Positions 1-64,000 of a stretch of DNA of 64,000 nucleotides are shown here, one piece after another. The notes under the pieces were generated by a model. The model ran no database searches, was not told where the DNA came from, and worked only from the letters and a program-made list of their open reading frames with translations. The stretch comes from a virus: positions 3,651-67,650 of IMG/VR virus record IMGVR_UViG_3300023184_000107; one strand, 5' to 3'. A program made the position numbers and the translations under genes. How positions within the stretch are numbered: the first letter of the stretch is position 1; each line of letters opens with the position of its first letter.

Positions 1-116
1 TCCCAGAACTTGAGTTTGGCAAATGCATTATTGCTTATATTGCTCTTATACTGTGAGCCATCCAGTGTTTTAAGCTTGGTTACTATTGCGTTTAAAATAC
101 TTGTTCTTTTGGTCAT
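1..116 (-). CDS. tail terminator protein (T5 p142-like), 5' part, runs off the window
   Basis: Hand-translated MTKRTSILNAIVTKLKTLDGSQYKSNISNNAFAKLKFW; ATGA overlap with upstream gene; T5 synteny. Confidence 0.6.
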   Translation of the reverse strand, partial: MTKRTSILNAIVTKLKTLDGSQYKSNISNNAFAKLKFW

Positions 117-1381
117 AGTGATACAGCTCTCAAACGATTACCTACCTTTAGTGCAGCAATTTCTCTGATTGATTTTGCAATCAACAGCTTAGGGTCTCGG
201 GAAACAGGCTTGCCCTGAGCATAACCTGGTTCAAATGTCTGGTAGGGATTTCGCATATAGTTGTAAAAAGCTGTAATCATGCCGGCCCTACTCTCACTCA
301 TGCGTTGTACGCTGGCTGACGCCGCTAGGCGTCCGGTTTTGAGATTTAATATGTTCCTGCTACTACCATCACCCATGTTAGCGCTAATTACACTTTGTAA
401 ATTTTGGTTAATTAAGTTTTGTAGGCTTATTAATGAGTATGTAGGCTTAGTACTAGCCGCTTTAGATAAATTACTGACTACTTTACTAGAAGATACTTTA
501 GGCTTACCTGTATCTAATTGTGATTTTGCACTAGGTTTTTTTACGTGTTTACTGGTAGAGTGCTTATTAGTTAAATTAGCTATTATTCCTAGTTCAATGT
601 CTTGCACTATGCTATTAGAACCGGGTGTTACTATTATATCATTAACAAACTCACGAGAACTAACATACTCAGTAATTCTTTTGGAGATAAGTTTTTCGTA
701 CTTACTTATCTCATTATTTAAGGTTTGGGTTTGTAGTGTTACCACTACTACTATACCACCCAATATTTTATTAAATTGCTTAGTATTAAAATCTGGTCTA
801 GTAAAAGAGTACTCAGCTCCAAATTCGTGTAAACTATATAGTTCTGATATCTGGCTGCCAATAACCTCAGCAGCTGCAGATGAAAGTGGCACGCTGTTAA
901 ATAACTTTATAAGTTTTTCTTCTAGGGGGCTTCTTGCACCACCAATATTAGTAGTTGGCATGTGTCCTATATTTGCTACAGTTTTACCGGTTTCATCTTT
1001 GCCAGTAAACTTAGACTGTATACTGTTTACATTCTTAATAATGTTACTTATTCTTGATTGAACTGAACTATAAGAGGGTCCTAGTACGTATATACCATAC
1101 TCACGATCAATTACTAAACTTACATTACCTCTAGCAGCTAATTTAATTTGTTTTATGGCCTTATCTAACTTGCTGTAAGTATTGGTACTAAAAGCTATCT
1201 GAAATTCCTGTATTAGTAAAGAATAAGTTTCCTCAGTAATATCTGGATCAGAAGACTTTAGAGCACTAAAAGATATATCTACTAAGTGAATGTTTTTATC
1301 TAGTGAATTTCTGAACCCCTCTGTAGTAGATAGTGCTATTTTTTCGCACTTATTTAATACTGCTTGTGGTATAAGTGACAT
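113..1381 (-). CDS. tail completion protein (T5 p143-like), 422 aa
   Basis: Position between head completion and tail terminator; C-terminal LKTGRLA...YMRNPYQTFEPG...RDPKLLI region. Confidence 0.6.
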   Translation of the reverse strand: MSLIPQAVLNKCEKIALSTTEGFRNSLDKNIHLVDISFSALKSSDPDITEETYSLLIQEFQIAFSTNTYSKLDKAIKQIKLAARGNVSLVIDREYGIYVLGPSYSSVQSRISNIIKNVNSIQSKFTGKDETGKTVANIGHMPTTNIGGARSPLEEKLIKLFNSVPLSSAAAEVIGSQISELYSLHEFGAEYSFTRPDFNTKQFNKILGGIVVVVTLQTQTLNNEISKYEKLISKRITEYVSSREFVNDIIVTPGSNSIVQDIELGIIANLTNKHSTSKHVKKPSAKSQLDTGKPKVSSSKVVSNLSKAASTKPTYSLISLQNLINQNLQSVISANMGDGSSRNILNLKTGRLAASASVQRMSESRAGMITAFYNYMRNPYQTFEPGYAQGKPVSRDPKLLIAKSIREIAALKVGNRLRAVSL

Positions 1382-1950
1382 TAAGCATAACTCGCAGTAT
1401 GTAAATCTAACACACGTTTAATATTTGCTGGCAGGTTAGTGGTAGTAATATACTCTACCTGCATAGTATTGGGTTGGGCTGAACCAGTTGCGTGCACAGC
1501 ACTGTCATTCTTTAGGTAGTAACTAGTTAGGTCTAATACAGCTAATTTAAGATCTGCAGGAATAGTTTCGTATCCAGCATTATAGGTAAGTTTGTAACCA
1601 TTTATTAGTATGGGAAAATCCTTGTTAATATAGCGAATAGATCCGTTGGCCCTATTAAGTGCATAATCAGTAAATTCTATTAACTCTGTATATGTGCTTC
1701 CATAGTCTTTTGATACTTCTAGACCGTAAACTGAAATTACGGGCCACTCTTCTGGCATGTAACTAGCTGTTCCACCCTCAAAATATTCTGTTTTATACTC
1801 AGTTACATAGTCAATAAAACTACGACGACAAATGGTTTTTACTAGGTCGCTTACTTTAGGTATTAGTACGTCTAAAACTGCATCACTATTAGTACTGGAA
1901 ATTCCTGCATAGGTCTTGTACTCGGTTCTTGTAATTAAGTCTAGTCCCAT
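1381..1950 (-). CDS. head completion / head-tail adaptor protein
   Basis: Directly downstream of capsid gene; YNAGY..IPADLKLAVL motif typical of gp15/gp6-type connectors. Confidence 0.75.
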   Translation of the reverse strand: MGLDLITRTEYKTYAGISSTNSDAVLDVLIPKVSDLVKTICRRSFIDYVTEYKTEYFEGGTASYMPEEWPVISVYGLEVSKDYGSTYTELIEFTDYALNRANGSIRYINKDFPILINGYKLTYNAGYETIPADLKLAVLDLTSYYLKNDSAVHATGSAQPNTMQVEYITTTNLPANIKRVLDLHTASYA

Positions 1951-1998
1951 GTTTGTTCCTTTATTCTTTTATATGCCTAGTACACTAAGCATATAAAA

Positions 1999-2021
1999 GA
2001 AGGAAGCCGAAGCTTCCCTCT
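1999..2021 (-). terminator. intrinsic terminator after major capsid gene
   Basis: Hairpin GGAAGC-TTCG-GCTTCC followed by a T-rich tract on the minus strand. Confidence 0.65.
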
Positions 2022-2031
2022 TTATTTTACA

Positions 2032-3963
2032 TTAAGTTATCCAACGGAATACTGATACGCCTTGACCAAGATTAGTTGTAACTTGCTGAAGACCAGTACG
2101 TAGGCTAGCTACTAATACACGACGCTGTGTTTCAGCCATGTCTTGTGTATCAAAACGTAGACCACGTTGATTACCAGCAATAAAGTTGCCTGCAGCAAAA
2201 GCAATAGCACCATAATTAGTAGTAGTACTACTAGTTCCGGTAGCAGGCTTTGATGGGAACATTGAGCTTACTAACACTGGACTATTACCGATGCTGCCAA
2301 CTTGACCAGTTAATAGTGTAGCTTGTACACCAACTTGATTCATGGTTTGGAAAGAGGTATCGTCTAGTAAGTCGTAATATACTTCTGTAGAAACCACATA
2401 GGTAACTTCGGCAGGATCAAGACCCCAAGCACCTAAGTCTTTACGTAGAGCGCGCATGTTAGCAATAGTAGCAACACCTGCTTGTGTAGCAGTTACTGCA
2501 GAAGTTGCGTCATATAGGGCTAGACCCTTGACTGGATCAGCACCACTGCCGGCACCAATTAGGTAAGCTTTGTCAACTGCACGAGCAACACGGCGAATCA
2601 TGCCATCACGAACAATTGGAAGTATAACCATTAAGGCGTCTTCTTCTTCCTCGTAAGCCACATACTCTAGTGAGGCGACTTTAAATGCACTTAAAGTAAT
2701 TTCTTTTAGTGCATGAGTCTGAGCAGCACCAGCACTAGCAGTAGTACCAAAACTGCTGTTAGCCATCCAAGTTGCATCACCAGCTTCTGGATTCACAGGA
2801 ATAGTCATAACATTGGTTTTCATTGCAACGTTACGTAGTAATGGAGCAATAACTAATCTACGACGTACCTCGGCTTCCATGTTCATGGATACTTCTAGTT
2901 CCCATGTAGCACTTGGTAGGTGAGCACCAGTTTTCTCAATTATACCTGTACCATACTTAGTATCACCAATAGCTTTATTTTGCATCTTGGCTAACAGCAC
3001 GGCTTTTTCACGTTCTGCGTAATCGCCAGTAGTTTTGTCGCTATTAAATTGCATTTTGCTATTTTGAAGAGCAGCAATTTCAGCAGCTTTCTCTTTTAGT
3101 GCGCCATGCAGGTCATCAAGCATTTTGCTGGATTTTGTGCTTTCGTCAGCAAAACGAGCTTCAATATCTTTTAGTAGCTTTTCTGCTCCGCTTTCACCAA
3201 CCTTGATAGAAGCAGCAACAGCTTTTTCTACACGAGTATTAAGTTCAGCTTCAGCTTTAGCTTCTGCAGCTGCAACAGCAGCTGTAGCTGCTTGACTGTC
3301 AAGCAAAGCCTTAGTAGCTTGTTCAGCCGCAGACTTAGCAGCAGCGTCAAGCATAGTTTGTAATTCTTTTGGATCCATTTTCCATTCCTTTGTGATTGCG
3401 CTCTTTTTATCTGAGAGAGATTCTAGCCCTTTAGCTGATTCGGCTTTAGGTATAAATTGAGCTTTGAAACTATTGTATTCTTCAGCGTCTGAAAACGCCT
3501 TAGACAGGTTAAATAAAGTATTTTGGTTACAGGGTACTGAAACTACTGAAATTTCAATTAGCTCTAGTTCTTTTACTAAAAATACTTCGGCGGCTGAGTT
3601 GTATTCTGCATCTAGGATTCTAAACCCTATTGAGAAAGCTGTAAGGACTTCGTCCTTAATTAGACTAAAAACTTCAGCAGCCGCTGAAATTCTTGCTTTT
3701 ATGTAAAGTCCTTTAGCGTCTAGCTTGTGCTCAACCATGCGACCAATAGGGTCATCGTGATCATGCTGAGATAGAATGATTGGGTTCTTCAGGTAGTTTT
3801 GCATACCCTTTTCCCACACGCTTGCTGGTACTACATCGCCTTGTCTATCAACATCTACTGTAGAGGCATAGCCTTCAATAAAAATTGAATCAATCTTGTC
3901 TGTGGCAGCCGGCAGTTCTTTAGTAAAAGCACTATTTATATATAATACTTTTGTTTTATCCAT
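2032..3963 (-). CDS. fused HK97-type prohead protease + major capsid protein
   Basis: N-term IEGYAST..DRQGD, QHDHDDPIG, FSIGF, EISVVSVPCN (protease); C-term HK97-fold capsid; internal SD+ATG at 3378. Confidence 0.9.
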   Translation of the reverse strand: MDKTKVLYINSAFTKELPAATDKIDSIFIEGYASTVDVDRQGDVVPASVWEKGMQNYLKNPIILSQHDHDDPIGRMVEHKLDAKGLYIKARISAAAEVFSLIKDEVLTAFSIGFRILDAEYNSAAEVFLVKELELIEISVVSVPCNQNTLFNLSKAFSDAEEYNSFKAQFIPKAESAKGLESLSDKKSAITKEWKMDPKELQTMLDAAAKSAAEQATKALLDSQAATAAVAAAEAKAEAELNTRVEKAVAASIKVGESGAEKLLKDIEARFADESTKSSKMLDDLHGALKEKAAEIAALQNSKMQFNSDKTTGDYAEREKAVLLAKMQNKAIGDTKYGTGIIEKTGAHLPSATWELEVSMNMEAEVRRRLVIAPLLRNVAMKTNVMTIPVNPEAGDATWMANSSFGTTASAGAAQTHALKEITLSAFKVASLEYVAYEEEEDALMVILPIVRDGMIRRVARAVDKAYLIGAGSGADPVKGLALYDATSAVTATQAGVATIANMRALRKDLGAWGLDPAEVTYVVSTEVYYDLLDDTSFQTMNQVGVQATLLTGQVGSIGNSPVLVSSMFPSKPATGTSSTTTNYGAIAFAAGNFIAGNQRGLRFDTQDMAETQRRVLVASLRTGLQQVTTNLGQGVSVFRWIT

Positions 3964-3971
3964 GTAACTCC

Positions 3972-5156
3972 TTATTGCGGTTCCGGTGTTTTCGGAGCTC
4001 CCCCCACACTGGGATCAACCGCTGATCCAGCAATATTAGCTGGTATTCTTATATCATCATTTCCTGCTAGTTTATCATAGCGCAGTTCAATTCTAGCCTC
4101 GTTAGGAGTAAGAATACCTGCGTTTACTAATTTAGTATGATAATCAGCTACATCTATTAAATCTGGTTGCAGTGCTGATACATTAGCAGTAATAGGGGCT
4201 ATATCGTAACCAAAGAAACGCTCTATTGCTGCAACGTATTTGTTTACAATAGGCATTACAGTTTCCAGGTATAGTAATCTGAGATTTGGCGAAATGTTGG
4301 CATTGTTACCACCATCCAACAGGATAGGTGGCACACCTAGTGCTTTTAGTATTTTAATATCGTGGGTTTTAATGCTCTGATCAAAATCCATTTCTTGAAA
4401 TGTTGCAGAGCTAATAGGATTAAGTTTTAACCCGCTATCAAGAATCATGGGACGTTTAGCACCGTTTTTAGGGCTGTATCTGGTAACCCATTGTGCTATT
4501 GTTTTATCTTTGGCTACCTGACTTAGTGTGTTGTCTGTAGTTAGTACCATTCCGGCAACTGCACCATTTTCAAAGAATTGCTCCTGAAAAGTCTGCATTT
4601 TATACAGTATCTTGATATTTCTGTCAGCGCTAGCTAGTCGGCTAGTACCTCTATATACTGAAGTACTGGACAGGTCTTTAATGTGAATTATTTCTTCTGG
4701 CTTGAAATGTACAATGCTATTGTAGGTATACTCTGCTACAAATGTTTTGGGATCTGTTATGGTTTGTACACTTGCGGCAGGCAGGTGGTATAGAAACACA
4801 CCATCATAGTACATGAATATATTACCCTCTAGGATAAAGTCAGTAAATATATTACATCTGAATTCGTTAACTGTTTGGTAGGGGTTTGGGCGATAGTTCA
4901 GTAAGTTGTATAGACTTTTCTGTCTTACACCTACTACAACTCCCTCTATTACTTTATCTTTAATATCATAGTCTAAACTGGCGCAGGCATTAACAATTAA
5001 ATTAGTACCTCTATTAACTGTCTCTAACTTAATAAATGCATCTTTGTATGTAGCAAGAGCATCAGTACTGACGTTAGTACCGCTTTGATATCTAATTGTT
5101 TCTTGTGCAGGGTTCAGCTTCTGAAAGAGCCCTGTTATTTTATTGTACCATGCCAT
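3972..5156 (-). CDS. portal protein (HK97 family)
   Basis: IIHIKD, FFENGA, ILDSGLK, LGVPP, ILTPNEAR motifs; start reassigned to MAWYNK. Confidence 0.9.
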   Translation of the reverse strand: MAWYNKITGLFQKLNPAQETIRYQSGTNVSTDALATYKDAFIKLETVNRGTNLIVNACASLDYDIKDKVIEGVVVGVRQKSLYNLLNYRPNPYQTVNEFRCNIFTDFILEGNIFMYYDGVFLYHLPAASVQTITDPKTFVAEYTYNSIVHFKPEEIIHIKDLSSTSVYRGTSRLASADRNIKILYKMQTFQEQFFENGAVAGMVLTTDNTLSQVAKDKTIAQWVTRYSPKNGAKRPMILDSGLKLNPISSATFQEMDFDQSIKTHDIKILKALGVPPILLDGGNNANISPNLRLLYLETVMPIVNKYVAAIERFFGYDIAPITANVSALQPDLIDVADYHTKLVNAGILTPNEARIELRYDKLAGNDDIRIPANIAGSAVDPSVGGAPKTPEPQ

Positions 5157-5163
5157 AGTGTTC

Positions 5164-5583
5164 CTAGTAGAAACGCCCAAAATTACCACGCACACTGGCG
5201 GTACCAGTGTGTGTACTTTTAGACTTTTGTATCTCAATCCAGTTATTCTGCTTTACGGCGCTGGCTAAAGATGGTGCTTTACCATATATGCCATGTAGCT
5301 TTATGTGATGGCTACGACATAGTGTGTAAACATCCTTATAAATCTCTTGATGGTAATCTGTAATAAAGTCATCTCTAACTGCGAGTATGCCTGCATCAGT
5401 GCTAATATCATAGCCCTTACGTAGTGACCAGGCATTCAGTAACAGAGTAATAGAGTGAGTATGGTGTAGCTCCAGTTCTTGACTGGTTCCACAGATGTAG
5501 CAGCTGTCTTTTTTGTCATATGCTGCCTTGGCACGATCACGCACCCACTTTACTGGAATACGGTTGTTGGTGTTTGCTGCCAT
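5164..5583 (-). CDS. HNH nicking endonuclease (T5 SciA-like)
   Basis: CYICG..ELELHH...TLCRSHH..LH; lies between portal and TerL as in T5. Confidence 0.8.
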   Translation of the reverse strand: MAANTNNRIPVKWVRDRAKAAYDKKDSCYICGTSQELELHHTHSITLLLNAWSLRKGYDISTDAGILAVRDDFITDYHQEIYKDVYTLCRSHHIKLHGIYGKAPSLASAVKQNNWIEIQKSKSTHTGTASVRGNFGRFY

Positions 5584-5611
5584 TTTTATCCAGCTGTATT
5601 TTTTACTACTA

Positions 5612-5641
5612 TATTATATCATGATAGCAGCATGGTGTCAA
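5612..5641 (-). promoter_or_regulatory. sigma70-type promoter for nickase/portal/capsid operon
   Basis: TTGACA-17-TATAAT on minus strand. Confidence 0.75.
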
Positions 5642-5713
5642 TAACTAAATTTTTGGTGCTGGTTGTAACGCTGTTAGCCCACCAGCACAGACGGCGTAGG
5701 TGGGCTGTAAAAG

Positions 5714-7036
5714 TTATAGTGTGTAGGTGTACAGTGCGTATCTGAGTGCATCTGCAATGTGACTGTTGCGGTCATGGTCTGGACGCTCGATGCCGCTAGC
5801 TGCATCAGTTTTCCAGCGATAGCCGTTCAGCATTTGCAGTGTATGTGTGCAGTGTGGAGCGACCCTAAGCCGGCCAGACTCTACAATGGTCTGAACATAG
5901 GCAATGCCTTCCAGCACCTGCTTTTTAGCCTTAATAGTGCTAATGTCGTAGATGTAGGCTAGGTCACTGGCAAACTGAGCAGCTGCACTATCTATAAACA
6001 CAGTTTCAACTGACCAGCGACTACACAGCTGCTTGAACTGCTCAGCATGCTCAGCAGTTGTGGCCTGTGACTCCAGGTACTCGTCTACCACATGAAATTG
6101 TTGCAGACGTGGATCATAGGCTACGACTACTAGGGCTGTGGGATCTCTGTAACCTGGATCCATGCCAGCTATATACTCACAGCCGTCTGTGGCCGTAAAT
6201 TCTGCTATGTAACTGTCCTGCCAGTCCACATAGATCTGACCCTCAAATGTGGTAAATGACGCCATATACTCCTGAGCGAACTCAGCCTTGCTCATTGAGC
6301 GACGAGCTTCTGCTACGTCTGACTCTGTCATTCTGGTATTCTCAGTATAGTCTGCCTGAATACTTACCCACTCAGGATATTCTGCACTAAAGCCTCTGTC
6401 AAAGAATTCTGAGAACCAGTTAGTGCGGCCGCGAGGCGTGCTAATAAATATGGCCTTGCTGTTAGGCTTGTCTAGTGTGGGACGTAGTGCTACATTAAAT
6501 GCATCCTTGCCACCACTGCTGAGTGCAGCCTCGTCAAATATAATTAAGTCATAGCTGCGTCCAACTGAGCTGTCCACAGTTGAGATTGATCCCATTCTGA
6601 TAGTGCTCCCATTAGCCAACTCTATAACCTTGTCTTTAAGATTATCCTTTTCAACCTCTAGGTCAAAGCTCTTGATCAGCTTGCGCTGTAGTTCAAAACT
6701 GATGGCACTTAGGCTGTAGTTGGGTGACATAATCAACACGTTACAGCCAGGTACTAGTACTACCAGTTGTCCTATCACATTGGCTATGTAGGTTTTGCCC
6801 AACCTGCGGCTTAGTGCTGCACATATGAAACGGTAACGGGGGCTGTTGACAGCGTTAATCAGTGCAGTTTGGGGTCTGTTAAGCTCGTCCCAAGCAGTTG
6901 ATCTGGCATAGGTAACTGCATCAACAGCAGGTAACAGCCGAAGGTAAGCTGCGACTGACAGCTTAATAAACCTAGTACTAGCTGCAAACTCTGTGATTAA
7001 GTCACCACTTACATCATCTCTGCTTATATTTAACAT
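5714..7036 (-). CDS. terL: terminase large subunit
   Basis: Walker A SRRLGKT, Walker B IIFDEAA, ISTPRG, nuclease MDPG and HIADALRY; start reassigned to MLNISR. Confidence 0.95.
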   Translation of the reverse strand: MLNISRDDVSGDLITEFAASTRFIKLSVAAYLRLLPAVDAVTYARSTAWDELNRPQTALINAVNSPRYRFICAALSRRLGKTYIANVIGQLVVLVPGCNVLIMSPNYSLSAISFELQRKLIKSFDLEVEKDNLKDKVIELANGSTIRMGSISTVDSSVGRSYDLIIFDEAALSSGGKDAFNVALRPTLDKPNSKAIFISTPRGRTNWFSEFFDRGFSAEYPEWVSIQADYTENTRMTESDVAEARRSMSKAEFAQEYMASFTTFEGQIYVDWQDSYIAEFTATDGCEYIAGMDPGYRDPTALVVVAYDPRLQQFHVVDEYLESQATTAEHAEQFKQLCSRWSVETVFIDSAAAQFASDLAYIYDISTIKAKKQVLEGIAYVQTIVESGRLRVAPHCTHTLQMLNGYRWKTDAASGIERPDHDRNSHIADALRYALYTYTL

Positions 7037-8166
7037 AGCGCTAGTAACCGTTCTGCATTTGCCAGTGTGGTGTCCCAGTCGTTGTAGTTGTCTACAACGT
7101 ATACTGAACTGTACCAGGGGTTCTGTACGCCTGGCAGCCCCCATCTGAAGTCTGTGTCACGACTAGGCTGCATCATGATACAGGGCTTGCCTAGTGTGCC
7201 AGCTAGGTGCACAATTGAGGTGTCTACTGAGATTACAACATCTAGGCCTAACACATAGTCGATGGTTTGCTGCCAACTGGTACTAGCCAGTGGTGTTATG
7301 GTGCTGTGTTTAGCATCTGCAGGATTTAGACCCCATAATGTTCCATAAGTAGCAAATCTAGCAAAGTTGTAGATGGCAATACTTCGGTTATAGTCGTTGG
7401 CATGGGTTGGGCTACCTGAGGCCACCACTCCAATGTGCCTGCCAGTACCAAAACGGTGTGGTGTGCCTGACAGGTAGTTAGCTACTGGTATAACTCCAAA
7501 TATTCCAGGAAGACTACATAGTGGTATGCTTACAGATCCAGATACTGTTTCTGAGCAAGTATAGCCTGGAAATAAGCAGTTAAGGCTGGCATGACAATTT
7601 ATGATAACGTCACTAAAATACGGCTTGAGTAATGCTAAGTATCTAGCAAACTGTATCTTGTCGCCGATGCCCTGCTCAGTGAGTACACAAATTGAGGTAC
7701 CCTTACTGACACCATCCCATCTGGGTATTGACGTGTCAATTACAACTGAGCCTGGGCCTCTATTAAATCTGTACTCATACATAGGCCAGCCTGCGACACT
7801 ATTTGAGGCCTTGAGTTCACAATTGCCTAAATTCCAGATGCACTCAGTGTAAAGTGGGTCTAGGGTTAGTGCTGCACGATAAAAGCGTTCTGCGTCAGTT
7901 AAGTTATTGCGGCTGTATTCCAGTAGTCCAATGTTATTGAGTGCGCTAGGGTAACTGCCAAAACGTCCATCGCTAAACGGCGTGTTGCTGTTAGCAGCTA
8001 GTAGGTATGCGTCAAGTGCATCATCATCAAGATTCAGATACCTGTAGCAGTTGCCTAGGTTTAGGTAGCACTCCTTGAACTGGTGGGTACGTAGTTGACG
8101 ACGAAAAACTGCTGCAGCCTTGGCATAACGGCCTGACTCTAATAAGCGTGTACCACGATTATACAT
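7030..8166 (-). CDS. TPR-repeat protein with C-terminal GT9/heptosyltransferase-like domain
   Basis: TPR repeats (YLNLG, LNNIG, WNLG); EQGIGDKIQFARY and DVVISVDTSIVHLAG motifs. Confidence 0.8.
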   Translation of the reverse strand: MYNRGTRLLESGRYAKAAAVFRRQLRTHQFKECYLNLGNCYRYLNLDDDALDAYLLAANSNTPFSDGRFGSYPSALNNIGLLEYSRNNLTDAERFYRAALTLDPLYTECIWNLGNCELKASNSVAGWPMYEYRFNRGPGSVVIDTSIPRWDGVSKGTSICVLTEQGIGDKIQFARYLALLKPYFSDVIINCHASLNCLFPGYTCSETVSGSVSIPLCSLPGIFGVIPVANYLSGTPHRFGTGRHIGVVASGSPTHANDYNRSIAIYNFARFATYGTLWGLNPADAKHSTITPLASTSWQQTIDYVLGLDVVISVDTSIVHLAGTLGKPCIMMQPSRDTDFRWGLPGVQNPWYSSVYVVDNYNDWDTTLANAERLLALC

Positions 8167-8647
8167 TAATGGTGTCCTGAACGGGTGCGGTCATAAGTTT
8201 ACTGATTAACTCTGAGTACTTGCTGCCACCTGACTCATTGATCTGAATATTGGTCTGTGTTTTGATGTTGCTGGCGCGTAGGCTTTCCAGCTTGATCTCA
8301 CGATCCATGTGCTCCATAAGCATACGATGCTTGAGTGCTAGTAGCTCTGTGATATCTTTATTGCTGCCAGTTTCTGCCTCATCCATGTCCTGCAATTTGC
8401 GGCGGATAATGCCGTCGAGTAAATCACCCATCCTGAAACGGTTGTTGAATCCCAGGCTGTAGAACACCTGGTCAATGTACTGCTTGACTTCCCGGCGCGC
8501 TAGTGTGTCTGTGATGACGTGCACACTCACGTTTAGACTGTCAGCCACAGCTGCAAGGTCTGGATTTTCTAGATAGGTGTTGGCAATTAGTAAGGCTTCA
8601 GGACTTATGTTAAGTGCTTCAGCTGGGGTAACAGTGGGTAGTGACAT
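8159..8647 (-). CDS. terS: terminase small subunit
   Basis: ISPEAL.IANTYL, GFNNRF, SNKDI, QININ motifs recalled from T5-like TerS; start reassigned to MSLPT. Confidence 0.8.
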   Translation of the reverse strand: MSLPTVTPAEALNISPEALLIANTYLENPDLAAVADSLNVSVHVITDTLARREVKQYIDQVFYSLGFNNRFRMGDLLDGIIRRKLQDMDEAETGSNKDITELLALKHRMLMEHMDREIKLESLRASNIKTQTNIQINESGGSKYSELISKLMTAPVQDTINV

Positions 8648-8669
8648 AGTGGAGTGGGTAGTTTTGATA

Positions 8670-8698
8670 ATTATAACTGGTTTAAGCAAGCATGTCAA
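8670..8698 (-). promoter_or_regulatory. promoter upstream of terS
   Basis: TTGACA-17-TATAAT on minus strand. Confidence 0.75.
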
Positions 8699-8987
8699 CT
8701 CCAAAATTTCGTGAGTTTGGCACCCAAAGTTTTGCAGGGGTTTTTTAAATATGGCCGTGTGGGAGGGCGGGACTGCTATCATTATAATAGCAGTCTGCGA
8801 ACCGCCCTATGCTATTATAATAGTATAAACTGTATAAACTGTTTATACGGTTTATATGCACTAGCATACAAAAATCAAAAAGTCAACAAAAAAATTTAAA
8901 TTTATTTTAATTTTTTTTTTGTGTTTTCTGTAAGAATGCCTTGTAAACCCCTATAATACGTTAACGCAACAAAATCGGTAACTCAAA

Positions 8988-9341
8988 ATGAAACGCACTC
9001 CCCTTGAATTGTTTTTCGCTAAGTCACTCAAAATGGCACGCTCACGCAACAAGATGAAGGGTATGGCTAACGACGACAATGTAACTGTGGCCTATCTTGT
9101 AGGCTTGTTTCATGGGCAAAATGGGCTTTGCGTGCATACTGGTGAAACCATGACAATTGAACGGGGTTTAATTGATGGTGCAGTTTGTCCTGACTTATGC
9201 ACTATGGACAGAATCGACAATCGTATGGGATATGATGTTGGGAATATCATGCTTTGCTGCGATGGTATCAATCGTATGCGAGGTGACTTATCCCTGAAAA
9301 AATTTCGGGCATTGTGCAAGAGAATCGGTCTTGCAGATTGA
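8988..9341 (+). CDS. HNH-like endonuclease
   Basis: MDRIDNRMGYDVGNIMLCC..INRMR motif. Confidence 0.65.
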   Translation: MKRTPLELFFAKSLKMARSRNKMKGMANDDNVTVAYLVGLFHGQNGLCVHTGETMTIERGLIDGAVCPDLCTMDRIDNRMGYDVGNIMLCCDGINRMRGDLSLKKFRALCKRIGLAD

Positions 9342-9365
9342 TTATATACTACAGAAACATATAAT

Positions 9366-9482
9366 ATGAAAACATATACTAACAAACAAATCACAGAATT
9401 TGCAAAATTCTGCACTCGGCACGATATTACTTTCAGTAATATCACAGAATATAATGCTGCAATAGCACAATACTATATATAA
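9366..9482 (+). CDS. 38-aa microprotein (paralog of 9884-10009)
   Basis: Hand-translated MKTYTNKQITEFAKFCTRHDITFSNITEYNAAIAQYYI. Confidence 0.6.
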   Translation: MKTYTNKQITEFAKFCTRHDITFSNITEYNAAIAQYYI

Positions 9483-9495
9483 TTGTATACTATAC

Positions 9496-9655
9496 ATAAC
9501 CTGTGGATAACCTGTGGATATGTATAACCTGTGAATAACCTGTGGATAACCTGTGGATATGTATAACCTGTGGATAACCTGTGGATAACCTGTGGATAAC
9601 CTGTGGATATGTATAACCTGTGGATAACCTGTGGATATGTATAACCTGTGGATAT
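9496..9655. repeat. tandem array of 12 DnaA-box-like 9-mers (11/17-bp period)
   Basis: 6x TGTGGATAA, 1x TGTGAATAA, 5x TGTGGATAT, all co-oriented. Confidence 0.9.
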
Positions 9656-9711
9656 AGTATAGTAACTAATCTAAATTTTGCGCCAGTACCGGCGCCAGTA
9701 TGCCTGCTATT

Positions 9712-9787
9712 GGTCGCGTCAAGCGACCGCTATGCTAATCATAGCGGGGCGCGCCAAAATTATATCACACTATAGCGCACTCTGCAA
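9712..9787 (-). promoter_or_regulatory. palindrome cassette 1 with leftward promoter
   Basis: GGTCGC-n5-GCGACC + GCTAT-n7-ATAGC; TTGCAG-17-TATAAT on minus strand (9759-9787). Confidence 0.7.
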
Positions 9788-9883
9788 CAAAAATAGTTTT
9801 ATTTATTTTTGAGATTTGCAACAATACCACACTTCCTGGTGCAATCTGGTATATAATGGACACTTAGCAACAAGGGGCAAAAA

Positions 9884-10009
9884 ATGCGAACACAATTCAC
9901 GGCCAAGGAAGTTACAAAATTTCAGAGCTTTGCAAAGCGTCATGGTATGCGCTTTGCAACAATGGCAGAATATTTAGCAGCAATTGCACAATATTTCAAA
10001 AAAACCTGA
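9884..10009 (+). CDS. 41-aa microprotein (paralog of 9366-9482)
   Basis: MRTQFTAKEVTKFQSFAKRHGMRFATMAEYLAAIAQYFKKT; AAGGGG SD and upstream TATAAT. Confidence 0.65.
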   Translation: MRTQFTAKEVTKFQSFAKRHGMRFATMAEYLAAIAQYFKKT

Positions 10010-10133
10010 TATAATCACTGTATAGCAACAAGGGGTTAAAAATGTTTCTCATGCGGTACTGCTAACGCATATATTCTAGCGGCGGTAAACGGGTAACGAT
10101 AAACCCATTTTTTGGTAAATTTAGGAAAAAATC

Positions 10134-10460
10134 ATGTCTGAAAAAATTGTGAATTATACGCCTGAGCAAACTCTGGCTATGGTGGCTGACTATGTGTCGG
10201 GTGTTTCGGTAGAAACCCTTGCTCAAAATCTAGGCAAGTCTGTTCGTTCTGTTGTAGCTAAACTGAGCCGTGAAAAGGTTTATGTCGCTAAGGTTTATGT
10301 GTCAAAAACTGGTGAAAAGCCTGTGCGTAAGGATGCTCATGCTGACGCTATCGGCGCTGTGCTGAAGCTGACTGAGGCAGAAACCGAAAGCCTGACCAAA
10401 GCCAATAAAACGGCTTTAGAGAAAATTTTTACTGCACTGGCTAACAGTCGGCCTGTTTAG
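10134..10460 (+). CDS. A2: T5 A2-like pre-early DNA-binding protein, copy 1
   Basis: HTH-like SVRSVVAKL..KVY, RKDAH, SLTKANK match recalled T5 A2 pattern; AGGA SD; pre-early position. Confidence 0.7.
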   Translation: MSEKIVNYTPEQTLAMVADYVSGVSVETLAQNLGKSVRSVVAKLSREKVYVAKVYVSKTGEKPVRKDAHADAIGAVLKLTEAETESLTKANKTALEKIFTALANSRPV

Positions 10461-10464
10461 TAAG

Positions 10465-10606
10465 CAATAGGGGTTTACCCCTATTGACAGCGGCCAGGTT
10501 TGGCCGCTGTTTTTTGCCGACCAAAAACTGGTCGCTTCAAGCGACCGCTATCTTTTCGATAGCAGCACTGGCTAGCTATTATAGCACACTGTTCTGCAAA
10601 CAGCAA
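10465..10606 (-). promoter_or_regulatory. palindrome cassette 2 with leftward promoter
   Basis: TAGGGGTTTACCCCTA, GGTCGCTTCAAGCGACC, GCTATCTTTTCGATAGC; TTGCTG-17-TATAAT (10578-10606). Confidence 0.7.
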
Positions 10607-10663
10607 CAAAAATATTTTTTGCTGTTTGCAAAAATACCACACTTTACCCTGTATAATTTACCT

Positions 10664-11014
10664 ATGGACAAAAAAGCACTTCAAAAATATGCCGAGAATT
10701 TATGGCTAGAATACTGCCTGATTTTCCCTAAACTGGTAAAATATGATTGTCCTGATATTATACTAAATAACAGATTCACCAAAACAGCAGGCTGTAGTTA
10801 TCAGGAATTAAATGTGGTGCATATTGCAGCAAAATTTATGCCCAAGCATAAATCAGCTATGCTATCAGTTATATTACCGCATGAATTAGCGCATCAAATA
10901 GACTTTAATCTATATGGTGCATCCGAGAAAAAATGCGGGCATGGCAAATCATGGTGTAAAGTTATGGTAAAAATAGGTTTACCCGCTACACGTTATCACT
11001 CATTAGAAATTTAA
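10664..11014 (+). CDS. SprT-like zinc metalloprotease
   Basis: RFTKTAG, HELAH, HGKSW motifs; likely leaderless start MDKKAL. Confidence 0.8.
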   Translation: MDKKALQKYAENLWLEYCLIFPKLVKYDCPDIILNNRFTKTAGCSYQELNVVHIAAKFMPKHKSAMLSVILPHELAHQIDFNLYGASEKKCGHGKSWCKVMVKIGLPATRYHSLEI

Positions 11015-11236
11015 ATGATTAAATATATAGCATGGTTTGGCACTGTGGTTTCTATTATTGGTGCTTTTTGTGTGGCTTCGCAGATAATACTATCTGGCTA
11101 TATACTATTCTCGCTGGGTTCAATATCCTGGCTAATTGTAGGGTTTTCAAAACGGGATAACGCTCTCTGCGTTTTGAATGGCACTTTTTTTCTTGCTAAC
11201 TTACTGGGATTATATAATGCTGTTTCAACTATTTAA
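11015..11236 (+). CDS. small 3-TM membrane protein
   Basis: Three hydrophobic segments; coupled to upstream stop. Confidence 0.65.
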   Translation: MIKYIAWFGTVVSIIGAFCVASQIILSGYILFSLGSISWLIVGFSKRDNALCVLNGTFFLANLLGLYNAVSTI

Positions 11237-11335
11237 ATTTATATTCTACGTGCCACTGGTTGCAGCCGTGGCTGTATCTACCTATATATTAGAAATAATA
11301 TTAAAATCCCTGATAGGCATAATTGATATATTGGA

Positions 11336-11453
11336 ATAAGGGTTTACCCTTACTACAGCCAGGCTGTGGTAAGAAAACCACGGTCGCTTGAGGCGACCGC
11401 TATCAAAAAGATAGCGGCGCCAAAATTATAGCACACTATAGCGCACTCTGCAA
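11336..11453 (-). promoter_or_regulatory. palindrome cassette 3 with leftward promoter
   Basis: Five consecutive palindromes then TTGCAG-17-TATAAT (11425-11453). Confidence 0.7.
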
Positions 11454-11546
11454 CAAAAATAGTTTTATTTATTTTAGACATTTGTAAAAATACCACACTT
11501 GTTGGCTGTATAATGGGCACTTAGCAGCAATAACAGAAAGCAAAAA

Positions 11547-12008
11547 ATGCCAATTAAACGTATAGCCATATATGATATGGATGGAACAATTGTAGACTCT
11601 AGCCATAGGTATCGCACAATTGATAATAAGATTGATTTAGAATACTGGCGCAATCATCAGCATTTAGCCATGCACGATAAACTGTTGCCGTTAGCCGTTC
11701 AATATCAGTCAGATTTGCAGGATTCAACCTGCTATACCATAATTGCCACCGCTAGAGTTATGAATGAACCAGATTACTGTTTTGTTAATCAGGTACTAGG
11801 CAAACCAGATTATCTTATCTCCCGTAATCAGGGTGACGCTACATCCGGCAGCAAACTCAAAATAGCAGGTTTAGCAAAATTTTTCAATCTTAAAAATTTT
11901 CAAGGCGCAGCAGCAGTATTTTATGAGGATAATACAGCATATCTTAAAGCTGTATGCGATAGGTTTAATATCATGGGGGTTTATATTCCATCTAATCAGG
12001 GACACTAA
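11547..12008 (+). CDS. HAD-superfamily phosphatase (PNK 3'-phosphatase/nucleotidase-like)
   Basis: YDMDGT, TAR, K, YEDN HAD motifs I-IV. Confidence 0.8.
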   Translation: MPIKRIAIYDMDGTIVDSSHRYRTIDNKIDLEYWRNHQHLAMHDKLLPLAVQYQSDLQDSTCYTIIATARVMNEPDYCFVNQVLGKPDYLISRNQGDATSGSKLKIAGLAKFFNLKNFQGAAAVFYEDNTAYLKAVCDRFNIMGVYIPSNQGH

Positions 12009-12051
12009 CCTAAACTGTGCTATAATCCACACTTAACTACAGAAACCCAAA

Positions 12052-12750
12052 ATGTCTAAAAAACAATACTTTGCTATCCTTGATACAGAAACCACCATGC
12101 AGAATACTATTGCAGATTTTGCAATTATTATTGTGGATAGGCAAGGCAAAATCTATAACCAGTGCGCTGTACTGGTTGCAGACCACTATGGCAAATATGA
12201 ATTATTCCATGATAAAAATGCTAATGATATATGGGGTTATGCTGGCCTAAATAAGCGCAAAGCTAATTATGTTGCCATGCTAGATTCTGGTTCACGTATG
12301 CTGGCATCAGTTAATGCAGTTAATCGCTGGATTCAGCAAGCAATTGGCAAATATAATCCCGTACTAACAGCATATAATATTGCATTTGACGCTGACAAAT
12401 GCGAAAAAACTGCAATAGATATATCTGGCTTTTCGTCACAATTTTGTTTATGGCAGGCAGCAGTCGGCAATATCTGCAATACTAAACAATATCGTAATTT
12501 TGTGCTGGAGAATCACAGTTTTAATAAAGTCACAGAGTATGGTAATATGACATTTTCAACTAATGCCGAAACTGTGGCAGGGTTTATTAAGGGTGAATTT
12601 ACACTAGAGCCACATACTGCACTTGAGGATGCCCGAGATTTTGAATTGCCAATACTTACAGAGGTTATTAAGAAACGCAATTGGCGCGAAAAGATAACCC
12701 CTTATAACTGGCGAGAATTTCAGGTCAAAAATCACTTTACCGCAAAATAA
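12052..12750 (+). CDS. DEDDh 3'-5' exonuclease
   Basis: LDTET, AYNIAFD, HTALEDA. Confidence 0.85.
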   Translation: MSKKQYFAILDTETTMQNTIADFAIIIVDRQGKIYNQCAVLVADHYGKYELFHDKNANDIWGYAGLNKRKANYVAMLDSGSRMLASVNAVNRWIQQAIGKYNPVLTAYNIAFDADKCEKTAIDISGFSSQFCLWQAAVGNICNTKQYRNFVLENHSFNKVTEYGNMTFSTNAETVAGFIKGEFTLEPHTALEDARDFELPILTEVIKKRNWREKITPYNWREFQVKNHFTAK

Positions 12751-12790
12751 TAATATAACCCCAGAGGGGGTTATAATATTATAATAGCTG

Positions 12791-12936
12791 GCCGCTATCT
12801 ATTTGATAGCGGCCAGGCTGTGGTAAGAAAACCACGGTCGCTTGAGGCGACCGCTATGCTTTTGATAGCGAGGCGCCAAAAATTATAGCACACTACAGCA
12901 ACCTGGGTCATTGGAAAAAGCTATGGGATCAATAGC
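12791..12936. repeat. palindrome cassette 4
   Basis: 3x GCTAT-n7-ATAGC, GTGGT-n6-ACCAC, GGTCGC-n5-GCGACC, leftward TATAAT (weak -35). Confidence 0.7.
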
Positions 12937-13058
12937 TAAATACAATCAGGTTTTTAATTTTTATCTTGAAAATCTTGCAGAACAGGTATATAATGGATAC
13001 TTAGCAGGCAGTAAAGGGAAACTGTTAAAAATCCCTGATTCTCTTGAAGGAAAATGTG

Positions 13059-13370
13059 ATGACTACCAAAAATGTGAATTATACCCCAGAACAAACTCTG
13101 GCTATGGTTGCTGACTATGTGTCCGGTGTTTCTGTGGAAACCCTTGCACAAACTCTGGGCAAATCAGTACGCTCTGTGGTTGCTAAACTCAGCCGTGAAA
13201 AAGTTTATGTGGCTAAAGTGTACGTTAGCAAGACTGGCGAAAAGCCTGTTCGCAAGGATGCCCATGCGGATGCAATCGGTGCTGTGCTGAAATTGACTGA
13301 GGCAGAAACCGAAAGCCTGACCAAAGCCAATAAAACGGCTTTAGAGAAAATTTTTGTGGCTTTAAGCTAG
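13059..13370 (+). CDS. A2: T5 A2-like protein, copy 2
   Basis: 93/94 core residues identical to copy 1; AAGGA SD. Confidence 0.7.
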   Translation: MTTKNVNYTPEQTLAMVADYVSGVSVETLAQTLGKSVRSVVAKLSREKVYVAKVYVSKTGEKPVRKDAHADAIGAVLKLTEAETESLTKANKTALEKIFVALS

Positions 13371-13429
13371 GATAAAGGGCCTAGGCCCTTTATTGTGGTA
13401 TAATCTTTTTTTAACTAAGGAAACTAAAA

Positions 13430-13732
13430 ATGACTTCTAACTCTAAACTTACAGCCACACAAAAATTTATCTTGCGTGACTGGCTGGACATAGCTATTGA
13501 AGACAATATTCAAGTTGTGAATTTGGACAATGTTACCACAATGGCCTATCGGGATTGTGGGGATAATGTGGAATTTTCTACTGCTGTAATGTCTAGCAAT
13601 GAGAAAAAATTCCGGGCTAAAGTTGGCGAATACCATGCACTAGAGCGCTTTTTTGATGGTAAGCGTGTTATAATGCGGCGCATTGATTTTGTTATCATGT
13701 GCGAAAATGTCTGGGATTTTTGGGCACTTTAA
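13430..13732 (+). CDS. hypothetical protein (related to 33277-33663)
   Basis: AAGGA SD, upstream TATAAT; shared ALE(R/K)FFDG motif. Confidence 0.65.
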   Translation: MTSNSKLTATQKFILRDWLDIAIEDNIQVVNLDNVTTMAYRDCGDNVEFSTAVMSSNEKKFRAKVGEYHALERFFDGKRVIMRRIDFVIMCENVWDFWAL

Positions 13733-13734
13733 GC

Positions 13735-13849
13735 AATAGGGGTTTACCCCTACAACAGCAGCCAGGCTGCTGTTGTGAAAAAACCACGGTCGCTTCAAGC
13801 GACCGTATTTCTTTGTAGGGGTAAACACCTATGTGGTATTTTTGCCACA
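13735..13849. repeat. palindrome cassette 5
   Basis: AGGGGTTTACCCCT, CAGCAGCCAGGCTGCTG, GGTCGCTTCAAGCGACC, TGTGGTATTTTTGCCACA. Confidence 0.7.
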
Positions 13850-13886
13850 AGCTGGTAACTGCTGATTTTACTGATATAATACACCC

Positions 13887-14153
13887 ATGATAGAAATAAT
13901 CGGATGGACTGGTTCAGCACTGTTTGCTCTTTGTGGATTGCCGCAAGCAGTACAGTCCACACGTGAGGGCCATTCACATGGCCTAAGCTGGCTGTTTTTG
14001 CTAATGTGGTTTTGGGGTGAGATTTTTACACTATGCTATGTTTGGCCTAAAATGGATTATCCACTGCTTGCCAACTATTTCGTTAATCTAGTTTTTGTGG
14101 TTATAATCCTGTTCTACAAAATTTTTCCAAGAGCTAAAAATGAAGATGTTTGA
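13887..14153 (+). CDS. PQ-loop / SemiSWEET-family membrane protein
   Basis: IGW.G..LFA.CGLPQ motif, three TM segments. Confidence 0.75.
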   Translation: MIEIIGWTGSALFALCGLPQAVQSTREGHSHGLSWLFLLMWFWGEIFTLCYVWPKMDYPLLANYFVNLVFVVIILFYKIFPRAKNEDV

Positions 14154-14268
14154 AGTTGAATTCTATGGTGCTTTTCCTGCCAGAATTGTATTTGCAGAAA
14201 ATCGTCAAGCCATCTGGCGCAGATGGCCGGGCATAGTCAGGCAAATTCACAGAATCTGTATACTATAA
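14140..14268 (+). CDS. 42-aa hypothetical protein
   Basis: Hand-translated MKMFEVEFYGAFPARIVFAENRQAIWRRWPG...; overlaps upstream stop. Confidence 0.45.
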   Translation: MKMFEVEFYGAFPARIVFAENRQAIWRRWPGIVRQIHRICIL

Positions 14269-14275
14269 AAAAGAT

Positions 14276-14505
14276 AGCAGCCAGACTGCTATCTTTTCGA
14301 TAGCGGTCGCTTGAAGCGACCAGACCGTAATCTCAGTCCTTATATAGCATAAGGACTGGGATTACGGTCTTTGTGGTAAAAAAACCACGGTCGCTTCAAG
14401 CGACCAGTAATCGGGTGTAATCGGGTGTTTTTTTGGGTTTGTGGTAAAAAAACCACGGTCGCTTGAAGCGACCGCTACCAAAAGCATAGCGCATGCGCTA
14501 TGCGC
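14276..14505. repeat. dense palindrome cluster (cassettes 6-8 plus a 22-bp-stem hairpin)
   Basis: GGTCGCTT(C/G)AAGCGACC at 14305, 14389, 14457; hairpin 14322-14370. Confidence 0.8.
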
Positions 14506-14597
14506 CAGTGGTAGGCCTAGTGGCCGCGCCAGTGGTAGGCCTAGTGCTTGTGCCAGTGGTAGGGCTAGTGCTTGCGCCAGTGGTAGGACTAGTGGTA
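14502..14597. repeat. 4 x 24-bp tandem repeat
   Basis: Unit GCGCCAGTGGTAGGCCTAGTGCTT with minor variants at 14502, 14526, 14550, 14574. Confidence 0.85.
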
Positions 14598-14840
14598 GTC
14601 TGACCCTAAGCTGCGGCCAACTGCCTGGAGTCCAAAATTTCGCTAATTTTGAAAATTTTGTGCACACACTGGCAATCGGCAGCTTAGGGTCGGAAGCAGT
14701 TGCGTCAGCTGCGATCCCTGCTGACCACAACTGTGATAGTACTGTCGTCAAAAGCTGCAGCTATACCCATACCACAAAAATTATTTACTTGTAGACTCAG
14801 GCTGATCATGCTATAATAGAGTTACACAAAAGGAGATATA

Positions 14841-15014
14841 ATGCGCTTAACATTTGATGCCTGGATGCAGCAGACGGAGCAACTAGTGGTGGCACGTTGC
14901 GGCTTAGGTGTGGATGACCTACCTGACTGTGACTATAGAAGCTGTTATGATGCAGGTATCACACCTGCTGAAATGGCTGCAGAGGCAGTTGATAATGCAC
15001 GCTATGATTTCTGA
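14841..15014 (+). CDS. 57-aa acidic hypothetical protein
   Basis: MRLTFDAWMQQ...DDLPDCDYRSCYDAGITPAEMA; AGGAG SD; TTGTAG-17-TATAAT promoter. Confidence 0.7.
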   Translation: MRLTFDAWMQQTEQLVVARCGLGVDDLPDCDYRSCYDAGITPAEMAAEAVDNARYDF

Positions 15015-15154
15015 TGGGCCTAGAGGTCTGGTGAAAGAACACCTTAAAATACAGCTATCATCTAATCTTAGGACCACGGCGTGTTCTACCTGAACACAAG
15101 GCCGTGAAATGCAGGTCTAGGGTGTACACATCCTTTCAAAATCCTGCTAGCGCA

Positions 15155-15190
15155 CAAAGCCCACAGCTGTTATGGTTGTGGGCTTTGTTG
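15155..15190. terminator. bidirectional-looking terminator
   Basis: CAAAGCCCACAGC...GTTGTGGGCTTTG hairpin. Confidence 0.6.
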
Positions 15191-15212
15191 TTGTTGGTGG
15201 TGCTGCGCCAAG

Positions 15213-15241
15213 ATTATACAGTGGCCGGCCTAACTTGTCAA
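15213..15241 (-). promoter_or_regulatory. orphan consensus promoter
   Basis: TTGACA-17-TATAAT on minus strand with no ORF downstream. Confidence 0.7.
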
Positions 15242-15341
15242 GTGTCTATTTCTGACCCTAAGCTGCAGCACCTTAACCAAGTGCCAGCGCAAAAAAGCCC
15301 ACAAACTTGTGCAGTTTGTGGGCTTTTGGCATTAATGGCAC

Positions 15342-15680
15342 TTATAGCGGCTTAGGGTCAGATTGTGGGTCTAAACGGCTGCTGATTAAGACTAATACAG
15401 CTTTATTGACCTTTTCCAGACTTTCCAGAAATTCTGAGTTGGTGTCCAGCAGCACGGCGATGCGGTCTATGATGGCTGACTTCTTGACGGGTACATCCCC
15501 TCGCTTTGTAAGGTACTGTTTTTTCTGGTAGACACCCAAACTTGACAGCTTGGCAATTATGCTACGCTCGGGTACTGGCTCGTTGGCTAGCACCGTAAAG
15601 CACATAGCTATGTCTTGCACCGTAGCTCCATCTGCATACATGTCCAGTAATTTTTGTGTTAGTGTTTGATCGTATTTCAT
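15342..15680 (-). CDS. diverged A2-like DNA-binding protein (third paralog)
   Basis: RSIIAKLSSLGVYQKK.Y..K.G..PVKK...LESLEKVNK aligns by eye with the A2-like copies. Confidence 0.65.
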   Translation of the reverse strand: MKYDQTLTQKLLDMYADGATVQDIAMCFTVLANEPVPERSIIAKLSSLGVYQKKQYLTKRGDVPVKKSAIIDRIAVLLDTNSEFLESLEKVNKAVLVLISSRLDPQSDPKPL

Positions 15681-15726
15681 GTTAGTGTTTGACCCTAAGC
15701 TGGATCTGGTGTTGTCTGGATGGCTG

Positions 15727-16482
15727 TTACCAGGGCACATCGCTAGCTGCAGCTACAGCAACTGCCCTGGTAGTCGCAGCCAGCACGTCAGTGTCTATTA
15801 GTGGTGGTGGCATGGTGTCCCAATTATCAGGGTCTAGTACCATACTGTCTGTTCGTACGGCAGGATGTGCACACCATACTTGACTTAGCATGGTTAGTGC
15901 TAGTGCTGGTAGTGTGCCCCACTCTGTGTGCTTGAGACCTGTCAGTGTCCAAGTAGTCATAGCAGGCTTCAACTGCCCTTGCTTAGGGCCACTTTTAGTC
16001 TGCAATCCTAGAGCGCGCAATTCCAGTGTTCTGGCTGCAGTGATCGCTGGTGGTACGCACGTCATGGCTGCTAATAATGGTGCATCTACCACATACTCAA
16101 GTCCAGTACGACTCCACTCGCTGTAACTATAGCCCTGATAGCGCTTGATACCAGCTAGTACTAGTGGAACTAAGGCACAACTATTAACACTGGTCTCAGC
16201 AGTCTGAGTTCTCACTAGGCTACTACGACGCATTTTAGTGCAGACCCTCCATAGTCCCAGTGCCCAATCATTGTCCTTGAATTGCCTGACAAGTGCAACT
16301 GGATCTAACTGACCCTCAGCTGTACGGGTTACTGTTAGACCGCCATAGTATGCTGCAATCTGTGGCAGCATCCAGCTGTTATGTGTGGTTAAGCCCATGG
16401 CAGTTGCCCACTCAGCCAGCTGTTCTGTGTCTAGGCCAGCACACTGTGCAAATGGCCAAGCTGCAATATCATTTTTAGTCAT
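15727..16482 (-). CDS. hypothetical protein
   Basis: 251-aa ORF from MTKNDI; no recognised motif. Confidence 0.65.
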   Translation of the reverse strand: MTKNDIAAWPFAQCAGLDTEQLAEWATAMGLTTHNSWMLPQIAAYYGGLTVTRTAEGQLDPVALVRQFKDNDWALGLWRVCTKMRRSSLVRTQTAETSVNSCALVPLVLAGIKRYQGYSYSEWSRTGLEYVVDAPLLAAMTCVPPAITAARTLELRALGLQTKSGPKQGQLKPAMTTWTLTGLKHTEWGTLPALALTMLSQVWCAHPAVRTDSMVLDPDNWDTMPPPLIDTDVLAATTRAVAVAAASDVPW

Positions 16483-16832
16483 GTAGTGGCCAGCCCGCCT
16501 GTACAAAGTGGGACAGCCGGCTTTAGTAATTGTGTTTGATTTAGTGTCATTTTTAAGCGTGGTTTTACAGAAAAAGTCGGAGTTAGTAGTACTTATTTTG
16601 CCCCGGGCCAGTGATCGCACACAATCTCAGAAATTGCAGCGTCTCACTAAACCTGATGTGGCGGAGCACGATTTAGTGGACTTCCCATTTCTGGATTCTG
16701 TGAATCACTGACGGGACAAATATCCTTAACTGCTTTATATATTAAATTATATCACACTTGCAAAGCAAAAAACAACTGTGTTTTTTGTTAGCCGGTGTAA
16801 ATTTGGCTTTTTTGCTTTAGGGTTAATGAAAT

Positions 16833-17555
16833 TTACACCTCAAATACACACTCCCTATAGTTACAGTTGCGGTTGTAACCATAGGGATTGGCTACACAAC
16901 GTGTTGTGCCTAGTGTTATGTCAGTTGTGGTATGAGTATGTCCAAACAGCCAAGTGGTGTTGTGTAGTGTGCTGATGTAACCGCCAAGGCGATTAGCAAA
17001 GTAGTTGTTGATTAGGTTGTCACCTGCATACTCTGGAGCAATGCACTCTGTAGCTGGTAAAAAGTGTGTGACAATGATGCGAGTGCCTACTGTGGCTGCA
17101 TATGCCTGCTGTATGTAGTCTGCATGTGTGTCATACAGCCGGCTGCATGCAGCGGTATCGAAACCCCTAATGTGTCGGAAGTCATTGATGCCATTAGCTG
17201 CGGCATGTGCAGCAAGGGGGTTGTTAGCAAAGTTAGTCCACAGTGTAGCACCGATAAAGGTCACTGACTGCAGCTGGACCATGCCAGGATTAAGCAGGTG
17301 AATACCAAGATCTCTGGCAACAGTGCCAATAGCACGATCAAACTCTGCAATGCTAGTTCCGTAGTATTCGTGATTGCCTGGTAGATATACAATGTTTTTT
17401 TGTTCTGCATGGAATTTAGCTAGTGCACCGGCAGTTTTGTGGATGCCAGCATGTACGTCGCCGGCTAACACCAACACATCTTCGCCTTGGCTTTGGTAAA
17501 TGCTGGGATTATCGTAGAATTCCAGGTGTAGGTCACTGAGTAGTCGGATTTTCAT
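16833..17555 (-). CDS. calcineurin-like metallophosphoesterase
   Basis: SDLHLE, AGD, GNHE, THF, GHTH. Confidence 0.9.
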   Translation of the reverse strand: MKIRLLSDLHLEFYDNPSIYQSQGEDVLVLAGDVHAGIHKTAGALAKFHAEQKNIVYLPGNHEYYGTSIAEFDRAIGTVARDLGIHLLNPGMVQLQSVTFIGATLWTNFANNPLAAHAAANGINDFRHIRGFDTAACSRLYDTHADYIQQAYAATVGTRIIVTHFLPATECIAPEYAGDNLINNYFANRLGGYISTLHNTTWLFGHTHTTTDITLGTTRCVANPYGYNRNCNYRECVFEV

Positions 17556-17688
17556 TCACAAGCTCCAGTATTAAGGCCATTTTAGCAGCCTGTAGTTTAA
17601 GGTACATGGGGTGTTCACGGCTAAAGCTGTCCACGGCTGCAATAACAGCACCCAGTGCCCGTAGTATATTTTGGTTTTGTTTGTTCAT
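17533..17688 (-). CDS. small hypothetical protein
   Basis: ORF from MNKQNQ within leftward operon. Confidence 0.45.
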   Translation of the reverse strand: MNKQNQNILRALGAVIAAVDSFSREHPMYLKLQAAKMALILELVNENPTTQ

Positions 17689-17759
17689 AACATCAATTAT
17701 AAACCTAAAAGGGTCGGCCCACAAGTACGTTTTTACTGTGGTGCCGACCCCTAGCTGAA

Positions 17760-17918
17760 TTAAGTGCGGGTTACTGCGACACATCGAGCTTCGTGCCACT
17801 CCAGTTTCTGACTGGCACAGGCCTCTCTTTGCCCGTAATTTCTGCCAAACTCAAAGCCTAACAGTAGGCTGAATACAGCTACAGCTAACACAGCTAATAC
17901 TTGATCAGTATTGTTCAT
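17760..17918 (-). CDS. 52-aa membrane-anchored protein
   Basis: Hand-translated MNNTDQVLAVLAVAVFSLLLGFEFG...; coupled to thyX stop. Confidence 0.55.
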   Translation of the reverse strand: MNNTDQVLAVLAVAVFSLLLGFEFGRNYGQREACASQKLEWHEARCVAVTRT

Positions 17919-18917
17919 TTATAGTCCTAACAGTTTACGATTTTGAATCCAGCCACAGTAGTTAGCACTCCAGTAGTTACCACTCACATCCTGGTGTGTT
18001 ACGCCAGTTGGTGGCCACTGATCAGCGGCAATGTGTGGCATGGGTGTAGCCTGATGCTCAACTGGACTGGCATGAGCAGGCTCACTAACAATCAGCCTGT
18101 CATAGATGGCGTATGCCTTTTCTAGGCTGTCATCTTGACGACGATAGCTGACCTGAGCACAGCAACTGGCACTGACCTTTAGGGCGTCTGCTAGTGACAG
18201 CTTGGTGCCAGCAGCATCGTAAAATACCTGTTCAAACGCAAATTCACTGTACACATATGGCAAGTGCCAGTCACCCACATCCAGCAGCTGAGGGTCACTC
18301 TGCAACTGTTGTAGGCGCATAAGATCAGCCAGCTGCTTTATCTCTGGTTGAGCATCTGCATGACACCTAAGCCAAAACCAGTTTTTATACTCAGTAGCAG
18401 TTACAATAGTTTTCATAATCTGAAAAGGTTCAGTAACTCGATTAACAATTTGTTTGTGTAAACCCTGATTGGCAAGTACACGTGCCCACTCACAAGCACT
18501 AGCACAGGCACTACGCCAGGCGTGCTGACTGAGTGCCTGTTGAGGCAAGTCAACCTCTACTGCAGCTTGCATGCCTGCCTGATTTTGACCCCAGTGAACA
18601 GGTACGGCAGGGTTTAGTTCTACCTGTTTAATCATGTTTGCAACAGGTATTGCACGGCTGCTAGCAGCATTGCGACTAAACTGCCTGTGTGTCATTAGCT
18701 CTGCATGAATAAACCTAGGATACTCCAACTCAAAAGTTGTGATTCGGTTTTGTGCATGATTGATGCTGTCTTTAATAATTTTAGCTGATATCATGTCGTT
18801 GTTTTTCCACAGTGTAGTAGTAGTGCCATCAGGAAATGTGGTAATGGTTTTGTCATCATGTTGCGTTACGTGCAATACATCTAACCCACTTGCATCAATT
18901 GTGTGTTTAATCATCAT
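17919..18917 (-). CDS. thyX: flavin-dependent thymidylate synthase
   Basis: PRFIHAELMTHRQFSRNAASSRAIP, LRCH.DAQPEI; start 18917 or 18794. Confidence 0.9.
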   Translation of the reverse strand: MMIKHTIDASGLDVLHVTQHDDKTITTFPDGTTTTLWKNNDMISAKIIKDSINHAQNRITTFELEYPRFIHAELMTHRQFSRNAASSRAIPVANMIKQVELNPAVPVHWGQNQAGMQAAVEVDLPQQALSQHAWRSACASACEWARVLANQGLHKQIVNRVTEPFQIMKTIVTATEYKNWFWLRCHADAQPEIKQLADLMRLQQLQSDPQLLDVGDWHLPYVYSEFAFEQVFYDAAGTKLSLADALKVSASCCAQVSYRRQDDSLEKAYAIYDRLIVSEPAHASPVEHQATPMPHIAADQWPPTGVTHQDVSGNYWSANYCGWIQNRKLLGL

Positions 18918-19305
18918 TGTCCGTGTGTAGACTACATCTAGTTTTAATCCAACCGTGACCACCCGTAGTGCCAGGAGCACCACACGTTTCACAGGTTACT
19001 GCACTCATGCCTTCAGCCACACGCACCATGCCATCAACAACGTCATCTCCGCCAGTGTAGTAGAACCTGAGCGTACCAAACTTCTCTTTGACCTGATCCA
19101 GTGTGACTTGTGCTACAACTTCTTCTTTTTTATTCTTCCAATCAATGTGATGTTGGATATTGCCCATAAGCTGATCCAGGATATTGAACCAACCATCCCC
19201 ACAATCAAAGCCCCAGCACATGCAGGTTTCTGTCATGGCCAGGTTTCTATTAACCATCATTTTGGGATATCTAGTGCACAGCAGCTCGTCTAGTAGAGTT
19301 TTCAT
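18907..19305 (-). CDS. conserved phage hypothetical protein
   Basis: GDGW and QVKEKFGTLRFY...CETCG motifs. Confidence 0.7.
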   Translation of the reverse strand: MKTLLDELLCTRYPKMMVNRNLAMTETCMCWGFDCGDGWFNILDQLMGNIQHHIDWKNKKEEVVAQVTLDQVKEKFGTLRFYYTGGDDVVDGMVRVAEGMSAVTCETCGAPGTTGGHGWIKTRCSLHTDNDD

Positions 19306-19583
19306 ATCTTAGGTGTTTTAAATATTGCTGGGTTATCTTCCGCAAATGCAATTAGTGCATGTGTCATAAATTTAACCTGTTCTTCAGTCATTTTTAGGTT
19401 GTAGGCATCACTTAGGATATGCAACACTTCGTGCCATAGCGCAATCTTTTGAGTCTGATCAGTAAAGTGATCACCAATCCAGATCTCTTGATCATTAAAT
19501 CGTGCAAGGCCAATAGTGCCCTGCATTTCTTGTGCTGTTTTATACAGCACAGTGTATGTTAATCCACAAATTTTTAATTGCAT
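19302..19583 (-). CDS. small HEXXH metallopeptidase-like protein
   Basis: LWHEVLH...EEQV. Confidence 0.65.
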   Translation of the reverse strand: MQLKICGLTYTVLYKTAQEMQGTIGLARFNDQEIWIGDHFTDQTQKIALWHEVLHILSDAYNLKMTEEQVKFMTHALIAFAEDNPAIFKTPKI

Positions 19584-19595
19584 AGTGTTGTCTTT

Positions 19596-20420
19596 TTAAA
19601 ATCGCAGTAACTCTTCTAGTGTATAGACGTTGTTCATGTAGGGTGATATGTCATCTAATACACTTATTGCCAAGTCACCCTTTCTTCTGGGGCCATGTTT
19701 TACCTGAAATTCCACATTGTTTACCTGCTTGAATAGCTCAACAATATGTCTAACTGAACGTCCTATACCATGCCCTAAACATTCCGTTTGATTGCTGGGC
19801 TTCTCAATGGCAGTACGTAATGCACTACATATCTCATTTACATGAACATAGTCACGAAAACAGGTTCCGTCAAGGGTTTCATAGTCAGTACCAAAAACAG
19901 TAAACTCACCCGTGTGTTTTGCACGCATTAAGTTATACATCAATCCATCTGGATTGGTTGGCGCAAAACCACTACTACCAATAACATTGTAGAATCTAAA
20001 CGTAGTGTAATCTTGCTGATTACGTGCAGTACAGTATTCATGCACAACATCTTCCGCAGCACGTTTACTGATACCATAAGCGCTTTCACAATCTTGTGCT
20101 GCACCTGTGCTAGCAAAGATAAAGTTCTGGGTTTTTATACCGTTCAGAACATTCATTGTGCCTATTAAGTTGGTATTATAGTATAGTGAGGGATTACGCT
20201 CACTGTCACCTACATTAACTAGTGCTGCTAAGTGTATGACCGCATCAAATTCAACATCAATGGTGAATACTCTACGAATATCAACATTATACCAGTCCCT
20301 AAGCTGATCTGTCTGTGGCACTGCAACATCTAATCCATATACATCATATGAATCCTCTAGCATTTTAGATAGGTGTGAGCCTATATATCCACTATTACCG
20401 GTAATTAGTATTTTTTTCAT
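19596..20420 (-). CDS. galE: NAD-dependent epimerase (UDP-glucose 4-epimerase-like)
   Basis: ITGNSGYIGSH, HLAA, YGISK, DGTCFRDYVHV, RRKGD. Confidence 0.85.
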   Translation of the reverse strand: MKKILITGNSGYIGSHLSKMLEDSYDVYGLDVAVPQTDQLRDWYNVDIRRVFTIDVEFDAVIHLAALVNVGDSERNPSLYYNTNLIGTMNVLNGIKTQNFIFASTGAAQDCESAYGISKRAAEDVVHEYCTARNQQDYTTFRFYNVIGSSGFAPTNPDGLMYNLMRAKHTGEFTVFGTDYETLDGTCFRDYVHVNEICSALRTAIEKPSNQTECLGHGIGRSVRHIVELFKQVNNVEFQVKHGPRRKGDLAISVLDDISPYMNNVYTLEELLRF

Positions 20421-20644
20421 TGCGGTGAGTTTGCGTGCAATTGGTTTAGCTGTTGCACAATGTATTGAGTTGATTCTGTTACCTCCCAGGTACCATGTGG
20501 AGGGCAAAAGATAAAACTAACATCTTGCCACACACCTGGGTCTCGCTCAATTGCAGCAGTATGTACGGTAGCAATTAGGCTTGTATTAATTGCAATTTTA
20601 GCACCTGTATGAAGTACAGAAGCATTAGTTAGTGTAATAAACAT
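20417..20644 (-). CDS. hypothetical protein
   Basis: MFITLT...VTES pattern; coupled to neighbours. Confidence 0.6.
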   Translation of the reverse strand: MFITLTNASVLHTGAKIAINTSLIATVHTAAIERDPGVWQDVSFIFCPPHGTWEVTESTQYIVQQLNQLHANSPQ

Positions 20645-20808
20645 TGTTGTAATCTCTCAATTTCGTTGGCAGCTTCTTCTAGGATATCTGCTATTCTGTC
20701 TGGACGGCCCTCTTGCACACTCTTACGAGTAGCAATCTGTCGGCGAATTTCTGCTCGCATACGTAATCGGTATACCAGGCTTTGTTCTGCTGTAAATGGT
20801 GTAGTCAT
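20629..20808 (-). CDS. 59-aa hypothetical protein
   Basis: Hand-translated ...LVYRLRMRAEIRRQIATRKSVQEGRPDRIADILEEAANEIERL. Confidence 0.6.
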   Translation of the reverse strand: MTTPFTAEQSLVYRLRMRAEIRRQIATRKSVQEGRPDRIADILEEAANEIERLQQCLLH

Positions 20809-20896
20809 GGTGTTGTTGTTCTAGTATCTGTGTTACTGCGGTATGCCATGTAAAATATGCCTGTTACAAATCCCAATAACAATCCCCAAAAGAAAC

Positions 20897-21124
20897 TCAT
20901 GGTTCAACTCCAAAATGTTTTCTAATCTCTAGAATAGGATGTAAGTATTCTTCGCCCGGTCTGCTCATTCTAACAGTGTAAGGAGCAATAATATCAATAC
21001 ATTCCTGCACAATCAACTCGGCGAACTTTTCAACACTCTCAAGTATTTTTAACCCACCACGACCGTCATCAGATCCATTCCATTGTTGAGATTCTTCCCA
21101 CAGTTGTTTAGTTCGTTCGTTCAT
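20897..21124 (-). CDS. small phage protein (paralog of 21121-21339)
   Basis: MNER...KFAELIVQEC...HFGVE. Confidence 0.7.
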   Translation of the reverse strand: MNERTKQLWEESQQWNGSDDGRGGLKILESVEKFAELIVQECIDIIAPYTVRMSRPGEEYLHPILEIRKHFGVEP

Positions 21125-21339
21125 TCTTCAACTCCAAAGTGTTCTTTAATCGCTCTGGAACAATCGTGTGTTCCTCTTGACCATTCTGAACTAATCTTAT
21201 GATCTAATAGTAAATCACAATGATTGGCACATTCCTGCACAATCAACTGGGCGAACAGTTCCTTATCGAAGAACGATGAATCATTCTGTCGATCATAGAT
21301 ATAAGACTTCTCGACAAGTTCACGAATTCGTTTGTTCAT
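21121..21339 (-). CDS. small phage protein (paralog of 20897-21124)
   Basis: MNKR...LFAQLIVQEC...HFGVE. Confidence 0.7.
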   Translation of the reverse strand: MNKRIRELVEKSYIYDRQNDSSFFDKELFAQLIVQECANHCDLLLDHKISSEWSRGTHDCSRAIKEHFGVEE

Positions 21340-21659
21340 GCTACTATCCAGTCTATGGTTTCTCGAATTTCAACAGTTTCATAACCATCGTATTCCTGGA
21401 TACGGAAATGAGTACCTGCAGGAATCCACACAACCTTTAGGTCTTCGGCACCGCCGTAGAAGTGGTTGTTGCCATACACTGTTTCACAGTACAGCTCTAT
21501 GGTTTTTGCAGAGGTATTTGACTGTACCATATCCACCACCTGTGGGTCGTACAGCAGCTGTTCTACATAGTGCCAGGAATACCAGCCGGCCCCATGGTAA
21601 GGCGAGAACAGAACAGCTACCATTCCATCTCTAAGTTTCTTGTGCATTGCTAGCTCCAT
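21336..21659 (-). CDS. conserved phage hypothetical protein
   Basis: VAVLFSP.HGAGWYSW, FRIQEYDG.E. Confidence 0.7.
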   Translation of the reverse strand: MELAMHKKLRDGMVAVLFSPYHGAGWYSWHYVEQLLYDPQVVDMVQSNTSAKTIELYCETVYGNNHFYGGAEDLKVVWIPAGTHFRIQEYDGYETVEIRETIDWIVA

Positions 21660-21778
21660 ATACTAATAAAAAAGTGTGTAAATATACCATACAAGAGAAG
21701 TGGCAGTATAAGTAACCAGACTGCAGCTAGAGCCACAAAAACTGGCAGCATTAACACAAACTTAATAAATTTAAACAT
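21650..21778 (-). CDS. 42-aa hydrophobic peptide, leaderless
   Basis: TATAAT-6nt-ATG; MFKFIKFVLMLPVFVALAAVWLLILP... Confidence 0.5.
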   Translation of the reverse strand: MFKFIKFVLMLPVFVALAAVWLLILPLLLYGIFTHFFISIWS

Positions 21779-21838
21779 AGCGCTATTATAACAAAAAATA
21801 GGGTCAACAGCAAGATAGAATTTATCGTGCTGCTGACC

Positions 21839-22267
21839 CTAAACTGCATAAAACACATGATTTTTAATAGTCATGGTCCACCTTAAATGCCATTTTGGAT
21901 GTACTGATGTATTATGGTAGTGTGTGGCATCAATTCGTGGCAGGTTATATGCCCTAACTGACGCATCTAGGCTATTTTGCCAGTCTGACCACACAATCTT
22001 AGTGTTATGTTTAGTGCTGGTCCAACTAAACTGATAGGGTTGATATACTACCCTGCAAATAGTCTTTGGGTAGTTAGCATGATCTACACGATTAAGTACT
22101 ACCTGGGCCACAGCAATCTGACCCTCTACTGGCTCACCTCGGGCCTCATAGTACGTGTTCTTGACCAGGCAGTTCAGCTGGGTCAGGCTCGGCAACAGGT
22201 ATGCTGCTGGCTGCTGCACTAGGCTGGGTATCAACAGCACTGGCACTAGCAATAGTTTTAGTTGCAT
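21839..22267 (-). CDS. SleB-like cell wall hydrolase (Hydrolase_2)
   Basis: YYEARGE..GQIAVA.VVLNR, QFSW, HYH, HVFY; N-terminal signal peptide. Confidence 0.9.
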   Translation of the reverse strand: MQLKLLLVPVLLIPSLVQQPAAYLLPSLTQLNCLVKNTYYEARGEPVEGQIAVAQVVLNRVDHANYPKTICRVVYQPYQFSWTSTKHNTKIVWSDWQNSLDASVRAYNLPRIDATHYHNTSVHPKWHLRWTMTIKNHVFYAV

Positions 22268-22529
22268 TTTCTAGCTCCTGTTTAAGACTAGTTATACTGG
22301 ACTCATAGTTAGTTTTTTCAATACATAAACGCTCTAGGTCTTCCAGCAATTGTGTAATCTGTTGCTGCTGATTAACCATGATTTGTTGATTAGCAACATT
22401 TTGATTATTGAGTTCACTTAGAGTTTTAGCTGCTCGAATCTGCGTAGCTGTGGCTGGATGCTGAATTTGCACACCACCATCCTTAAACTCTGTCTGACCT
22501 GCCAGCAACACATTAATTAAATTTTGCAC
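22146..22529 (-). CDS. coiled-coil hypothetical protein
   Basis: AGGAG SD; first gene after leftward promoter. Confidence 0.6.
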   Translation of the reverse strand: MQNLINVLLAGQTEFKDGGVQIQHPATATQIRAAKTLSELNNQNVANQQIMVNQQQQITQLLEDLERLCIEKTNYESSITSLKQELENATKTIASASAVDTQPSAAASSIPVAEPDPAELPGQEHVL

Positions 22530-22552
22530 AGTTTCTCCTGAAATAGTTAGTT

Positions 22553-22656
22553 ATTATATCATAAACACCACTACAATACAAGACTAAAATTTTTAATGCC
22601 TGTGCGCCAGCAACAAAAATACTGGCATTGACACAGCCTGGTCAGCATGGTATAAT
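22553..22656. promoter_or_regulatory. divergent early promoters at the strand switch
   Basis: Minus TTGTAT-17-TATAAT; plus TTGACA-17-TATAAT (22628-22656). Confidence 0.75.
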
Positions 22657-22676
22657 AGCTGTAAACGGAGGCATCT

Positions 22677-22898
22677 ATGAGTCTTTTACAGCACAGTTAC
22701 GTTACAGAATTAGAGTTACTAATCTTAGATGTACTATTGCCAGTCTATGAAAAATACAATAAGTCAAAAGGCATATTAAATGGATTAAATGCTATAAATC
22801 CCAGACTACTGCGTCAGATCACCAAGACTCAAAAACTTCCAGCACTGTTACGTGCTAAAGAAAAACAAACTTGTGCCACGGTCACAAAACTGCTATAA
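22677..22898 (+). CDS. hypothetical protein
   Basis: GGAGG SD after promoter. Confidence 0.6.
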   Translation: MSLLQHSYVTELELLILDVLLPVYEKYNKSKGILNGLNAINPRLLRQITKTQKLPALLRAKEKQTCATVTKLL

Positions 22899-22924
22899 TA
22901 TTTACTTAACAATGCACTATCGCC

Positions 22925-23365
22925 ATGAATACAGCAACTAACCCAGAATTTTGGCTTGGAAAAGCCTCAAGCACTATACACTGTAATAAACAATTACAGG
23001 AACTGTTTGCAGAAACTGATTCTGCCAAAGTGCCTAAGCCCAAACAAGCTGTACGATTTGACTCTGGCAAAACCAACTGGAGTTTAATGCCATTTGAGGC
23101 ACTAGAAGAGATCAATCGGGTTTTAGAGTTTGGTGCCAACAAGTACGCTGCCTGGAATTTTACAGAACATGGTGGCATGAACCACTCGCGTGTTCTTAAC
23201 AGCTGCGTCAGACACATTTTTAGCTATATGCGGGGTCAAGACCTGGACCCAGAATCTGGCCTTAGCCACTTGGCACACGCAGGATGTAATATCCTGTTCC
23301 TACTATACTACAAGAAATACCCCAAAGTGTTTACAAAAGATGACAGACACGTACGCGAAACTTAA
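22925..23365 (+). CDS. dATP/dGTP diphosphohydrolase-domain protein (DUF5664-like)
   Basis: FDSGK, FGANKY..WNF, RH, DPESGLSHLAHAGCNILFL. Confidence 0.8.
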   Translation: MNTATNPEFWLGKASSTIHCNKQLQELFAETDSAKVPKPKQAVRFDSGKTNWSLMPFEALEEINRVLEFGANKYAAWNFTEHGGMNHSRVLNSCVRHIFSYMRGQDLDPESGLSHLAHAGCNILFLLYYKKYPKVFTKDDRHVRET

Positions 23366-23555
23366 CCATAGTTTACATCGTACTAGAGACAGTTTAGTTG
23401 ATGCCTGCTATGTATTAGGCTTAAACCCAGAATTGTTTGACCTCAGCAGCCTTAGTGTTACACAATGTGCAGACTGCAGTGTGTGGGAAACCCATAACAA
23501 TATTGTTGGTGATGTATGTGTATTTTGCCACAATATGCCAGACCTAAGATTTTAG
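23340..23555 (+). CDS. small Zn-ribbon protein
   Basis: CADC...CVFC. Confidence 0.55.
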   Translation: MTDTYAKLNHSLHRTRDSLVDACYVLGLNPELFDLSSLSVTQCADCSVWETHNNIVGDVCVFCHNMPDLRF

Positions 23556-23556
23556 T

Positions 23557-23748
23557 ATGACCAAGATTACTGATCAAAACAATGTGTTGTACCGGCAAAT
23601 GCTGGTCAACAACCTAGACCGCAGACATGACGCACTTAGACTAGAAGAAATACAGATTCGTGAATCACTTAAACGCAATGAAGTTGCCAGGCTAGAACTA
23701 AATCGTTACATGAATCGCGCAGGACAACAACTAGATAAATTAGCATGA
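23557..23748 (+). CDS. hypothetical protein
   Basis: Tightly packed operon ORF. Confidence 0.55.
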   Translation: MTKITDQNNVLYRQMLVNNLDRRHDALRLEEIQIRESLKRNEVARLELNRYMNRAGQQLDKLA

Positions 23749-24185
23749 ATAACTCAACTTTTCAAACAGGAACAAAAAATGACGCAATCTTTAGTGCAAA
23801 TGCTCCCTATAGTAATCCCTACCAGGGTACTAATAGTCGTTGGTTGTTTGTGTGTAGTGCTGGCCTCCTGCGCAGCCCAACCGGTGCCAGTTTAGCTGCT
23901 CAATACAAAATTAATGCCCGTAGTTGTGGCAGCAATTTTGACTATGCACTAATTCCTTGCAGTGCTAACCTAATTAATTGGGCTGACAAAATAATATTTG
24001 TTAACGCACAAAACTTGTGGCAGCTACAAGATAACTTTGTGGGGCACTCGGACTTGCTAACTCAAATCACAGAAAAGCAAATAGTCATGAACATTCCAGA
24101 CAATTTTGACTATATGGATGGTCAGTTAGTAAGATATTTTAAAACTCATTTGTTTGAACCCTACGGCCCTGTTACCACAAACTAG
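23745..24185 (+). CDS. LMW phosphotyrosine-phosphatase-like protein
   Basis: LFVCSAGLLRS CX5R loop, WAD, IPD.FDYMD. Confidence 0.8.
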   Translation: MNNSTFQTGTKNDAIFSANAPYSNPYQGTNSRWLFVCSAGLLRSPTGASLAAQYKINARSCGSNFDYALIPCSANLINWADKIIFVNAQNLWQLQDNFVGHSDLLTQITEKQIVMNIPDNFDYMDGQLVRYFKTHLFEPYGPVTTN

Positions 24186-24193
24186 AACACCGT

Positions 24194-24268
24194 CGGCGAT
24201 TAGTACAATGGACAGTGCAAGGGTCTTCTAAGCCCTTAATGCTGGTTCGATTCCAGCATCGCCGACCA
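24194..24268 (+). tRNA. tRNA-Arg(UCU)
   Basis: Cloverleaf, anticodon TCT, CCA. Confidence 0.9.
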
Positions 24269-24326
24269 AAATATTGACTTGATTGTGTGTGTCAAACGAG
24301 TTATAATTATCTTTTAAAGGAAGAAT

Positions 24327-24524
24327 ATGGCTGGATATACCAAGGAATTCTTAGTTGATGCCTATGTTAGCAGATACGAAAATGTAACAGTCAATGTGTC
24401 ACAACTGCGTGAGCAGGCTGTCAAGCACTATGACTTAGTAGGTCGTGATCAGTTTCGTGTAAGTGCATCACTAGATGCTGCAGAGATCAAGAAATTTAAA
24501 CTTGCTACTGGACGTAAATCGTAG
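24327..24524 (+). CDS. hypothetical protein
   Basis: AAGGA SD and own promoter. Confidence 0.65.
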   Translation: MAGYTKEFLVDAYVSRYENVTVNVSQLREQAVKHYDLVGRDQFRVSASLDAAEIKKFKLATGRKS

Positions 24525-24552
24525 TATAATTAGTGTTGTTTAGCAGTAGACA

Positions 24553-24738
24553 ACATTTTAAAAAGTTGCCAAGGCCATTTGCCGTGGCTAGAATTGTAAA
24601 TAGGTCAGCAAAGACCACCTGGTCACGTGGTAATTCAGAATAGGTAAAGCGGCAGACTTTACAGAAATGCCCAACCCATTAATTCCAGGGGTAACTAGTT
24701 GACTTAGGTATAGTTCGTTTGACAACTTTTTAAAATAT
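24553..24738 (+). ncRNA. candidate structured ncRNA
   Basis: Own promoter (TTGCTA-17-TATAAT, 24502-24530); ~18-bp closing stem; no ORF. Confidence 0.5.
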
Positions 24739-24775
24739 TGACTTGAATTGTGTACTAAAACAATTTATAATAATT

Positions 24776-25015
24776 ACTTAGACAGACAGAATAAGACACA
24801 CCGGCTCTGACCGCAAATATAAAGCTAATACAGAAGCATCAGGTTCGTGTAAGATTCTCGCAGTGCGTTGTTAGTGTAAAACGAGAGGACTAACATAAAA
24901 TGAGGATTGCGACCCTCATTACGCTCAGTCTAAGTATATTCGGGTGGAAAGTGGTTTGGCTGCACAAATACTTCCTTAATTGTTACAAACGAAATCGCCT
25001 AGTAACAGCCCCGAG
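24776..25015 (+). ncRNA. candidate structured ncRNA(s)
   Basis: Non-coding with multiple stems, downstream of a promoter and upstream of tRNA-Glu. Confidence 0.45.
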
Positions 25016-25054
25016 CAGGACTACAGGTCAAGAAAATTTAAGTAAAAGTAATAA

Positions 25055-25130
25055 GGATCTATCGTCTAACGGTTAGGACGGCACTCTTTCACAGTGCAAA
25101 CGAGGGGTTCGATTCCCCCTAGATCTACCA
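25055..25130 (+). tRNA. tRNA-Glu(UUC)
   Basis: Cloverleaf, TTC, CCA. Confidence 0.9.
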
Positions 25131-25202
25131 ACAAAGACCCTAAGCTGTAGTGGCTGTTACAGGCCACAGTAAATGCAGGTTACCTGCTGCGGCAGCTTTA
25201 AA

Positions 25203-25273
25203 CCATTCTGATGATGGCTCTGGTCAAGCCGAAACCCCAACTAATGCGTTTACGCTAAGTTGCGGGTAAATGG
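25203..25273 (+). ncRNA. type I hammerhead ribozyme
   Basis: Stem I CCAUU/AAUGG, CUGAUGA core, stem II GGCU/AGCC, GAAA, stem III ACCC/GGGU, GUA cleavage triplet. Confidence 0.8.
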
Positions 25274-25357
25274 ATGTATATACCGTTAAGGAGGCGGTTC
25301 CGGCTGTAACCCGGACGTGGCGACACTCTGTTGGATCGTTCCCAACTGCATCCACCA
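25272..25357 (+). tRNA. tRNA-Tyr(GUA)
   Basis: Long variable arm, GTA, A73, CCA; atypical T-loop ATCGTTC. Confidence 0.85.
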
Positions 25358-25504
25358 TTAATTAAGTATCATCAAGGTAACGTGCTAAGACGTTAGCACT
25401 ATACGGGTCAAAGCTGCCGGCGACTGATCCTGACATAACTGCATCGGCATTGAGCCAGTTTAGCGACTATCTCAGAATTTGCACGATGATACTTAATTAA
25501 TGGT
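25355..25504 (+). ncRNA. candidate ncRNA enclosed in a 20-bp inverted repeat
   Basis: CCATTAATTAAGTATCATC...GATGATACTTAATTAATGG with internal stems. Confidence 0.5.
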
Positions 25505-25524
25505 TACAATAAATACCCTACTAT

Positions 25525-26529
25525 ATGCACAGTTTTAACTCAAACATACATCGTGCAGGTTTTGCCTGTAAAATTCAAGAATCACACGATGTGGCTATTG
25601 CTAAATTTGCAGTTAAAACCACAACCATTACCTGGCTTAATGCCCAAACACCAGATCGTGTAGTTGCACGACTGTGGGAACTAATGACCAACAATGTTCA
25701 GGCACTGCGTGCTCAGATTGAGTATGTGGGCAGCCTGCCAGTCAATCAACGTATGTTTAGACTGAGTGGTGACCTATTGCCAGCTTACAGTCATGACCGC
25801 TATATGTGGTTTTACTTTGAGCCAGATGTATTACGCTATCTAGAAAGCAACCTATCTGAGATTGGAAACCTAGCCCGCAGTCTTGACGTGCGGCTTAGCT
25901 TTCATCCAGGTCAGTTTTGCGTAATGGCATCAGATAGTGCTGAAGTAGTAGAGCGCTCAATCACGGAATTTGAGTATCACTGTGACATTATTCGCTATAT
26001 GGGATATGGTCGCAGCTTTCAAGACTTTAAATGCAATGTGCATATTGGTGGCAAGGCTGGGCCTGATGGTATTCGCCGCGCACTTAAACGACTTAGTCGT
26101 GAAGCACACAATTGTTTAACCATTGAAAATGCAGAATACAGTTGGGGTATAGAGCACAGTATTGAACTCATGTTTGACTGTGCCCTAGTACTAGACATAC
26201 ATCATCACTGGATTGCCAGTGGCGAGTATATCTGTGCCACAGACGATCGTGTGCGTGCTGTAACTGAAAGCTGGCGAGGTGTGCGTCCTGTTATACACTA
26301 CAGTGTTAGCAGAGAAAATGTGTTAGTAGACCATGATGCAGATACACTGCCTGATCTAGCTGCACTTAAAAGTGCTGGATTTACCAGCACTAAACTTCGT
26401 GCACACAGCGACTATTACTGGAACTCAGCAGTTAACGAGTGGGCGGCCAGCTTTAGTGCTGATGCCGACATAATGTGCGAAGCCAAACAAAAAAATCTTG
26501 CTGTACAGCAATTTATTAAATTTATCTAA
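25525..26529 (+). CDS. uvsE: UV damage endonuclease
   Basis: GFAC, MFRLS, RLSFHPGQF, NVHIGG, TIEN, VLDIHHH, HYS, RAHSDY, MCEAKQK. Confidence 0.9.
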   Translation: MHSFNSNIHRAGFACKIQESHDVAIAKFAVKTTTITWLNAQTPDRVVARLWELMTNNVQALRAQIEYVGSLPVNQRMFRLSGDLLPAYSHDRYMWFYFEPDVLRYLESNLSEIGNLARSLDVRLSFHPGQFCVMASDSAEVVERSITEFEYHCDIIRYMGYGRSFQDFKCNVHIGGKAGPDGIRRALKRLSREAHNCLTIENAEYSWGIEHSIELMFDCALVLDIHHHWIASGEYICATDDRVRAVTESWRGVRPVIHYSVSRENVLVDHDADTLPDLAALKSAGFTSTKLRAHSDYYWNSAVNEWAASFSADADIMCEAKQKNLAVQQFIKFI

Positions 26530-26535
26530 CATAAT

Positions 26536-26612
26536 GCCCTGGTGACGGAATAGGTATACGTACTGGTCTTAGAAACCAGGTTCTGGGAGTTCAAGTCTCC
26601 CCTAGGGCACCA
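26536..26612 (+). tRNA. tRNA-Leu(UAG), short variable loop
   Basis: Cloverleaf, TAG, CCA. Confidence 0.85.
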
Positions 26613-26626
26613 ACCTCTAAAACAAC

Positions 26627-26851
26627 ATGCAATACAGAAACATAATTACCCAGATTACTGTAGCAGATACTAACACTAATCCGCTGTACGGGGATTGCGT
26701 ACGAGTCAGTCTACAAGATGACGGAGATGGGCCATTTGTGGTACTTAAACAAAGTGGCCTAGATCACGAACATGAAGTTCGCATCATGTTTGATGAATGG
26801 CCTAATATCTGTAAGGCTATCTGTGTACTAAAACATCAACAACTAGGTTAA
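26627..26851 (+). CDS. hypothetical protein
   Basis: ORF between tRNAs. Confidence 0.6.
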   Translation: MQYRNIITQITVADTNTNPLYGDCVRVSLQDDGDGPFVVLKQSGLDHEHEVRIMFDEWPNICKAICVLKHQQLG

Positions 26852-26908
26852 ACGACCCGGCTATAACTAGGAGACACTATGCGATTGTAATACTACAAGG
26901 AGCATAAA

Positions 26909-27217
26909 GTGAGTAGAACACTTAAAGATCGCCCAAGTCATATTAAACATGAGGCTTGGGACAAAGACAGAATTCAGGTTGAGGGTTGGTTTAGATATAT
27001 AAATCTACCAACAACCAGAACTAAAAAGCGCAGAAAAATAGATACTGAGGAGCACTGGATGAATACGCCCAGCTGGTGGACCAGAATCATGATGAATAAA
27101 CCTCAAAGACGTAGCGGATCAATTTGGGAACGTAAAGCAGTTAGAACAGATATTTTATATCTATTTGACTTAGATACACCCAGTGTAGGCCGTAAACCCC
27201 ACCAGTACTACTGGTAA
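26909..27217 (+). CDS. basic hypothetical phage protein
   Basis: AAGGAG SD, GTG start; TPSWW.R..M..P.RR motif. Confidence 0.7.
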   Translation: MSRTLKDRPSHIKHEAWDKDRIQVEGWFRYINLPTTRTKKRRKIDTEEHWMNTPSWWTRIMMNKPQRRSGSIWERKAVRTDILYLFDLDTPSVGRKPHQYYW

Positions 27218-27293
27218 GTTGCATAAATTTACACTTGTGTTTAGTGCCCTAAAATGTTATAATTTATACTTAGCAGCAACAATTGCTGTTAAT

Positions 27294-27369
27294 CTCTGAT
27301 TCGGTTAGTGGCTATACCACTTCCTTTGGGAGGAAGATTTCGTGTGTTCGAGTCACACATCAGAGACCA
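27294..27369 (+). tRNA. tRNA-Pro(UGG)
   Basis: Cloverleaf, TGG, CCA. Confidence 0.9.
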
Positions 27370-27387
27370 CTTCAGAAAGGCTAATCT

Positions 27388-27816
27388 ATGTTAGCAGATA
27401 ATTTAAAAGTGCTGTTAGCATCAAGTCACAGCCTGTACCTAAAAGCCGCAAATTTTCACTGGAATGTTGAGGGAGCCTATTTTCCACAGTATCATGAATT
27501 CTTTGGCAAGTTTTATGCAGATATTTATGCAACTCAAGACCCTATTGCCGAATATATCCGTGCACTAGATGTTTATGCACCTGGCAGTCTCTCAAGTTTT
27601 AGTGAGCTTACCATTATAGAATGTGTTGTGGGTCAGATGCCTGCCCAGGAACAATTTGCGCTGCTATTAGCCGACAGTACAAAGTTGCTAGAGTATCTTA
27701 ATGCTACATTTACTGTAGCTGTTGCTGAAAATCAGCAAGGTATTGCTAATTTTATTGCTGAGCGCATTGATGCAATGCAGAAACATAATTGGATGATTCG
27801 CAGTATTTTAAAATGA
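27388..27816 (+). CDS. dps: Dps / ferritin-like protein
   Basis: FHWNVEG..F..YHEFF, D.IAE.IR, KH.WMI. Confidence 0.9.
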   Translation: MLADNLKVLLASSHSLYLKAANFHWNVEGAYFPQYHEFFGKFYADIYATQDPIAEYIRALDVYAPGSLSSFSELTIIECVVGQMPAQEQFALLLADSTKLLEYLNATFTVAVAENQQGIANFIAERIDAMQKHNWMIRSILK

Positions 27817-27821
27817 TATTT

Positions 27822-27897
27822 GGGGGATTGGTATACTTGGCTAACACATCTGCTTTGCAAGCAGAAGCAAACGGTTCGAATCCGTTATTCTCCACCA
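27822..27897 (+). tRNA. tRNA-Ala(UGC)
   Basis: G3:U70, TGC, CCA. Confidence 0.9.
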
Positions 27898-27975
27898 AAT
27901 AATAAGGGTTCTTATGATGCATAAATTTAATTTGACTATTCTACAAACATAAGATACCCTTATTCCCTAACACAC

Positions 27976-27999
27976 TAGGGCTTCGGCCCTATTTTTTTT
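27976..27999 (+). terminator. intrinsic terminator
   Basis: TAGGGC-TTCG-GCCCTA + T8. Confidence 0.8.
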
Positions 28000-28173
28000 A
28001 TGATAGAATTTACACCAATTGGTGGTATTCCAGTTGATGGAGTACCAGTAGTAATCCCTTTTAGCAACTGGCTTGAAGCCGCTAATTGGCCACAGTACAC
28101 AGATCAGCCGCGAAAAATATAACTTGAAGTTATTGTTTAAACCAGTTATAATTATTTTTTAAAGACACAAATC

Positions 28174-28356
28174 ATGAAAATTTGGGAAGCAATTCAGATG
28201 CTAGAGCAAATGGATCAAACTAAGGAATGTACTGTAACATTTGGTGCAGACAAAATAGCAAAAGTACCACACGTACCACATCGTGAGTGGGTTATCAATC
28301 GCGCTGATTGGCTTAATCGTACTCATGGTATGGAAGAAGGACAACAGGTTCACTAA
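28174..28356 (+). CDS. hypothetical protein
   Basis: ORF after TTGAAG-17-TATAAT promoter. Confidence 0.55.
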   Translation: MKIWEAIQMLEQMDQTKECTVTFGADKIAKVPHVPHREWVINRADWLNRTHGMEEGQQVH

Positions 28357-28378
28357 TGAAAACACGAAAACCTAACAT

Positions 28379-28455
28379 GGATGTATAGCTCAGCGGCTAG
28401 CAGCAACCGGCTTTTAACCGGTAGGTCCTGGGTTCAAATCCCAGTGCATCCACCA
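28379..28455 (+). tRNA. tRNA-Lys(UUU)
   Basis: Cloverleaf, TTT, CCA. Confidence 0.9.
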
Positions 28456-28571
28456 TAGATAAACACATTTAACGGTAAAACAGGATACCTAGCAACTGCA
28501 TGCAGGGGCTATCCCAAAGAAGTAGGTTACTACCACCGTAAAGCTAGGAAAATAGTGTGTTTTTCTATGGT
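28453..28571 (+). ncRNA. candidate pseudoknotted ncRNA within a long closing stem
   Basis: CCATAGATAAACACATT...AGTGTGTTTTTCTATGG; ACGGT/ACCGT, GGATA/TATCC, CCTAGC/GCTAGG. Confidence 0.5.
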
Positions 28572-28576
28572 TATAC

Positions 28577-28652
28577 TGCCGAGTCGTCAAGCGGTTAAGA
28601 CCCTGGATTTTGATTCCAGTATGCGTAGGTTCGAATCCTACTTCGGCTGCCA
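28577..28652 (+). tRNA. tRNA-Gln(UUG)
   Basis: Cloverleaf, TTG, G73, CCA. Confidence 0.9.
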
Positions 28653-28660
28653 GGATATAT

Positions 28661-28736
28661 TCCTCAGTAGCACAGCGGTAGTTGCACTTGACTGTTAATC
28701 AAGTTGTCCGTGGTTCGATCCCACGCTGAGGAGCCA
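28661..28736 (+). tRNA. tRNA-Asn(GUU)
   Basis: Cloverleaf, GTT, CCA. Confidence 0.9.
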
Positions 28737-28739
28737 GAT

Positions 28740-29097
28740 CTAGTAATTTTAGACACGATCGTACCATTGTTCGAATCAATGGCAGTTATACGATCACACA
28801 GGTAAGCTAGCCTGCATAAACAACCCCATCGTTAATGAGTGGTTTATGAAATTAGTATAGATAGCTTCTAGTGCACTAGACGCAATCTATCACAGTTATG
28901 AACATTAACTACATTTGTAACTGTGAAAAATAGTAGGTAAATAGGTGGCTGCTTAGTGGCCGTGATTCCTGAAGGCGTTAACAGCGCTACTACTAAAATG
29001 CCTACCAATATTAGTCGGATAGCCAGTTCCGAAAGCAAGGCAGCTTTAAACCCTAGGGTTTAGATAAACATATAGTAACAGTATGCTTATCTAAACC
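28740..29097 (+). ncRNA. candidate large structured ncRNA (~350 nt)
   Basis: No ORF; many hairpins including T-arm-like CCATTG-TTCGAAT-CAATGG. Confidence 0.5.
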
Positions 29098-29108
29098 TTT
29101 TATTTTTT

Positions 29109-29195
29109 GGAAGATGTGCCGCAAGGTGCGGCAAGGGCTTGCTAAGCCCTCGTTTAGAAATAGGCTGATTGGTTCGATTCCAATATCTTCCGCCA
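29109..29195 (+). tRNA. tRNA-Ser(GCU), possible 8/4 fold
   Basis: GCT, long variable arm, G73, CCA. Confidence 0.85.
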
Positions 29196-29200
29196 GTTAT

Positions 29201-29275
29201 TGCCTTGTAGCTCAGAGGAAGAGCAATCGCTTGATAAGCGATAGGCCGACATTTCAAAATTGTCCGAGGCAACCA
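29201..29275 (+). tRNA. tRNA-Ile(GAU)
   Basis: GAT, CCA; atypical T arm. Confidence 0.85.
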
Positions 29276-29281
29276 GTTAGC

Positions 29282-29357
29282 GTATCCTTAGCTCAATTGG
29301 CAGAGCGCTGGTCTCCAAAACCAGAGGTTCGCGGTTCGAGTCCGTGAGGGTATGCCA
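29282..29357 (+). tRNA. tRNA-Trp(CCA)
   Basis: Cloverleaf, CCA anticodon. Confidence 0.9.
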
Positions 29358-29379
29358 GAATTCTTTACCAAGGAAAAAA

Positions 29380-29604
29380 ATGAATAGATACGTAGTAGCA
29401 TACAGCTATCCTAATGATAGTGAAATCTTTCAACAAGAGATACACTCAACATCTAAGAGAGACGCAGCCTTAAAGTATCTTAGCGAATTTCAAGATATAG
29501 TTTTTGAGGAAAACCAACTATTAGACATGGAAGATTTTGATCTGTTAGCTGAACATTGCTGGGATTACTTAGAGGTCAGTATTTCAGTTTTACAGATAGA
29601 TTAA
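29380..29604 (+). CDS. acidic hypothetical protein
   Basis: AAGGA SD before MNRYVV. Confidence 0.6.
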   Translation: MNRYVVAYSYPNDSEIFQQEIHSTSKRDAALKYLSEFQDIVFEENQLLDMEDFDLLAEHCWDYLEVSISVLQID

Positions 29605-29678
29605 CGCGGGTAGGGAGCTCACCACACCGGTCTCATAAGCCAGGTGCATCGGCAGTTCGAATCTGTCACCCGCAACCA
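29605..29678 (+). tRNA. initiator-type tRNA-Met(CAU), atypical
   Basis: C1:A72 mismatch, CAT, CCA; bulged anticodon stem, weak D arm. Confidence 0.7.
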
Positions 29679-29737
29679 CTAATCGGTATGGGCCCTAACA
29701 GGCATCAACACATACTCCGCATAATCGTAAGCGGTTT

Positions 29738-29829
29738 GGAAAGTAATGCAGCGGGGTTGGTCCTGCGACTGGCCTTGAAAACCAGGTTCTCTTAACCGGG
29801 ATGGGGTTCGACTCCTCTGCTTTCCGCCA
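29738..29829 (+). tRNA. tRNA-Ser(UGA) with 8/4 fold
   Basis: Acceptor GGAAAGTA/TGCTTTCC, T stem GGGG/CCTC, TGA, long V arm, GCCA. Confidence 0.85.
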
Positions 29830-29909
29830 TAGGTAAACATATTGTCTACTGGTAAATGAGATAATAATGCTCATAATAAAAGTTCCAAACAGTATGTTTT
29901 CTTATGGTT

Positions 29910-30256
29910 GTATGAAATAAACAGAAAAGTGTCTTGGACGGGGGTGCGAATCCCCCCAGGTCCACCATAAGCATATTAGATACATCGGTGTTATTTAACG
30001 GCATCGGTCACTGAGAACTAGTATGTTTCTGATGGGCCTGCATAGTTTCGACAGGGCAACAAGTAAACAAGTGGACAGCCCGGCAAAGTAGAAGCCGTTA
30101 GGATTAGGGTGACTTTAGTCGCTATACCCATAGTATAGAAAGACGCAGCCTAGTTGTAGACACAAAAAAAGTAAACGCAAACGACACACAGTTCGCATTA
30201 GCTGCCTAAACTCAGCTTAGGGTTTGCCAGGTTCCTCGTAACAGAATACCTGGCCC
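29910..30256 (+). ncRNA. ssrA: circularly permuted (two-piece) tmRNA, tag ANDTQFALAA
   Basis: T arm + CAGGTCC-ACCA (ends 29967) precede GGGCCTG...TTTCGAC (starts 30034); G3:U70; tag ORF 30177-30209; outer boundaries approximate. Confidence 0.9.
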
Positions 30257-30264
30257 GATTTTAT

Positions 30265-30338
30265 CTGGGATTGTCAGAGTGTCTATGTAGTAGGCTGCAA
30301 CCCTTCTTAGGTTGGTTAAAATCCAACATCCCAGTCCA
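30265..30338 (+). tRNA. tRNA-Cys(GCA)
   Basis: GCA, U73, CCA. Confidence 0.8.
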
Positions 30339-30357
30339 TACTTTACAGGAGATTTCT

Positions 30358-30519
30358 ATGTTTACACCAAAACCACAACCACTGCCAGCTACCGCGCCAA
30401 ACCCGGATACAGAAACACCTACTGGAAGACAGCTAGATAACAGCCCTATTCCAGGTATTCCCGCCGCTTACGATAACATTAATCTAAACAATGGTGCAGG
30501 CAATCCCAATCATGGTTAA
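30358..30519 (+). CDS. 53-aa Pro-rich hypothetical protein
   Basis: AGGAG SD. Confidence 0.55.
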   Translation: MFTPKPQPLPATAPNPDTETPTGRQLDNSPIPGIPAAYDNINLNNGAGNPNHG

Positions 30520-30643
30520 GCCAGTAGTGGCTCCAGTATACGTAGGTAAACCTACTCCACTTGTACCACCGCCAATTCCTGACACCTCTAGGTATCCTCC
30601 AAAAACACCGGTAGTGGTTGACACTACCAGTAACGTATAAAAT

Positions 30644-31216
30644 ATGGAAAAAGAAGATATTGAGTTTACAAGTACTAATGGCAGGGTTACTCCTAAAATT
30701 ACTGCCAGATCTTTTGAATTCTATATCTCTGGATATATCAAGAGTCCTGAAGAATATACTGATTGGTTTGACACAATCCGTCACTGCACAGAAGATGACA
30801 CAGTTAAAATCTATATCAATAGTTTTGGTGGGGATATGTTTACTGGTATTCAGTTTATGCGTGTCTTGGCAGAAACTAAGGCATTAGTAATATGTTCGGT
30901 AGAAGGCGCTTGTATGAGTGCTGCTACCATGATCTTTCTGTGTGCAGATCGCTTTGAGGTAACACCACATAGTATGTTTATGTTCCACAACTATAGTGGC
31001 GGAACATATGGCAAAGGTGGAGAAATGTTTGGACAAATTCAGCATGAGCGAAAGTGGTCTGAACAGCTACTAAATGAAATTTACGAAGACTTTTTAACTA
31101 AATCAGAGATTAAGAGTCTGCTAGACAACAAAGATATGTGGATGGATGTTGATGAAGTTATCCTAAGAATGGAAGAACGCGACAAACTATCTAAAGAAAA
31201 ACAACCAGTAGAGTAG
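30644..31216 (+). CDS. clpP: ClpP-like protease
   Basis: YINSFGG, GACMSAAT (Ser), MFMFHN (His), DMWM. Confidence 0.85.
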   Translation: MEKEDIEFTSTNGRVTPKITARSFEFYISGYIKSPEEYTDWFDTIRHCTEDDTVKIYINSFGGDMFTGIQFMRVLAETKALVICSVEGACMSAATMIFLCADRFEVTPHSMFMFHNYSGGTYGKGGEMFGQIQHERKWSEQLLNEIYEDFLTKSEIKSLLDNKDMWMDVDEVILRMEERDKLSKEKQPVE

Positions 31217-31280
31217 CCTAACGGTCAGGCAGCAGCTTCATACGCTGTTATAAGTGTGTTCGACTCACACCTTTACTACC
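31207..31280 (+). tRNA. tRNA(CAU), Met or Ile2
   Basis: Cloverleaf, CAT; overlaps clpP stop; 3' end reads ACC-C. Confidence 0.75.
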
Positions 31281-31282
31281 CT

Positions 31283-31357
31283 CTCTCCTTAGTACAATGG
31301 ATAGTACACGTGGCTACGAACCACGAAATGTGTGTTCGATTCATGCAGGAGAGGCCA
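31283..31357 (+). tRNA. tRNA-Arg(ACG)
   Basis: Cloverleaf, ACG, CCA. Confidence 0.9.
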
Positions 31358-31380
31358 TATATAAGTAGTAGTATTTATAT

Positions 31381-31677
31381 ATGGCTAAATCATTTTTAAA
31401 ACTAAAAGACCCTAAGCTGGGCATGCTTGATAAGATCACATTTGGTAAACTGCAGGATTGCAGAGTATGTGATGTTATTGAAGATCACTACAATTATCTT
31501 ATCTGGGCAGAGCAGCAGGGATATGTAAAGTTTCAGCAGACGGTAATTGACGCAATTCAGGAGCATGCCGGATTTGAACACAGTCAGCCAGCGCTAGAGA
31601 TAGACGAAGTTGACGTACACCTGAAAAAACAAATTTTTGGCAGCTATGTGTTACATGAAGATGACGTTCCTTTTTAA
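31381..31677 (+). CDS. hypothetical protein
   Basis: ITFGK...YLIW motif; acidic DDVPF tail resembling an SSB C-terminus. Confidence 0.65.
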   Translation: MAKSFLKLKDPKLGMLDKITFGKLQDCRVCDVIEDHYNYLIWAEQQGYVKFQQTVIDAIQEHAGFEHSQPALEIDEVDVHLKKQIFGSYVLHEDDVPF

Positions 31678-31691
31678 CTAAACCTAGCTAC

Positions 31692-32297
31692 ATGACTATC
31701 TCAGACGCACAAGCAGTAGAAATGTATCCACAAGATGCACGCTGGTACAATAAGCTATACCTGTCTTGCTTGCTTGGCTATAGGTGTGGCATATCTATGA
31801 TACCAGAGACTGGTAGCTGGATAGTGCGTCCCATCATTAACCTAGACGGCATGGGCCGAAACGCTGTAATAAAACATTTTGATGAGGGCACAGTTATTGA
31901 GCCGGACTTATTCTACTGTGAGGTATTTACTGGCAGGCACATCACCATGGACTTTGTCAGAGTGGACGGCTGCTGGACACAACAGCATGTATTTGAGGGA
32001 TTTAATACTGCTAGTAACCTAGTACAGTTTACTAAGTGGGTACAGGTTGACTATGCGTACGCAATCCCAGATTTTTTACAAACAGTAACATCCAACCACA
32101 TCAATATTGAAATTAAGGGTGATTGCATAATAGAGGTACACCTAAGACCTAACTCGGATCCTATCATGTACACTAACTTCTGGCCAGTCTGGTCTGAGAC
32201 TCAGCAGCCACCAATGCCTAACTATAAAATGGTTGCTGACAGGGATAATCACAACAACATGGGTAGACTGGGATTCTTTGTGCCAGATAACGAGTGA
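31692..32297 (+). CDS. ATP-grasp-like hypothetical protein
   Basis: IVRP..NL.GMG, CE.F.G.H...D, INIE...IIEVHLR. Confidence 0.6.
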   Translation: MTISDAQAVEMYPQDARWYNKLYLSCLLGYRCGISMIPETGSWIVRPIINLDGMGRNAVIKHFDEGTVIEPDLFYCEVFTGRHITMDFVRVDGCWTQQHVFEGFNTASNLVQFTKWVQVDYAYAIPDFLQTVTSNHINIEIKGDCIIEVHLRPNSDPIMYTNFWPVWSETQQPPMPNYKMVADRDNHNNMGRLGFFVPDNE

Positions 32298-32367
32298 GCG
32301 TAGCTTAATGGTAGAGCCGTGGGTTGTGATCCCGCTGACCTTGGTTCGATTCCAAGCGTGCACCCCA
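32294..32367 (+). tRNA. tRNA-His(GUG)
   Basis: GTG, C73, CCA; -1 base is A. Confidence 0.8.
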
Positions 32368-32371
32368 ATTT

Positions 32372-32442
32372 GCGTGTGTAGTTCAATGGTAGAATTGGAC
32401 GTTGCCAACGTCCTGACCCGAGTTCGATCCTCGGCACCCGCA
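32372..32442 (+). tRNA. tRNA-Gly(GCC)
   Basis: Cloverleaf, GCC; no encoded CCA. Confidence 0.8.
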
Positions 32443-32497
32443 CAATATCAATAAATATCTACTTGAAACAGCTGTTTAAAATTGTTATAATTACAGC

Positions 32498-32722
32498 ATG
32501 AAACACAAATTCAACGTCAAACCACTTAGTCCAGAAATGGGCACTCCACGACCGACTACCCGACCACCAAGTCTGGTAACCGCTGGTGGCAGTACTGCCT
32601 TAAAATCCATTCCTAAATATACTGGTACTGAAATGATTGGTATCTCAATTATTCACAAAAGCTGTTTACAGCCAATTTTTAGCAAACAAGCAGCCACAGA
32701 TGCTGCTAATATGCGTCGTTAA
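32498..32722 (+). CDS. hypothetical protein, leaderless
   Basis: YTG..MIGI...HKS.LQPIFS...A.D.A.MRR phage motif. Confidence 0.7.
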   Translation: MKHKFNVKPLSPEMGTPRPTTRPPSLVTAGGSTALKSIPKYTGTEMIGISIIHKSCLQPIFSKQAATDAANMRR

Positions 32723-32725
32723 TTT

Positions 32726-32799
32726 GCAGGATTGGTATAGGGGATGTGCCCTAGTTTTCCAAACTATAGAGAAGGGTTCGATTCCCTTATCCTGCTCCA
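32726..32799 (+). tRNA. tRNA-Gly(UCC)
   Basis: TCC, U73, CCA. Confidence 0.85.
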
Positions 32800-32806
32800 G
32801 TAAAAT

Positions 32807-32881
32807 GCATCCTTAGCTCAGTGGTAGAGCGGCTCCTTTACACGGAGCGGGTCGGCAGTTCAAGTCTGTCAGGATGTACCA
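32807..32881 (+). tRNA. tRNA-Val(UAC)
   Basis: Cloverleaf, TAC, CCA. Confidence 0.9.
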
Positions 32882-32886
32882 AATAC

Positions 32887-32962
32887 ACACCTTTAGCTGA
32901 TGTGGTCATAGCGGCGGTTTGAAGAACCGTTGAAGTTGGTTCGATTCCAACAGGGTGTACCA
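32887..32962 (+). tRNA. tRNA-Phe(GAA)
   Basis: Cloverleaf, GAA, CCA. Confidence 0.9.
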
Positions 32963-32966
32963 ATTT

Positions 32967-33070
32967 GCGGCACGAAGTGAGAGGGGCGAAGGTAGTCCTA
33001 AACCGTTTAGAGTGAAGGCGTCCACTTTGCGGTATCTTTGTCTTGGTTCGACTCCAAGGTGCTCGCTCCA
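32967..33070 (+). ncRNA. tRNA-like RNA lacking a normal anticodon arm
   Basis: Bulged acceptor GCGGCAC/GTGCTCGC, canonical T arm, TCCA end, long irregular central stem. Confidence 0.6.
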
Positions 33071-33076
33071 AATTTA

Positions 33077-33154
33077 GGAATATTAGCTTAGCCGGCCTAA
33101 AGCGCTACCCTGTCACGGTAGAGATCAGGGGTTCAAATCTCCTATATTCCGCCA
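33077..33154 (+). tRNA. tRNA-Asp(GUC)
   Basis: Cloverleaf, GTC, GCCA. Confidence 0.9.
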
Positions 33155-33161
33155 AACATTA

Positions 33162-33186
33162 CAGCCGCCTTGAGCGGCTATTTTTA
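33162..33186 (+). terminator. intrinsic terminator
   Basis: AGCCGC-CTTGA-GCGGCT + T run. Confidence 0.75.
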
Positions 33187-33276
33187 TTACAGTGTACTTT
33201 CTGCACTAAAACAAATTTACACTTGAATCTTGTACTAAATCTTGGTATAATTATATCTCACAAACAAACTATTATT

Positions 33277-33663
33277 ATGGAACAATACGCCTTTCCTTTT
33301 CCCACATCAATGCCTGGCGCTAAAAATACTGGCATTATTCAAACATATCGCGGTCAACTGCTGGATAAAGCAAAGCTGTTGAACGTACATACTGTCCACA
33401 TTTTTAATAAACTGTATCCAAAAGGAGGACTTACTGTAGCTTTCCGTAAAGTTAGTGAGTATAAATCAGGTAAAATGGTTGAGTGTGCCGTAGCCACTTG
33501 CTCTGATCAGGATATATTTAGTAAGAAAACTGGCACTACTATTGCTCTTGAGAAGTTTTTTGATGGGAATACTATTGAATTACCTCTACTTGCCTATTAT
33601 GATTTGTGTGATATGAATCATGTTGTTAAACGTGCATTTACTGCACTCTATAAGTCACATTAA
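33277..33663 (+). CDS. hypothetical protein (related to 13430-13732)
   Basis: GGLTVAF, A.CS..D.F.KK.G..IAL motif; start reassigned to MEQYAF. Confidence 0.65.
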   Translation: MEQYAFPFPTSMPGAKNTGIIQTYRGQLLDKAKLLNVHTVHIFNKLYPKGGLTVAFRKVSEYKSGKMVECAVATCSDQDIFSKKTGTTIALEKFFDGNTIELPLLAYYDLCDMNHVVKRAFTALYKSH

Positions 33664-33668
33664 TATAC

Positions 33669-33751
33669 GCGGGCATGGTGGAACGGTAGACACAGGAGAC
33701 TTAAAATCTCCCGCCTTGCGCGTCCCGGTTCGAATCCGGGTGCCCGTACCA
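33669..33751 (+). tRNA. tRNA-Leu(UAA)
   Basis: Long V arm, TAA, CCA. Confidence 0.9.
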
Positions 33752-33758
33752 TAAACTA

Positions 33759-33834
33759 GCGAGTCTAGCATAACGGTTAATGCCGCAAACTCATAATTTG
33801 TAAAATAGGGGTTCGATTCCCTTGGCTCGCACCA
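33759..33834 (+). tRNA. tRNA-Met(CAU)
   Basis: Cloverleaf, CAT, CCA. Confidence 0.85.
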
Positions 33835-33853
33835 CATTTTAAAAAAGGAAAAC

Positions 33854-34144
33854 ATGAAAATTACATTTGGCAAAGTTCCACAGGAACAACAAAATCAAGA
33901 CGAATCTTTTGTAGCAGAAAACCGCACTGGCAATACAGCTGAGTACTACTATGTGCTGGATGTTAATCAAGAAAAAGACGGTAGTGGTACGTTTACAATT
34001 AGGGATACCTGCAACAGGTATATGCCTTTTGACTTTGAACAGCTGGATGAATTGTATGAGGTTATTGATACCCTAAAAACTTTCAGAGATGACACCCTGA
34101 AATTTGAAAACCACTGGAAAACAGTTTGGGGCTTTAGCCACTAA
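33854..34144 (+). CDS. hypothetical protein
   Basis: AAGGA SD. Confidence 0.65.
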   Translation: MKITFGKVPQEQQNQDESFVAENRTGNTAEYYYVLDVNQEKDGSGTFTIRDTCNRYMPFDFEQLDELYEVIDTLKTFRDDTLKFENHWKTVWGFSH

Positions 34145-34160
34145 TCCACCTGTCAATAAA

Positions 34161-35327
34161 ATGAGATTTCATATACTAGGCATACCCCATACAATATCAA
34201 ACAAAGATTATGTGGCCTGTGCATTTACACAAAAAGTAGTTAAATTTTGTGCTATGATGCAGGGTCGAGGGCACACTCTTATACACTACGGCCATGATCG
34301 TAGTGATGTTTACTGTGATGAAAATGTTGCAGTAACTAGCGATTTAACACTTAATGCAGCTTATGGAGATCATGACTGGCATGCTAATGCATTTAAGTAT
34401 GATCTAAACGATATTGCATATAAAACTTTCTACGAAAATGCTATACGTGAAATAAGATTACGTAAACGTGCCAATGACTTCTTACTGTGTTTTTGGGGTT
34501 GGGGACATAAAGCCATTGCTGATGCACATCCAGATATGATAATTGTAGAACCAGGTATTGGTTATGCAAGTGAAATATTTGCTACTTACAGGGTATTTGA
34601 AAGTCAAAGTATAATGGCTGCACATTTTGGCTTACCAGCAGTACAAACTCCAGGTAAGTTTAGTTGGTATGATGCAGTAATTCCCAATTACTTTGATGTT
34701 AATGACTTTGATTACAATGAACAAAAAGATGACTACTTTTTATACCTAGGCAGAATTGGTGGGCATAAAGGTACAGATATTGCTATACAAGCTACAGCAG
34801 CTATTGGTGCTAAATTAAAAATAGCTGGTCAAGGTAATATATTAAATATGGGATATAGTACTATACCTGACCACGTAGAAGTAATTGGATATGCTGATCT
34901 TGAAACAAGACGACAGCTAATGAGTCGAGCACGTGGTCAGTTTGTGTTAACTCAGTATGGAGAACCATTTGGTGGTGTTCAAATTGAGAGTATGCTAAGT
35001 GGTACTCCAGTTATTAGTAGTGATTGGGCCTGTTTTGGTGAATTAAATTTACATAACATAACTGGTTACCGTTGCAGAACATTTGAGCACATTACTTGGG
35101 CAGCCAATAATATTAATCGTATTAATCCTAAAAATTGCAGGGATTGGGGTGCTAATTTTCTATTTGATAAAGTAGCACCCATGTACGAAGAATATTTTTA
35201 TAGTATACTAAACATTTATGGTAAAAAAGGTTGGTATGAAATTAATCCATCTCGTACTGAACTTGATTGGTTAACTCGCAAATATCCAGCACACCCTAAC
35301 AAAAATGACGAAACTAAAGCTGCTTGA
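34161..35327 (+). CDS. GT4-family glycosyltransferase
   Basis: LYLGRI..HKG, EPFGGVQIESMLSGTPVI; start reassigned to MRFHIL. Confidence 0.9.
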   Translation: MRFHILGIPHTISNKDYVACAFTQKVVKFCAMMQGRGHTLIHYGHDRSDVYCDENVAVTSDLTLNAAYGDHDWHANAFKYDLNDIAYKTFYENAIREIRLRKRANDFLLCFWGWGHKAIADAHPDMIIVEPGIGYASEIFATYRVFESQSIMAAHFGLPAVQTPGKFSWYDAVIPNYFDVNDFDYNEQKDDYFLYLGRIGGHKGTDIAIQATAAIGAKLKIAGQGNILNMGYSTIPDHVEVIGYADLETRRQLMSRARGQFVLTQYGEPFGGVQIESMLSGTPVISSDWACFGELNLHNITGYRCRTFEHITWAANNINRINPKNCRDWGANFLFDKVAPMYEEYFYSILNIYGKKGWYEINPSRTELDWLTRKYPAHPNKNDETKAA

Positions 35328-35574
35328 GGCATCACCACATAATCCCTTTAGCAAAATTATTAATCTAATACCTTGGACCTCAACTGTAGTGACCACAGAG
35401 TTATTAGATAGTATTGCACTTGTGCTAACAACAGCACAGCCAAAACCAACTCAAAATATTAATCACTATATTTTGAAATCTCTATATTACCTACATGAAC
35501 TAGGTTATGTAGAAATTAGTGCCCTAAAAATGGACACTGCTGAGGGTAAATTTTACATAATAAAAAGGATTTAA
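35305..35574 (+). CDS. hypothetical protein
   Basis: Operon ORF. Confidence 0.55.
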   Translation: MTKLKLLEASPHNPFSKIINLIPWTSTVVTTELLDSIALVLTTAQPKPTQNINHYILKSLYYLHELGYVEISALKMDTAEGKFYIIKRI

Positions 35575-35970
35575 ATGGCACAGAATAAAACCAGTAAAGG
35601 CCAAGAGGGCTATTATAGTCGCTATAAGGCTAACAAGACTTGGGAAGTCAACCGTAAACGTAAACTTGAGCGCACGCTAAAAGCTCAACCAGATAACCTA
35701 CAGGTAAAAACAGCCTTAAAATCTATTGTTTATAGACGTAGAATTCCTGGTACACGTCCTTGGAGTGCAAGCTGGATTCGCTTAGCAAAGCTGTTTAAAC
35801 TATTTACAGGTCGTTTTGATCCTGCAATTATGTCTGCTAATGCCGACATATCTAGGGCTGCCATGCAGAAACCTGGGCCTAAAACATTGCAAAAGTTAAA
35901 CAATCCAGTAATGGCTGACAAGAACTTCTTTACTCTGTCTAGCAGGATCTACAAAGGTCCAAGTAAATGA
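35575..35970 (+). CDS. basic hypothetical protein
   Basis: AAGGA SD; NR.RKLER.LK..P.N motif. Confidence 0.65.
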   Translation: MAQNKTSKGQEGYYSRYKANKTWEVNRKRKLERTLKAQPDNLQVKTALKSIVYRRRIPGTRPWSASWIRLAKLFKLFTGRFDPAIMSANADISRAAMQKPGPKTLQKLNNPVMADKNFFTLSSRIYKGPSK

Positions 35971-36209
35971 CGCTATTAACACTGTATTGTATATTTGCAC
36001 TTACTACAGCTATAGTGTCTATTTACGAATTACTGATACCAGTAATGAAGGCTCAGCAAAAACCCATTGATAATAAGATCTTGTTAATCACAACATTTTT
36101 TGTTATCAATGTTATAATCGCCCCACTAGTATTCTTAAGTTGCATCGTGCCAGCTATGGCAGAGAGATTTAGAGAAGCACTTGATGTGGGACTGTTTCCA
36201 AAGGCATAA
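35967..36209 (+). CDS. 2-TM membrane protein
   Basis: Two hydrophobic segments; ATGA coupling. Confidence 0.6.
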   Translation: MTLLTLYCIFALTTAIVSIYELLIPVMKAQQKPIDNKILLITTFFVINVIIAPLVFLSCIVPAMAERFREALDVGLFPKA

Positions 36210-36280
36210 AAATTTACACTTGTTATTAGAACTAAATCGCTGTATAATATATACTTAAACACACTAAACAACACAATACT

Positions 36281-36553
36281 ATGAACATCCTAACTTTCAA
36301 TTACACAAAAGATAATGGCAAACAATCTGACAGAGTTCTGGCAGTGTTGGTTAAGCCTAATACCATGTTTGAAGGCATTGATATCAGTGAGCTAGATATG
36401 CACACACAGGGTGAGTTTGCTGAACAAATGAATCGTGTTCAAGAAGTTTATGTTGCAGCTATTGAAGCTGTTAAATCTAGCTTTGATGTTTGCAATAACT
36501 ATCGTCGTTTCGACCCTAAGAAAATGCAGGCAGTAGTTGCTGAAGTAATCTAG
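36281..36553 (+). CDS. hypothetical protein (WYL/SH3-like)
   Basis: F.YTK.NG..S.R...YRRF pattern; own promoter. Confidence 0.6.
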   Translation: MNILTFNYTKDNGKQSDRVLAVLVKPNTMFEGIDISELDMHTQGEFAEQMNRVQEVYVAAIEAVKSSFDVCNNYRRFDPKKMQAVVAEVI

Positions 36554-36600
36554 ACTAGTAATCACAGTTTTTGGCAGGGTTCTGTAAAAACCTTGTCATA

Positions 36601-36675
36601 GCCGGATTAGCACAGTGGTAGTGCACCCGCCTTGTAAGCGGGTGGTCGAGGGTTCGAATCCTTCATCCGGCACCA
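36601..36675 (+). tRNA. tRNA-Thr(UGU)
   Basis: Cloverleaf, TGT, CCA. Confidence 0.9.
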
Positions 36676-36828
36676 TATTTTAGCACATTTGGGTTAAAAC
36701 CCCACCCTGCATAACAGCCGGGGCTCCCTGGCCAGCTAGTGTGCTAAAATATGATAATAATTATTTACTTGAAAAACTTGTTATCATACTGTATAATTAA
36801 TCCTTAAACACAACCAGGAAACTAAAAA

Positions 36829-37194
36829 ATGGCATGGACTGACGAGCAAAAGCAACAAGCAATCGACACCTACACAGCTGGAGATCCTACTCCAGAAAAC
36901 TCAACTGAGCTAATCAAAGAAATTGCTGATGACATGGAACAGTCGGCTAACGGCGTTCGCATGATCTTAGTACAAGCAGGCGTATATGTTAAGAAAGACA
37001 CAACCGCAAGTGGCACTAGCAAAACCAAAACCTCTACCACAACTGGCGACAAAGCTCCTCGTGTATCCAAGGAGTCGCAGATTGCTGAGCTTAAAGCAGC
37101 GATTCAGGCTCGGGGTGCAGAAGCTGATGACGAGATTCTTAATAAGCTGACTGGCAAAGCCGCAGCTTACTTTGCCAAAGTATTGGCAAGTTAA
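36829..37194 (+). CDS. D3: T5 D3-like DNA-binding protein
   Basis: W..E....I..Y, SANGVRMILVQAGVYVKK, KLTGKAA.YFA. Confidence 0.8.
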   Translation: MAWTDEQKQQAIDTYTAGDPTPENSTELIKEIADDMEQSANGVRMILVQAGVYVKKDTTASGTSKTKTSTTTGDKAPRVSKESQIAELKAAIQARGAEADDEILNKLTGKAAAYFAKVLAS

Positions 37195-37197
37195 AGA

Positions 37198-37222
37198 AAG
37201 GCAGCCTAGGCTGCCTTTTTTA
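37198..37222 (+). terminator. intrinsic terminator
   Basis: AAGGCAGCCTAGGCTGCCTT + T run. Confidence 0.75.
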
Positions 37223-37236
37223 TTTATAGTGTACAA

Positions 37237-37449
37237 ATGAACTCAAAAATAAAATTTAGAATGTTTGGTAAGGTGCCTGACGGTACATATGATCATAGTG
37301 GTCACCTTGTTAGATATGCTGTAGTAGAGGGTAATCCTGTAATTACCCTAAGTAAAATGTGGATAGATCAGGGTGGACCAGAAGACCTAGATCAATACTA
37401 TAGTCAACCTTGGGGCACATTTCCAGAAATACCTGCTAAACCTATATGA
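37237..37449 (+). CDS. hypothetical protein
   Basis: Coupled to methyltransferase. Confidence 0.5.
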   Translation: MNSKIKFRMFGKVPDGTYDHSGHLVRYAVVEGNPVITLSKMWIDQGGPEDLDQYYSQPWGTFPEIPAKPI

Positions 37450-38021
37450 CCTATAAATTAATAACAAGTGTTGCTGAACCACACTTAGGTGGCAACTTAC
37501 TGGACGGGGACGCTTGGACACACTGTCCAGGTGTATGGAATTATGTGATCGATCGGTTTGCTATTAAAAGCGTGTTAGACCTAGGATGTGGTTTAGGGTA
37601 TTCAAGCCAATATTTTAATCGTAAAGGGCTGGACGTACTAGCGGTAGATGGTATGATTGAGAATGTAAACAACTCTATCTACCCATCTTTACTATGTGAT
37701 CTTACAAAAGATCGTGTAACTACTAGAGTAGATCTAGTTCACTGCCAGGAAGTTGTTGAACATATTGAGGAAAAATACTTAGATAATATTCTTAGTTCCT
37801 TGACATGTGGTAAATTTATCTTAATGACCAATGCCTTGCCAGGACAGGGAGGGTATCATCACGTAAATGAAAAACCCACTGAATACTGGTTAGAACACCT
37901 AAAACGCTATAATTGTGAGTTGTTGACCGAAGATACTACACGTATTAGACGTATAGCAGAACAAGAGGGAGCAGTTTGGATGGCCTACACAGGAACACTT
38001 TACTCTAACAGAAACTACTAA
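37446..38021 (+). CDS. class I SAM-dependent methyltransferase
   Basis: VLDLGCGLG, EVVEHI, PGQGG.HHVNE (glycan-associated type). Confidence 0.85.
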   Translation: MTYKLITSVAEPHLGGNLLDGDAWTHCPGVWNYVIDRFAIKSVLDLGCGLGYSSQYFNRKGLDVLAVDGMIENVNNSIYPSLLCDLTKDRVTTRVDLVHCQEVVEHIEEKYLDNILSSLTCGKFILMTNALPGQGGYHHVNEKPTEYWLEHLKRYNCELLTEDTTRIRRIAEQEGAVWMAYTGTLYSNRNY

Positions 38022-38107
38022 GTAGCAAACTCATTTTGTAATCTAAAAAATCTTGACTTGACCCTAAGCTGCAAAAGTGTTATAATTAGGGCTTAACGGG
38101 AGAAAAC

Positions 38108-38716
38108 ATGGCAACACGCATAGCTAAAGAAAATGACTTGCTTACAGACGCTAACATTGAGCGAGTAATTGCAGGACTAGCCGCGACTCCACGCATGACT
38201 AAAAAGGATGCTTGTGCAGTAATTGGCATTGCCTATAACACTACCAGACTTGACAGTTTAATTGAAAAGTACCTAGACAAGAAGGCTCGCGATACATCTA
38301 GACGGGCTGCCCTACGTGGCAAACCTGCCACTAATGATGAAATTGTGTACGTTATTCAAGAGTACCTGGAAGGTGCTACCATTGACTCCATCTCTAAGGC
38401 AACCTATCGTGGCCCTAGCTTTGTTAAAGCAATCCTAGAAAGGTACAGTGTGCCCGTCCGTAATACTAGCACTGACTATTTTAAGCCTGGACTTATTCCA
38501 GATGCTGCAGTACGTGAACGCTATGCTATTGGAGAAGTTGTGTACAGTGCCAGGTATGATTCTTGTGCACGCATAGACACAGAGCAACATGATCCACGAT
38601 ACGGATGGATCTATCGAGTTTGGCTTCTGGCAGATAAGTGGAAACAGTCAGCGTATCAAGAGGCTTGTGAGTTAGCCAGTTTAGAACACCTTCGTAAATT
38701 AGGAGTACGAGTATGA
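38108..38716 (+). CDS. D2: T5 D2-like protein
   Basis: TKKDAC..I.I.YNTTRL, YL.G..I..ISK..YR. Confidence 0.75.
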   Translation: MATRIAKENDLLTDANIERVIAGLAATPRMTKKDACAVIGIAYNTTRLDSLIEKYLDKKARDTSRRAALRGKPATNDEIVYVIQEYLEGATIDSISKATYRGPSFVKAILERYSVPVRNTSTDYFKPGLIPDAAVRERYAIGEVVYSARYDSCARIDTEQHDPRYGWIYRVWLLADKWKQSAYQEACELASLEHLRKLGVRV

Positions 38717-39063
38717 GCAAATATACACCAGATCGTTGGGTAATGGTTAAGACCAATTTCAATGGTGCACAGTACTATAAAATCTTGGCCAGTTGGTATG
38801 GTGGATATATGGGTAGTGATAGCTGGAAACTTAGTTCTGGAACCCTTTGCACACAGTTTGATAAAAAAACCAACCAATACCACTTTCCTCAAGTCAGTAA
38901 GAGTGAGTATGTGTGCTATAAAAATACCTATGGCACAAGCGGTTATACTCAAGGTGTGTTTGTAAACTGGGTAAAATGTCTAGAAGAGCGAGGTTATAGT
39001 GGTTGTCTAATTATACTGCCGGAAGACACAGACTTCTTAACACTGGATTATATAAATGACTGA
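38713..39063 (+). CDS. conserved phage hypothetical protein
   Basis: YTPD.WV, W.GGY..SDSWKL.SG. Confidence 0.7.
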   Translation: MSKYTPDRWVMVKTNFNGAQYYKILASWYGGYMGSDSWKLSSGTLCTQFDKKTNQYHFPQVSKSEYVCYKNTYGTSGYTQGVFVNWVKCLEERGYSGCLIILPEDTDFLTLDYIND

Positions 39064-39340
39064 AGAATCTAATGTGCTATATGAAAAGCTGATCTATGAC
39101 AATCAGGATAAATTTTATCAGCTGCGTTTAGTGGCTAATGAATTTAAGGGTCGTCAGTACATACATATTCGCAAATACTTTCAAACCTACGAAGGTGATT
39201 ATCAAGCCAGTCTTGAGGGGGTTTCTATGGAAGCCAGTATCAGCAATATCTTAAGTTTGCTAGAGGGACTGATTGAGTTAGTATCTAAAGAAGAAGCCAT
39301 AGGCATAATTAACAAATACTTTAACGAGAGATTAAAATGA
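39056..39340 (+). CDS. PC4/p15-like ssDNA-binding protein
   Basis: EFKG..Y.HIRKYF, GVSM. Confidence 0.75.
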   Translation: MTEESNVLYEKLIYDNQDKFYQLRLVANEFKGRQYIHIRKYFQTYEGDYQASLEGVSMEASISNILSLLEGLIELVSKEEAIGIINKYFNERLK

Positions 39341-39975
39341 AACCTACAATTGCAATTTTTATACATGATCCACAATGTGAGACTGATTGTGCCTTAGGCA
39401 TGATTCAGGGTTTAGTATCAGACTTTAATGTGCGTACATTTGGCTTACATGAACTATCACTAGATTTTTTACAGGGGTATGATCTAGTGGCTTTTCCAGG
39501 TGGTATGGGCGATAGCAATGATTTTTATGGGATATTTGGTGAAGATCATATTACTGCAGTCCAAACCTATGTAGCAGAAGGTGGTAAGTATTTTGGTATA
39601 TGCATGGGTGCTTACTGGGCAGGTCCACTATACTTTGACTTAGTAACTGAGCTAACTGTTGAAAGATACATTGATCAACCTAATACAACTATTTTTCATG
39701 ATGGCCCCACTATGGCCAGAGTCATGTTTAATAGTTATGAAGAACAGTTCATGTACTTCTATGATGGATGTGCAATAGTGGGTGAAGACATGCAGGTAGT
39801 AGCCACTTACGATAATGGTAGTGCTATGGCAGCTATTCAAGATAATGTGGGTATGTTTGGTTGTCACCCAGAAGCACTAGGTTGGTGGTATGAAGAAGGC
39901 AATATGGCTGTTAGCTTGTTTGACCATGCCCACGCAGAACTAATGTGCGACTTTGTATACACACTACTAGATTAA
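39337..39975 (+). CDS. class I glutamine-amidotransferase-like (BPL_N-type) protein
   Basis: FPGG, YFGICMGAY, GCHPE. Confidence 0.75.
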   Translation: MKPTIAIFIHDPQCETDCALGMIQGLVSDFNVRTFGLHELSLDFLQGYDLVAFPGGMGDSNDFYGIFGEDHITAVQTYVAEGGKYFGICMGAYWAGPLYFDLVTELTVERYIDQPNTTIFHDGPTMARVMFNSYEEQFMYFYDGCAIVGEDMQVVATYDNGSAMAAIQDNVGMFGCHPEALGWWYEEGNMAVSLFDHAHAELMCDFVYTLLD

Positions 39976-40022
39976 TAAATTTAGTCTTGTAAAGTGTTGC
40001 TTAATACGGTATAATATAGTCT

Positions 40023-40976
40023 ATGAACAAAATTAAACAATATCTAGATATTGCATCAGCTAACTACTATGCAGGTAATCCCAGCATGACTGATGATGCA
40101 TTTGATCGTTTAGCTGAAAGCATTGGCTATAACAAAGTAGGTGCTAAGCAACACGAAAATATTAAACAGCACTTCTATCAGATGTACAGCTTGCAAAAGT
40201 ATTACGAAGATGAGGGCGTCAAGCCATTAGCCGATATTAAAGATATTACCACAACTCCTAAACTAGATGGCGCTGCTATCTCTGTGTTGTATATTGATGG
40301 TAATCTAGTAATGGCTCTTACTCGTGGCGACGGTACTGAGGGTACTGATATCACTGATAAGATTGTTGCGCGCAAAGACCTAGTGCCATTAACAGTTACC
40401 AGAACAGATACGTTTCAAGTTACTGGTGAGATTGTTTCTCCTAAAAATATTGCTAATGCACGCAACTATGCAGCAGGTGCACTAAGTCTTAAAGACCTAG
40501 AGGAATTTCGGACACGGGCTATTAGTTTCTATGCTTATGGTGTGTATCCGTCTAGATGCAAGAGTTTTAGAGCAGACATGGAAAATCTTTATGCTCTAGG
40601 ATTTGAAACCATCTACGCTAATGATCTATATAATATATATCCCTGTGATGGTATAGTATTCAGAGTTAATAGTAATGATGTATTTGCTGAAATGGGATAT
40701 ACTGCTAAGCATCCTCGTGGCGCTTATGCCAGGAAGGAACGAGCAGAAGCTGTAGAAACTGAAATTGTATCAGTTGAATGGAGTGTAGGTAAGTCCGGTA
40801 AGGTTACTCCAGTAGCTATTCTTAGGCCAATCATGATTGGCGATAAATTAGTATCTAGAGCTACGTTGAACAATCCCGGATTTATTGAAATGTTAGGGCT
40901 ATGTATTGGTGATACTGTAGGAGTAATTCTTGGGGGAGAAATCATACCCTGTATTACTCATAAGGTTGAAGCCTAA
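40023..40976 (+). CDS. ligA: NAD-dependent DNA ligase, subunit A
   Basis: KLDG, TRGDG, DGIVFR, OB fold GKSGKVTPVA. Confidence 0.9.
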   Translation: MNKIKQYLDIASANYYAGNPSMTDDAFDRLAESIGYNKVGAKQHENIKQHFYQMYSLQKYYEDEGVKPLADIKDITTTPKLDGAAISVLYIDGNLVMALTRGDGTEGTDITDKIVARKDLVPLTVTRTDTFQVTGEIVSPKNIANARNYAAGALSLKDLEEFRTRAISFYAYGVYPSRCKSFRADMENLYALGFETIYANDLYNIYPCDGIVFRVNSNDVFAEMGYTAKHPRGAYARKERAEAVETEIVSVEWSVGKSGKVTPVAILRPIMIGDKLVSRATLNNPGFIEMLGLCIGDTVGVILGGEIIPCITHKVEA

Positions 40977-41059
40977 TTTTTCTGAACCTAAGCTAAATAA
41001 ATTTACACTTGCCACAGCTTGCTTATTACGGTATAATAGACACACTAAAAGATAATACT

Positions 41060-41821
41060 ATGCAAAAGATAGAAATTCCTACAACCTGTCCTTGTTGCAA
41101 TTATGCGTTAATTTTTGTGAACGATCAGTTGTTCTGCCGAAATACAGCGTGTTCAGCACAGCTAAATAAAAAGTTAGAGAACTTCTGCAAGGTCTTGAGT
41201 ATTAAAGGCTTTGGCCCTAAAACAATTGAGAAACTTAACCTAGGTGATATCACAGAACTGTTTTACCTTGACCAGCAAATGGTCACTATTGCTCTAGGTG
41301 AAAAAACTGCGGTTAAGTTACTTGATGAAATTGAGAGAGCAAAAGCAGCTGATCTAGCCACCGTATTAGCTGCTTTCTCTATTCCACTTGTAGGCGGTAC
41401 AGCCTCAAAGAAAATTACAACAGTAGTATCACATATCAGTGAGATTACACAAGAAACCTGCAAACAAGCAGGTCTAGGGGCCAAGGTAACAGAGAATCTA
41501 CTAAACTGGATTGCTACAGATTACCAAGAGATGAAAGAATTCCTGCCGTTTACTTTTACTAGCGGCAAGCAGAATACAGTTAATACAAACTCTAAAAAGG
41601 TGTGCATTACTGGTAAGTTAAAGTCCTTTAAGAAGAAAGCCGACGCTGAGTCATCTCTAACAGCCGCAGGTTTCACTCTAGTAGATTCCGTAACTAAAAC
41701 TACAGACTATCTAGTAGACGAAGAAGGCAAAATGTCGTCAAAAAGAGAAAAAGCCGTTCAATACGGAATTATAATTATAACGGACATAAACGTCCTATTG
41801 AAAGAAAAAATAAATGAGTGA
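41060..41821 (+). CDS. ligB: NAD-dependent DNA ligase, subunit B (Zn finger/HhH/BRCT)
   Basis: CPCC..C...C, IKGFGPKT, CITG..SVTK.TDYLV; split as in T5. Confidence 0.9.
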   Translation: MQKIEIPTTCPCCNYALIFVNDQLFCRNTACSAQLNKKLENFCKVLSIKGFGPKTIEKLNLGDITELFYLDQQMVTIALGEKTAVKLLDEIERAKAADLATVLAAFSIPLVGGTASKKITTVVSHISEITQETCKQAGLGAKVTENLLNWIATDYQEMKEFLPFTFTSGKQNTVNTNSKKVCITGKLKSFKKKADAESSLTAAGFTLVDSVTKTTDYLVDEEGKMSSKREKAVQYGIIIITDINVLLKEKINE

Positions 41822-42560
41822 ATCTAAAGCAAAAAAATGGTCTGATGAAACAGTTGCTGAACTAATGAAAATCGTTGGAAATCAGTCACCTGTTAGCGTT
41901 GCGCGGGTTGAGCAAGCAGCTTCTGCCCTGGATGTTTCAGTACGTTCAGTAGCATCTAAACTGCGTCAACTAGACCTTGAAGTAGCTTCTATGGCTAAGG
42001 AACGGGTTTCTGCCTTTACTCCTGAGCAAACTGAAAGTTTGAGCAATTTTGTAGCTGATAACGCAGGCATGTTAACCTATAAGGATATTGCCGAGCAGTT
42101 TGATGGTGGTGATTTTACTGCCAAACAAATTCAGGGTAAATTACTTGCACTTGAATTAACTGGTTCAGTTAAAGCTGCTGATAAGGTTGAAGTTGCACGT
42201 ACTTACAGCGATAGTGAAGAAGCCGTCTTCATTAAAATGGCTAATGCAGGTAAGTACATTGAAGAAATTGCAACTGTACTTGGCAAGACTATTCCTAGCG
42301 TTCGTGGCAAGGCTCTCAGTCTTACACGTAAGGGTCAGATCGACAAGATCCCGGCTCAAAAAACCAGCCACGCTAAGAACGTTGTTGATGCAGTAGGCGC
42401 ACTTGGTGCTGCAATTGCAACAATGACTGTTGCTGAAATCGCTAAAGCTGTTGATAAAACAGACCGCGGTATCAAGACCTTGCTAACACGTCGTGGTGTT
42501 ACAGTGGCTGACTACGATGGCGCAGCTAAAAAAGCTAAGGCAGAAGCCAAAGCCGCTTGA
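41814..42560 (+). CDS. D5: T5 D5-like DNA-binding protein
   Basis: Tandem HTH repeats, SVRGKALSL; T5 synteny. Confidence 0.85.
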   Translation: MSESKAKKWSDETVAELMKIVGNQSPVSVARVEQAASALDVSVRSVASKLRQLDLEVASMAKERVSAFTPEQTESLSNFVADNAGMLTYKDIAEQFDGGDFTAKQIQGKLLALELTGSVKAADKVEVARTYSDSEEAVFIKMANAGKYIEEIATVLGKTIPSVRGKALSLTRKGQIDKIPAQKTSHAKNVVDAVGALGAAIATMTVAEIAKAVDKTDRGIKTLLTRRGVTVADYDGAAKKAKAEAKAA

Positions 42561-42633
42561 TCACATCTAACTCAATGAGTTAGTTGGCTGGGCTGGGAGT
42601 TAGAGATAACTCCTGGCCTTTTTAGTTTATACT

Positions 42634-42933
42634 ATGAAAATTACACTTAAATATTTTGACGAAGAGTCCTTTACGGCAGAAGAAGTAATTAAACAAGCCG
42701 TCCATAATTATGGCAAAGCTGTAGATGTGCATATTATGCCAGATTCTACAAAACCACATGATTTAATATATTTTGCTATTCAGCAAATTATCACACATCA
42801 ACAGCTGAGTATGCTGTATGATGATAAACTAGGCTACCAGTCTAGTATACAGAACCTACGTAATGAAACTCTCTATAAAATAACTGAGATCATAGACCAG
42901 GTTATTATTGACAACGAATCCAAGGTAACATAA
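42634..42933 (+). CDS. hypothetical protein
   Basis: Coupled to helicase. Confidence 0.65.
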   Translation: MKITLKYFDEESFTAEEVIKQAVHNYGKAVDVHIMPDSTKPHDLIYFAIQQIITHQQLSMLYDDKLGYQSSIQNLRNETLYKITEIIDQVIIDNESKVT

Positions 42934-44321
42934 TGGATATTAGTGCAGTTGTTCTTAACAAGTTACTAACGGAGAAAAATCTAGACGTTTGGTCAAAATT
43001 AAAGTTAGCCTTCATAGATCCTGCATATTCTACAGTTTATAGTTCCATTAATAGGTACTATGACAAGTATAGCACTATACCATCATTTGATGATTTAGAT
43101 ATTAATGCACGAGAGGGGTTAGCACAAAAAACGCTTGCTACCCTACGTCTGATTGATGATACAGACGTTTCGGCAGAAGTAGCGCTAGATGCTTTAATTG
43201 ACCAGTACACTCAGAATCAGTGTATTATACTATTAGATAAGTTTATTGATAAACTTCCTATCTATGATAGTTTAGAAATTAAGGAAAATTTAGCTGGTAT
43301 AGTACTAAGCTTAGATGAAAAAACCCTTAAAACAGAAGGGGTGTATGCCATGAATGATATCATGGTTTTTGTGCGCCCTGACGAGCTAGCAAAGAATCGA
43401 GTGCACTTAGGCCTTAATAACACCTTTGATAGTGTGTTAGGCGGAGTAGCCCGACAAGAATTAATATTGATTGGCGGTAAACGCGGTGCAGGTAAGTCTA
43501 TTACCTGTAGTAATCTTATGATTAATCAATATGAAGCAGGTAATACCAGTGCCTACTTTACAATTGAGATGATTGCACACGAAACACTTCAACGTAATAT
43601 TAGTATCTTAGCTAATGTAAATCATCAGAATATTAAGAATGGTAAACTAACAGACCAAGAGATGCTGTCTGTTATTAAAGCCCGAGCAGGCATGTTTGAG
43701 GATAGCAATTACTTAGTACAAGAATTCGTAAAAGACAGAGACCCCTATAAATTTGAAGAAGCAGTAGTACGAGATTGTGTGCTTAAATCTGATAATCAAA
43801 TGATTATCATTGATGATAGAGGTCTTACCCTTACATCTCTTGATTTACATCTAGGTAAAATCAAATCTAAGTTTGGTAGTAAGTTTACAGTAGCAGTAGT
43901 AGACTATCTAAATCAAATTGTAGTGGAAGGAGCCAGTCAGTTTGATTGGCAACCACAGATTGTTATAAGTAAAAAGCTAAAAGAGCTTGCCAGAAAATAT
44001 GATATTGTTATGGTTAGTCCGTATCAGATTGATGCCAGCGGAGAGACCAGATTTGCTAAAGGTATCTTAGATGCTGCTGATATTGCACTATTAATGGAAG
44101 CACATGCTAAAGAGGCTAATGCAATAAGCTTTGAGACTACTAAAATTCGTGGTGCTAAAGAGATGAAATTTACCAGTGTAATGGACTGGGATACACTACG
44201 GATTAGTCCTCAATCTATAGAGGCCCCTGCACAGGAGCAGAGTAAGAAGAGAGATAAGATACCTAGAGCAAATAGAGATAAAGTAGAGGAACCTGCCAGT
44301 GACCTACCTTGGGACGCATAA
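42933..44321 (+). CDS. dnaB: DnaB-like replicative helicase (T5 D6)
   Basis: GKRGAGKS, FTIEM, VVDYL, SPYQ, K.R. Confidence 0.9.
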   Translation: MDISAVVLNKLLTEKNLDVWSKLKLAFIDPAYSTVYSSINRYYDKYSTIPSFDDLDINAREGLAQKTLATLRLIDDTDVSAEVALDALIDQYTQNQCIILLDKFIDKLPIYDSLEIKENLAGIVLSLDEKTLKTEGVYAMNDIMVFVRPDELAKNRVHLGLNNTFDSVLGGVARQELILIGGKRGAGKSITCSNLMINQYEAGNTSAYFTIEMIAHETLQRNISILANVNHQNIKNGKLTDQEMLSVIKARAGMFEDSNYLVQEFVKDRDPYKFEEAVVRDCVLKSDNQMIIIDDRGLTLTSLDLHLGKIKSKFGSKFTVAVVDYLNQIVVEGASQFDWQPQIVISKKLKELARKYDIVMVSPYQIDASGETRFAKGILDAADIALLMEAHAKEANAISFETTKIRGAKEMKFTSVMDWDTLRISPQSIEAPAQEQSKKRDKIPRANRDKVEEPASDLPWDA

Positions 44322-45173
44322 ATGAACGATCCAGTACTAGATCTTCTTAAACAAAAAGCTGTATATTTCTCAATATCTGGAAAGGACTATGTTACTAAGT
44401 GTTTTAACCCAGAGCATGCAGACAGTAACCCTAGTTTTCGTATTGATAGAGTATCAGGTATAGCACACTGTTTTAGTTGCGGGTTTAAAACCAATATCTT
44501 TAAATTTTACGGATTACTAACAAATAACACCTCTATTAGAGTAGCTAAACTAAAAGATAAACTAAAAGCGCTACAAGTTAGCACAGAGGGTCTGGAGCCA
44601 TTAGATGGTGCAAGACCCGTTAATTCTGTATTTAGAGGTATTAGTACACAAACTTTAAAATATTTTGGAGCTTTTGAAACTGATCGAGTAGATAAGATGG
44701 AAGACAGGATTATATTTCCAGTCAAAGACATACGCAATAAAACAGTTTGCTATGTTGGTAGGCACAGCTTATCTAATGGTAATCCACGCTATGTAAATTA
44801 TCCTAGTGGCGTAACTATTCCACTATTCCCTACACGATTTAGTGAAAAACATAAGACTATTGTTTTAGTAGAAGGCATATTTGATATGCTAAACTGCTAT
44901 GACAAGGGATTACATAACGTTGTATGTACTTTTGGTACTACTAAATTACTCACTGATGTACCGGAAAAGCTGCTTAGTTTTAAGGTCATGGGTATACAAA
45001 AAGTTTTTATTCTCTATGACGGAGATACTGCAGGTAGAGAAGCAGCCAGAAAGATTAAACCACTGATTGAAGAATCTGGTTTTATGTGTGAGATTATTGA
45101 CTTGCCAGAAGGAGATGATCCTGGTATAATATCACAAGATTACGTTGATTCAATTAAGGAATACACTAAGTGA
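44322..45173 (+). CDS. dnaG: DNA primase
   Basis: CHC2 zinc motif, VEGIFD, YDGD.AG TOPRIM. Confidence 0.9.
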   Translation: MNDPVLDLLKQKAVYFSISGKDYVTKCFNPEHADSNPSFRIDRVSGIAHCFSCGFKTNIFKFYGLLTNNTSIRVAKLKDKLKALQVSTEGLEPLDGARPVNSVFRGISTQTLKYFGAFETDRVDKMEDRIIFPVKDIRNKTVCYVGRHSLSNGNPRYVNYPSGVTIPLFPTRFSEKHKTIVLVEGIFDMLNCYDKGLHNVVCTFGTTKLLTDVPEKLLSFKVMGIQKVFILYDGDTAGREAARKIKPLIEESGFMCEIIDLPEGDDPGIISQDYVDSIKEYTK

Positions 45174-47455
45174 AAATTGCAATTATAGATAAAGCACCGT
45201 CAAGAAATAAATACTCTGAATATTTTGACTTTGAGTTTGACTTATTTCATATGAGTCAGGTAGCCCTACCAAAGCTGTTAAAGAAAGATGTAACACTACA
45301 AGTTGATCTTGAGCCCTATACTTATGTTGTGCTTGTAGGCAGTGAAGCTGCAAAAGAGTACGCTAAAATTAGTAGTGTTACTAACTATGCTGGCCAGCTA
45401 ATGCATGATAAGTTTATCTGTATTAGTAACCCTGCTATCCTACACTTTAAGCCAGAAGGTAAAGAGGCGTTTAAGCGTGCAGCAGATCGTATTAACAAGT
45501 ACGTGTCTGGTGAAATCACTAATGCTAAAACCACTGGTACATATTTAGGTATTACAGACCCTAAGCTGGCACAAGCTTTCTTAACCGAAGTTTATAATAA
45601 TGCTGAGGGGTATGTTAGCTGGGACACAGAGACAACTTGCCTGTATCCTCGTGATGGATATGTGCTGGGTCTGTCTATCAGTTATAAAACTAAACAGGGT
45701 GCCTACATTGCTACAGATTGCTTAGATGAGCAGTGTATGCAACTGTTAACTGATATCATTGCCAAATACTCAGCAGTATTTCATAACATGAAGTTTGACA
45801 TCAAGATGATTGAGTATCACCTGGGATTACGGTTTGATCGTAGTCGAGTACACGACACCATGGTCATGCACTATTGCCTAGATGAAAACGAGGGTCACGG
45901 GCTCAAAGCACTAGCATTAAAGTACACAGACTATGGTGACTATGACTCAGAACTAGACGAATTTAAGCGAGTATACTGTGCTCGTACAGGTGTATCTACT
46001 GATGATTTTACCTATGATCTAATACCATTTGATGTTATCTCTAAATACGCAGCCATTGACACAGCAGTTACCTTTGACCTGTTTCACAAGTTTTGGCCTG
46101 TAATCCAAAAGAATCAGAAACTACTAAACCTGTATCAAACTATTATGATTCCGGGTACCCTATTTCTTATGGATATGGAAGAAGTAGGAATTCCTATCAA
46201 TAAAGCCAGAATGACTGCTGCTGAAGGTTACTTAGACAAGTGGATTAATGAGGCTAAACAAGAAATCTATACTTTTCAGGCAGTCAAAGACTTTGAAAGT
46301 GACGCTGGAATTATATTTAACCCTAACAGTGTACAGCAACTGCGTAAGGTATTGTTTGACTACCTAAAACTTAACCCTGTACAGGGCAAACTTACTGCAA
46401 CTGGGGCTATCAGTACGGATGCAGAAGTATTAGAAGAGTTATCTGAAGAGCATCCACTACCTGCTGCGATCCTTAAGGTTCGTCAGTTGGGTAAAATGAA
46501 AAATACCTATATCAGCAAGATTTTACCGGAACTAGATAAAGATGAGCGAATTAGAACAAATTTTAATCTTATTTTTACCACATCTGGGAGGCTATCTAGT
46601 TCAGGTAAATTTAATGCACAACAGATACCTAGAGATGATCCAATCATTAAAGGTTGCATACACGCTCCAGTTGGATATAAGATAATAAGCCAAGACTTAG
46701 CAACTGCTGAAATGTACTATGGAGCTGTGCTATCAGGCGATAAAAATCTACAGCAAGTATTTGTTAGTGGCGGCGACTTTCACAGTACTATTGCTAAAAT
46801 GGTATTTGATTTAACTTGTAAGGCAGAAGATGTTAAAAAACTTTATGGAGGCATGCGGCAAAGTGCTAAAGCAATTTCATTTGGAATCTTATACGGGTCA
46901 GGGCCGCAAAAGGTTTCCGATACAGTAAGTAAGTCAACAGGGGAATATTATGGTATCGATCGAGCAAAGGATGATATTAAATCCTACTTTGATAAGTTTA
47001 GCAAACTTAAAGGCTGGCTTAAGTCGCGTAAAGAATTTATTGAAGCTAATGGGTATACTTACAGTTTCTTTGGTCGTAAGCGTAGGCTTATCAATGTGTT
47101 TAGCACAGATAGAGGAATTGCAGCTCATGAAGTACGAAGTGGAATCAACTCTGAAATTCAGTCAATTGCTAGTGATGTAAATTTGCTGGCAGCTATTGAA
47201 ACTGCTAATGAGATTGTTGCCAAAGGGTTAGATGCCAAGATCTTTATGCTAGTGCACGACTCAATTGTGGCTGTGGTTAAGGACGAACATGTACAGGAAT
47301 ATTGCAAAATTCTTCGGGCTAACACACAGAAAGATCGTGGTTGCAGTATACCAGGTACACCTATTGGAGTAGATCAAGATATAGGACAGGATTACAGTTT
47401 TGGAAACTTTGACGAACGCTACCAGCTTAGCGGAGATTGCTTATCCCGTATTTAA
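45170..47455 (+). CDS. polA: family A DNA polymerase
   Basis: DTET/HNMKFD/YAAID exonuclease; SGRLSS, RQSAKAISFGILYG, VHDS. Confidence 0.95.
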   Translation: MKIAIIDKAPSRNKYSEYFDFEFDLFHMSQVALPKLLKKDVTLQVDLEPYTYVVLVGSEAAKEYAKISSVTNYAGQLMHDKFICISNPAILHFKPEGKEAFKRAADRINKYVSGEITNAKTTGTYLGITDPKLAQAFLTEVYNNAEGYVSWDTETTCLYPRDGYVLGLSISYKTKQGAYIATDCLDEQCMQLLTDIIAKYSAVFHNMKFDIKMIEYHLGLRFDRSRVHDTMVMHYCLDENEGHGLKALALKYTDYGDYDSELDEFKRVYCARTGVSTDDFTYDLIPFDVISKYAAIDTAVTFDLFHKFWPVIQKNQKLLNLYQTIMIPGTLFLMDMEEVGIPINKARMTAAEGYLDKWINEAKQEIYTFQAVKDFESDAGIIFNPNSVQQLRKVLFDYLKLNPVQGKLTATGAISTDAEVLEELSEEHPLPAAILKVRQLGKMKNTYISKILPELDKDERIRTNFNLIFTTSGRLSSSGKFNAQQIPRDDPIIKGCIHAPVGYKIISQDLATAEMYYGAVLSGDKNLQQVFVSGGDFHSTIAKMVFDLTCKAEDVKKLYGGMRQSAKAISFGILYGSGPQKVSDTVSKSTGEYYGIDRAKDDIKSYFDKFSKLKGWLKSRKEFIEANGYTYSFFGRKRRLINVFSTDRGIAAHEVRSGINSEIQSIASDVNLLAAIETANEIVAKGLDAKIFMLVHDSIVAVVKDEHVQEYCKILRANTQKDRGCSIPGTPIGVDQDIGQDYSFGNFDERYQLSGDCLSRI

Positions 47456-47963
47456 ATTAGGCATAGACAAGCCCCTTATAAGTAATGGACTTGTGTACTA
47501 TTACTACGAAAATATTGAGGAAGATCAAGACGGTGAATTAATAGAGCAAACACAATATAGGCTGGTAGATGATAAAAATTTACCCTTTAGTTCACTAGCT
47601 ATGCGTAGACTGGCCGCCAAACAAAATAATGCTAAACTGTTTAAAATTAAGATTGCCATATTCTTCCTAGGTGATCTAGTAAAGATTGCTAAACCCAATA
47701 TGTGGTTTATAGACAGTAATGGTAAGTTATTTAAATATCAAAAGACTACCAGAGCACTACTAAAATTTTATAGAATCAACCTAAGTATACCTATCAGTAC
47801 TGGAGGCTCTATAATTGGTGTTGAGGGTACTGCAACTAGATTTAAGACATTATTCAGTCCTGATCGTGATAAAAAATATGCCGGCATACTACATGTTGGC
47901 AAATCCCTAATACTTTACGGCATTTACAATGAAAAATACACAGATACATGGAGAAAGGTATAG
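47400..47963 (+). CDS. conserved T5-like hypothetical protein
   Basis: Between pol and D10; FIDSNG, YAGILH; start uncertain. Confidence 0.7.
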   Translation: METLTNATSLAEIAYPVFKLGIDKPLISNGLVYYYYENIEEDQDGELIEQTQYRLVDDKNLPFSSLAMRRLAAKQNNAKLFKIKIAIFFLGDLVKIAKPNMWFIDSNGKLFKYQKTTRALLKFYRINLSIPISTGGSIIGVEGTATRFKTLFSPDRDKKYAGILHVGKSLILYGIYNEKYTDTWRKV

Positions 47964-49259
47964 ATGCCTAAAGCCATAATCTCCAACAGAATATACCTAG
48001 ACACTACACCTGAAATTGCACAAACCTTAGCTAAAACACTGACCTATAAGATCAAAAAACCACCCAGGCCGGGACTAACACACTTTACTCAGTTTGATAT
48101 CATCAAGAACTATAAAATGCTGCCTAAGGGCGTCATGAGTATTCCTGGTGGTCGCATAGACCTAATTCCTGAAAACTATGAGGTCATAGACAAGCGTGTA
48201 TTTCATGAACTGCCTTTTCCAGACCCTAAGCTGGCTCTTAGACCCAGCCAACTACTGGTTTATAATTCAGCAGATGACATGTGCTTTATTAACGCAATGG
48301 TTGGTTGGGGCAAAACATTTTGTGCATTACATATTGCCAGAAAACTAGGTCAAAAAACACTGATAGTATGCCACAATACCATGTTGCGCGATCAGTGGAT
48401 TACAGAAGTTCAAAAACTATACGCAATGCCTGTAGGCGTTATTGGCAGTGGTGAGTTTGATATTGACCATTCAATTGTAGTTGGTAACATTCAGACCCTT
48501 ACCAAGATTGTTCCACAAATTTCCAAGGAGTTTGGCACAGTTATAGTAGATGAGTGTCATCACGTTACTGCTACAACCTTTACAGCCTTCCTAGATGGCA
48601 TGTATGCCAGATACAAGATTGGTCTTAGTGGTACTATGAAACGTAAGGATGGTAGGCATGTGCTATTCAAGGACTTCTTTGGCCCTAAGCTGTTTCAACC
48701 ACCAGAAGAAAACACTCTTACACCTACAGTTAAAGTAGTTAAAACTGGAGTAGCCTTAGCAGCAGGGGAACCTTGGGTCAAAAAGATTAACCTATTGTTG
48801 TACGATCCTGATTATCAAAACTTTATTGCAGCAATTGCCAAGATAGAAATGGATCGGGGACATAAAGTTCTTGTTATTGCAGACCGAGTTGAGTTTTTAC
48901 AAAAAGTAGGAGAACAAATTGGTGAAACGTGTGTGTGCATTACTGGTGGTACAACCTTTGAGGAACGTACCGAACTTATCCAACAAGTTGAAAGTGGTAA
49001 GAAAAGCTGCATTGCTGGCAGCCGACAAATATTCTCAGAGGGTATCTCCGTAAATATACTAAGTTGCGTAATTTTAGCTGCGCCAATTGCTAACGACAGT
49101 TTACTAGAACAAATTGTTGGCAGAATACAGCGTAAACATGACAACAAGCTAAACCCCTTAGTAATAGACATGCACTTTAGTGGCCACAGTGACCGTAAAC
49201 AAAATAATGATCGCCTAGCGTTTTATCAACGCAAAGGCTGGGAAGTAGTGGGGGTATAA
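47964..49259 (+). CDS. D10: SF2 helicase (T5 D10)
   Basis: GWGKT, DECHH, LSGT, EG, QIVGRIQR. Confidence 0.9.
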   Translation: MPKAIISNRIYLDTTPEIAQTLAKTLTYKIKKPPRPGLTHFTQFDIIKNYKMLPKGVMSIPGGRIDLIPENYEVIDKRVFHELPFPDPKLALRPSQLLVYNSADDMCFINAMVGWGKTFCALHIARKLGQKTLIVCHNTMLRDQWITEVQKLYAMPVGVIGSGEFDIDHSIVVGNIQTLTKIVPQISKEFGTVIVDECHHVTATTFTAFLDGMYARYKIGLSGTMKRKDGRHVLFKDFFGPKLFQPPEENTLTPTVKVVKTGVALAAGEPWVKKINLLLYDPDYQNFIAAIAKIEMDRGHKVLVIADRVEFLQKVGEQIGETCVCITGGTTFEERTELIQQVESGKKSCIAGSRQIFSEGISVNILSCVILAAPIANDSLLEQIVGRIQRKHDNKLNPLVIDMHFSGHSDRKQNNDRLAFYQRKGWEVVGV

Positions 49260-49317
49260 AAATTTCTACTTGTACAATTATCTAAACTTTGATATAATAT
49301 ATGTTCTGGGATAGTTT

Positions 49318-49695
49318 ATGGCTTTATTTTATAACTTAGAAATTCTGGAAGATCAATCAGGTAATGATGCCGTAAAGTTTTTATCAATGCTATGGTATCA
49401 TTACTCAAAGCGACTACCCGGTAAATATAGTAAATTAAAACCCAGCAAGGTATCCCTAACAGGTAATAGCTTTCTGTTATTCCCTGAGCCGTTATTTATT
49501 GATAATACTGACATTTTATACAAAGTACAATACATTAAATTAGCGGCACTTAGAGACTGGAACTTGTATAAACAGTATAAGTATAAATCTCTACAAACAT
49601 CGTTTTTTCCTGATCTCAATTACGATGCAATACGATCAAATCCGTTACTTAAAATAACACCCACTGAAATTACGTTTAAATACGAAGAAAGTTAG
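49318..49695 (+). CDS. conserved T5-like hypothetical protein
   Basis: G.SFL, QY..LA.LR, NPLL. Confidence 0.7.
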   Translation: MALFYNLEILEDQSGNDAVKFLSMLWYHYSKRLPGKYSKLKPSKVSLTGNSFLLFPEPLFIDNTDILYKVQYIKLAALRDWNLYKQYKYKSLQTSFFPDLNYDAIRSNPLLKITPTEITFKYEES

Positions 49696-49697
49696 AA

Positions 49698-50333
49698 ATG
49701 GCATTAGCATTTGGCAAAACCGCAGGTAAAGCAGTCAAGAATTCACATGAATCTTACACATATAAAGACGGAGAAAACGTTGTTCGCTTAGTTGGAGGAA
49801 TTCTTCCTCGTTACGTATACTGGTTAAAGGGCACAAACAACAAAGATATTCCGGTTGAGTGCTTAGCATTTGATCGTGAACTAGAGAAGTTTAACAACAA
49901 GGAAGTTGACCACGTTCCAGCATACTTTCCAGACAAGAAGTGTTCTTGGAGTTATTCAGTAAATTGCTTACACGATGGTAAAGTAGTTGTACTAAATCTT
50001 AAAAAGAAACTGTTTGAGCAGATTATTTCTGCAGCCGGTGATCTAGGTCTTGACCCTACCAGTGAAGATGCCGGATTTGACATTGTATTTAAACGTGCTA
50101 AGACAGGGCCTTTACCCTTCAACGTTGAGTACACACTGAGTCAGCTGAAATTGAAAAAGCGTGCTCTTACCAGTGATGAAAAAGCCGCAGTAGCTGAGTC
50201 GCTACCGATTGACGAAAAGTTTATTCGACAAACACCCGATGAAGTTAAAGCTACATTAGAGCGATTAATTAAAGGTTTTGAGGAAGAAGCTACCCCAGAT
50301 ACTGATACTGAAGCCGTTAACGAATTAGGATAA
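49698..50333 (+). CDS. D11: ssDNA-binding protein (T5 D11)
   Basis: RYVYW, PVECL.F.R, KTGP..FNVEY; acidic tail. Confidence 0.85.
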   Translation: MALAFGKTAGKAVKNSHESYTYKDGENVVRLVGGILPRYVYWLKGTNNKDIPVECLAFDRELEKFNNKEVDHVPAYFPDKKCSWSYSVNCLHDGKVVVLNLKKKLFEQIISAAGDLGLDPTSEDAGFDIVFKRAKTGPLPFNVEYTLSQLKLKKRALTSDEKAAVAESLPIDEKFIRQTPDEVKATLERLIKGFEEEATPDTDTEAVNELG

Positions 50334-50375
50334 AAAATAGCCGCTTGAGGTTTACTTCAGGCGGCTTTTTGCAAT

Positions 50376-51353
50376 ATGAAAATACTTTTTACAGCAGACA
50401 TTCACATTAAACTGGGACAAAAGAATGTTCCAGTAGATTGGTCTAAAAATCGATACAAGTTGTTTATTGAGCAACTAATGCAACACTCAGTACAAGCAGA
50501 TATGCTTGTAGTTGGTGGAGATGTATTTGATAAACTTCCTAATATGGAAGAATTAGACATATATTATGACTTAGTAAGTAGTTGTTCGCTACCCACATTA
50601 ATATATCCTGGCAATCATGAGTCTGTAAAGAAGGATACAACTTTCTTTACACACTTAAAAAAAGTTACCAATAGATTGAATCCACTAGTGTTAATAATTG
50701 ATGATTATTATACTCACTATGAGGATGCAGCAATCTTTGACGTTATTCCCTACAATAAATTAAAGGAATATGAAAAAAGTACCGCGTACTTTTTACGTCC
50801 CGTACCAGCCCCTATCCTATTTACTCACGTTCGCGGAGAAATTACTCCACACGTTAAACCAGAAGTTGACCTAACTATCTTTGATCGTTGGCAAATAGTA
50901 ATAGCAGGAGACTTACATAGTCATGAGAATTCGCAGCGTAATATTGTTTATCCTGGAAGCCCTGTTACTACCAGCTTTCATCGTAATAGTGTTGATACAG
51001 GCGTTATACTTTTGGATACCCAAACTTTGGGGTATACGTGGCTCAAGTTAAATTTACCACAATTAATTCGTAAAACTATTCAGGCTGGCCAACCCATGTT
51101 AGCTACTGAGTATGACCACACAATCTATGAGGTTGAAGGTGATATGTCGGAATTAGCTAAAATGGAGGACAGCGAATTAATTGACAAGAAAGTATCAAAA
51201 CGTGAAACGGATACAGCGCTCATACTAGACCCTACTATGACCATGCAACAGGAACTAGAAGAATACTTACTGTATATTCTACAATTAAGCCAAGATACTG
51301 TAGACCAAGTGCTGCAAGTATATAACGACAATCAGGACAAATTACATGATTAA
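50376..51353 (+). CDS. D12: SbcD/Mre11-like nuclease (T5 D12)
   Basis: ADIH, GDVFD, GNHE, GDLH, YPGSP. Confidence 0.9.
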   Translation: MKILFTADIHIKLGQKNVPVDWSKNRYKLFIEQLMQHSVQADMLVVGGDVFDKLPNMEELDIYYDLVSSCSLPTLIYPGNHESVKKDTTFFTHLKKVTNRLNPLVLIIDDYYTHYEDAAIFDVIPYNKLKEYEKSTAYFLRPVPAPILFTHVRGEITPHVKPEVDLTIFDRWQIVIAGDLHSHENSQRNIVYPGSPVTTSFHRNSVDTGVILLDTQTLGYTWLKLNLPQLIRKTIQAGQPMLATEYDHTIYEVEGDMSELAKMEDSELIDKKVSKRETDTALILDPTMTMQQELEEYLLYILQLSQDTVDQVLQVYNDNQDKLHD

Positions 51354-53148
51354 GTTTACAGAATTACGATGGAGTAATGTATTTAGTTATGGTAAAGATA
51401 ACTGTCTAAAATTAGATAGTGCTCCACTAACGCAACTAATAGGTAAGAATGGTAATGGAAAAAGTTCCGTAGCACTAGTAATAGAGGAAATACTATTCAA
51501 CCAAAACTCTAAAAAGATCAAAAAAGCAGATATACTTAATAGGTATACTAAAGATAAACACTACACTATAGAATTGGATTTTGATAAAGATGGTACTCAA
51601 TATACTGTTAATACTACTAGAACTGGTAATTCTGGTAGTGTCACTCTTACTAGAGATGGTAAGGATATTAGTAGTCATACCAGTACTGGGACTTATAAAA
51701 CTATTGAGCATATTCTGGGTTTTGATCACAAAACGTTTTCGCAAATAGTTTATCAAAGCAGTGTTAGTAGTTTAGAGTTTCTTACAGCTACAGATACTGC
51801 TAGAAAGAAATTTCTTATTGAACTACTAAATCTTACTAAGTATACGGAGGCTTCTGAGGTATTTAAGGAACTTGCTGTAGGTATGTCTAAACAGGTAGAT
51901 ACAGTACAAGCTAAGATGCAGACTGTATCAGTATGGCTTAATAAATATAGGACTCAATCTTTAGTAGAAAAACCATTACAAGATGAGTTAGATTATCCTA
52001 ATTCAATTATTGAACGTGTTACCTTATTAAGTAACGAGTTAACTAATATAGAGGCTACTAATAAAAAGATTAGTCAAAATAATGCATATAAGCAGATATT
52101 TAATAATATTGTAATAGAACTTGGCTACCCTCATCCAGATACTTCTCAATTAATGCCAATGAAGCTACAGGTAGCTCAGGCACAAAAAGAGCTAAAAGAT
52201 GGGGCTAGTTTAAGTAGTAAACATAAGGGCCCTGTAATTAAGTGTGTTACGTGTTCACAAGACATAGATAATACTACTATGTTTAATATGGTACTAGACT
52301 TTGACACAAAACGTCAAAGTTTAGAGGACTTAGTATCTAATCTAACTATAAAAATTAAAGTGTTAGAGAGTGCAATAGCTAAATATAGTGTGCATGAGAA
52401 AAATACTCAGGAATGGGAAAAATATCATGCCTTAATTGATAAAAATCTATCTGGTGATTTATTGGATAGAAATCAACTAACTAATGATATTAAGTGTTTA
52501 CAGGCATCTGCAGATGCTATTATAACTGCTATAACACAAACTAAACATGCTAATAAACTGGCCTATGAGCATAACTCTAAAGTTAAAGTAATCCTGGAAC
52601 AGCTTACCTCTATGGAAGCAGAGTTTAAAGAGTTATCGGAGGAATTAGCCGTCAGAATATCTGAGTTATCAAACCTACAGATTTTAGTTAAAAGTTTTAG
52701 TACTACAGGTTTAGTAGCTTATAAAATTGAGTGCCTAGTAAAAGACCTAGAAGAGATTACTAATGAATACTTAACTACTCTGTCCTCTGGTAGATTTCAG
52801 TTGGGTTTTAAAATTACTAGTTCTGATAAACTAAATGTAATAATTACTGATAATGGCAAAGACATTGATATTGTTGCTCTTAGTACGGGTGAGCGAGCAA
52901 GAGTTAATGTGGCCACTCTTTTAGCTATCAGAAAATTAATGCAGAGCTTGTCTAATAGCAGAACAAATTTGCTTATTCTTGATGAAACAGTGGAAAATCT
53001 TGATGCAGAAGGTAAGGAAAAATTAATTGAAGTCCTATTGGAAGAACAAAATTTAAATACCTTTCTTATTTCGCATGGTTTCTCTCACCCATTACTAGAA
53101 AAAATCAGTATAGTAAAGCACAATAATATATCGAGAATTGAATGGTAG
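51346..53148 (+). CDS. D13: SbcC/Rad50-like ATPase (T5 D13)
   Basis: GKNGNGKS, CVTC hook, LSTGE, LDE. Confidence 0.9.
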   Translation: MIKFTELRWSNVFSYGKDNCLKLDSAPLTQLIGKNGNGKSSVALVIEEILFNQNSKKIKKADILNRYTKDKHYTIELDFDKDGTQYTVNTTRTGNSGSVTLTRDGKDISSHTSTGTYKTIEHILGFDHKTFSQIVYQSSVSSLEFLTATDTARKKFLIELLNLTKYTEASEVFKELAVGMSKQVDTVQAKMQTVSVWLNKYRTQSLVEKPLQDELDYPNSIIERVTLLSNELTNIEATNKKISQNNAYKQIFNNIVIELGYPHPDTSQLMPMKLQVAQAQKELKDGASLSSKHKGPVIKCVTCSQDIDNTTMFNMVLDFDTKRQSLEDLVSNLTIKIKVLESAIAKYSVHEKNTQEWEKYHALIDKNLSGDLLDRNQLTNDIKCLQASADAIITAITQTKHANKLAYEHNSKVKVILEQLTSMEAEFKELSEELAVRISELSNLQILVKSFSTTGLVAYKIECLVKDLEEITNEYLTTLSSGRFQLGFKITSSDKLNVIITDNGKDIDIVALSTGERARVNVATLLAIRKLMQSLSNSRTNLLILDETVENLDAEGKEKLIEVLLEEQNLNTFLISHGFSHPLLEKISIVKHNNISRIEW

Positions 53149-53594
53149 ATTCTAGAGCTAAAGGGGCTAGAGCAGAAACTCAGGTTAGAGATAAACTGCG
53201 AGAACTCACAAAACTTAATTGGGAGAGGGTGCCTAGTTCTGGTTCTCTAGACCCTAAGCATGGGCTAAAAGGCGACTTGTACGTACCTAATGAAAAGAAC
53301 TTGTATTGTGTGGAAGTCAAACACTATGCTGACGACCACATAACAAGTTCTATCTTAACAGCGCAAGAACCTCAATTAGTAACCTGGTGGGAACAAACAC
53401 TCAGACAAGGTAAACAGGTCAATAAAATTCCACTATTAATATTCAAGCATGACAGATCCAGAATGTTCTGTGCTTTTAGTGATTTACCTACAGAGTTTCA
53501 CCGATTTATATCCGTCTGTGCCAATAACAATTATTTTAATGTTGCCATACTTGATGACTTTGTACGTCATGAACAGCCAAAATTTATAACTTGA
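53142..53594 (+). CDS. D14: PD-(D/E)XK resolvase-like protein (T5 D14)
   Basis: KGARAE, GD, VEVK, WWEQ. Confidence 0.85.
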   Translation: MVDSRAKGARAETQVRDKLRELTKLNWERVPSSGSLDPKHGLKGDLYVPNEKNLYCVEVKHYADDHITSSILTAQEPQLVTWWEQTLRQGKQVNKIPLLIFKHDRSRMFCAFSDLPTEFHRFISVCANNNYFNVAILDDFVRHEQPKFIT

Positions 53595-53625
53595 CTTTGC
53601 TGTTAATTATTGTTATAATAACACT

Positions 53626-54477
53626 ATGACCAAAACTTTTAAACAAATGAACCAAGCCGAGCCTAGCAGTCTTATGATTGTTGACTCACTTAACCTAGCC
53701 TTTAGATATAAACACTCTAAGGCTGTGGACTTCTGTGATGACTATATGCGTACAGTAGACTCATTACGGCGTAGTTATAAGTGTGATAAACTAATAATTG
53801 CTGGTGATATGGGTTCTAGCTCATATCGTAAAGCCCTATATCCTGAATACAAGCAAAATCGTAAAGACAAGTATGAAAATCAAACAGAGAGCGAAAAGGC
53901 GGAGTTCGAGGCATTTTTCGCAGAAGTTCAGCACATTCTCGAGTTATATGCAACTAATGCATCTTATCCAGTTATTCGATTTCCAGGAGTCGAAGCAGAT
54001 GATATTGCAGCGTACATCGTGTCTAAGCGAAAATACCACGAACTTACCCAAATCTGGCTAATGAGTTCTGACCGGGACTGGAATCTGCTGATTGATGATG
54101 GTGTATCGCAGTTTAGTTATGTTACCAGAAAAGAGTTTACTGTAGATAACTGGAGTGAACACTATGAATTTAGTCGTGATAGCTATATCAGTATTAAGTG
54201 TCTTATGGGTGACAGTGGCGATAATGTACCTGGTGTCCCGGGAATAGGGCCAAAGAAAGCTGCATCACTAGTTGCTGAATACGGCTCAGCCTATGATATA
54301 ATTGCCAGCCTACCAATTACTAGTAAATATAAGCACATTGCTAATCTAAATGCTTTTGGCCCAGAAAAGTTAATGCTAAACTATCAGCTAATGGATTTAG
54401 TTACATTTTGTGATAGTGCAGTAGGATCAGAAAACTGCAAACAGATTGATAGTATTTTACAGGATTATTTAAATTGA
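53626..54477 (+). CDS. D15: 5'-3' exonuclease / flap endonuclease (T5 D15)
   Basis: YKQNR, EADD, SDRD, GDSGDNVPGVPGIGPK. Confidence 0.95.
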   Translation: MTKTFKQMNQAEPSSLMIVDSLNLAFRYKHSKAVDFCDDYMRTVDSLRRSYKCDKLIIAGDMGSSSYRKALYPEYKQNRKDKYENQTESEKAEFEAFFAEVQHILELYATNASYPVIRFPGVEADDIAAYIVSKRKYHELTQIWLMSSDRDWNLLIDDGVSQFSYVTRKEFTVDNWSEHYEFSRDSYISIKCLMGDSGDNVPGVPGIGPKKAASLVAEYGSAYDIIASLPITSKYKHIANLNAFGPEKLMLNYQLMDLVTFCDSAVGSENCKQIDSILQDYLN

Positions 54478-54932
54478 CAAAACTTTATCCATATATGACA
54501 CCCACAGTAGCAGTAAAATTAGATGATGCTAGAGCTATGCCACTTCGGGCACATGCTACAGATGCGGGAGCAGATCTATTTAGTAGCAGTAACATTGATA
54601 TCTACCCTAAAGACATGAAATTGGTAGATACTGGAGTAAGCGTTAAAATTCCAGTAAATCATGTAGGTTTAGTGTACAATCGCAGTAGTCAAGGCAAAAT
54701 TCAGGTGTCTATTCCTCATGCAGTTGGCGTAATTGACAGTGACTACCGTGGTAATATCAAGGTGCTGCTAAAAAATAATGGTGAAGACCCCTACTTTATT
54801 AAGCAGTACAGTACTCGTATTGCTCAATTAGTTATTGTACCAGTTATACTAGCAAAGTTTGAGGTCGACACTACTGAACCCTGGCATGACACTGATCGAG
54901 ATACAGGCGGATTTGGGAGCACTAACCTATGA
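54474..54932 (+). CDS. dut: trimeric dUTPase
   Basis: AGADL, RSS, GVIDSDYRG, RIAQL, GGFGST. Confidence 0.95.
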   Translation: MTKLYPYMTPTVAVKLDDARAMPLRAHATDAGADLFSSSNIDIYPKDMKLVDTGVSVKIPVNHVGLVYNRSSQGKIQVSIPHAVGVIDSDYRGNIKVLLKNNGEDPYFIKQYSTRIAQLVIVPVILAKFEVDTTEPWHDTDRDTGGFGSTNL

Positions 54933-55117
54933 TGACTGAAGTTGAAGAGAAAGTATTTGCTGCAATAGCTGAAATTAAGCGTTTGCTACCCACTATGGTT
55001 GATAACGTAATAGATAATGATATTGTTCGTTATTCAACAGAAAATTTAAGCAACCAACTACTAAAAATAGTTGGAGCTCGTATTATAAAGGAACATAAAC
55101 GTAATGGACATAAGTAA
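54929..55117 (+). CDS. hypothetical protein
   Basis: Coupled to dut and nrdJ. Confidence 0.55.
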   Translation: MMTEVEEKVFAAIAEIKRLLPTMVDNVIDNDIVRYSTENLSNQLLKIVGARIIKEHKRNGHK

Positions 55118-57080
55118 TCAGCCATCAACACGAGCGCAAGTAATCACTAGACGTACGTATAACCGGCCTACCGACGATACAGGTAAAAACTTTGAAACTT
55201 GGGAAGAAACAGTAGTACGAGTCATTGACCATCAGCAGTGGTTGTGGGAACGTGCAGTAGGGCGTGACTTATTGGACACTGAGTACGCAGAACTCTATGA
55301 TCTTGAACAGCTAATGTTTGATCGTAAAGTATCCATGAGTGGTCGCTCACTATGGTTGGGTGGTACAACCGTGGCACAAAAACGCGAGGCGTCACAATTT
55401 AACTGTAGCTTTACACAAGTTGAAACAATTTATGATTGTGTAGATGTATTGTGGTTGTTGCTACAGGGTTGTGGAGTAGGATTTAAACCCATTGTAGGTA
55501 CTCTTAATGGATTTAGTAAGCCCATTAAGAACATTGAGGTTATTAGAAGTACTCGTACAGCCAAGGGTGGCAATGAGGATAATGTAGAGACTTGGAATCC
55601 AGAAACTAAAACTTGGACTATTAAGGTTGGAGATAGTGCAGAAGCATGGGCTAAGTCAATTGGTAAATTACTTGCTGGTAAATATCCTGCTAAAGAATTA
55701 ATATTAGACTTTAGCGAGTTACGTCCAGCTGGAGAAAGGTTAAAAGGATATGGTTGGATTAGTTCGGGCGATAGCGCAATTAGCACTGCTTATGTTGCTA
55801 TTGCCAATATACTTAACGGTAGGGCTGATAGTTTGCTCACTCGTATGGATATTCTTGATATTGTTAATCATCTTGGTACCATTCTTTCTAGTAGGCGCAG
55901 TGCTGAAATTGCTCTATTCGAATACGGTCAACCGGAGTGGGAAGAATTTGCAGTAGCTAAAAAAGACTGGTGGTTGCATAATAATAGTCAGCGCCAACAG
56001 TCAAATAATAGCCTAGTTTTTAAAGAGAAACCCATATATGCAGACCTCCGTAGAATTTTTGATCTCATGGCAGACGCAGGAGGAAGTGAACCAGGTTTTA
56101 TTAATGCGGTCGAAGCTACAAGACGTGCTCCTTGGTTCTCAGGGTGCAATCCATGTGTCGAAATATTGTTGGGAAACAAGTCCTTCTGTAACCTTACTGA
56201 AACTGACATTGGAAAGTTCAAAGGCAACACGGCAGGACTTCACGAAGCTATTAGACTTGCTGCTAGAGCCAACTACCGTCAAACCTGTGTAAATTTAAAA
56301 GATGGTATACTTCAGGAATCCTGGCATCTTAACAACTATTTCTTACGTCTTTGCGGTGTTGGCCTTACTGGTATTGCTAAGCGTCCTGATATGGGCGGTT
56401 ACGACTATGAGTACCTTAAGCGTACTGCTACTGGTGCTGCTATTGGTATGGCTGACGAGCTTGGGCTTCCTCGCCCTAAGAACGTTACTTGCGTCAAGCC
56501 GTCAGGTACTCTTTCCAAGATCATGGACACTACAGAGGGGATTCACAAACCACTAGGCAAGTACATTTTTAACAATGTACAGTTCAGCAAGTATGATCCT
56601 GTGGTAGACAAGCTGCGTGCAGCTAACTATACAGTTATCAATCACCCAACAGACGATAGTGGCGTGCTGGTAACCTTTCCTGTAAAATGGGATGATGTAC
56701 CGTTTGCCAAAGTTAAGGGTAAAGAGGTTAACATTGATAGTGCAATAGAGCAACTTGAAAAATATAAACTTATTCAGACAAGTTGGACACAACAAAATAC
56801 TTCAGTAACTATTAGTTATGACTTAACAGAAGTAGAAAGTATTATTCACTGGTTATTGAATAACTGGGATGTATATGTAGGTGTAAGCTTTTTATATCGC
56901 ACAGACCCTAGTATGACAGCTAAAGATCTAGGATATTTATATTTACCCCAAGAAGTAGTAGATGAAACTAGTTATAATAACTATGTTCAGATGCTGTTAC
57001 CCGTAGATTTAGATGGTACCAATAGTTTTGATGAAATTGTTGGAGATGATTGTACAACGGGCGCTTGCCCAATTAAATAA
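55104..57080 (+). CDS. nrdJ: class II (B12-dependent, monomeric-type) ribonucleotide reductase
   Basis: FNC, NPCVE, FCNL, TCVKPSGT, C-terminal CTTGACPIK. Confidence 0.9.
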   Translation: MDISNQPSTRAQVITRRTYNRPTDDTGKNFETWEETVVRVIDHQQWLWERAVGRDLLDTEYAELYDLEQLMFDRKVSMSGRSLWLGGTTVAQKREASQFNCSFTQVETIYDCVDVLWLLLQGCGVGFKPIVGTLNGFSKPIKNIEVIRSTRTAKGGNEDNVETWNPETKTWTIKVGDSAEAWAKSIGKLLAGKYPAKELILDFSELRPAGERLKGYGWISSGDSAISTAYVAIANILNGRADSLLTRMDILDIVNHLGTILSSRRSAEIALFEYGQPEWEEFAVAKKDWWLHNNSQRQQSNNSLVFKEKPIYADLRRIFDLMADAGGSEPGFINAVEATRRAPWFSGCNPCVEILLGNKSFCNLTETDIGKFKGNTAGLHEAIRLAARANYRQTCVNLKDGILQESWHLNNYFLRLCGVGLTGIAKRPDMGGYDYEYLKRTATGAAIGMADELGLPRPKNVTCVKPSGTLSKIMDTTEGIHKPLGKYIFNNVQFSKYDPVVDKLRAANYTVINHPTDDSGVLVTFPVKWDDVPFAKVKGKEVNIDSAIEQLEKYKLIQTSWTQQNTSVTISYDLTEVESIIHWLLNNWDVYVGVSFLYRTDPSMTAKDLGYLYLPQEVVDETSYNNYVQMLLPVDLDGTNSFDEIVGDDCTTGACPIK

Positions 57081-57081
57081 T

Positions 57082-57249
57082 ATGAACGAAAACCCCGCAC
57101 TTACCCTAGAACTAACACTAAGTGAAGTTAATACTATTATCGCTGGATTACAGGAATTACCAGCAAAAATATGTAACCCACTAACTGCTAAAATTACAGA
57201 GCAAGCACACGCACAACTGACAGTTGCACCTTTAAGCACCGCTGAGTAA
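57082..57249 (+). CDS. 55-aa hypothetical protein
   Basis: EVN.I..GL.ELP.K motif; followed by terminator. Confidence 0.6.
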   Translation: MNENPALTLELTLSEVNTIIAGLQELPAKICNPLTAKITEQAHAQLTVAPLSTAE

Positions 57250-57254
57250 TAAAT

Positions 57255-57292
57255 AAAAAACCCCACTTACATTGCTGTAAGTGGGGTTTTTT
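57255..57292. terminator. bidirectional terminator, left border of cassette
   Basis: A6-CCCCACTTACA-TTGC-TGTAAGTGGGG-T6. Confidence 0.85.
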
Positions 57293-57364
57293 GTTGCCTA
57301 AATATAACTACCTATTTATGATGGAGCCATTTGTAATCTTATTTTTATTGCAAAAACTTTTATA

Positions 57365-57393
57365 TTGACATTTACCCTCTATAGGGGTATAAT
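57365..57393 (+). promoter_or_regulatory. consensus promoter of fibre-like cassette
   Basis: TTGACA-17-TATAAT with TACCC-n7-GGGTA inverted repeat in the spacer. Confidence 0.8.
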
Positions 57394-57478
57394 ATACCCT
57401 ATGAACACAGAATAATAAATTTATGTGCTCAATAGCCCTAGCATTAAATGCTAGTTATTAACTCTAGAAAGGCAATTA

Positions 57479-58504
57479 ATGTGGTCAATACAAACGCCTT
57501 CTAGCGGTCTTACTAATAAATATACAATTCCAGTCGATGGGGTTGTAAGTATAGTAAAGCCAAAAGGAGTATGGGTTGAAGCTTATGTCAATGACGTAAA
57601 AGCTCAAGATTTTCAAATACCTGTAAAGGTAGGAGATGAAGTTTATTTTGACGTAAAAAATAAACTAGGCATGCCAGTTACTGTGGCATTAGAATATGCA
57701 GGCAACACAAATTTAATCGAAGTTGCTTCAACAGACGCTATGTATAGCGATATAAAGGAAGATGATATGACACCAAATGACGCAATTAATTTATTTGCTA
57801 ACCCTAATCAGGGTGGTAATATGGGTGGAACACTTGGAGGTGGTTTAGGAGCAGGTTTAGTGGGTGGACTGTTAGGAACAGCACTATTCGGACGTAATGG
57901 TCTAAATGGTGGACTAGGTAACGATGGTGGTGGTGTTACAGCTACAGGCTTAGCTGACATGAGTTTAATGCAAGCTATTGGAGCAGTAGATAAATCAGTA
58001 GCAGTAAATGCTGCCGCTTTTGAAGCATCACAAGCTACACAAAGCTTAGGCTTAACAACTCAATTTAACAATCAAACTGCAGCTTTGTCTAACCAGTTAA
58101 TGAATCTTAATACTGTTGTAATGCAAGGTAATGCAGCGCTTAACCAAAGCATCTTGGAAAATCGTTATGAACTATCTAGAGATGTTTCTAATGATGGTGA
58201 CAAGACTCGTGCTCTAATCACACAACAGTACGAAATTAACCTACAACGTCAATTGGCTGATGCAAATGCAGCAATCATTGAACTACGTGGTAATAATGGT
58301 TTACAAAGTGCTGCTGCTGGCATTACTCTTACTAATACCAATAACATCAATCAGATGCAACAACAATCTCAGCAACAAGCTCAGTATGCGCAATTGGCTA
58401 ATATGATCTATGGTTTAGGTCAAAACATTACAAATGGTGCAATCAATGTTGGTAGTGGAACACAAACAGCTAATCCAACAAATACGAACACTAGTATTCG
58501 TTAA
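57479..58504 (+). CDS. Gly-rich hydrophobic + coiled-coil, Q/N-rich protein of unknown function
   Basis: GGGLGAGLVGGLLG..LFG segment, DGDKTRALI heptads; second SD+ATG at 57767. Confidence 0.75.
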   Translation: MWSIQTPSSGLTNKYTIPVDGVVSIVKPKGVWVEAYVNDVKAQDFQIPVKVGDEVYFDVKNKLGMPVTVALEYAGNTNLIEVASTDAMYSDIKEDDMTPNDAINLFANPNQGGNMGGTLGGGLGAGLVGGLLGTALFGRNGLNGGLGNDGGGVTATGLADMSLMQAIGAVDKSVAVNAAAFEASQATQSLGLTTQFNNQTAALSNQLMNLNTVVMQGNAALNQSILENRYELSRDVSNDGDKTRALITQQYEINLQRQLADANAAIIELRGNNGLQSAAAGITLTNTNNINQMQQQSQQQAQYAQLANMIYGLGQNITNGAINVGSGTQTANPTNTNTSIR

Positions 58505-58511
58505 TTATTAA

Positions 58512-58545
58512 GCCCCTTGTAGTCATAAGCCACAAGGGGTTTTTA
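58512..58545 (+). terminator. internal terminator
   Basis: GCCCCTTGT...ACAAGGGGT + T run. Confidence 0.7.
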
Positions 58546-58557
58546 TAAGGAGTATTT

Positions 58558-59061
58558 ATGTTACAAATGCAGAGTATAGGTCCGCCTTTTGGATTACTTC
58601 AAAATCAATATCTACCTTTTGTACCCCCATATATTGACGATAGAGATCTAATTATTGACTACCGCTCTTCAGGGAGTGTTGGACCTGTTGGGCCAACAGG
58701 TCCAACAGGTCCAACAGGTCCAACAGGTCCAACAGGTCCAACAGGTCCAACAGGCCCAACAGGCCCAGCTGGTACAGTAGCTAATGTGCCTGTTTCGCTA
58801 ATTGATGCAGCCACTTATACACCTGCCGCTGATGAGTATTTTTTAGGGGTTATCTATAATGGGGCCGTTACAGTCACGTTACCGGCTAGTATTACTGGCA
58901 AGGTTTATGTTATCAAAGATAGTGTCGGCGATAGTAACGCGAATCCTATTACGATTTTAGCTGTTGGTTCTACTATTGACGATTTGACGTCCTATAGTCT
59001 TAATATAGATTGGTCTAGTGTAACGCTTGTTTATAACGGTATAGAGTGGAATGTTATATGA
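58558..59061 (+). CDS. collagen-like (GPT)n protein with C-terminal fibre-type domain
   Basis: GPV(GPT)8GPA at 58681-58770; TLP..GK.Y.IKD..G..NPITI..YNG..W; AAGGAG SD. Confidence 0.8.
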
Positions 59062-59609
59062 GTTATTCAGCACCCTTAACTTCAATAACAGACTTTGGTG
59101 TAATGAAAACTGGTACTGGATTAACTAGCACTAATGGGGTAGTTTCAGCTACTCTAGGTTTATTAAACTACGGATTTTTTACTAATGGTACACAAACTAA
59201 TCCAGTAGCAAACACTGCTAATATAGTTACTCTTGGTAACACAGGCCCTATCAACGGTATAAGTGTAGTAGGCGGTACCGATATTACTGTAGTTAATACC
59301 GGTACGTATACTGTAATGTATACTGTATTAGTGGGTAAAACCTCTGGCGGTACAGATACTATAAGTTTTTGGTTACGCTATAATGGCACAGATATAGCCT
59401 TATCTAGTCAAGACTTGCAACTTACTAATACTTTAGCACAAGTTTTTACTTCAGGTAACTTTACCTTAGATATGGCAGCAGGTAGCAATCTTCAACTATG
59501 TTGGTCGAGTGCAGATACAACTTCAGCTCTTACAGCTTTACCAGCAAGAATTACTCCAGTAAGGCCTACTGGTGCTAGTGCTAAAATAACATTAACAAGG
59601 ATTTCATAA
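59058..59609 (+). CDS. BclA-C/C1q-like beta-sandwich protein
   Basis: YGFF, GI, ITV.NTG.Y.V.Y, ITLTRIS pattern; ATGA coupling. Confidence 0.6.
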
Positions 59610-59911
59610 TGGCCCTTAGTTTAGACACAGTAATAGTAACCACATCTCCGTATACTATGGATAAGGATAAAGACCTATTTCTAGTAAATCGTACTGGCCC
59701 TTCTTCACTTATATTACCTGTTTTGAATAACAGTGATAAAGGCAAAAGTTTTTATATTAAAGACGCTTCAGGTACCTCAACAACTAACCCTATTACTATC
59801 ACCGCACCAAGTAATAAAACAATTAATGGGGTCTCTTTCGCTATGCTAAATGGAGCCTATAGTCACATACAAGTGGCTTATGATGGCACTAACTGGCTAA
59901 TTATAGCATAA
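59609..59911 (+). CDS. stand-alone fibre-type domain protein
   Basis: ILP..GKSFYIKD..G..NPITI..YDG..W, same domain as in 58558. Confidence 0.7.
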   Translation: MALSLDTVIVTTSPYTMDKDKDLFLVNRTGPSSLILPVLNNSDKGKSFYIKDASGTSTTNPITITAPSNKTINGVSFAMLNGAYSHIQVAYDGTNWLIIA

Positions 59912-59927
59912 CTTTAGGAAAAAATAA

Positions 59928-60473
59928 ATGGCATATAATACACCACTAGCCTCAACAACGCAATTTGGCGTTGTAGAAGTAGGCACAAATATAGACGTAG
60001 TAGCAGGGGTAATTGATTTACCCCAAAGTGTAGCGACTACAGCAAATCCGACGTTTGCAACGTTAACTAGTACTGGAGCAGTAACTGACACAGGCAATCG
60101 TGTGATCACTACTCTAACAGCTGGTACAAATATAACGATTACAGGCACCGCACCCTCTCTAACCATTAATGCTACTACAGCACCTAATGTACCAACTAGA
60201 CTAGTTGCGGCCACAGGCCCTATTTTAACTACGGACTACTACGTAGGGGTAATTGCTGTAGCACCCATCACGCTAACCTTACCAGCTGGTGTGGCGGGGG
60301 ATGAGTATGTGATTAAGTCTGAATTTGGAAATCTAGGCAATGTAACAATTGTAGGTAATACCGTAGCAGATACAGTTGAGGGGTTAGTTAGTCCTGCCGG
60401 ATTTGTACTAGCATTTGCAGCTAATGCAAGCGCCACAGTAATTTTCCGTGGAACAAACTGGAACGTAATTTAA
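59928..60473 (+). CDS. fibre-like protein
   Basis: N-term PLAS.T.FGV shared with 59058; C-term TLP..G..YVIK..F.G..W. Confidence 0.7.
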   Translation: MAYNTPLASTTQFGVVEVGTNIDVVAGVIDLPQSVATTANPTFATLTSTGAVTDTGNRVITTLTAGTNITITGTAPSLTINATTAPNVPTRLVAATGPILTTDYYVGVIAVAPITLTLPAGVAGDEYVIKSEFGNLGNVTIVGNTVADTVEGLVSPAGFVLAFAANASATVIFRGTNWNVI

Positions 60474-60507
60474 TAATATATAAAAAATAATAATCAGGGA
60501 AGTAGTC

Positions 60508-60765
60508 ATGCCAGTATACAGTTTATTAAAAAATCTAACTCCAGATGCGTTAGTACACTTAATAAAAAGCAATCCACTTATAGTTCAAGCAACACTATAT
60601 AAGTTCGATACTTATAGATTTTTTTCAGAAGCACTAACTGACCATCAGCAAACATTCGTCTCTAGTAACTTATATAAACTAGGTAAATTTTTTAAAACTA
60701 CTGAAGGTAAAGAAAGCATAAATACTTTTATAAATCATTTTATATCTTTTGCTACTAAAACATAA
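60508..60765 (+). CDS. hypothetical protein
   Basis: AGGGA SD; last gene of cassette. Confidence 0.55.
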   Translation: MPVYSLLKNLTPDALVHLIKSNPLIVQATLYKFDTYRFFSEALTDHQQTFVSSNLYKLGKFFKTTEGKESINTFINHFISFATKT

Positions 60766-60767
60766 AT

Positions 60768-60804
60768 AAAAAGCCCACTTACAGCAATGTAAGTGGGCTT
60801 TTTT
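60768..60804. terminator. bidirectional terminator, right border of cassette
   Basis: A5-GCCCACTTACA-GCAA-TGTAAGTGGGC-T6. Confidence 0.85.
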
Positions 60805-61114
60805 ATATAGCAGGTCCATTAAATATTTGTTGATTACCAGTACCAGATCCCAACACACAAGCTTTATCTTTATCAAACTGCACTATAGTCCAAGTTTTTG
60901 CTACCGGATTTGATAAGACAACAGTTTTACTTGTGTCCTCATCAGTACCTAGTCCTAACCATACAGGTAGCTCACCTGCTTGTTCAAATAATGCCTGAAA
61001 TACTAGTACTGTAGAACTGCAAGTAACTGGTTTCTGTAACTCAAATGACTGAGCTATGGCTGTGGGTACAAATACAAATACTGCAATAATATAGGTAATT
61101 ATTTTTATGTTCAT
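60803..61114 (-). CDS. secreted hypothetical protein
   Basis: Signal peptide; KPV.C, TWTIV, ACVLG.G. Confidence 0.7.
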   Translation of the reverse strand: MNIKIITYIIAVFVFVPTAIAQSFELQKPVTCSSTVLVFQALFEQAGELPVWLGLGTDEDTSKTVVLSNPVAKTWTIVQFDKDKACVLGSGTGNQQIFNGPAI

Positions 61115-61132
61115 GTTTAATCCAGTATTCAG

Positions 61133-61387
61133 TTACTTTTTTGACCTAGCATCACTAGAACCTACAGTTTCACGAGCAGCAGGTTTAACCGCAGGTGCAG
61201 GTATTGGGTCAGGAGCAGCTTTTATCTGTAAGCAAACTACTTTTAATTTTACGCCTAAATCTTGTTTACTTAAACTGGCTTGAGCTTGTTGACAGGTTTT
61301 CTCATCCTGAAAATAACCCATATGTTGTATATTAGGGGTTACTATTCCTACACTTATCAGTGCTAAAGTCCATACAAAATTTGACAT
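61133..61387 (-). CDS. small exported protein
   Basis: Hydrophobic N-terminus, F...C...C. Confidence 0.6.
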   Translation of the reverse strand: MSNFVWTLALISVGIVTPNIQHMGYFQDEKTCQQAQASLSKQDLGVKLKVVCLQIKAAPDPIPAPAVKPAARETVGSSDARSKK

Positions 61388-61455
61388 ATAATTAACTCTT
61401 AGTGTAGTTATCTGATAGTATTACCCCTTGTTTACACCCTCTATAAGTAGTTAAT

Positions 61456-61842
61456 CTATTTGTTGTGTAGGCCAAGATATAGCAGGGACATATAGGTCTC
61501 AATACTTTTATCTGGCTCTCTGGCTCGCATTATTTGATCACGTTTACCTGTACTCCAAGAAAACCCAGAGTCGCCACCCCATAAATCCCATGCAACTCTA
61601 CCTGGACTTGGAAACCCCTCTTCTCCACTACTAAAACCTGTTGCTTGTTTGTCTACTTCATGTCTAGAAAAGAAGGAATACATTCTTAAAACAACATCTT
61701 CACTTAGGGGTTCACGATCTTTTAATTGATTAGCTCTAGCTAATCCAACTAGTGTGCCTCCTGGTCTGCCCTCGTCTTTCCACTTTAGTGCACGACGTGC
61801 TGCACTAGCCATTCCATCAGTAGGTGTATAAGTATCTGCCAT
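61456..61842 (-). CDS. conserved phage domain of unknown function
   Basis: GGT.VG.ARA.QL, RM.SFF.RHE.DK, AW.LWGGD. Confidence 0.75.
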   Translation of the reverse strand: MADTYTPTDGMASAARRALKWKDEGRPGGTLVGLARANQLKDREPLSEDVVLRMYSFFSRHEVDKQATGFSSGEEGFPSPGRVAWDLWGGDSGFSWSTGKRDQIMRAREPDKSIETYMSLLYLGLHNK

Positions 61843-61844
61843 AA

Positions 61845-62600
61845 TTAATCCCTGTAAGCCATAATAATTTGTTTGCACATATTACTACGTACAATATCCT
61901 CATCTAAAAATTCCACAATTTCAATACCAGATATACCAGTTAAACGACCAACAGCGTCTGCTAGTCCACTATAATCAATATCTGTTTGTTCAGTATCGCC
62001 ACTAATAATCATTTTGCAGTTCTTGCCAATTCTGCTAAGCAACATTTTCATTTCGTCCTTAGTGCAGTTTTGGGCTTCATCCAGTAACACTATGCAATTG
62101 TCAAATGTGGTGCCTCTAAGAAAACCTAGTGGGGTAGGTTCAATATCCTTATTTTTTAAGGCATACTCATAGAAACCCCTGCCCAGTGCCTTTGAAAATA
62201 TAGCATCAAACGGCATTAAATAGGGAGCATATTTTTCGTCTAGTGTGCCTGGCAGGAAACCTAGTCCTCGTCCTGTCTCAATATTGGGTCTAGTTAGGAT
62301 TACCTTTGAGACCCTGCGGTGAAATAATTCAGAAGCAGCATAACTTGCTGCAATATACGTTTTTCCTGTTCCTGCGGATCCTATACCAAATATAATATCA
62401 TTATATCTGATAGCTTCTAGGTATTCGCCTTGAATAAAGTTTAAGGGTTCTACTTCTTTAAAGCTGTAGCTGTCTCTGTATCCATACGTATCTTGTTGTG
62501 GTACTCTAGCACTGTCTTTTACAGTTTGTGCGGTTTTATAACCGGCACGTTTAGCTGGAAAATTGCGTTCTTTTTTACCACTTCCTGAACTTCTTGCCAT
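61845..62600 (-). CDS. phoH: PhoH-like ATPase
   Basis: GSAGTGKT, GFLPG, RGTTF, DEAQN, GD..Q.D, DIVRS. Confidence 0.95.
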   Translation of the reverse strand: MARSSGSGKKERNFPAKRAGYKTAQTVKDSARVPQQDTYGYRDSYSFKEVEPLNFIQGEYLEAIRYNDIIFGIGSAGTGKTYIAASYAASELFHRRVSKVILTRPNIETGRGLGFLPGTLDEKYAPYLMPFDAIFSKALGRGFYEYALKNKDIEPTPLGFLRGTTFDNCIVLLDEAQNCTKDEMKMLLSRIGKNCKMIISGDTEQTDIDYSGLADAVGRLTGISGIEIVEFLDEDIVRSNMCKQIIMAYRD

Positions 62601-62635
62601 ATATTTGTATCCTGGTTGTTAAAGAAAAAATACTG

Positions 62636-62815
62636 TTATTTTTTCTTTTTATCTTGCTGGGGTACTTTAGTTCCTGTTAACTTTTTGTGTACCCTAACAG
62701 TTTTACATTTCTGCTTAGCGTCACATACTAGTTTAGTTTTAGGAACTTCTTTTGCTGGAACCGGGCTATACATTAATGGCAACATTATGCATAGTGCCCA
62801 AAGTAACATTTTCAT
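62636..62815 (-). CDS. 59-aa secreted basic peptide
   Basis: Hand-translated MKMLLWALCIMLPLMYSPVPAKEV...CKTVRVHKKL.GTKVP. Confidence 0.55.
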   Translation of the reverse strand: MKMLLWALCIMLPLMYSPVPAKEVPKTKLVCDAKQKCKTVRVHKKLTGTKVPQQDKKKK

Positions 62816-63114
62816 AGGGCTTCATCCTTTTGAACTGGCACTGTTTTAGTAAGTTTAGTTACAGTATGTGCTCCAATTAATTTTTCCTGTGTACGACCAA
62901 AAGCTGCAATACCTAGTACAGCACCCATAGCAACATGAAATAATCCTGCTCCTTGCAGGGTTAGTGGTTGCCATTGAGATAGAGGTTGCTTAGTCAGTGT
63001 TTGTAGCACACTCCATAATACTGGAAATATAACAAAATCTGTTATACAAGTCAACATATACATCCAGCCCATTGCTGGTCGCCATTTTGAATTTAACCAA
63101 TCTTCTTTATTCAT
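62812..63114 (-). CDS. holin-like membrane protein (3TM/GTA type)
   Basis: WRPAMGW, LG..A.GRT.EK. Confidence 0.75.
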   Translation of the reverse strand: MNKEDWLNSKWRPAMGWMYMLTCITDFVIFPVLWSVLQTLTKQPLSQWQPLTLQGAGLFHVAMGAVLGIAAFGRTQEKLIGAHTVTKLTKTVPVQKDEAL

Positions 63115-63118
63115 AGGA

Positions 63119-63610
63119 TCAAATTCCCTTATTTGTAATAATCCACCAGGTAATACCAATAACGGGTGATGCAATCATTAGTCCAGCAATTATATACAGC
63201 ACAGTCATCATCATCTCATACATGGCTTTACGATCAGCATACTTTTTTTCCTGTATGGCTTGCTCTGCCGCTATTCGCTCTTTGACCATTCTGGTACGCT
63301 CTGCCTGCATTTCTTCCCAAACTCTGGCATTACCACTCCATACCAGTAGATCTTTTAATTCTCGTTCATGTTCTCGTAAAGCCTTAGAAGCCATGGCAAT
63401 CTGTAGTGCCTGTGCACTGAGTTGTGCATCACTCTTACCAACACTGTCCATTCGCATTTTTGATGATGCAATATGTACAGCATCAGCAGATTGATAAAAT
63501 TGACTAAATTCCTTATACAGCCCATTAATGTCTTTGCCTAATTGCAGGGCAGACTTAATGCCTTTAACTGCACCTTGAGCAATTGCAAAAGCTGTGAAGG
63601 GATCAATCAT
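63119..63610 (-). CDS. coiled-coil protein with C-terminal TM
   Basis: MIDP.TA.A.A start; C-terminal hydrophobic helix. Confidence 0.7.
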   Translation of the reverse strand: MIDPFTAFAIAQGAVKGIKSALQLGKDINGLYKEFSQFYQSADAVHIASSKMRMDSVGKSDAQLSAQALQIAMASKALREHERELKDLLVWSGNARVWEEMQAERTRMVKERIAAEQAIQEKKYADRKAMYEMMMTVLYIIAGLMIASPVIGITWWIITNKGI

Positions 63611-64000
63611 TTTACAGCCTCAAATACCTTTTTTTGTTGCTGATACCACTCTTGCCAACCCTTTACTTGTTCTACTACTTGATAATAGGTTCCGTAGTTT
63701 TCAACAACGGTTGTAAGGAGCTCGCTTGCTTTAACCGGGGAGGTGTTTGAAGCAGCACTGCTGGGGCTTCCGGAAACTTCGCCAGTACTGGCACTGTTGT
63801 GGAGCATGATGCTAGCACTAGTAAGCCGGCAATCAGCATCAAGTTCTTGAGCAACGTATTTTGTAATGTACTGAATATCTGCATGAGTCTTTTCCCTAAT
63901 GACCTTAATCTTAGTTATGGTCTTTGTTACCACCTCAGTATTAACTGTCTGAGACTTTGCCTCAGCCAATACCAGCTTAGCTTCCATGTCTTTAACACGA
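63607..64000 (-). CDS. Rz-like inner-membrane spanin (5' end outside window)
   Basis: Coiled coil; C..T...I.LHN.A, TVV.NY..Y pattern; embedded lipoprotein frame. Confidence 0.6.
   Translation of the reverse strand, partial: RVKDMEAKLVLAEAKSQTVNTEVVTKTITKIKVIREKTHADIQYITKYVAQELDADCRLTSASIMLHNSASTGEVSGSPSSAASNTSPVKASELLTTVVENYGTYYQVVEQVKGWQEWYQQQKKVFEAVK
63675..63884 (-). CDS. Rz1-like outer-membrane lipoprotein spanin (embedded)
   Basis: Lipobox LASC, Pro-rich, nested in alternate frame. Confidence 0.6.
   Translation of the reverse strand: MQIFSTLQNTLLKNLMLIAGLLVLASCSTTVPVLAKFPEAPAVLLQTPPRLKQASSLQPLLKTTEPIIK

Follow-up and report, generated by a model that had tools for sequence, protein, structure and literature searches.

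The window analyzed here is a stretch of 64,000 nucleotides from the genome of an uncultured freshwater T5 relative. It contains many copies of a 12-nucleotide word, GACCCTAAGCTG. Exact copies begin at positions 14602, 15254, 15691, 25136, 31408, 38060, 45557 and 48222 on the plus strand and at 185 and 14680 on the minus strand, and eight further copies carry a single mismatch (5861, 16311, 20295, 21835 and 48681 on the plus strand; 15348, 18285 and 30213 on the minus strand). The exact copies agree in coordinate and strand with the initial annotation, which had listed at least 10 of them, and the eight one-mismatch copies lie at the positions that it gave. The 8-base core of the word, GACCCTAA, is found 15 times (12 plus, 3 minus), and the density of copies is about one per 5 kb.

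Several copies are read as protein. The exact copy at 185 to 196 (minus strand) is in sense and in frame, as Asp-Pro-Lys-Leu (DPKL), near the 3′ end of the late-region ORF at 113 to 1381. The plus-strand exact copies at 31408 to 31419 (sense, in ORF 31381-31677), 45557 to 45568 (DNA polymerase gene) and 48222 to 48233 (D10-like helicase gene, which also holds the one-mismatch copy at 48681) likewise encode DPKL. The 8-base core alone is present in sense on the plus strand at 36512 to 36519 (ORF 36281-36553) and, with two mismatches to the 12-mer, at 53250 to 53257 in a RusA-like gene. Four copies, each with one mismatch, lie in the leftward early block between 16311 and 21846 (16311, 20295 and 21835 on the plus strand, 18285 on the minus strand); three of these are oriented against the local genes, and the 21835 copy retains an exact core. 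A one-mismatch copy at 30213 to 30224 (minus strand) falls within a predicted tmRNA gene, and the exact intergenic copy at 25136 to 25147 (plus strand) lies 5 nt past a tRNA-Glu. The point at which contigs from four public runs rejoin the window is 1 nt ahead of the 25136 copy. The one-mismatch copy at 5861 to 5872 (plus strand), whose core is exact, is antisense in the large terminase gene (5714-7144) and is an exception to the arm polarity described below. The initial annotation held that the word is kept inside genes as Asp-Pro-Lys-Leu. The word does begin at codon position 1 in every long ORF that holds it in sense (6 of 6 copies, at 185, 18285, 31408, 45557, 48222 and 48681), as does the 15348 copy in an A2-like gene, but only 4 of the 10 exact copies are in convincing sense coding sequence; the others are intergenic, antisense or in doubtful ORFs.

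No exact copy of the 12-mer appeared in any of 100 dinucleotide-preserving shuffles, and the 18 copies with at most one mismatch compare with a shuffle mean of 0.16 and a maximum of 2, confirming the over-representation reported earlier. The initial annotation had named a codon-aware null as a possible refutation, and the enrichment remains under it: in 100 synonymous-codon shuffles, GACCCTAA occurred 5.2 ± 1.6 times (largest value, 9) against 15 in the window. Nine of the 11 Asp-Pro-Lys tripeptides in the window are spelled GACCCTAA, where 1.4 would be expected, and the tripeptide itself exceeds the 2.5 expected from amino-acid frequencies. The best reading of these numbers is selection on the DNA itself, with the coding sequence bent to Asp-Pro-Lys(-Leu). 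A copy-free gap that had also been noted, between 8.7 and 14.5 kb, does exist, with no copy of two or fewer mismatches from 6865 to 14602, but it is not significant, because only about 1 to 1.6 copies would be expected in 5.8 kb at the density of the window.

The core is common to a whole clade of uncultured T5-like phages. Five near-complete relatives carry 14 to 26 copies of GACCCTAA per genome, compared with 3 to 6 for a reversed-word control, and in one of them (G003) it is the top dispersed 8-mer (25 copies versus 1.2 under an order-3 Markov model). Counts elsewhere are 2 in T5, 3 each in DU_PP_V and KpGranit, 7 in Ceto and 9 in KIT04. The full form of the word is H-GACCCTAA-RYTG; the relatives keep this looser RYTG extension, while the window phage has narrowed the word to GACCCTAAGCTG, with GCTG following 10 of its 15 cores. 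Individual sites turn over, and none of 63 aligned relatives has the word at the DNA polymerase site of the window (45557). In 401 sampled Pseudomonadota the 12-mer occurs at most twice per genome, and in three bacterial genomes the core is no commoner than the reversed-word control, although neither set may include the host of the phage. A lineage-specific 12-bp dialect fits better with a co-evolving phage reader than with a host factor.

The orientation of the word follows the genome arm. In the five relatives, the arm to the right of a mixed-orientation cluster has 39 plus-strand and 3 minus-strand copies, the left arm has 3 and 19, respectively, and the cluster zone has 18 and 20. Throughout the early region of 38 de-duplicated loci, a single strand carries every copy (110 to 0). 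Copies in the leftward gene block agree with the arm and not with the genes by 8 to 2, three of them lying antisense within genes. Orientation is thus tied to DNA ends or to the direction of replication. Outside clusters, 131 copies are sense and 11 antisense, and 19 intergenic copies are co-oriented with the flanking genes while 5 are opposed; the sense bias can come partly from coding. Within genes, the 38 loci have 2 antisense copies versus 1.1 in shuffles, so the lack of copies on the other strand does not represent avoidance. The reader of the word is probably some direction-sensitive phage factor.

The initial annotation also placed a copy over a promoter −35 element. Indeed, the exact copy at 38060 to 38071 covers the −35 of a plus-strand sigma-70-type promoter (38058-38086; TTGACC-17-TATAAT, 11 of 12 positions matching) for the helicase-family gene at 38108 to 38716. 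Relatives retain the word at this promoter in differing register: in most it covers the −35, whereas in L018 it falls in the spacer. Sigma-70-like promoters coincide with 11 of the 19 co-oriented intergenic copies, in two registers. Overlap with core promoter elements, a property of operators, is therefore seen both at 38058 to 38086 and among the co-oriented intergenic copies, and it may be partly a reflection of short intergenic gaps being mostly promoter.

The cluster is located where the rightward pre-early block gives way to the leftward early block, as determined by gene order against T5 (AY543070); in T5, this is the position of the injection-stop region. Two inverted pairs of copies had been described here, and both are present. 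The first (14602-14691) consists of exact copies at 14602 (plus) and 14680 (minus) separated by a 66-bp A/T-rich spacer, in the non-coding repeat region that closes the pre-early block. The second (15254-15359) consists of the exact 15254 copy (plus) and the one-mismatch 15348 copy (minus), which enclose a hairpin flanked on either side by T-runs and resembling a bidirectional terminator. The 15348 copy supplies the last codons (DPKPL and the stop) of a diverged A2-like gene of 112 amino acids, at 15342 to 15680 on the minus strand, that is embedded in the cluster and encodes a candidate reader of the word. Another exact copy (15691-15702, plus strand) is 10 nt upstream of the ATG of this gene (15680), in the opposite orientation to it.

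Two more A2-like genes are pre-early, at 10134 to 10460 (plus strand) and at 13044 to 13370, and their products are 94% identical. All five relatives have an A2-like orthologue within the cluster, and in 5 of 6 genomes the word is found at the 3′ end of the cluster A2-like gene, where it is read as DPK in three genomes and LTLN in one and runs across the stop codon in one. T5 A2 belongs to phrog_1725, "DNA binding protein" (E value, 4e-52), which the two pre-early paralogues match weakly (1e-4 and 1e-3); the cluster paralogue matched no PHROG or Pfam family. Alignment of the three paralogues to T5 A2 with hhalign gave a probability of 54% (E value, 1.3e-4). A structural model of the A2-like protein (mean pLDDT, 79) has two three-helix units and a linker, and its residues 1 to 50 superpose on DNA-binding helix-turn-helix domains. 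The superposition on the GcrA DNA-binding domain had a Z score of 7.4, which is below the meaningful level of the tool, and a root mean square deviation of 0.9 Å over 45 residues; that on the phage G20c small terminase had a Z score of 7.2. A Foldseek search with the model returned no match at an E value of ≤0.001. The literature describes T5 A2 as a dimer that binds DNA and is essential for second-step transfer (section 4.7, bioRxiv 10.1101/866236; available text of bioRxiv 10.64898/2026.04.02.716235), and its mechanism is reported as open in the same texts.

We propose that the word serves as an asymmetric target for a phage-encoded, sequence-specific DNA-binding protein. Its copies would form three groups: a dense mixed-orientation cluster, operator-like sites on early promoters, and dispersed sites whose orientation is set by the arm. 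The A2-like protein encoded in the cluster, or either of its two pre-early paralogues, would be the reader, assembling at both clustered and dispersed copies once first-step entry has taken place. Such a complex could act in a direction-sensitive process, whether the restart or completion of DNA transfer, control of early promoters or handling of the two arms in replication. That a phage DNA-binding protein, for which the A2-like protein is the candidate, docks at the word is a tentative conclusion in which we place somewhat less than even confidence, and the proposed connection to the A2-like protein comes from the position and family of its gene. The initial annotation had offered a binding protein for second-step transfer and a nickase as alternatives; the former appears to be the better fit, given the cluster at the T5 injection-stop position and the A2-like gene embedded in it, and remains a candidate. 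Other observations weigh against docking. A palindrome would be the more natural target for A2, a reported dimer in T5, and simple docking leaves the arm polarity unexplained. Other phage DNA proteins might also be the reader, among them the nickase homologue, a D5-like regulator (41814-42560), the primase and TerS.

T5-like phages are the classic nicked phages, and the word might instead be the recognition site of a phage nickase, so that packaged DNA would carry single-strand interruptions at its copies as in T5, tf, Rembedalsseter and phiKMV-like phages. The minus-strand gene at 5164 to 5583 encodes a 139-amino-acid protein with 33 to 49% identity to T5-like GenBank proteins annotated as "nicking site-specific endonuclease," so a nicking enzyme is predicted by annotation. 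This protein is matched in 899 phage records (with at least 80% of its length covered in 885) and in all five relatives (52 to 63% identity). The T5-type nick word GCGCAGG is neither enriched nor strand biased in the clade (11 plus and 8 minus in 594 kb of de-duplicated loci; 0 to 4 per strand in G000 and G002 to G005), so the homologue is left with no assigned site. The mapped major nick of T5 (9748/9749) is inside the injection-stop region, where the window phage has its cluster, and the 110-to-0 bias of the early region likewise speaks for a nick word. Other nick words share the signature of asymmetric 9-mers in 13 to 14 copies that run through genes and form dialects, and in the accessible portions of the sources they are found on one strand only in tf and its relatives, phiKMV-like phages and T5 (PMC3517423) and in Rembedalsseter (PMC11780129). 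In contrast, the GACCCTAA word is on both strands and switches between arms, and it is unrelated in sequence to the T5 consensus R/GCGCRGG. Opposed cluster copies are 9 bp apart in G004 (2530 minus, 2539 plus), 30 bp apart in G001 (37704 minus, 37734 plus) and 78 to 94 bp apart in the window, and would give double-strand breaks if all were nicked. Further, G001 has 21 copies of the word alongside a 7:1 one-strand bias of GCGCAGG, and these small numbers hint that its nickase may still read the T5-type word. The 23 public runs listed consist of assembled contigs, in which no starts or ends of molecules were seen. The homology to annotated nickases holds, while strand switching and opposed copies weaken the proposal that the word is the nickase site, and we consider it doubtful.

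A more specific form of the docking proposal is that the word is the cis-acting partner of T5-type A2 proteins. Its copies would be arm-polarized handles across the genome, densest at the injection stop, where pre-early A2-like proteins would load to restart transfer and to mark or organize the incoming chromosome. The handles might also be "self" marks against the phage's own destruction of host DNA. We regard this extension as improbable, but if true it would make both the mechanism of second-step transfer and the escape of T5-type DNA from A1-dependent degradation testable.

Also improbable is a Chi-like signal. Its reader would be a processive exonuclease of host or phage that enters at DNA ends and recognizes the complement (5′-...TTAGGGTC-3′), which would attenuate the degradation of broken forks or of the linear genome attacked from either of its ends. 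In a layout inferred from T5, the complement in each arm is on the strand with its 3′ end at the nearer genome end; both orientations, as seen in the cluster, would be required in a terminal region that is directly repeated; copies in the leftward block track the arm and not the genes; and the escape of T5 DNA from A1-dependent degradation is stated as open in the available text of bioRxiv 10.64898/2026.04.02.716235. However, the "terminal repeats" of the relatives are 127-bp assembly overlaps, which do not place the cluster within a terminal repeat. Known Chi words are 5 to 8 nt, and the 12-bp lineage-specific dialect exceeds this length. Neither the 12-mer nor the core is enriched in the bacterial genomes sampled, a weak objection as these may not include the host, and T5 does not use the E. 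coli Chi word to a similar extent, having 8 copies when repeat duplicates are counted.

We give little credence to the idea that the phage primosome, or its DnaG-type primase, preferentially starts at the word on the lagging-strand template as forks move out from a central origin. GGGTC is a preferred site of the T7 primase, and separate genes for a DnaB-like helicase (42933-44321) and a primase (44322-45173) are present in the window. The polarity switches at the early/late junction, and T5 origins are reported near the center of the molecule (section 3.3.3, 10.1101/866236); with such an origin, ...TTAGGGTC would be the sequence of the lagging-strand template in either arm. Nevertheless, primase words are 3 to 5 nt, about 20 sites per genome are too few for general lagging-strand priming, promoter overlap and the copy fixed at the end of the A2-like gene are left unexplained, and little or no enrichment is seen in T5, Ceto and KIT04, although their replication modules are related. 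A signal recognized in the RNA, or on the non-template strand while transcription proceeds, such as a processing site or ops-like recruitment of an elongation factor, would suit the sense and intergenic biases and the location of the 15254 and 15348 copies, each just upstream of the shared hairpin in its own direction, but is highly improbable given that leftward-block copies mostly oppose their genes, that the 5861 copy is antisense in terL and that promoter-overlapping copies are upstream of the transcription start.

The word resembles several known systems in part. The nick words of tf and Rembedalsseter (TACTRTGMC and WACTRTGAC), of phiKMV-like phages and of T5 are, in the portions of PMC3517423 and PMC11780129 available, likewise short, asymmetric, over-represented, conserved within groups as dialects and located inside genes; they are confined to one strand, whereas the window word switches by arm and occurs in both orientations in the cluster. 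Polarity and over-representation, with orientation related to DNA ends or replication, are shared with Chi sites (E. coli GCTGGTGG) and Chi-rich phages, but the 12-bp dialect of the window is specific to a phage lineage. T5 A2 has three distant homologues of weak similarity here, two pre-early and one in the cluster, and the available texts of bioRxiv 10.1101/866236 and bioRxiv 10.64898/2026.04.02.716235 give no DNA site for it. The injection-stop region of T5, untranslated repeat region 3 (AY543070, 9140-10149; Davison, bioRxiv 10.1101/866236), has the same map position as the window cluster, and both are densely packed with short repeats, some of them inverted, and have palindromic terminators. 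T5 too reuses a clustered word, GTGCAAATCC, seven times in region 3 and in three dispersed copies, one copy being 5 nt from a mapped nick. The words themselves differ and show no sequence relatedness, as T5 has only two copies of GACCCTAA and none in region 3. Another difference is that the DnaA-box array of the window (9496-9665) is about 5 kb from the cluster and not within it. Unlike the T5 word, that of the window is genome-wide, polarized by arm and written into coding sequence.

The 12-base word GACCCTAAGCTG is a real feature of this phage, selected at the DNA level, shared by the clade, and polar. The initial annotation had listed 10 exact and 8 one-mismatch copies; all were recovered at their positions, while shuffled sequences gave 0 and 0.16, respectively. 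Its 8-base core, GACCCTAA, is followed in the window by GCTG in 10 of 15 copies and by GCCG in 2, and no copy of the core is preceded by G. The annotation named loss of the enrichment under a codon-aware null model as a refuting outcome; the enrichment persisted when that model was run: 15 cores were observed versus 5.2 ± 1.6 (largest, 9) in 100 synonymous-codon shuffles that left intergenic copies unmoved. Asp-Pro-Lys tripeptides number 11 in the window proteome versus 2.5 predicted from amino acid frequencies, and 9 of the 11 are spelled with GACCCTAA versus 1.4 predicted by codon usage. Codon-aware enrichment was also found in two relatives. Selection therefore acts on the DNA and pulls the protein sequence with it. 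Even spacing of the copies was considered and rejected: the pooled gap CV (0.73, versus 0.98 for an exponential; P = 0.003) was a weak signal, obtained with gaps of >25 kb dropped but the null untruncated. Literature searches gave no description of the word in phages; the 12-mer is absent from the papers listed, and the 8-mers are mentioned in 1,757 papers, among which the matches listed concern primers, microRNAs, and telomeres.

The window covers bases 3651 to 67650 of a 67,650-base virus record, and its gene content is of the T5-like type. No near relative was found by megablast among 50,697 GenBank phage records. A more sensitive search with the polymerase-helicase stretch gave 271 matching records, each with 60 to 80% identity and none covering more than 16% of the query; T5-like phages infecting Salmonella, Vibrio, Escherichia, and Pectobacterium are among them. 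Public runs containing window DNA come from freshwater or lake metagenomes, plus one labeled marine. All 23 are available as assembled contigs; those of four runs, compared over 14000 to 33999, gave no pile-up of read ends, a signal that contigs would not carry in any case. Leftward late genes (113-8782), with those for the large terminase (5714-7144) and small terminase (8159-8782), are followed by a rightward pre-early block (about 9 to 14.2 kb) with two A2-like genes and one for a dmp-like HAD-family (phosphatase) protein, a repeat-rich noncoding stretch (14.2 to 14.8 kb), a leftward early block (15.3 to 22.5 kb), and a rightward tRNA and replication block (23 to 60 kb). The window carries 24 tRNA genes, one tmRNA gene, and genes for a split NAD-ligase, a DnaB-like helicase, primase, DNA polymerase, a D10-like helicase, a D5-like regulator (41814-42560), an SbcCD-like nuclease, RusA, a flap exonuclease, and ribonucleotide reductase. 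An HNH/endonuclease VII-like open reading frame (8988-9341, +) lies between the small terminase gene and a DnaA-box-like array (9468-9665; 12 head-to-tail ATAACCTGTGGATA units at 11- and 17-bp spacing), itself about 5 kb left of the word cluster. A tRNA-Glu stretch (25011-25135) is skipped or replaced in contigs of all four public runs compared, and homology to the window restarts 1 nt before the word at 25136. Further contig joints border tRNA genes, and the tRNA island is therefore mosaic.

Relatives share the core more than the full word. The polymerase gathered 71 IMG/VR loci, one of them at 27% protein identity and the other 70 at 64 to 84%. Only 4 of these loci contain the exact 12-mer, each of them once. 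The core occurs 188 times in 1.05 Mb, or 110 times in the 594 kb of 38 de-duplicated loci. Five near-complete relatives have 14 to 26 cores per genome versus 3 to 6 for the reversed word, and in one of them, G003, the core is the top dispersed 8-mer (25 copies, versus 1.2 expected from an order-3 Markov model). In these relatives the core is extended more loosely, as R-Y-T-G, in the dialect form GACCCTAAACTG. Cultured family members have 2 (T5), 3 (DU_PP_V), 3 (KpGranit), 7 (Ceto), and 9 (KIT04) cores. Word positions are not inherited at the polymerase copy of the window: none of 63 aligned relatives has the word there, and the residues vary (DTKQ, NTTQ, DTAE, and others). Some sites are conserved, such as a D-L-T-L-S site 5′ of the polymerase gene that is common to many relatives and not in the window. 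A family-wide word, GACCCTGA, ranked high in T5 and KIT04 under a Markov null and was rejected because codon-aware checks did not uphold it; in T5, GACCCT had a z of 1.2 and spelled 12 of 84 Asp-Pro pairs, and KIT04 showed a general GAC-CCT codon-pair excess and nothing more. The relative G001 carries a related second word, ACCCTAAC, with 1 forward and 20 reverse copies in 9 bins of 3 kb.

Outside the clusters of six genomes and 34 further loci, 131 copies in genes are sense and 11 antisense; of the intergenic copies, 19 are co-oriented with both flanking genes, 5 are opposed, and 7 lie between divergent or convergent genes. The same survey counted 40 cluster copies. A coding effect accounts for part of the sense bias. 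Avoidance of the word on the other strand, suggested by 188 + and 0 − copies in 1.05 Mb, was rejected after de-duplication: antisense copies in genes numbered 2 versus 1.1 in synonymous shuffles, so the zero does not reflect avoidance. The leftward early block separates map position from gene direction. More than 1.6 kb from the cluster, 8 copies in this block follow the adjoining rightward early block (3 antisense within genes and 5 intergenic) and 2 follow the local genes; the leftward block of the window is alike (16311+, 20295+, and 21835+ versus 18285−). Copies in the five relatives were also counted by arm, on maps numbered from the 3′ end of the A2-like gene in the cluster. Between the cluster and the early/late junction, 39 copies were + and 3 −; on the opposite arm, 3 were + and 19 −; and from −3 kb to +1.6 kb, 18 were + and 20 −. 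Junction coordinates were taken by eye from maps, and the rotation of G002, a linear contig, is approximate. The right arm of the window has 8 + and no − copies; its late parts have one of each, 5861+ in the large terminase gene being an exception. From the leftward-block and arm counts, the polarity is therefore read as positional, although the numbers that discriminate are low and related genomes share some of the sites.

Copies also recur at promoters. The −35 overlap reported in the initial annotation was confirmed: the copy at 38060 lies on the −35 of the TTGACC-17-TATAAT promoter of a helicase-family gene (38108-38716). The homologous promoter retains the word in relatives, on the −35 in three loci (L064, L001, and L031) and in the spacer in a fourth (L018). 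In a second promoter family (G003, G004, L025, and L039), the word directly precedes the −10, and 11 of the 19 co-oriented intergenic copies fall on promoter-like sequence. Constant presence with a varying register would be the pattern expected of an operator, with the caveat that short intergenic gaps have little other room.

The densest copies lie in the cluster, where the two inverted pairs of the initial annotation are indeed present. The first (14602+/14680−) consists of exact copies that flank 66 bp of A/T-rich spacer; a 12/24-bp tandem repeat and a series of palindromic terminators immediately precede it. The second (15254+/15348−) surrounds a hairpin with T-runs on both sides. A further copy (15691+) precedes by 10 nt the start of a leftward 112-amino-acid A2-like gene (15342-15680), whose product is a 37%-identical paralogue of the nearly identical pre-early pair (10134-10460 and 13044-13370). 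The pre-early pair weakly matched the phrog_1725 "DNA binding protein" family (E values of 1e-4 and 1e-3), which T5 A2 matches at 4e-52, and a profile of the three paralogues aligned to T5 A2 with a probability of 54%. Orthologues of the cluster paralogue (49 to 59% identity) lie within the cluster in all five relatives and adjoin a conserved 270- to 340-amino-acid protein of no known family. In five of six genomes, this gene ends with the word, which is read in three contexts (DPK-x-x-stop in 3, L-T-L-N-stop in 1, and across the stop codon in 1); here the word is DNA conserved at a fixed place. The predicted structure of the protein (pLDDT 79) has two three-helix units with a low-confidence linker between them. 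Foldseek gave no match to this model at an E value of ≤0.001. In a wide structural search, modeled residues 1 to 50 aligned with DNA-binding helix-turn-helix domains, including those of GcrA (Z of 7.4; root mean square deviation of 0.9 Å over 45 residues), the G20c small terminase (Z of 7.2), and Myb repeats, Tc3, and resolvases (Z of about 5.5), similarities that may each reflect only a common arrangement.

Other features of this region were noted. A 300-nt direct repeat with 85% identity (10123-10422/13048-13347) duplicates the pre-early A2-like gene, and one palindrome-plus-promoter cassette is reused in the pre-early gaps. A perfect consensus sigma-70 promoter (15213-15241, −; TTGACA-17-TATAAT, 12/12) faces leftward; 12 nt separate the start of its −35 from the word at 15254, and the promoter would transcribe antisense to a small gene (14841-15014).

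We tentatively favor a phage DNA-binding protein as the reader of the word, for which the A2-like protein of the cluster would be the best candidate; all mechanism beyond sequence statistics and synteny we infer. The word could instead be the site of the nickase homologue (139 amino acids, 5164-5583), as the initial annotation proposed, a reading we consider unlikely. That protein is, by sequence, a homologue of the T5-like "nicking site-specific endonuclease," and the clade lacks the T5 nick word, so its nickase would need another site. However, known phage nick words are described as confined to one strand in PMC3517423 and PMC11780129, whereas here the strand switches between arms, and opposed copies in the cluster are just 9 to 94 bp apart. 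Moreover, G001 has the word plus a one-strand bias (7 to 1) of GCGCAGG, the T5-type nick word. This motif is confined to one strand (6 to 0) in Vibrio phage KIT04 (LC487410), which together with G001 suggests T5-type nicking outside Tequintavirus. A search for one-strand words returned protein-repeat and ribosome-binding-site words only. In T5, GCGCAGGG is the word at the annotated major interruptions (9748, 22336, and 39746) and at the repeat copy. The interruption at 9748 is within the injection-stop region, and 5 nt separate it from a copy of T5's own clustered word, GTGCAAATCC. This 10-mer (AY543070) has 7 copies in that region and 3 elsewhere (9753-10478, 12154, 78936, and 78951); two of its copies, 15 bp apart, are in gene D13, at around 64.8% of the genome.

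Two replication- or recombination-type signals fit the arm geometry. Read on the complementary strand, the word might be a Chi-like signal, which we rate as quite improbable; it accounts less well for the 12-bp dialect, for copies at promoters, and for the copy in the A2-like gene. Escherichia coli Chi has 8 copies in T5, where the arm pattern is absent. A start site for the primosome, on forks leaving a central origin, accommodates the arms and is strained by those same three features, and we give it slightly less credence still. An epimerase query for the host returned three bacterial loci and no convincing host; core enrichment was absent from those three bacterial genomes. The full 12-mer occurs at most twice per genome in 401 sampled Pseudomonadota. 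That the word is read at the transcript level is very improbable, given the against-gene copies of the leftward block. The predicted permuted tmRNA gene contains a one-mismatch complement of the word (30213-30224) a few bases past the tag reading frame, and this RNA could therefore pair with sense copies.

In the textbook T5-like system, the injection-stop region, the essential DNA-binding protein A2, and the site-specific nicks lack an explanation. This clade supplies a clean sequence handle, with strong selection, many copies, and an orientation that follows the arms, and the word is a defined substrate for direct assay, whether its reader is the A2-like protein, the nickase, a primase, or an exonuclease. 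The window matches the order of T5 (AY543070), in which pre-early genes are followed by the injection-stop signal (9140-10149) and by leftward early genes from 10.9 kb, and the densest array of the word stands at the injection-stop position, around an A2-like gene.

Follow-up and report, generated by a model that had tools for sequence, protein, structure and literature searches.

The described systems closest to the locus studied here belong to bacterial chromosomes and to phage genome ends. datA consists of five DnaA boxes and an IHF site and acts in the cell cycle, and titration of DnaA by such a locus is established. Lambda cosB and the short repeats that flank the terminal repeat of T7 are bound by the phage terminase, with IHF serving as a host helper in lambda. 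In the oriC arrays of E. coli, according to the accessible part of the source, neighbouring DnaA sites lie 2 bp apart and point in the same direction (Leonard and Grimwade, PMC4451416). DnaA boxes in the terminal repeat of T5 were described as early as 1987 (Heusterspreute, 1987, cited in Davison, bioRxiv 10.1101/866236), and the accessible part of that preprint proposes DnaA capture during DNA entry as their role. There, the T5 iss region is given six to eight boxes, which form pairs with a gap of 3 bp in the inverted repeats IRD'/IRC' and IRC/IRD, at the repeat's inner end. Six boxes with at most one mismatch were found here in the left terminal repeat of T5, and the four at 9437-9510 form two pairs 12 bp apart (9437/9449 and 9498/9510), in agreement with the accessible text of the preprint. 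In the literature searched, only the same preprint (10.1101/866236), together with a 2026 PNAS paper that cites it, links DnaA boxes with the ends of phage genomes; the accessible part of the paper on BF23 cites Davison solely for two-stage injection. A literature search whose scope lay outside most subscription journals returned no description of a tandem array of the kind reported below.

The window is the whole stretch of DNA that was analysed, 64,000 nucleotides corresponding to bases 3651-67650 of a 67,650-base IMG/VR contig rated 64% complete. As judged from its genes, the phage is an uncultivated, distant relative of T5 from lake water, and it occurs in lake and freshwater metagenomes of several studies. 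The leftward genes at 113-8782 include those for the portal, a protease-capsid protein, a head-tail adaptor and the small terminase subunit (terS). Small rightward genes begin at 9884, and leftward genes, thymidylate synthase and endolysin among them, occupy about 15.3-22.5 kb. The phage carries 24 tRNA genes, and its replication block holds a split NAD ligase, a D5-like regulator, a DnaB-like helicase, a primase, PolA, a second helicase and SbcCD. This order (head, portal, terL, terS, Dmp module, leftward early genes, replication genes) reads as the right end of T5 followed by the terminal repeat, with the repeat collapsed to one copy. No homologs of A1 or A2 were found in the 67.6-kb contig (64% complete). 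terS probably begins at the ATG at 8647, which is preceded by a 12-of-12 sigma-70-type promoter at 8698-8670; the alignments with most relatives start only at about residue 37-47. The coordinates of the features discussed are collected in Table 1.

Table 1. Features at the DnaA-box array and in its surroundings, in window coordinates.
Feature	Position	Strand	Basis or remark
Large terminase subunit (terL), T5 type	5714..7144	-	46-49% identity to the large terminases of Vibrio T5-like phages
Small terminase subunit (terS)	8159..8782	-	phrog_3802, E 2e-34
HNH / endonuclease VII-like gene, between terS and the array	8988..9341	+	no homolog detected in the closest relative, L127
38-aa ORF	9366..9482	+	paralog of the 41-aa ORF at 9884-10009; both match one L127 ORF
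AT-rich, easily melted flank, 3' of the boxes read TTATCCACA	9461..9500		40-mer stacking energy -39.8
DnaA-box tandem array, 12 boxes	9496..9655	-	box matches, repeat finder, spacing
Second AT-rich flank, right of the array	9640..9679		40-mer stacking energy -41.3
Two copies of GCGCCAGT	9680..9700	+	GCGCCAGT occurs 7 times in the window, against 0.95 expected
GC-rich hairpin pair, GGTCGC..GCGACC and GCTAT..ATAGC	9705..9750		first of 8 copies between 9.7 and 14.5 kb
Repeated promoter/operator module before the first rightward small gene	9751..9875	+	includes the leftward promoter-like site at 9759-9787
Possible molecule end	9754..9754		one contig of run X1 reaches 9754 and continues into sequencing-adapter letters
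Dmp-like phosphatase, T5 pre-early marker	11547..12008	+	37% identity to T5 Dmp, E 1.2e-12; conserved in relatives
Complex gene-poor region	14280..15370		hairpins, inverted repeats and a 24-nt tandem array at 14501-14596

Twelve same-strand DnaA boxes were found on the minus strand at 9502-9655, namely six copies of TTATCCACA, one of TTATTCACA and five of ATATCCACA. The consensus TTATNCACA was matched at 9502, 9530, 9541, 9569, 9580, 9591 and 9619 (all on the minus strand), and the one-mismatch ATATCCACA boxes lie at 9513, 9552, 9602, 9630 and 9647, so that every box position listed in the earlier note, seven consensus and five with one mismatch, is present. Eight matches to TTATNCACA occur in the 64-kb window, seven in the array and the eighth at 32649; when up to one mismatch is allowed the window holds 33 matches, 12 of which are packed into 154 bp. 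The steps from box start to box start are 11, 17, 11, 11, 17, 11, 11, 11, 17, 11 and 17 bp, which bears out the head-to-tail order and the 11- or 17-bp period that had been claimed. Seven of the 11 intervals are thus of 11 bp, equivalent to a 2-bp gap, and the orientation is the same throughout. Two types of unit, TGTGGATAACC (11 nt) and TGTGGATATGTATAACC (17 nt), build the array and give blocks of 2, 3, 4, 2 and 1 boxes that start at 9502, 9530, 9569, 9619 and 9647, respectively. Tandem Repeats Finder described the array as 4.1 copies of a 39-nt period at 9496-9654 (score 239). By arithmetic on these spacings, the helical phasing described before holds inside the blocks of two to four boxes and is lost between blocks, since each 17-bp step puts the next block on another face of the helix. 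Reading the array as an RNA element was rejected: the array strand folded no better than its shuffled versions (z -0.07), and Rfam gave no matches over 8500-15500.

An exact 30-mer of three units recurs in bacterial genomes of many different phyla, in 114 stretches altogether, an outcome for which the chance expectation was estimated at about 1e-6. Box clusters at these bacterial loci reach up to 18 boxes. Among 10 flanking ORFs sampled there, two encode DnaA, four DnaN, one RecF and one a plasmid RepA. At the level of sequence, chromosomal oriC arrays are built from the same 11-nt unit as the phage array, down to the 2-nt spacer, and the phage array follows the rule stated in the accessible part of PMC4451416: its sites share one orientation and, inside the blocks, are separated by exactly 2 bp. 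Binding of the host DnaA to the array is strongly expected, because unit and spacer are identical to those of arrays beside dnaA and dnaN and because box specificity is conserved. This strengthens the premise that the three readings of the earlier note (sponge, origin, injection signal) have in common.

The array occupies a divergent interval, with terS on one side and the Dmp-containing pre-early module on the other, and the paralogous 38-aa and 41-aa ORFs sit on either side of it. The stacking energy of 40-mers in the window has a mean of -50.5 (sd 4.0), and the left flank at 9461-9500 is among the least stable. The whole of 8.8-9.5 kb is AT-rich, and this low-stability flank overlaps the end of the small ORF. 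The word GCGCCAGT, present to the right of the array, recurs at 14502, 14526 and 14574, at the opposite end of a segment of higher sequencing depth (described below). The earlier note had also drawn a leftward promoter at 9759-9787 that points into the array. The site has TTGCAG and TATAAT hexamers 17 nt apart and a TG upstream of the second, and to that extent resembles a promoter; the first hexamer matches at only three of six positions, which is why the promoter scan omitted it. The site may be an operator instead, as it contains a palindrome and belongs to a module that is repeated before several rightward genes. The gene-poor region at 14280-15370 is a candidate for the inner boundary of a terminal repeat; it is this region, and not the array, that matches the T5 iss in position. 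It contains four GACCCTAAGC words, and no cluster of DnaA boxes was found within it.

Depth evidence was taken from Logan contigs, for which one depth figure is given per contig. For run X1, the depth was 136.9 to the left of the array, 262.7, 227.3, 246 and 229.7 inside about 9780-14513, and 182, then 164.6, then 119.9 (from 16058) on the right side. For run X3, the corresponding values were 13.9 (left), 26, 25.4, 24.6 and 25.3 (inside) and 18.6 (right). For run X2, they were 20.7 (left), 28.4, 21.2, 17.4, 30.9 and 20.1 (inside) and 20.6 (right), the last for a single contig that spans 13326-17000. The depth is thus raised about 1.8-fold over a segment of about 5 kb in two of the three runs (X1 and X3), with the step between 9525 and 9780; X2 has no clear step, as three of its inside contigs and the contig that exits the segment are at or below the flank depth and two are higher. 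These values hint at a terminal repeat of about 5 kb that starts between 9525 and 9780. A mixture of strains could instead account for the extra depth in X1 and X3, because X2 lacks a clear doubling. The X1 contig that runs into adapter letters hints at a molecule end at 9754, 99 bp from the array; this is a single contig from a single run and could be due to chance. The end at 9754 is not read as a T5-type nick, since a GCGC consensus for such nicks was not confirmed in the accessible part of the BF23 paper. The location near a genome end, presumed before, is backed by the synteny with the right end of T5 and by the depth step in two of three runs, and X2, with no clear step, does not add to it.

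Similar arrays were sought in other phages. The 19-mer of two boxes occurs in at least 119 IMG/VR stretches, 28 of which have clusters of 5-11 boxes. In 12 of these 28 clustered loci, a large-terminase gene lies 0.8-1.6 kb downstream of the array and points away from it. The eight TerL proteins that were compared from the terminase-linked loci are 62-95% identical to one another and 25-32% identical to the TerL of the window, and the 12 loci count as one independent case because their TerLs belong to one family. No cultured close relative of that family was found (best match 42% over part of the protein). DnaA, DnaN and initiator families were absent from the commonest 25 of the 33 families formed by 133 flanking ORFs. 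Relatives of TerL are present in 27 of the 119 loci with the box pair, which is about what locus size predicts, so that only the fixed placement at 0.8-1.6 kb is informative. By eye, about 10 of the 52 whole-contig matches listed lie within 400 bp of a contig end, about twice a uniform expectation; assembly breaks at repeats would explain this.

In a collection of cultured phages, megablast with 9000-10400 and with the array returned nothing, and a sensitive search with the array returned four records. One is Shigella phage A7 (a T7-like Berlinvirus, MK685668), whose direct terminal repeat of 177 bp (1-177, identical to 39882-40058) holds eight boxes of the same orientation, four of them perfect. 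A search of the literature found no paper that describes the array in this repeat. Limnohabitans phage DC31 has five perfect boxes in a gene-free gap of 930 bp, and the spacer of one of its box pairs resembles the 17-nt unit of the window. In the window and in A7, the direction in which the boxes read TGTGGATAA is inward, to the first genes; in two of the IMG/VR loci (L038 and L099), it is towards the terminase gene.

The explanation that we favour, tentatively, is that the array serves as an optional docking element for host DnaA at a junction or end of the phage genome. This junction would coincide with the outer boundary of the probable 5-kb terminal repeat or lie no more than about 250 bp from it. 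This explanation is preferred because of the placement of the array, because arrays lie inside the repeats of A7 and T5, and because hallmarks of an origin are absent. ATP-bound DnaA would fill the seven consensus boxes and would then spread cooperatively onto neighbours 2 bp apart, in the manner of oriC. The outcome would be four or five short DnaA oligomers of one polarity over about 160 bp. A block of host protein next to a genome end or a concatemer junction would hold, pause or shield the entering end, and it could keep transcription of the pre-early module and that of the packaging module from running into each other. What the phage would gain from docking DnaA is a guess; a role linked to the end or to injection fits the placement best. 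The injection signal suggested in the earlier note agrees with such a role in placement, and the array differs from the T5 injection-stop site in lying on the terminase side. Identity with that site was rejected: the phage is of the T5 type by its terminase, Dmp and replication module, and the array lies at the wrong end of the candidate repeat, away from the inner end, and has none of the box pairs in inverted repeats; in addition, no A1 or A2 was found in the contig, rated 64% complete.

A DnaA-dependent phage origin, at which DnaA oligomers would open the AT-rich left flank for the DnaB-like helicase, primase and polymerase of the phage to take over, was judged unlikely. The match to oriC arrays is in keeping with an origin, as is the result of scanning the replication genes, none of which looked like an initiator. 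Plasmid L165 has 18 such boxes beside its RepA gene. In the bacterial genomes, a small number of flipped boxes come after the long array, and then a GC cluster, TAC repeats (DnaA-trios) and AT-rich DNA; in these examples GGCCC is followed by TACTACTAC. These elements are always 3' of the boxes read TTATCCACA, a position that corresponds to the left flank in the phage, and some of the least stable DNA of the window (9461-9500, -39.8 against a mean of -50.5) is on the side of the unwinding element of bacterial origins. Unlike the bacterial examples, the phage array has no GC cluster, run of DnaA-trios or flipped box beside it on either flank. For the origin proposed in the earlier note, there is an easily melted flank on the correct side, in a stretch that is AT-rich as a whole, but the GC cluster and DnaA-trios are missing. 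All 12 boxes share one orientation, which corresponds to the long accessory part of bacterial arrays and not to the flipped boxes adjacent to the trios. The closest relatives replicate without the array, and T5 origins map near the centre of the genome in the accessible part of the preprint (Davison, 10.1101/866236). GC skew was rejected as an origin marker, since in this phage it merely tracks the direction of the genes.

Relatives of the phage were taken as the 17 IMG/VR loci that encode a relative of terS (39-63% identity). The arrangement from terS to the pre-early genes recurs in eight of the 17, which are those with enough flanking sequence. None of the 17 has a cluster of DnaA boxes. 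In the closest, L127 (86% identity in the large terminase), the interval contains small ORFs and is free of tandem arrays, and the alignment of L127 with the window showed that the interval from terS to the pre-early genes is not homologous. The DnaA-box array is lineage-specific, and it is dispensable for the family because none of the 17 relatives, L127 included, carries a box cluster. Between terS and their pre-early genes, about 10 of the 17 carry tandem arrays of other, unrelated motifs (L128, L129/L136, L130/L131, L132, L134, L135 and L143). The local function may therefore call for no more than some bound protein, or it may be recognition by the terminase. In L035, a T5-like contig at a greater distance (40% identity in terS), the pre-early module contains two perfect boxes with a spacing of 11 bp.

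Another candidate is a packaging-linked repeat: the whole family would have a tandem array next to terS, of which the phage array would be the local form, and the array would mark the place of terminase assembly or cutting and be bound by DnaA or TerS. Such a repeat was regarded as unlikely as well. The presence of other-motif arrays at this place in about 10 of 17 relatives agrees with it, and several of the relatives' contigs end in or near their arrays. The DnaA arrays upstream of the terminase operon in another family, the GCGCCAGT words on both sides of the higher-depth segment and the possible molecule end so close to the array point the same way. However, the interval of L127 is without any array, and the motifs of the relatives share GACCCTAAGC: some of their arrays contain this word, whereas the 13 perfect copies of GACCCTAAGC in the window are scattered genome-wide with none near terS. 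The arrays of the relatives may therefore be a different element. The reading of a DnaA box by TerS is a conjecture.

A DnaA sponge, by which replicated phage genomes would soak up DnaA and halt initiation in the host, was considered improbable. With seven consensus sites on every copy, replication could raise their number to that of the DnaA pool, and titration of the datA type provides a precedent. In a cell, the boxes number a few hundred and the DnaA molecules about a thousand or more. An entering genome brings only 12-24 sites, which makes an early block implausible, and the sponge that the earlier note placed right after first-step transfer is weak when its 12 (or 24) sites are set against these cellular numbers. 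The Dmp-like gene suggests destruction of host DNA in the style of T5, which would make such a block redundant; this argument is weakened by the failure to find A1. A sponge would also leave the placement at junctions or ends in three lineages unexplained.

The count of 12 boxes rests on a single assembly. Among the Logan contigs listed (four runs), none bridges 9525-9780: they halt on the left side of the array at 9525 (X1), 9520 (X3) and 9490 (X2) and restart at 9780, so that the left edge of the array is a shared break point of contigs from three runs of different studies. The strain in X3, from another study, runs into the start of the array and is about 95% identical over 7000-9520 (132 differences). 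More than one or two boxes are indicated, since this pattern of breaks is the one produced by a repeat longer than the 31-nt assembly word; the breaks thus argue against expansion of one or two boxes by the assembler, and do not confirm 12 copies. That the array is a site for a phage protein with only a likeness to DnaA boxes, or that the assembler expanded the repeat, is very improbable, for although relatives have unrelated arrays at this spot and no listed contig bridges the array, the 2-nt spacer and the spacing of the boxes also agree with those of origin arrays (114 occurrences of the 30-mer in bacteria against a chance expectation of about 1e-6), no DnaA-type DNA-binding domain (PF08299) was found in the contig when control genomes did match, and the three runs break at the same edge.

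Docking of host DnaA at a genome end or junction may have a wider bearing. A broader proposal, which we consider doubtful, is that unrelated phages have independently placed origin-grade DnaA arrays at their ends or junctions, with DnaA co-opted as a structural cofactor in entry, end protection or packaging. The lineages concerned would be the T5-like phage of the window, T7-like phages such as A7 and the uncultivated family with arrays ahead of the terminase operon. If this were true, DnaA would have a role outside replication and transcription. With an A7 repeat that consists mostly of DnaA boxes, and with the array of the window, host DnaA on phage ends becomes a matter that can be tested in the laboratory. 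The close relatives with the same gene order, in which the array is absent or made of other motifs, provide natural controls. Should docking of DnaA aid entry, end stability or packaging, it would represent a new host dependency of lytic phages and a new task for DnaA, a protein universal in bacteria.

The T5 iss region and the window array share a T5-like phage and consensus boxes that lie outside genes, either in the terminal repeat or next to it. The window phage carries a much stronger form of this feature, with 12 tandem sites of the origin type at the other boundary of the candidate repeat, on the terminase side; it differs from T5 also in having no inverted-repeat frame around the boxes and in that no A1 or A2 was found. 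The terminal repeat of A7 has the same tandem row of boxes in one orientation at a phage genome end; A7 belongs to another family, and its array is demonstrably inside a short repeat. Bacterial oriC arrays (R5M-tau2-I1-I2 and C3-C2-I3-C1 in E. coli; the dnaA-dnaN arrays of Binatia and Poribacteria) have the same 9-mer, 2-bp spacer and orientation, and the 11-nt unit is identical to that in the dnaA-dnaN arrays of bacterial contigs. Origin arrays have, in addition, flipped boxes, a GC cluster, DnaA-trios, an unwinding element and a dnaA or dnaN neighbour, whereas the phage array has only the AT-rich flank. datA is likewise a cluster of high-affinity boxes outside the origin, but it is a cell-cycle locus and the window array belongs to a lytic phage. 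Lambda cosB and the T7 repeats are sets of repeated protein sites that separate the small-terminase gene from a cut site or repeat boundary, and the window array may be placed likewise; it differs from them in that the repeated word is a site for the host initiator.

Promoter/operator modules are repeated ahead of successive pre-early genes in the window (9712-14497), and the same interval holds eight copies of a hairpin unit, GGTCGCTTGAAGCGACC. Window positions 9770 to 13816, 10264 to 13197 and 11433 to 13816 are fused in contigs of related strains, as if recombination between these modules had caused gene cassettes to be lost or swapped. Two DNA-binding-protein genes of this region are 85% identical in nucleotide sequence, and a third, weaker paralog of these 108-aa genes is found at 15342-15740. 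Two copies of the gene are also carried by relatives.

A 10-mer, GACCCTAAGC, occurs in 13 perfect copies, followed in most cases by TG. When up to one mismatch was allowed, 24 matches were counted in the window (2.67 expected). The copies are spread over coding and non-coding DNA, with the plus strand predominating, and the 10-mer also recurs in relatives, in the tandem arrays that lie upstream of their terS genes: within the repeat unit at one IMG/VR locus (L135) and in the flanks of the array at another (L136). It may mark a site of nicking, belong to a promoter or act as a recognition word.

The positions of these and other features are listed in the table. The sigma-70 promoter is placed within the long terS reading frame, with an internal ATG (8647) just downstream, and the initial 45 codons of the listed terS ORF are probably untranslated. 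The tmRNA-like gene may be a false call. The 643-aa ORF looks like a fused protease-capsid gene.

Features of the window and their positions
Feature	Position	Strand	Remarks
DNA-binding-protein gene pair	10123-10422 and 13048-13347		108 aa each; weak D5-like matches
GACCCTAAGC copies	187, 5861, 14602, 14682, 15254, 15350, 15691, 25136, 31408, 38060, 45557, 48222, 53250	mostly plus	perfect match
Sigma-70 consensus promoter	8698-8670	minus	12/12 match
tRNA cluster	24194-36675		24 genes
Permuted tmRNA-like gene	29875-30300		ARAGORN call, overlapping tRNA-Cys
NAD-dependent DNA ligase, split	40023-40976 and 41009-41821		N-terminal and C-terminal halves as adjacent genes
Single ORF, 643 aa	2032-3963		N-terminal part matches head-maturation protease families; ORF also matches major head protein families

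DnaA-box arrays linked to the terminase were found in a family of uncultivated phages (12 IMG/VR loci: L012, L033, L036, L038, L073, L074, L096, L099, L104, L113, L119 and L124). Each array has 6-11 boxes, lies 0.8-1.6 kb upstream of the large-terminase gene and is separated from it by small ORFs; the eight large terminases compared are 62-95% identical. ORFs for M15-type peptidases are frequent near DnaA-box arrays (8 of 133 flanking ORFs).

Among bacteria, origins with 14-17 tandem DnaA boxes directly after dnaA were found in Candidatus Binatia and other little-studied phyla (loci L148, L180, L211, L230, L234 and L245). The tandem boxes are followed by flipped boxes, by GGCCC and by TAC repeats at L148, L211, L230, L234 and L245. 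The RepA gene of a 3.8-kb plasmid from a Pantoea symbiont (L165) is adjoined by 18 DnaA boxes.

Two cultured phages also carry such boxes. The T7-like Shigella phage A7 (MK685668.1; loci L261 and L264) has a direct terminal repeat of 177 bp (1-177 and 39882-40058 of the record) containing eight DnaA boxes in one orientation, half of them perfect (4/8); no published description of these boxes was found. In the freshwater Limnohabitans phage DC31 (PQ492658.1; locus L262, 2949-3066), five perfect boxes, two in one orientation and three in the other, are placed in a gene-free gap of 930 bp amid small genes. One box pair of DC31 is separated by the spacer TGTATAACC, which resembles the 17-nt unit of the window array, a likeness that is a possible hint to the kind of host.

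What the first reader, a model, noticed from the sequence alone, without database searches (positions are those of the whole stretch)
25203..25357. Hammerhead ribozyme fused to the 5' end of tRNA-Tyr
Seen: CCAUU-CUGAUGA-U-GGCU(CUGGUCA)AGCC-GAA-ACCC.CAACU...AGUUG.C.GGGU-A-AAUGG, a complete type I hammerhead core with one extra U after A9. Predicted cleavage is after GUA at 25268, 3 nt before G1 of tRNA-Tyr (25272), and the 3' strand of stem I uses the first two tRNA nucleotides. Known: theta (HDV-like) ribozymes process phage tRNA 3' trailers. Inference: a 5'-side counterpart that trims the tRNA leader, releases the upstream RNA, or acts as a folding switch competing with the acceptor stem.
Basis: partly seen in the sequence, partly recalled or inferred. 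Interest (0 to 1): 0.85.

Follow-up and report, generated by a model that had tools for sequence, protein, structure and literature searches.

The report
Hammerhead ribozyme abutting phage tRNA-Tyr
A self-cutting hammerhead RNA motif of a little-known variant type really does sit directly in front of the tyrosine tRNA gene of this T5-like lake phage, where it would cut three bases before the tRNA, but cutting is unproven and its relatives in other phages sit before protein genes, not tRNAs.

Summary
The motif is there exactly as described: stem I 25203-25207/25269-25273, CUGAUGA, an extra U at 25215, stem II, GAA, stem III, and GUA with the predicted cut after 25268. tRNA-Tyr starts at 25272.

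It is more than chance. 3 of 1000 shuffled windows give an equally good hit. A covariance model built only from hammerheads of related phages ranks this site first in the window (21.1 bits, E about 0.004).

The extra U is not a defect. 13 compact hammerheads in 10 other viral contigs have the same core, their stems covary, and some share the stem I CCAUU/AAUGG. Rfam 15 misses all of them.

The link to the tRNA is weak:
- None of those 13, and none of 14 long-armed hammerheads of related T5-like phages, abuts a tRNA.
- A co-occurring strain does keep the block 25135-25357 intact.
- One unrelated contig (L307) has a hammerhead cutting exactly at G-1 of tRNA-His.

Here the cut leaves a 3-nt leader, so RNase P is still needed. 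The finished tRNA out-competes stem I by 6-8 kcal/mol, and a contig from an RNA library bridges the cut site.

This scan noted hammerhead-tRNA fusions before on other DNA. I found no paper describing them.

The parts
24743..24771 (+). Sigma-70-like promoter (TTGAAT-17-TATAAT), probably the start of the polycistronic RNA that carries tRNA-Glu, the hammerhead and tRNA-Tyr
   Evidence: Consensus scan, 10 of 12 matches. In RNA run X15 a contig end with adapter read-through lies at 24789. This is a consensus match only.
25055..25130 (+). tRNA-Glu(UUC), the upstream neighbour
   Evidence: ARAGORN; Rfam tRNA 53 bits. In the related strain, 25012-25134 is replaced by 93 other letters.
25135..25202 (+). 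GC-rich hairpin block (closing stem around 25142-25198 with two inner hairpins) between tRNA-Glu and the hammerhead. It is conserved together with the hammerhead in the related strain.
   Evidence: Folds (-23.0 kcal/mol for 25131-25202). The strain contig starts matching at 25135, with changes only at 25183 and 25191. No promoter was found inside it.
25203..25207 (+). Hammerhead stem I, 5' strand (CCAUU)
   Evidence: Pairs with 25269-25273. The same stem I occurs in family members L187 and L228.
25208..25215 (+). Catalytic core C3-A9 (CUGAUGA) plus the extra U between A9 and G10.1
   Evidence: Sequence. Both models align 25215 as an insertion or as the family's U.
25216..25230 (+). Stem II (GGCU/AGCC, with the G10.1-C11.1 pair) and 7-nt loop CUGGUCA
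   Evidence: No change in the related strains.
25231..25233 (+). Core G12-A13-A14
   Evidence: Sequence.
25234..25267 (+). Stem III: A15.1-U16.1 plus 3 C-G pairs, bulged C25263, 5 more pairs and an inner hairpin
   Evidence: Pair probability 0.98 in every context tested. All strain differences inside the ribozyme fall here: 25240, an insertion after 25240, 25243 and 25263.
25268..25268 (+). H17 (A of GUA); the predicted self-cleavage is 3' of this base
   Evidence: Follows from the hammerhead architecture. GUA occurs in natural hammerheads (PMC1636495). Cleavage itself was not shown.
25269..25273 (+). Stem I, 3' strand (AAUGG): a 3-nt tRNA leader plus G1 and G2 of tRNA-Tyr
   Evidence: Overlap with the tRNA start follows.
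25272..25357 (+). tRNA-Tyr(GUA), long variable arm, encoded CCA, atypical T loop; the only tRNA-Tyr of the array
   Evidence: ARAGORN. No Rfam tRNA hit. No difference listed in the related strain contigs that cover it.
25355..25504 (+). Long perfect hairpin starting at the CCA end and enclosing a structured insert; a repeated element, not part of the ribozyme
   Evidence: Fold. 98.6% identical at the start of L001. Its core, about 25397-25478, has up to about 6-fold (X3) and about 13-fold (X4) higher word depth than the flanks in the DNA runs.

Best explanation
This is a genuine type I hammerhead ribozyme of a phage subfamily that carries one extra U between A9 and G10.1. It is embedded in a polycistronic RNA of a T5-like freshwater phage, between tRNA-Glu and tRNA-Tyr.

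Most likely mechanism:
1. As the RNA is made, stems I, II and III form. The 5' arm of stem I is CCAUU. The 3' arm is the 3-nt leader AAU plus the first two tRNA bases.
2. The ribozyme cuts after A25268.
3. This severs the upstream RNA (tRNA-Glu trailer, hairpin block and ribozyme body, ending in a 2',3'-cyclic phosphate) from a pre-tRNA-Tyr that starts with 5'-OH AAU.
4. The short stem I then gives way to the acceptor stem, and host RNase P removes the three leftover bases.
5. Once the tRNA's 3' strand has been transcribed, the acceptor stem wins, so cutting must happen during transcription and is probably incomplete.

The element is the same kind of transcript-punctuating ribozyme that its relatives provide in front of protein genes. 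Here it has landed in front of a tRNA, plausibly by joining at the shared GG.

Shown: motif, family membership, strain conservation, competing folds. Inferred: cleavage, timing, the RNase P step, the origin.
For: - Motif: complete, and unique in the contig. 3 of 1000 shuffles match its strength.
- Model R1, built from 4 hammerheads of related phages without the window, ranks 25196-25280 first of 128 kb searched (21.1 bits, E 0.0042; next hit 12.5 bits, E 0.83).
- Extra-U core: 13 compact hammerheads in 10 of 107 pattern-matched viral stretches. 98.5% of cells are paired and 11 of 15 pairs show compensatory changes.
- L187 and L228 share the stem I CCAUU/AAUGG, and one L228 copy also has GUA.
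- Model R2, built from those 13, scores the window at 39.7 bits against 14.3 for the next hit. Among the first 100 of the 107 stretches (those given to R2), only 16 hits in 11 loci reach E<=0.01, so the shared core alone does not make a hit.
- Literature passages: an extra base at this position occurs in active natural hammerheads, and a U there raised the rate (PMC3705267; PMC4209133).
- The hammerhead fold is the MFE of the isolated 85 nt and of both strain variants.
- A related strain in 2 DNA runs and 1 RNA run keeps 25135-25357. Its only changes are in the spacer, distal stem III and the bulge, while both flanks differ.
- No promoter or + strand terminator lies between tRNA-Glu and uvdE.
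- Related T5-like phages carry canonical hammerheads in the same tRNA-Glu to uvdE interval.
Against: - No cleavage data exist.
- The contig of RNA run X15 (553 nt, depth 20) runs uninterrupted from 25135 to 25357 across the cut site. Uncut molecules, or carried-over DNA, therefore exist.
- In context the hammerhead fold is not the MFE. It is 1.7 kcal/mol worse with 70 nt upstream and 6.1-7.9 worse once the tRNA is complete, with stem I pair probability 0.00. Canonical controls are 0.5-4.9 worse.
- No convincing loop II tertiary partner: the best candidate is 4 bp including a G-U, 8 nt beyond stem I, equalled by 391 of 500 shuffles.
- Stem I has only 5 bp.
- R2 is partly circular, because its members were retrieved with 17 core bases copied from the window. 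The covariation count is inflated, because members were selected by a pairing descriptor.
- Strain variation is too sparse for real covariation: 6 variant events in 223 nt, none compensatory.
- Rfam gives no hit.
Confidence: 0.55

Rival explanations
1. Relic. A once-mobile extra-U hammerhead was joined to the tRNA-Tyr gene by recombination and still looks intact, but it no longer cuts at a useful rate. Host RNase E, RNase III and RNase P do all the processing.
For: - The tRNA fold out-competes stem I by 6-8 kcal/mol.
- There is no clear tertiary contact.
- A contig from an RNA library bridges the site.
- At 39.7 bits the site scores well below true family members at 55.6-69.
- No relative keeps a hammerhead next to a tRNA.
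Against: - Every catalytic base and all three helices are intact.
- The related strain has no change in the core, stems I and II or proximal stem III, while distal stem III has 4 variant events.
- Canonical hammerheads of relatives are also out-competed in context.
Confidence: 0.2
2. Dedicated tRNA device. The hammerhead has been recruited specifically for tRNA-Tyr, either as a 5' counterpart of theta ribozymes that speeds or bypasses host leader processing, or as a kinetic switch in which stem I and the acceptor stem compete, so that cutting gates tRNA-Tyr maturation.
For: - Stem I shares G1 and G2 with the acceptor stem.
- The hammerhead plus tRNA-Tyr block is kept as a unit in a strain whose flanks differ on both sides.
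- L307 shows a canonical hammerhead whose cut is exactly G-1 of tRNA-His.
- Earlier notes of this scan report more such fusions (these are leads only).
Against: - The cut is 3 nt upstream, so RNase P is still required.
- 0 of 13 extra-U relatives and 0 of 14 long-armed relatives abut a tRNA.
- None of the tRNA-Tyr genes examined in 160 related loci (14 by ARAGORN, 3 more by Rfam) has a hammerhead in front.
- Only 1 of 39 pattern matches in my survey was a real fusion.
Confidence: 0.2
3. Chance resemblance in a structured tRNA leader.
For: - 42 of 1000 shuffled windows give some hammerhead-like hit.
- No Rfam hit.
- This scan covers very many windows.
Against: - Only 3 of 1000 shuffles reach the observed stem lengths.
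- An independent model from relatives ranks the site first, E about 0.004.
- It lies on the transcribed strand in a non-coding gap.
- It shares the extra U, stem I and the start of stem III with a covarying family.
- 0 stray descriptor hits in 777,451 nt of related loci.
Confidence: 0.05

Closest known systems
Type I hammerhead ribozymes in phage and prophage intergenic regions (Perreault et al. 2011, PMC3088659; passages read)
   Same: Same catalytic core, three-helix junction and open stem I. They sit inside long phage transcripts, where several copies flank genes and are thought to cut polycistronic RNA. The 13 extra-U relatives found here sit 1-55 nt before ORFs in the same way.
   Different: An extra U lies between A9 and G10.1. 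The passages I read discuss insertions at 6a, 13a and 2a/2b, but not this position. The partner here is a tRNA rather than an ORF. No Rfam 15 model recognises this form.
CChMVd (+) hammerhead with the extra A10, and Penelope-like-element hammerheads with a conserved base between positions 9 and 10.1 (PMC3705267 and PMC4209133, passages; the primary paper, De la Pena and Flores 2001, was not read)
   Same: One additional nucleotide at exactly this position in active natural hammerheads. A U there increased the trans-cleavage rate 3-4 fold according to the review passage.
   Different: Those are a viroid and eukaryotic retroelements, type III or minimal forms. This is a type I phage ribozyme.
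Theta (minimal HDV-like) ribozymes at tRNA 3' trailers of gut phages (PMC10879173; passages read)
   Same: A small self-cleaving ribozyme directly fused to a phage tRNA gene and proposed to process the precursor.
   Different: A different ribozyme class, the opposite side of the tRNA, and a different phage group. Theta ribozymes cut exactly at the tRNA end and are recurrently linked to tRNAs. This one cuts 3 nt away, and its relatives are not tRNA-linked. That paper does not contain the word hammerhead.
Long-armed type I hammerheads of uncultured T5-like freshwater phages
   Same: Same phage group, same interval between tRNA-Glu and uvdE, same strand, enlarged stem III, all missed by Rfam. The model built from them finds the window site.
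   Different: They have the canonical core without the extra U and a different stem I (UCCUU/AAGGA). In some loci they sit behind a promoter at the head of a long non-coding RNA, and none is beside a tRNA start.
Engineered cis-hammerhead-tRNA fusions used to make tRNA transcripts with defined 5' ends (recalled from memory; no call)
   Same: Stem I is formed with the first bases of the tRNA, so that the ribozyme frees the tRNA's 5' side.
   Different: Those are man-made and designed to cut exactly at +1. The natural L307 case does that; the window's copy cuts at -3.

Membership tests
Hammerhead ribozyme (type I) | Conserved core C3 U4 G5 A6 N7 G8 A9 and G12 A13 A14 | tested here: met
   CUGAUGA at 25208-25214 and GAA at 25231-25233.
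Hammerhead ribozyme (type I) | A15.1-U16.1 pair, H17 not G, G10.1-C11.1 closing stem II, N1.1-N2.1 pair | tested here: met
   A25234-U25267, A25268, G25216-C25230, A25269-U25207.
Hammerhead ribozyme (type I) | Three helices around the core, with stem I open | tested here: met
   Stems of 5, 4 and 4+5 bp. This is the MFE of the isolated 85 nt.
Hammerhead ribozyme (type I) | No insertion within the core strands | tested here: not met
   An extra U lies at 25215. The same insertion defines 13 covarying natural hammerheads and is reported as tolerated or beneficial (PMC3705267), so this is a known permissible variant.
Hammerhead ribozyme (type I) | Tertiary contact between loop II and stem I or its tails | tested here: inconclusive
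   Best 3' partner is UGGU/ACCG, 8 nt beyond stem I, not above shuffles (391 of 500). GACC at 25136-25139 could pair with GGUC of loop II, as in the MFE. Family members use varied partners.
Hammerhead ribozyme (type I) | Hit to a curated hammerhead covariance model | tested here: not met
   No hit at gathering score or at E<=10. The test is uninformative, because Rfam also misses the canonical and extra-U hammerheads of other contigs apart from a 20-bit partial hit.
Hammerhead ribozyme (type I) | Site-specific self-cleavage giving 2',3'-cyclic phosphate and 5'-OH ends | not testable with these tools
   Only assembled contigs of RNA runs were available. One bridges the site.
Extra-U (9a) phage hammerhead subfamily (defined here) | AUU-CUGAUGA-U-GG...CC-GAA-AC core context with covarying stems I-III | tested here: met
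   R2 gives 39.7 bits against 14.3 for the next window hit. The score is below the family range of 55.6-69 and the test is partly circular.
tRNA-processing ribozymes (theta-like, but on the 5' side) | Cut coincides with the mature tRNA end | tested here: not met
   The cut is after 25268 and the tRNA starts at 25272, leaving a 3-nt leader. L307, by contrast, cuts exactly at G-1 of tRNA-His.
tRNA-processing ribozymes (theta-like, but on the 5' side) | Adjacency to tRNAs recurs among homologous ribozymes | tested here: not met
   0 of 13 extra-U and 0 of 14 long-armed relatives have a tRNA start within 10 nt of the cut. None of 14 ARAGORN tRNA-Tyr genes, nor 3 more seen only by Rfam, in 160 related loci has a hammerhead upstream. 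The adjacency is kept only in a near-identical strain.

The most novel reading that the evidence does not exclude
Phages repeatedly recruit hammerhead ribozymes as built-in 5' processing devices for their tRNAs, the mirror image of theta ribozymes at 3' trailers. On this reading the window's copy is a working member: a co-transcriptional kinetic switch in which stem I borrows the tRNA's first bases, cuts, and then hands them to the acceptor stem. That would make tRNA-Tyr supply less dependent on host endonucleases during infection.
Probability: 0.25. Interest if true: 0.75.

Novelty: new variant of a known kind. Interest (0 to 1): 0.55.

Why it matters
What most bacterial and phage hammerheads do is still an open question, and the only ribozyme-tRNA partnership in print that I could find is the theta ribozyme on the 3' side. 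A natural hammerhead interlocked with a tRNA's 5' end gives a clean, testable case: one RNA, a predicted cut, a defined competing fold, and a strain pair. Separately, the session shows that a whole subfamily of phage hammerheads with an extra U in the core, and the long-armed hammerheads of T5-like lake phages, escape Rfam 15. Catalogue-based counts of phage ribozymes are therefore too low. The particular claim made for this window is weaker than it looked, because the cut is not at the tRNA end and the ribozyme's relatives serve protein genes.

Tried and rejected
- Rfam scans of the window and the site found no hammerhead. I rejected this as evidence once Rfam also missed clear hammerheads elsewhere (a 20-bit partial hit).
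- Searches for close homologues of the site found none. The phages BLAST gave only tRNA-Glu matches. The viral contigs pattern gave 0. BLAST of the spacer, hammerhead and tRNA-Tyr against 160 loci gave 0. Metagenome relatives reach at most 72% UvdE identity. L001 (91%) begins at 25357 and lacks the site.
- A MAFFT alignment of the window with the relatives' hammerheads mis-registered the core and was not used.
- Type II and III descriptors found nothing in the window or in the 160 loci.
- The equal spacing from tRNA-Glu to the hammerhead core (78 nt here, 79-87 nt in L273, L286 and L289) is not homology. Their spacers hold a promoter and do not align with the window's.
- The pseudoknot test was uninformative, because the tails are low-complexity.
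- Rows dropped (38 rows in all):
  - 8 type I rows with minimal stems and spans of 78-211 nt, judged to be chance: L166, L191, L195, L210, two in L212, L230 and L237.
  - 1 type II row in L286.
  - The two compact canonical L212 copies were kept out of the extra-U alignment.
- Of the 4 descriptor hits, only L307 abuts a tRNA.
- RNA runs were available only as contigs, so parts without cover and depth differences say nothing about cleavage. X16 did not cover the site.
- Literature searches for a hammerhead 5' of tRNAs or in phage tRNA arrays found none (plus find in PMC10879173).

Full report
**Context.** The window is part of a 67,650-nt contig of an uncultured phage. Its DNA polymerase is about 48% identical to those of T5-like phages. 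It has terminase, head, helicase and ribonucleotide reductase genes. ARAGORN tRNAs and a permuted tmRNA on the + strand between about 24.2 and 36.7 kb. The finding lies between tRNA-Glu (25055-25130) and tRNA-Tyr (25272-25357), just upstream of a UvdE-family gene (25525-26529).

- Stem I: CCAUU 25203-25207 with AAUGG 25269-25273.
- Core: CUGAUGA 25208-25214, then an extra U25215.
- Stem II: GGCU/AGCC around the loop CUGGUCA.
- GAA 25231-25233.
- Stem III: opens with A25234-U25267, has a bulged C25263 and a distal extension.
- Cleavage triplet: GUA, ending at A25268.

The 3' product would begin AAU-G1, so G1 and G2 of the tRNA are the end of stem I. A descriptor for type I, II and III hammerheads finds only this site on both strands of the window and of the whole contig. 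42 of 1000 dinucleotide shuffles give some hit at relaxed thresholds, and 3 of 1000 give one with stems as long as observed.

**Rfam is silent, but that is uninformative.** No hammerhead family reaches gathering score or E<=10 at the site. The same library also fails in three control cases:
- It misses textbook hammerheads in related loci at gathering score.
- On a 291-nt stretch around one of them it gives only a mis-registered 20-bit hit.
- It misses every compact hammerhead of nine other contigs, even at E<=10 on a 751-nt stretch holding three copies.

**Independent recognition.** Using the UvdE neighbour I fetched 80 related loci from viral contigs and 80 from metagenomes, with 54-91% protein identity.
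- Six loci carry a canonical type I hammerhead with an enlarged stem III, on the array strand between tRNA-Glu and uvdE. L043 has a compensatory stem II change. A truncated seventh copy lies at the start of L035.
- A covariance model of four distinct copies, excluding the window (R1), was run over the whole window with filters off. It ranks 25196-25280 first, at 21.1 bits and E 0.0042, against 12.5 bits and E 0.83 for the next hit.

- The full descriptor confirmed 13 compact hammerheads in 10 of them, including four tandem copies in L228.
- In their alignment (A3) 98.5% of cells pair, and 11 of 15 pairs show changes on both sides. No shuffle or slid register comes close. Members had been selected for pairing, which inflates this count.
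- L187 and the L228 copies share the window's stem I CCAUU/AAUGG. One L228 copy also shares ACCCC...GGGGU-A.
- The model built from these 13 (R2) scores the window at 39.7 bits, against 14.3 for the next hit.
- That score is partly circular, since the retrieval pattern copied 17 core bases from the window. However, among the first 100 of the 107 stretches only 16 hits in 11 loci reach E<=0.01, so the stems contribute. The window scores below the family range of 55.6-69 bits.
- Literature passages agree that a base between A9 and G10.1 occurs in active natural hammerheads, that a U there raised the rate of the CChMVd ribozyme (PMC3705267; PMC4209133), and that GUA is a natural triplet (PMC1636495).

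**Is it tied to the tRNA?** Mostly not, by comparison.
- All 13 extra-U relatives are followed within 1-55 nt by an ORF of at least 40 aa, and none by a tRNA.
- The 14 descriptor-confirmed long-armed hammerheads of T5-like relatives have their nearest same-strand downstream tRNA at 2479 nt or more, or have none in the locus.
- Some of these sit about 35 nt behind a promoter, at the head of a long ORF-free RNA.
- None of the tRNA-Tyr genes examined in the 160 loci has a hammerhead in front: 14 called by ARAGORN and 3 more seen only by Rfam.

Two observations point the other way.
- Contigs of a co-occurring strain in two lake DNA runs and one RNA run match 25135-25357 almost perfectly. The differences are at 25183, 25191, 25240 (or an insertion after it), 25243 and 25263. 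Meanwhile 25012-25134 is replaced by 93 other letters, and the sequence after 25357 differs. So the hairpin block, hammerhead and tRNA-Tyr travel as one unit.
- All changes inside the ribozyme fall in distal stem III or the bulge, and both variants still fold as a hammerhead. With six events in 223 nt this is weak evidence.
- A pattern joining a hammerhead core to a common tRNA D-arm matched 39 viral stretches. One of them, L307, is a complete canonical hammerhead whose cut lies exactly before G-1 of a tRNA-His. Natural hammerhead-tRNA 5' fusions therefore exist elsewhere, and there with an exact cut.

**Mechanism and its limits.**
- A sigma-70-like promoter at 24743-24771 lies near an adapter-marked RNA end at 24789. 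There is no promoter or + strand terminator between tRNA-Glu and uvdE. The ribozyme is therefore internal to a polycistronic RNA.
- In isolation the hammerhead fold is the MFE at -21.0 kcal/mol.
- With 70 nt of upstream RNA it is 1.7 kcal/mol worse than a fold that uses the hairpin CCAUU/GAUGG. The CCAUU-bearing family members (L187, L228) have the bases for the same competing hairpin.
- Once the tRNA is complete the hammerhead fold is 6.1-7.9 kcal/mol worse, because the acceptor stem reclaims G1 and G2. Canonical controls lie 0.5-4.9 kcal/mol above their MFE in the same test.
- The ribozyme therefore has to act while the roughly 80 nt of tRNA body are being transcribed, so incomplete cutting is expected. 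This fits, but does not prove, the uninterrupted contig across the site in RNA run X15, which could also be carried-over DNA.
- I found no convincing loop II tertiary partner.
- After cutting, a 3-nt 5'-OH leader remains, so RNase P is still needed. Its poorer handling of very short leaders is recalled from memory, not tested here.

**Verdict.**
- That this is a real hammerhead of the extra-U subfamily I hold at about 0.85.
- That it cuts usefully in vivo, about 0.6.
- That it is specialised for tRNA-Tyr rather than being a general transcript-punctuating ribozyme that landed beside a tRNA, about 0.2-0.35.

**Novelty.** I found no paper describing a natural hammerhead on the 5' side of a tRNA. 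This rests on searches; the theta-ribozyme paper does not contain the word hammerhead. Earlier AI notes of this scan report such fusions on other DNA, and long-armed hammerheads in T5-like lake phages. I treated these as leads. My own calls confirm the second point and supply one independent example of the first.

Noticed in passing
window 25355-25504; L001 1-147; L039 about 1300-1447: A 20-bp perfect hairpin that starts at the CCA end of tRNA-Tyr encloses a structured insert of about 110 nt. The element is 98.6% identical at the start of L001. Its core (about 25397-25478) has up to about 6-fold (X3) and about 13-fold (X4) higher word depth than the flanks in lake DNA runs, and it is joined to other flanks there. 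A look-alike with the same inner motifs sits in the ORF-free region of L039. No Rfam hit.
   Followed up: partly
L307 (minus strand of the locus; hammerhead at 1186-1244 in reverse-complement coordinates): A canonical type I hammerhead whose stem I is CCACC/GGUGG. The cut falls exactly before G-1 of a tRNA-His(GUG) with a C73 discriminator. This would be a natural ribozyme-made tRNA 5' end in an unrelated 166-kb viral contig.
   Followed up: partly
L228 (four copies), L181 (two), L187, L202, L211, L212, L221, L233, L246: A subfamily of compact phage hammerheads with an extra U between A9 and G10.1, each 1-55 nt upstream of an ORF. In three L228 copies loop II pairs with the tail just after stem I (5-6 bp). 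Rfam 15 recognises none of them, nor the two canonical copies in L212.
   Followed up: yes
L273, L286, L289 (and L281, L283, L291, L293): In these T5-like relatives the long-armed hammerhead core starts 79-87 nt after tRNA-Glu and about 35 nt after a TTGAAT-17-TATAAT promoter, at the head of a long ORF-free RNA. There the ribozyme would strip the 5' leader from a non-coding RNA.
   Followed up: partly
L020, L028, L038 and L043, upstream of tRNA-Tyr; L006, L007 and L032 likewise: Structured elements of about 90-120 nt, closed by long stems, lie directly in front of tRNA-Tyr in relatives where the window has the hammerhead. Their nature is unknown.
   Followed up: no
window 25272-25357: The only tRNA-Tyr of the array has a T loop AUCGUUC (A54 and U58 in place of T54 and A58) and is not found by Rfam's tRNA model even at E<=10. 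It is nevertheless unchanged in the related strain contigs.
   Followed up: partly
window 24789 and 25805: Contigs of RNA run X15 end here with Illumina adapter read-through, which marks discrete molecule ends. The first is 18 nt after the -10 box of the promoter-like site at 24743-24771.
   Followed up: no
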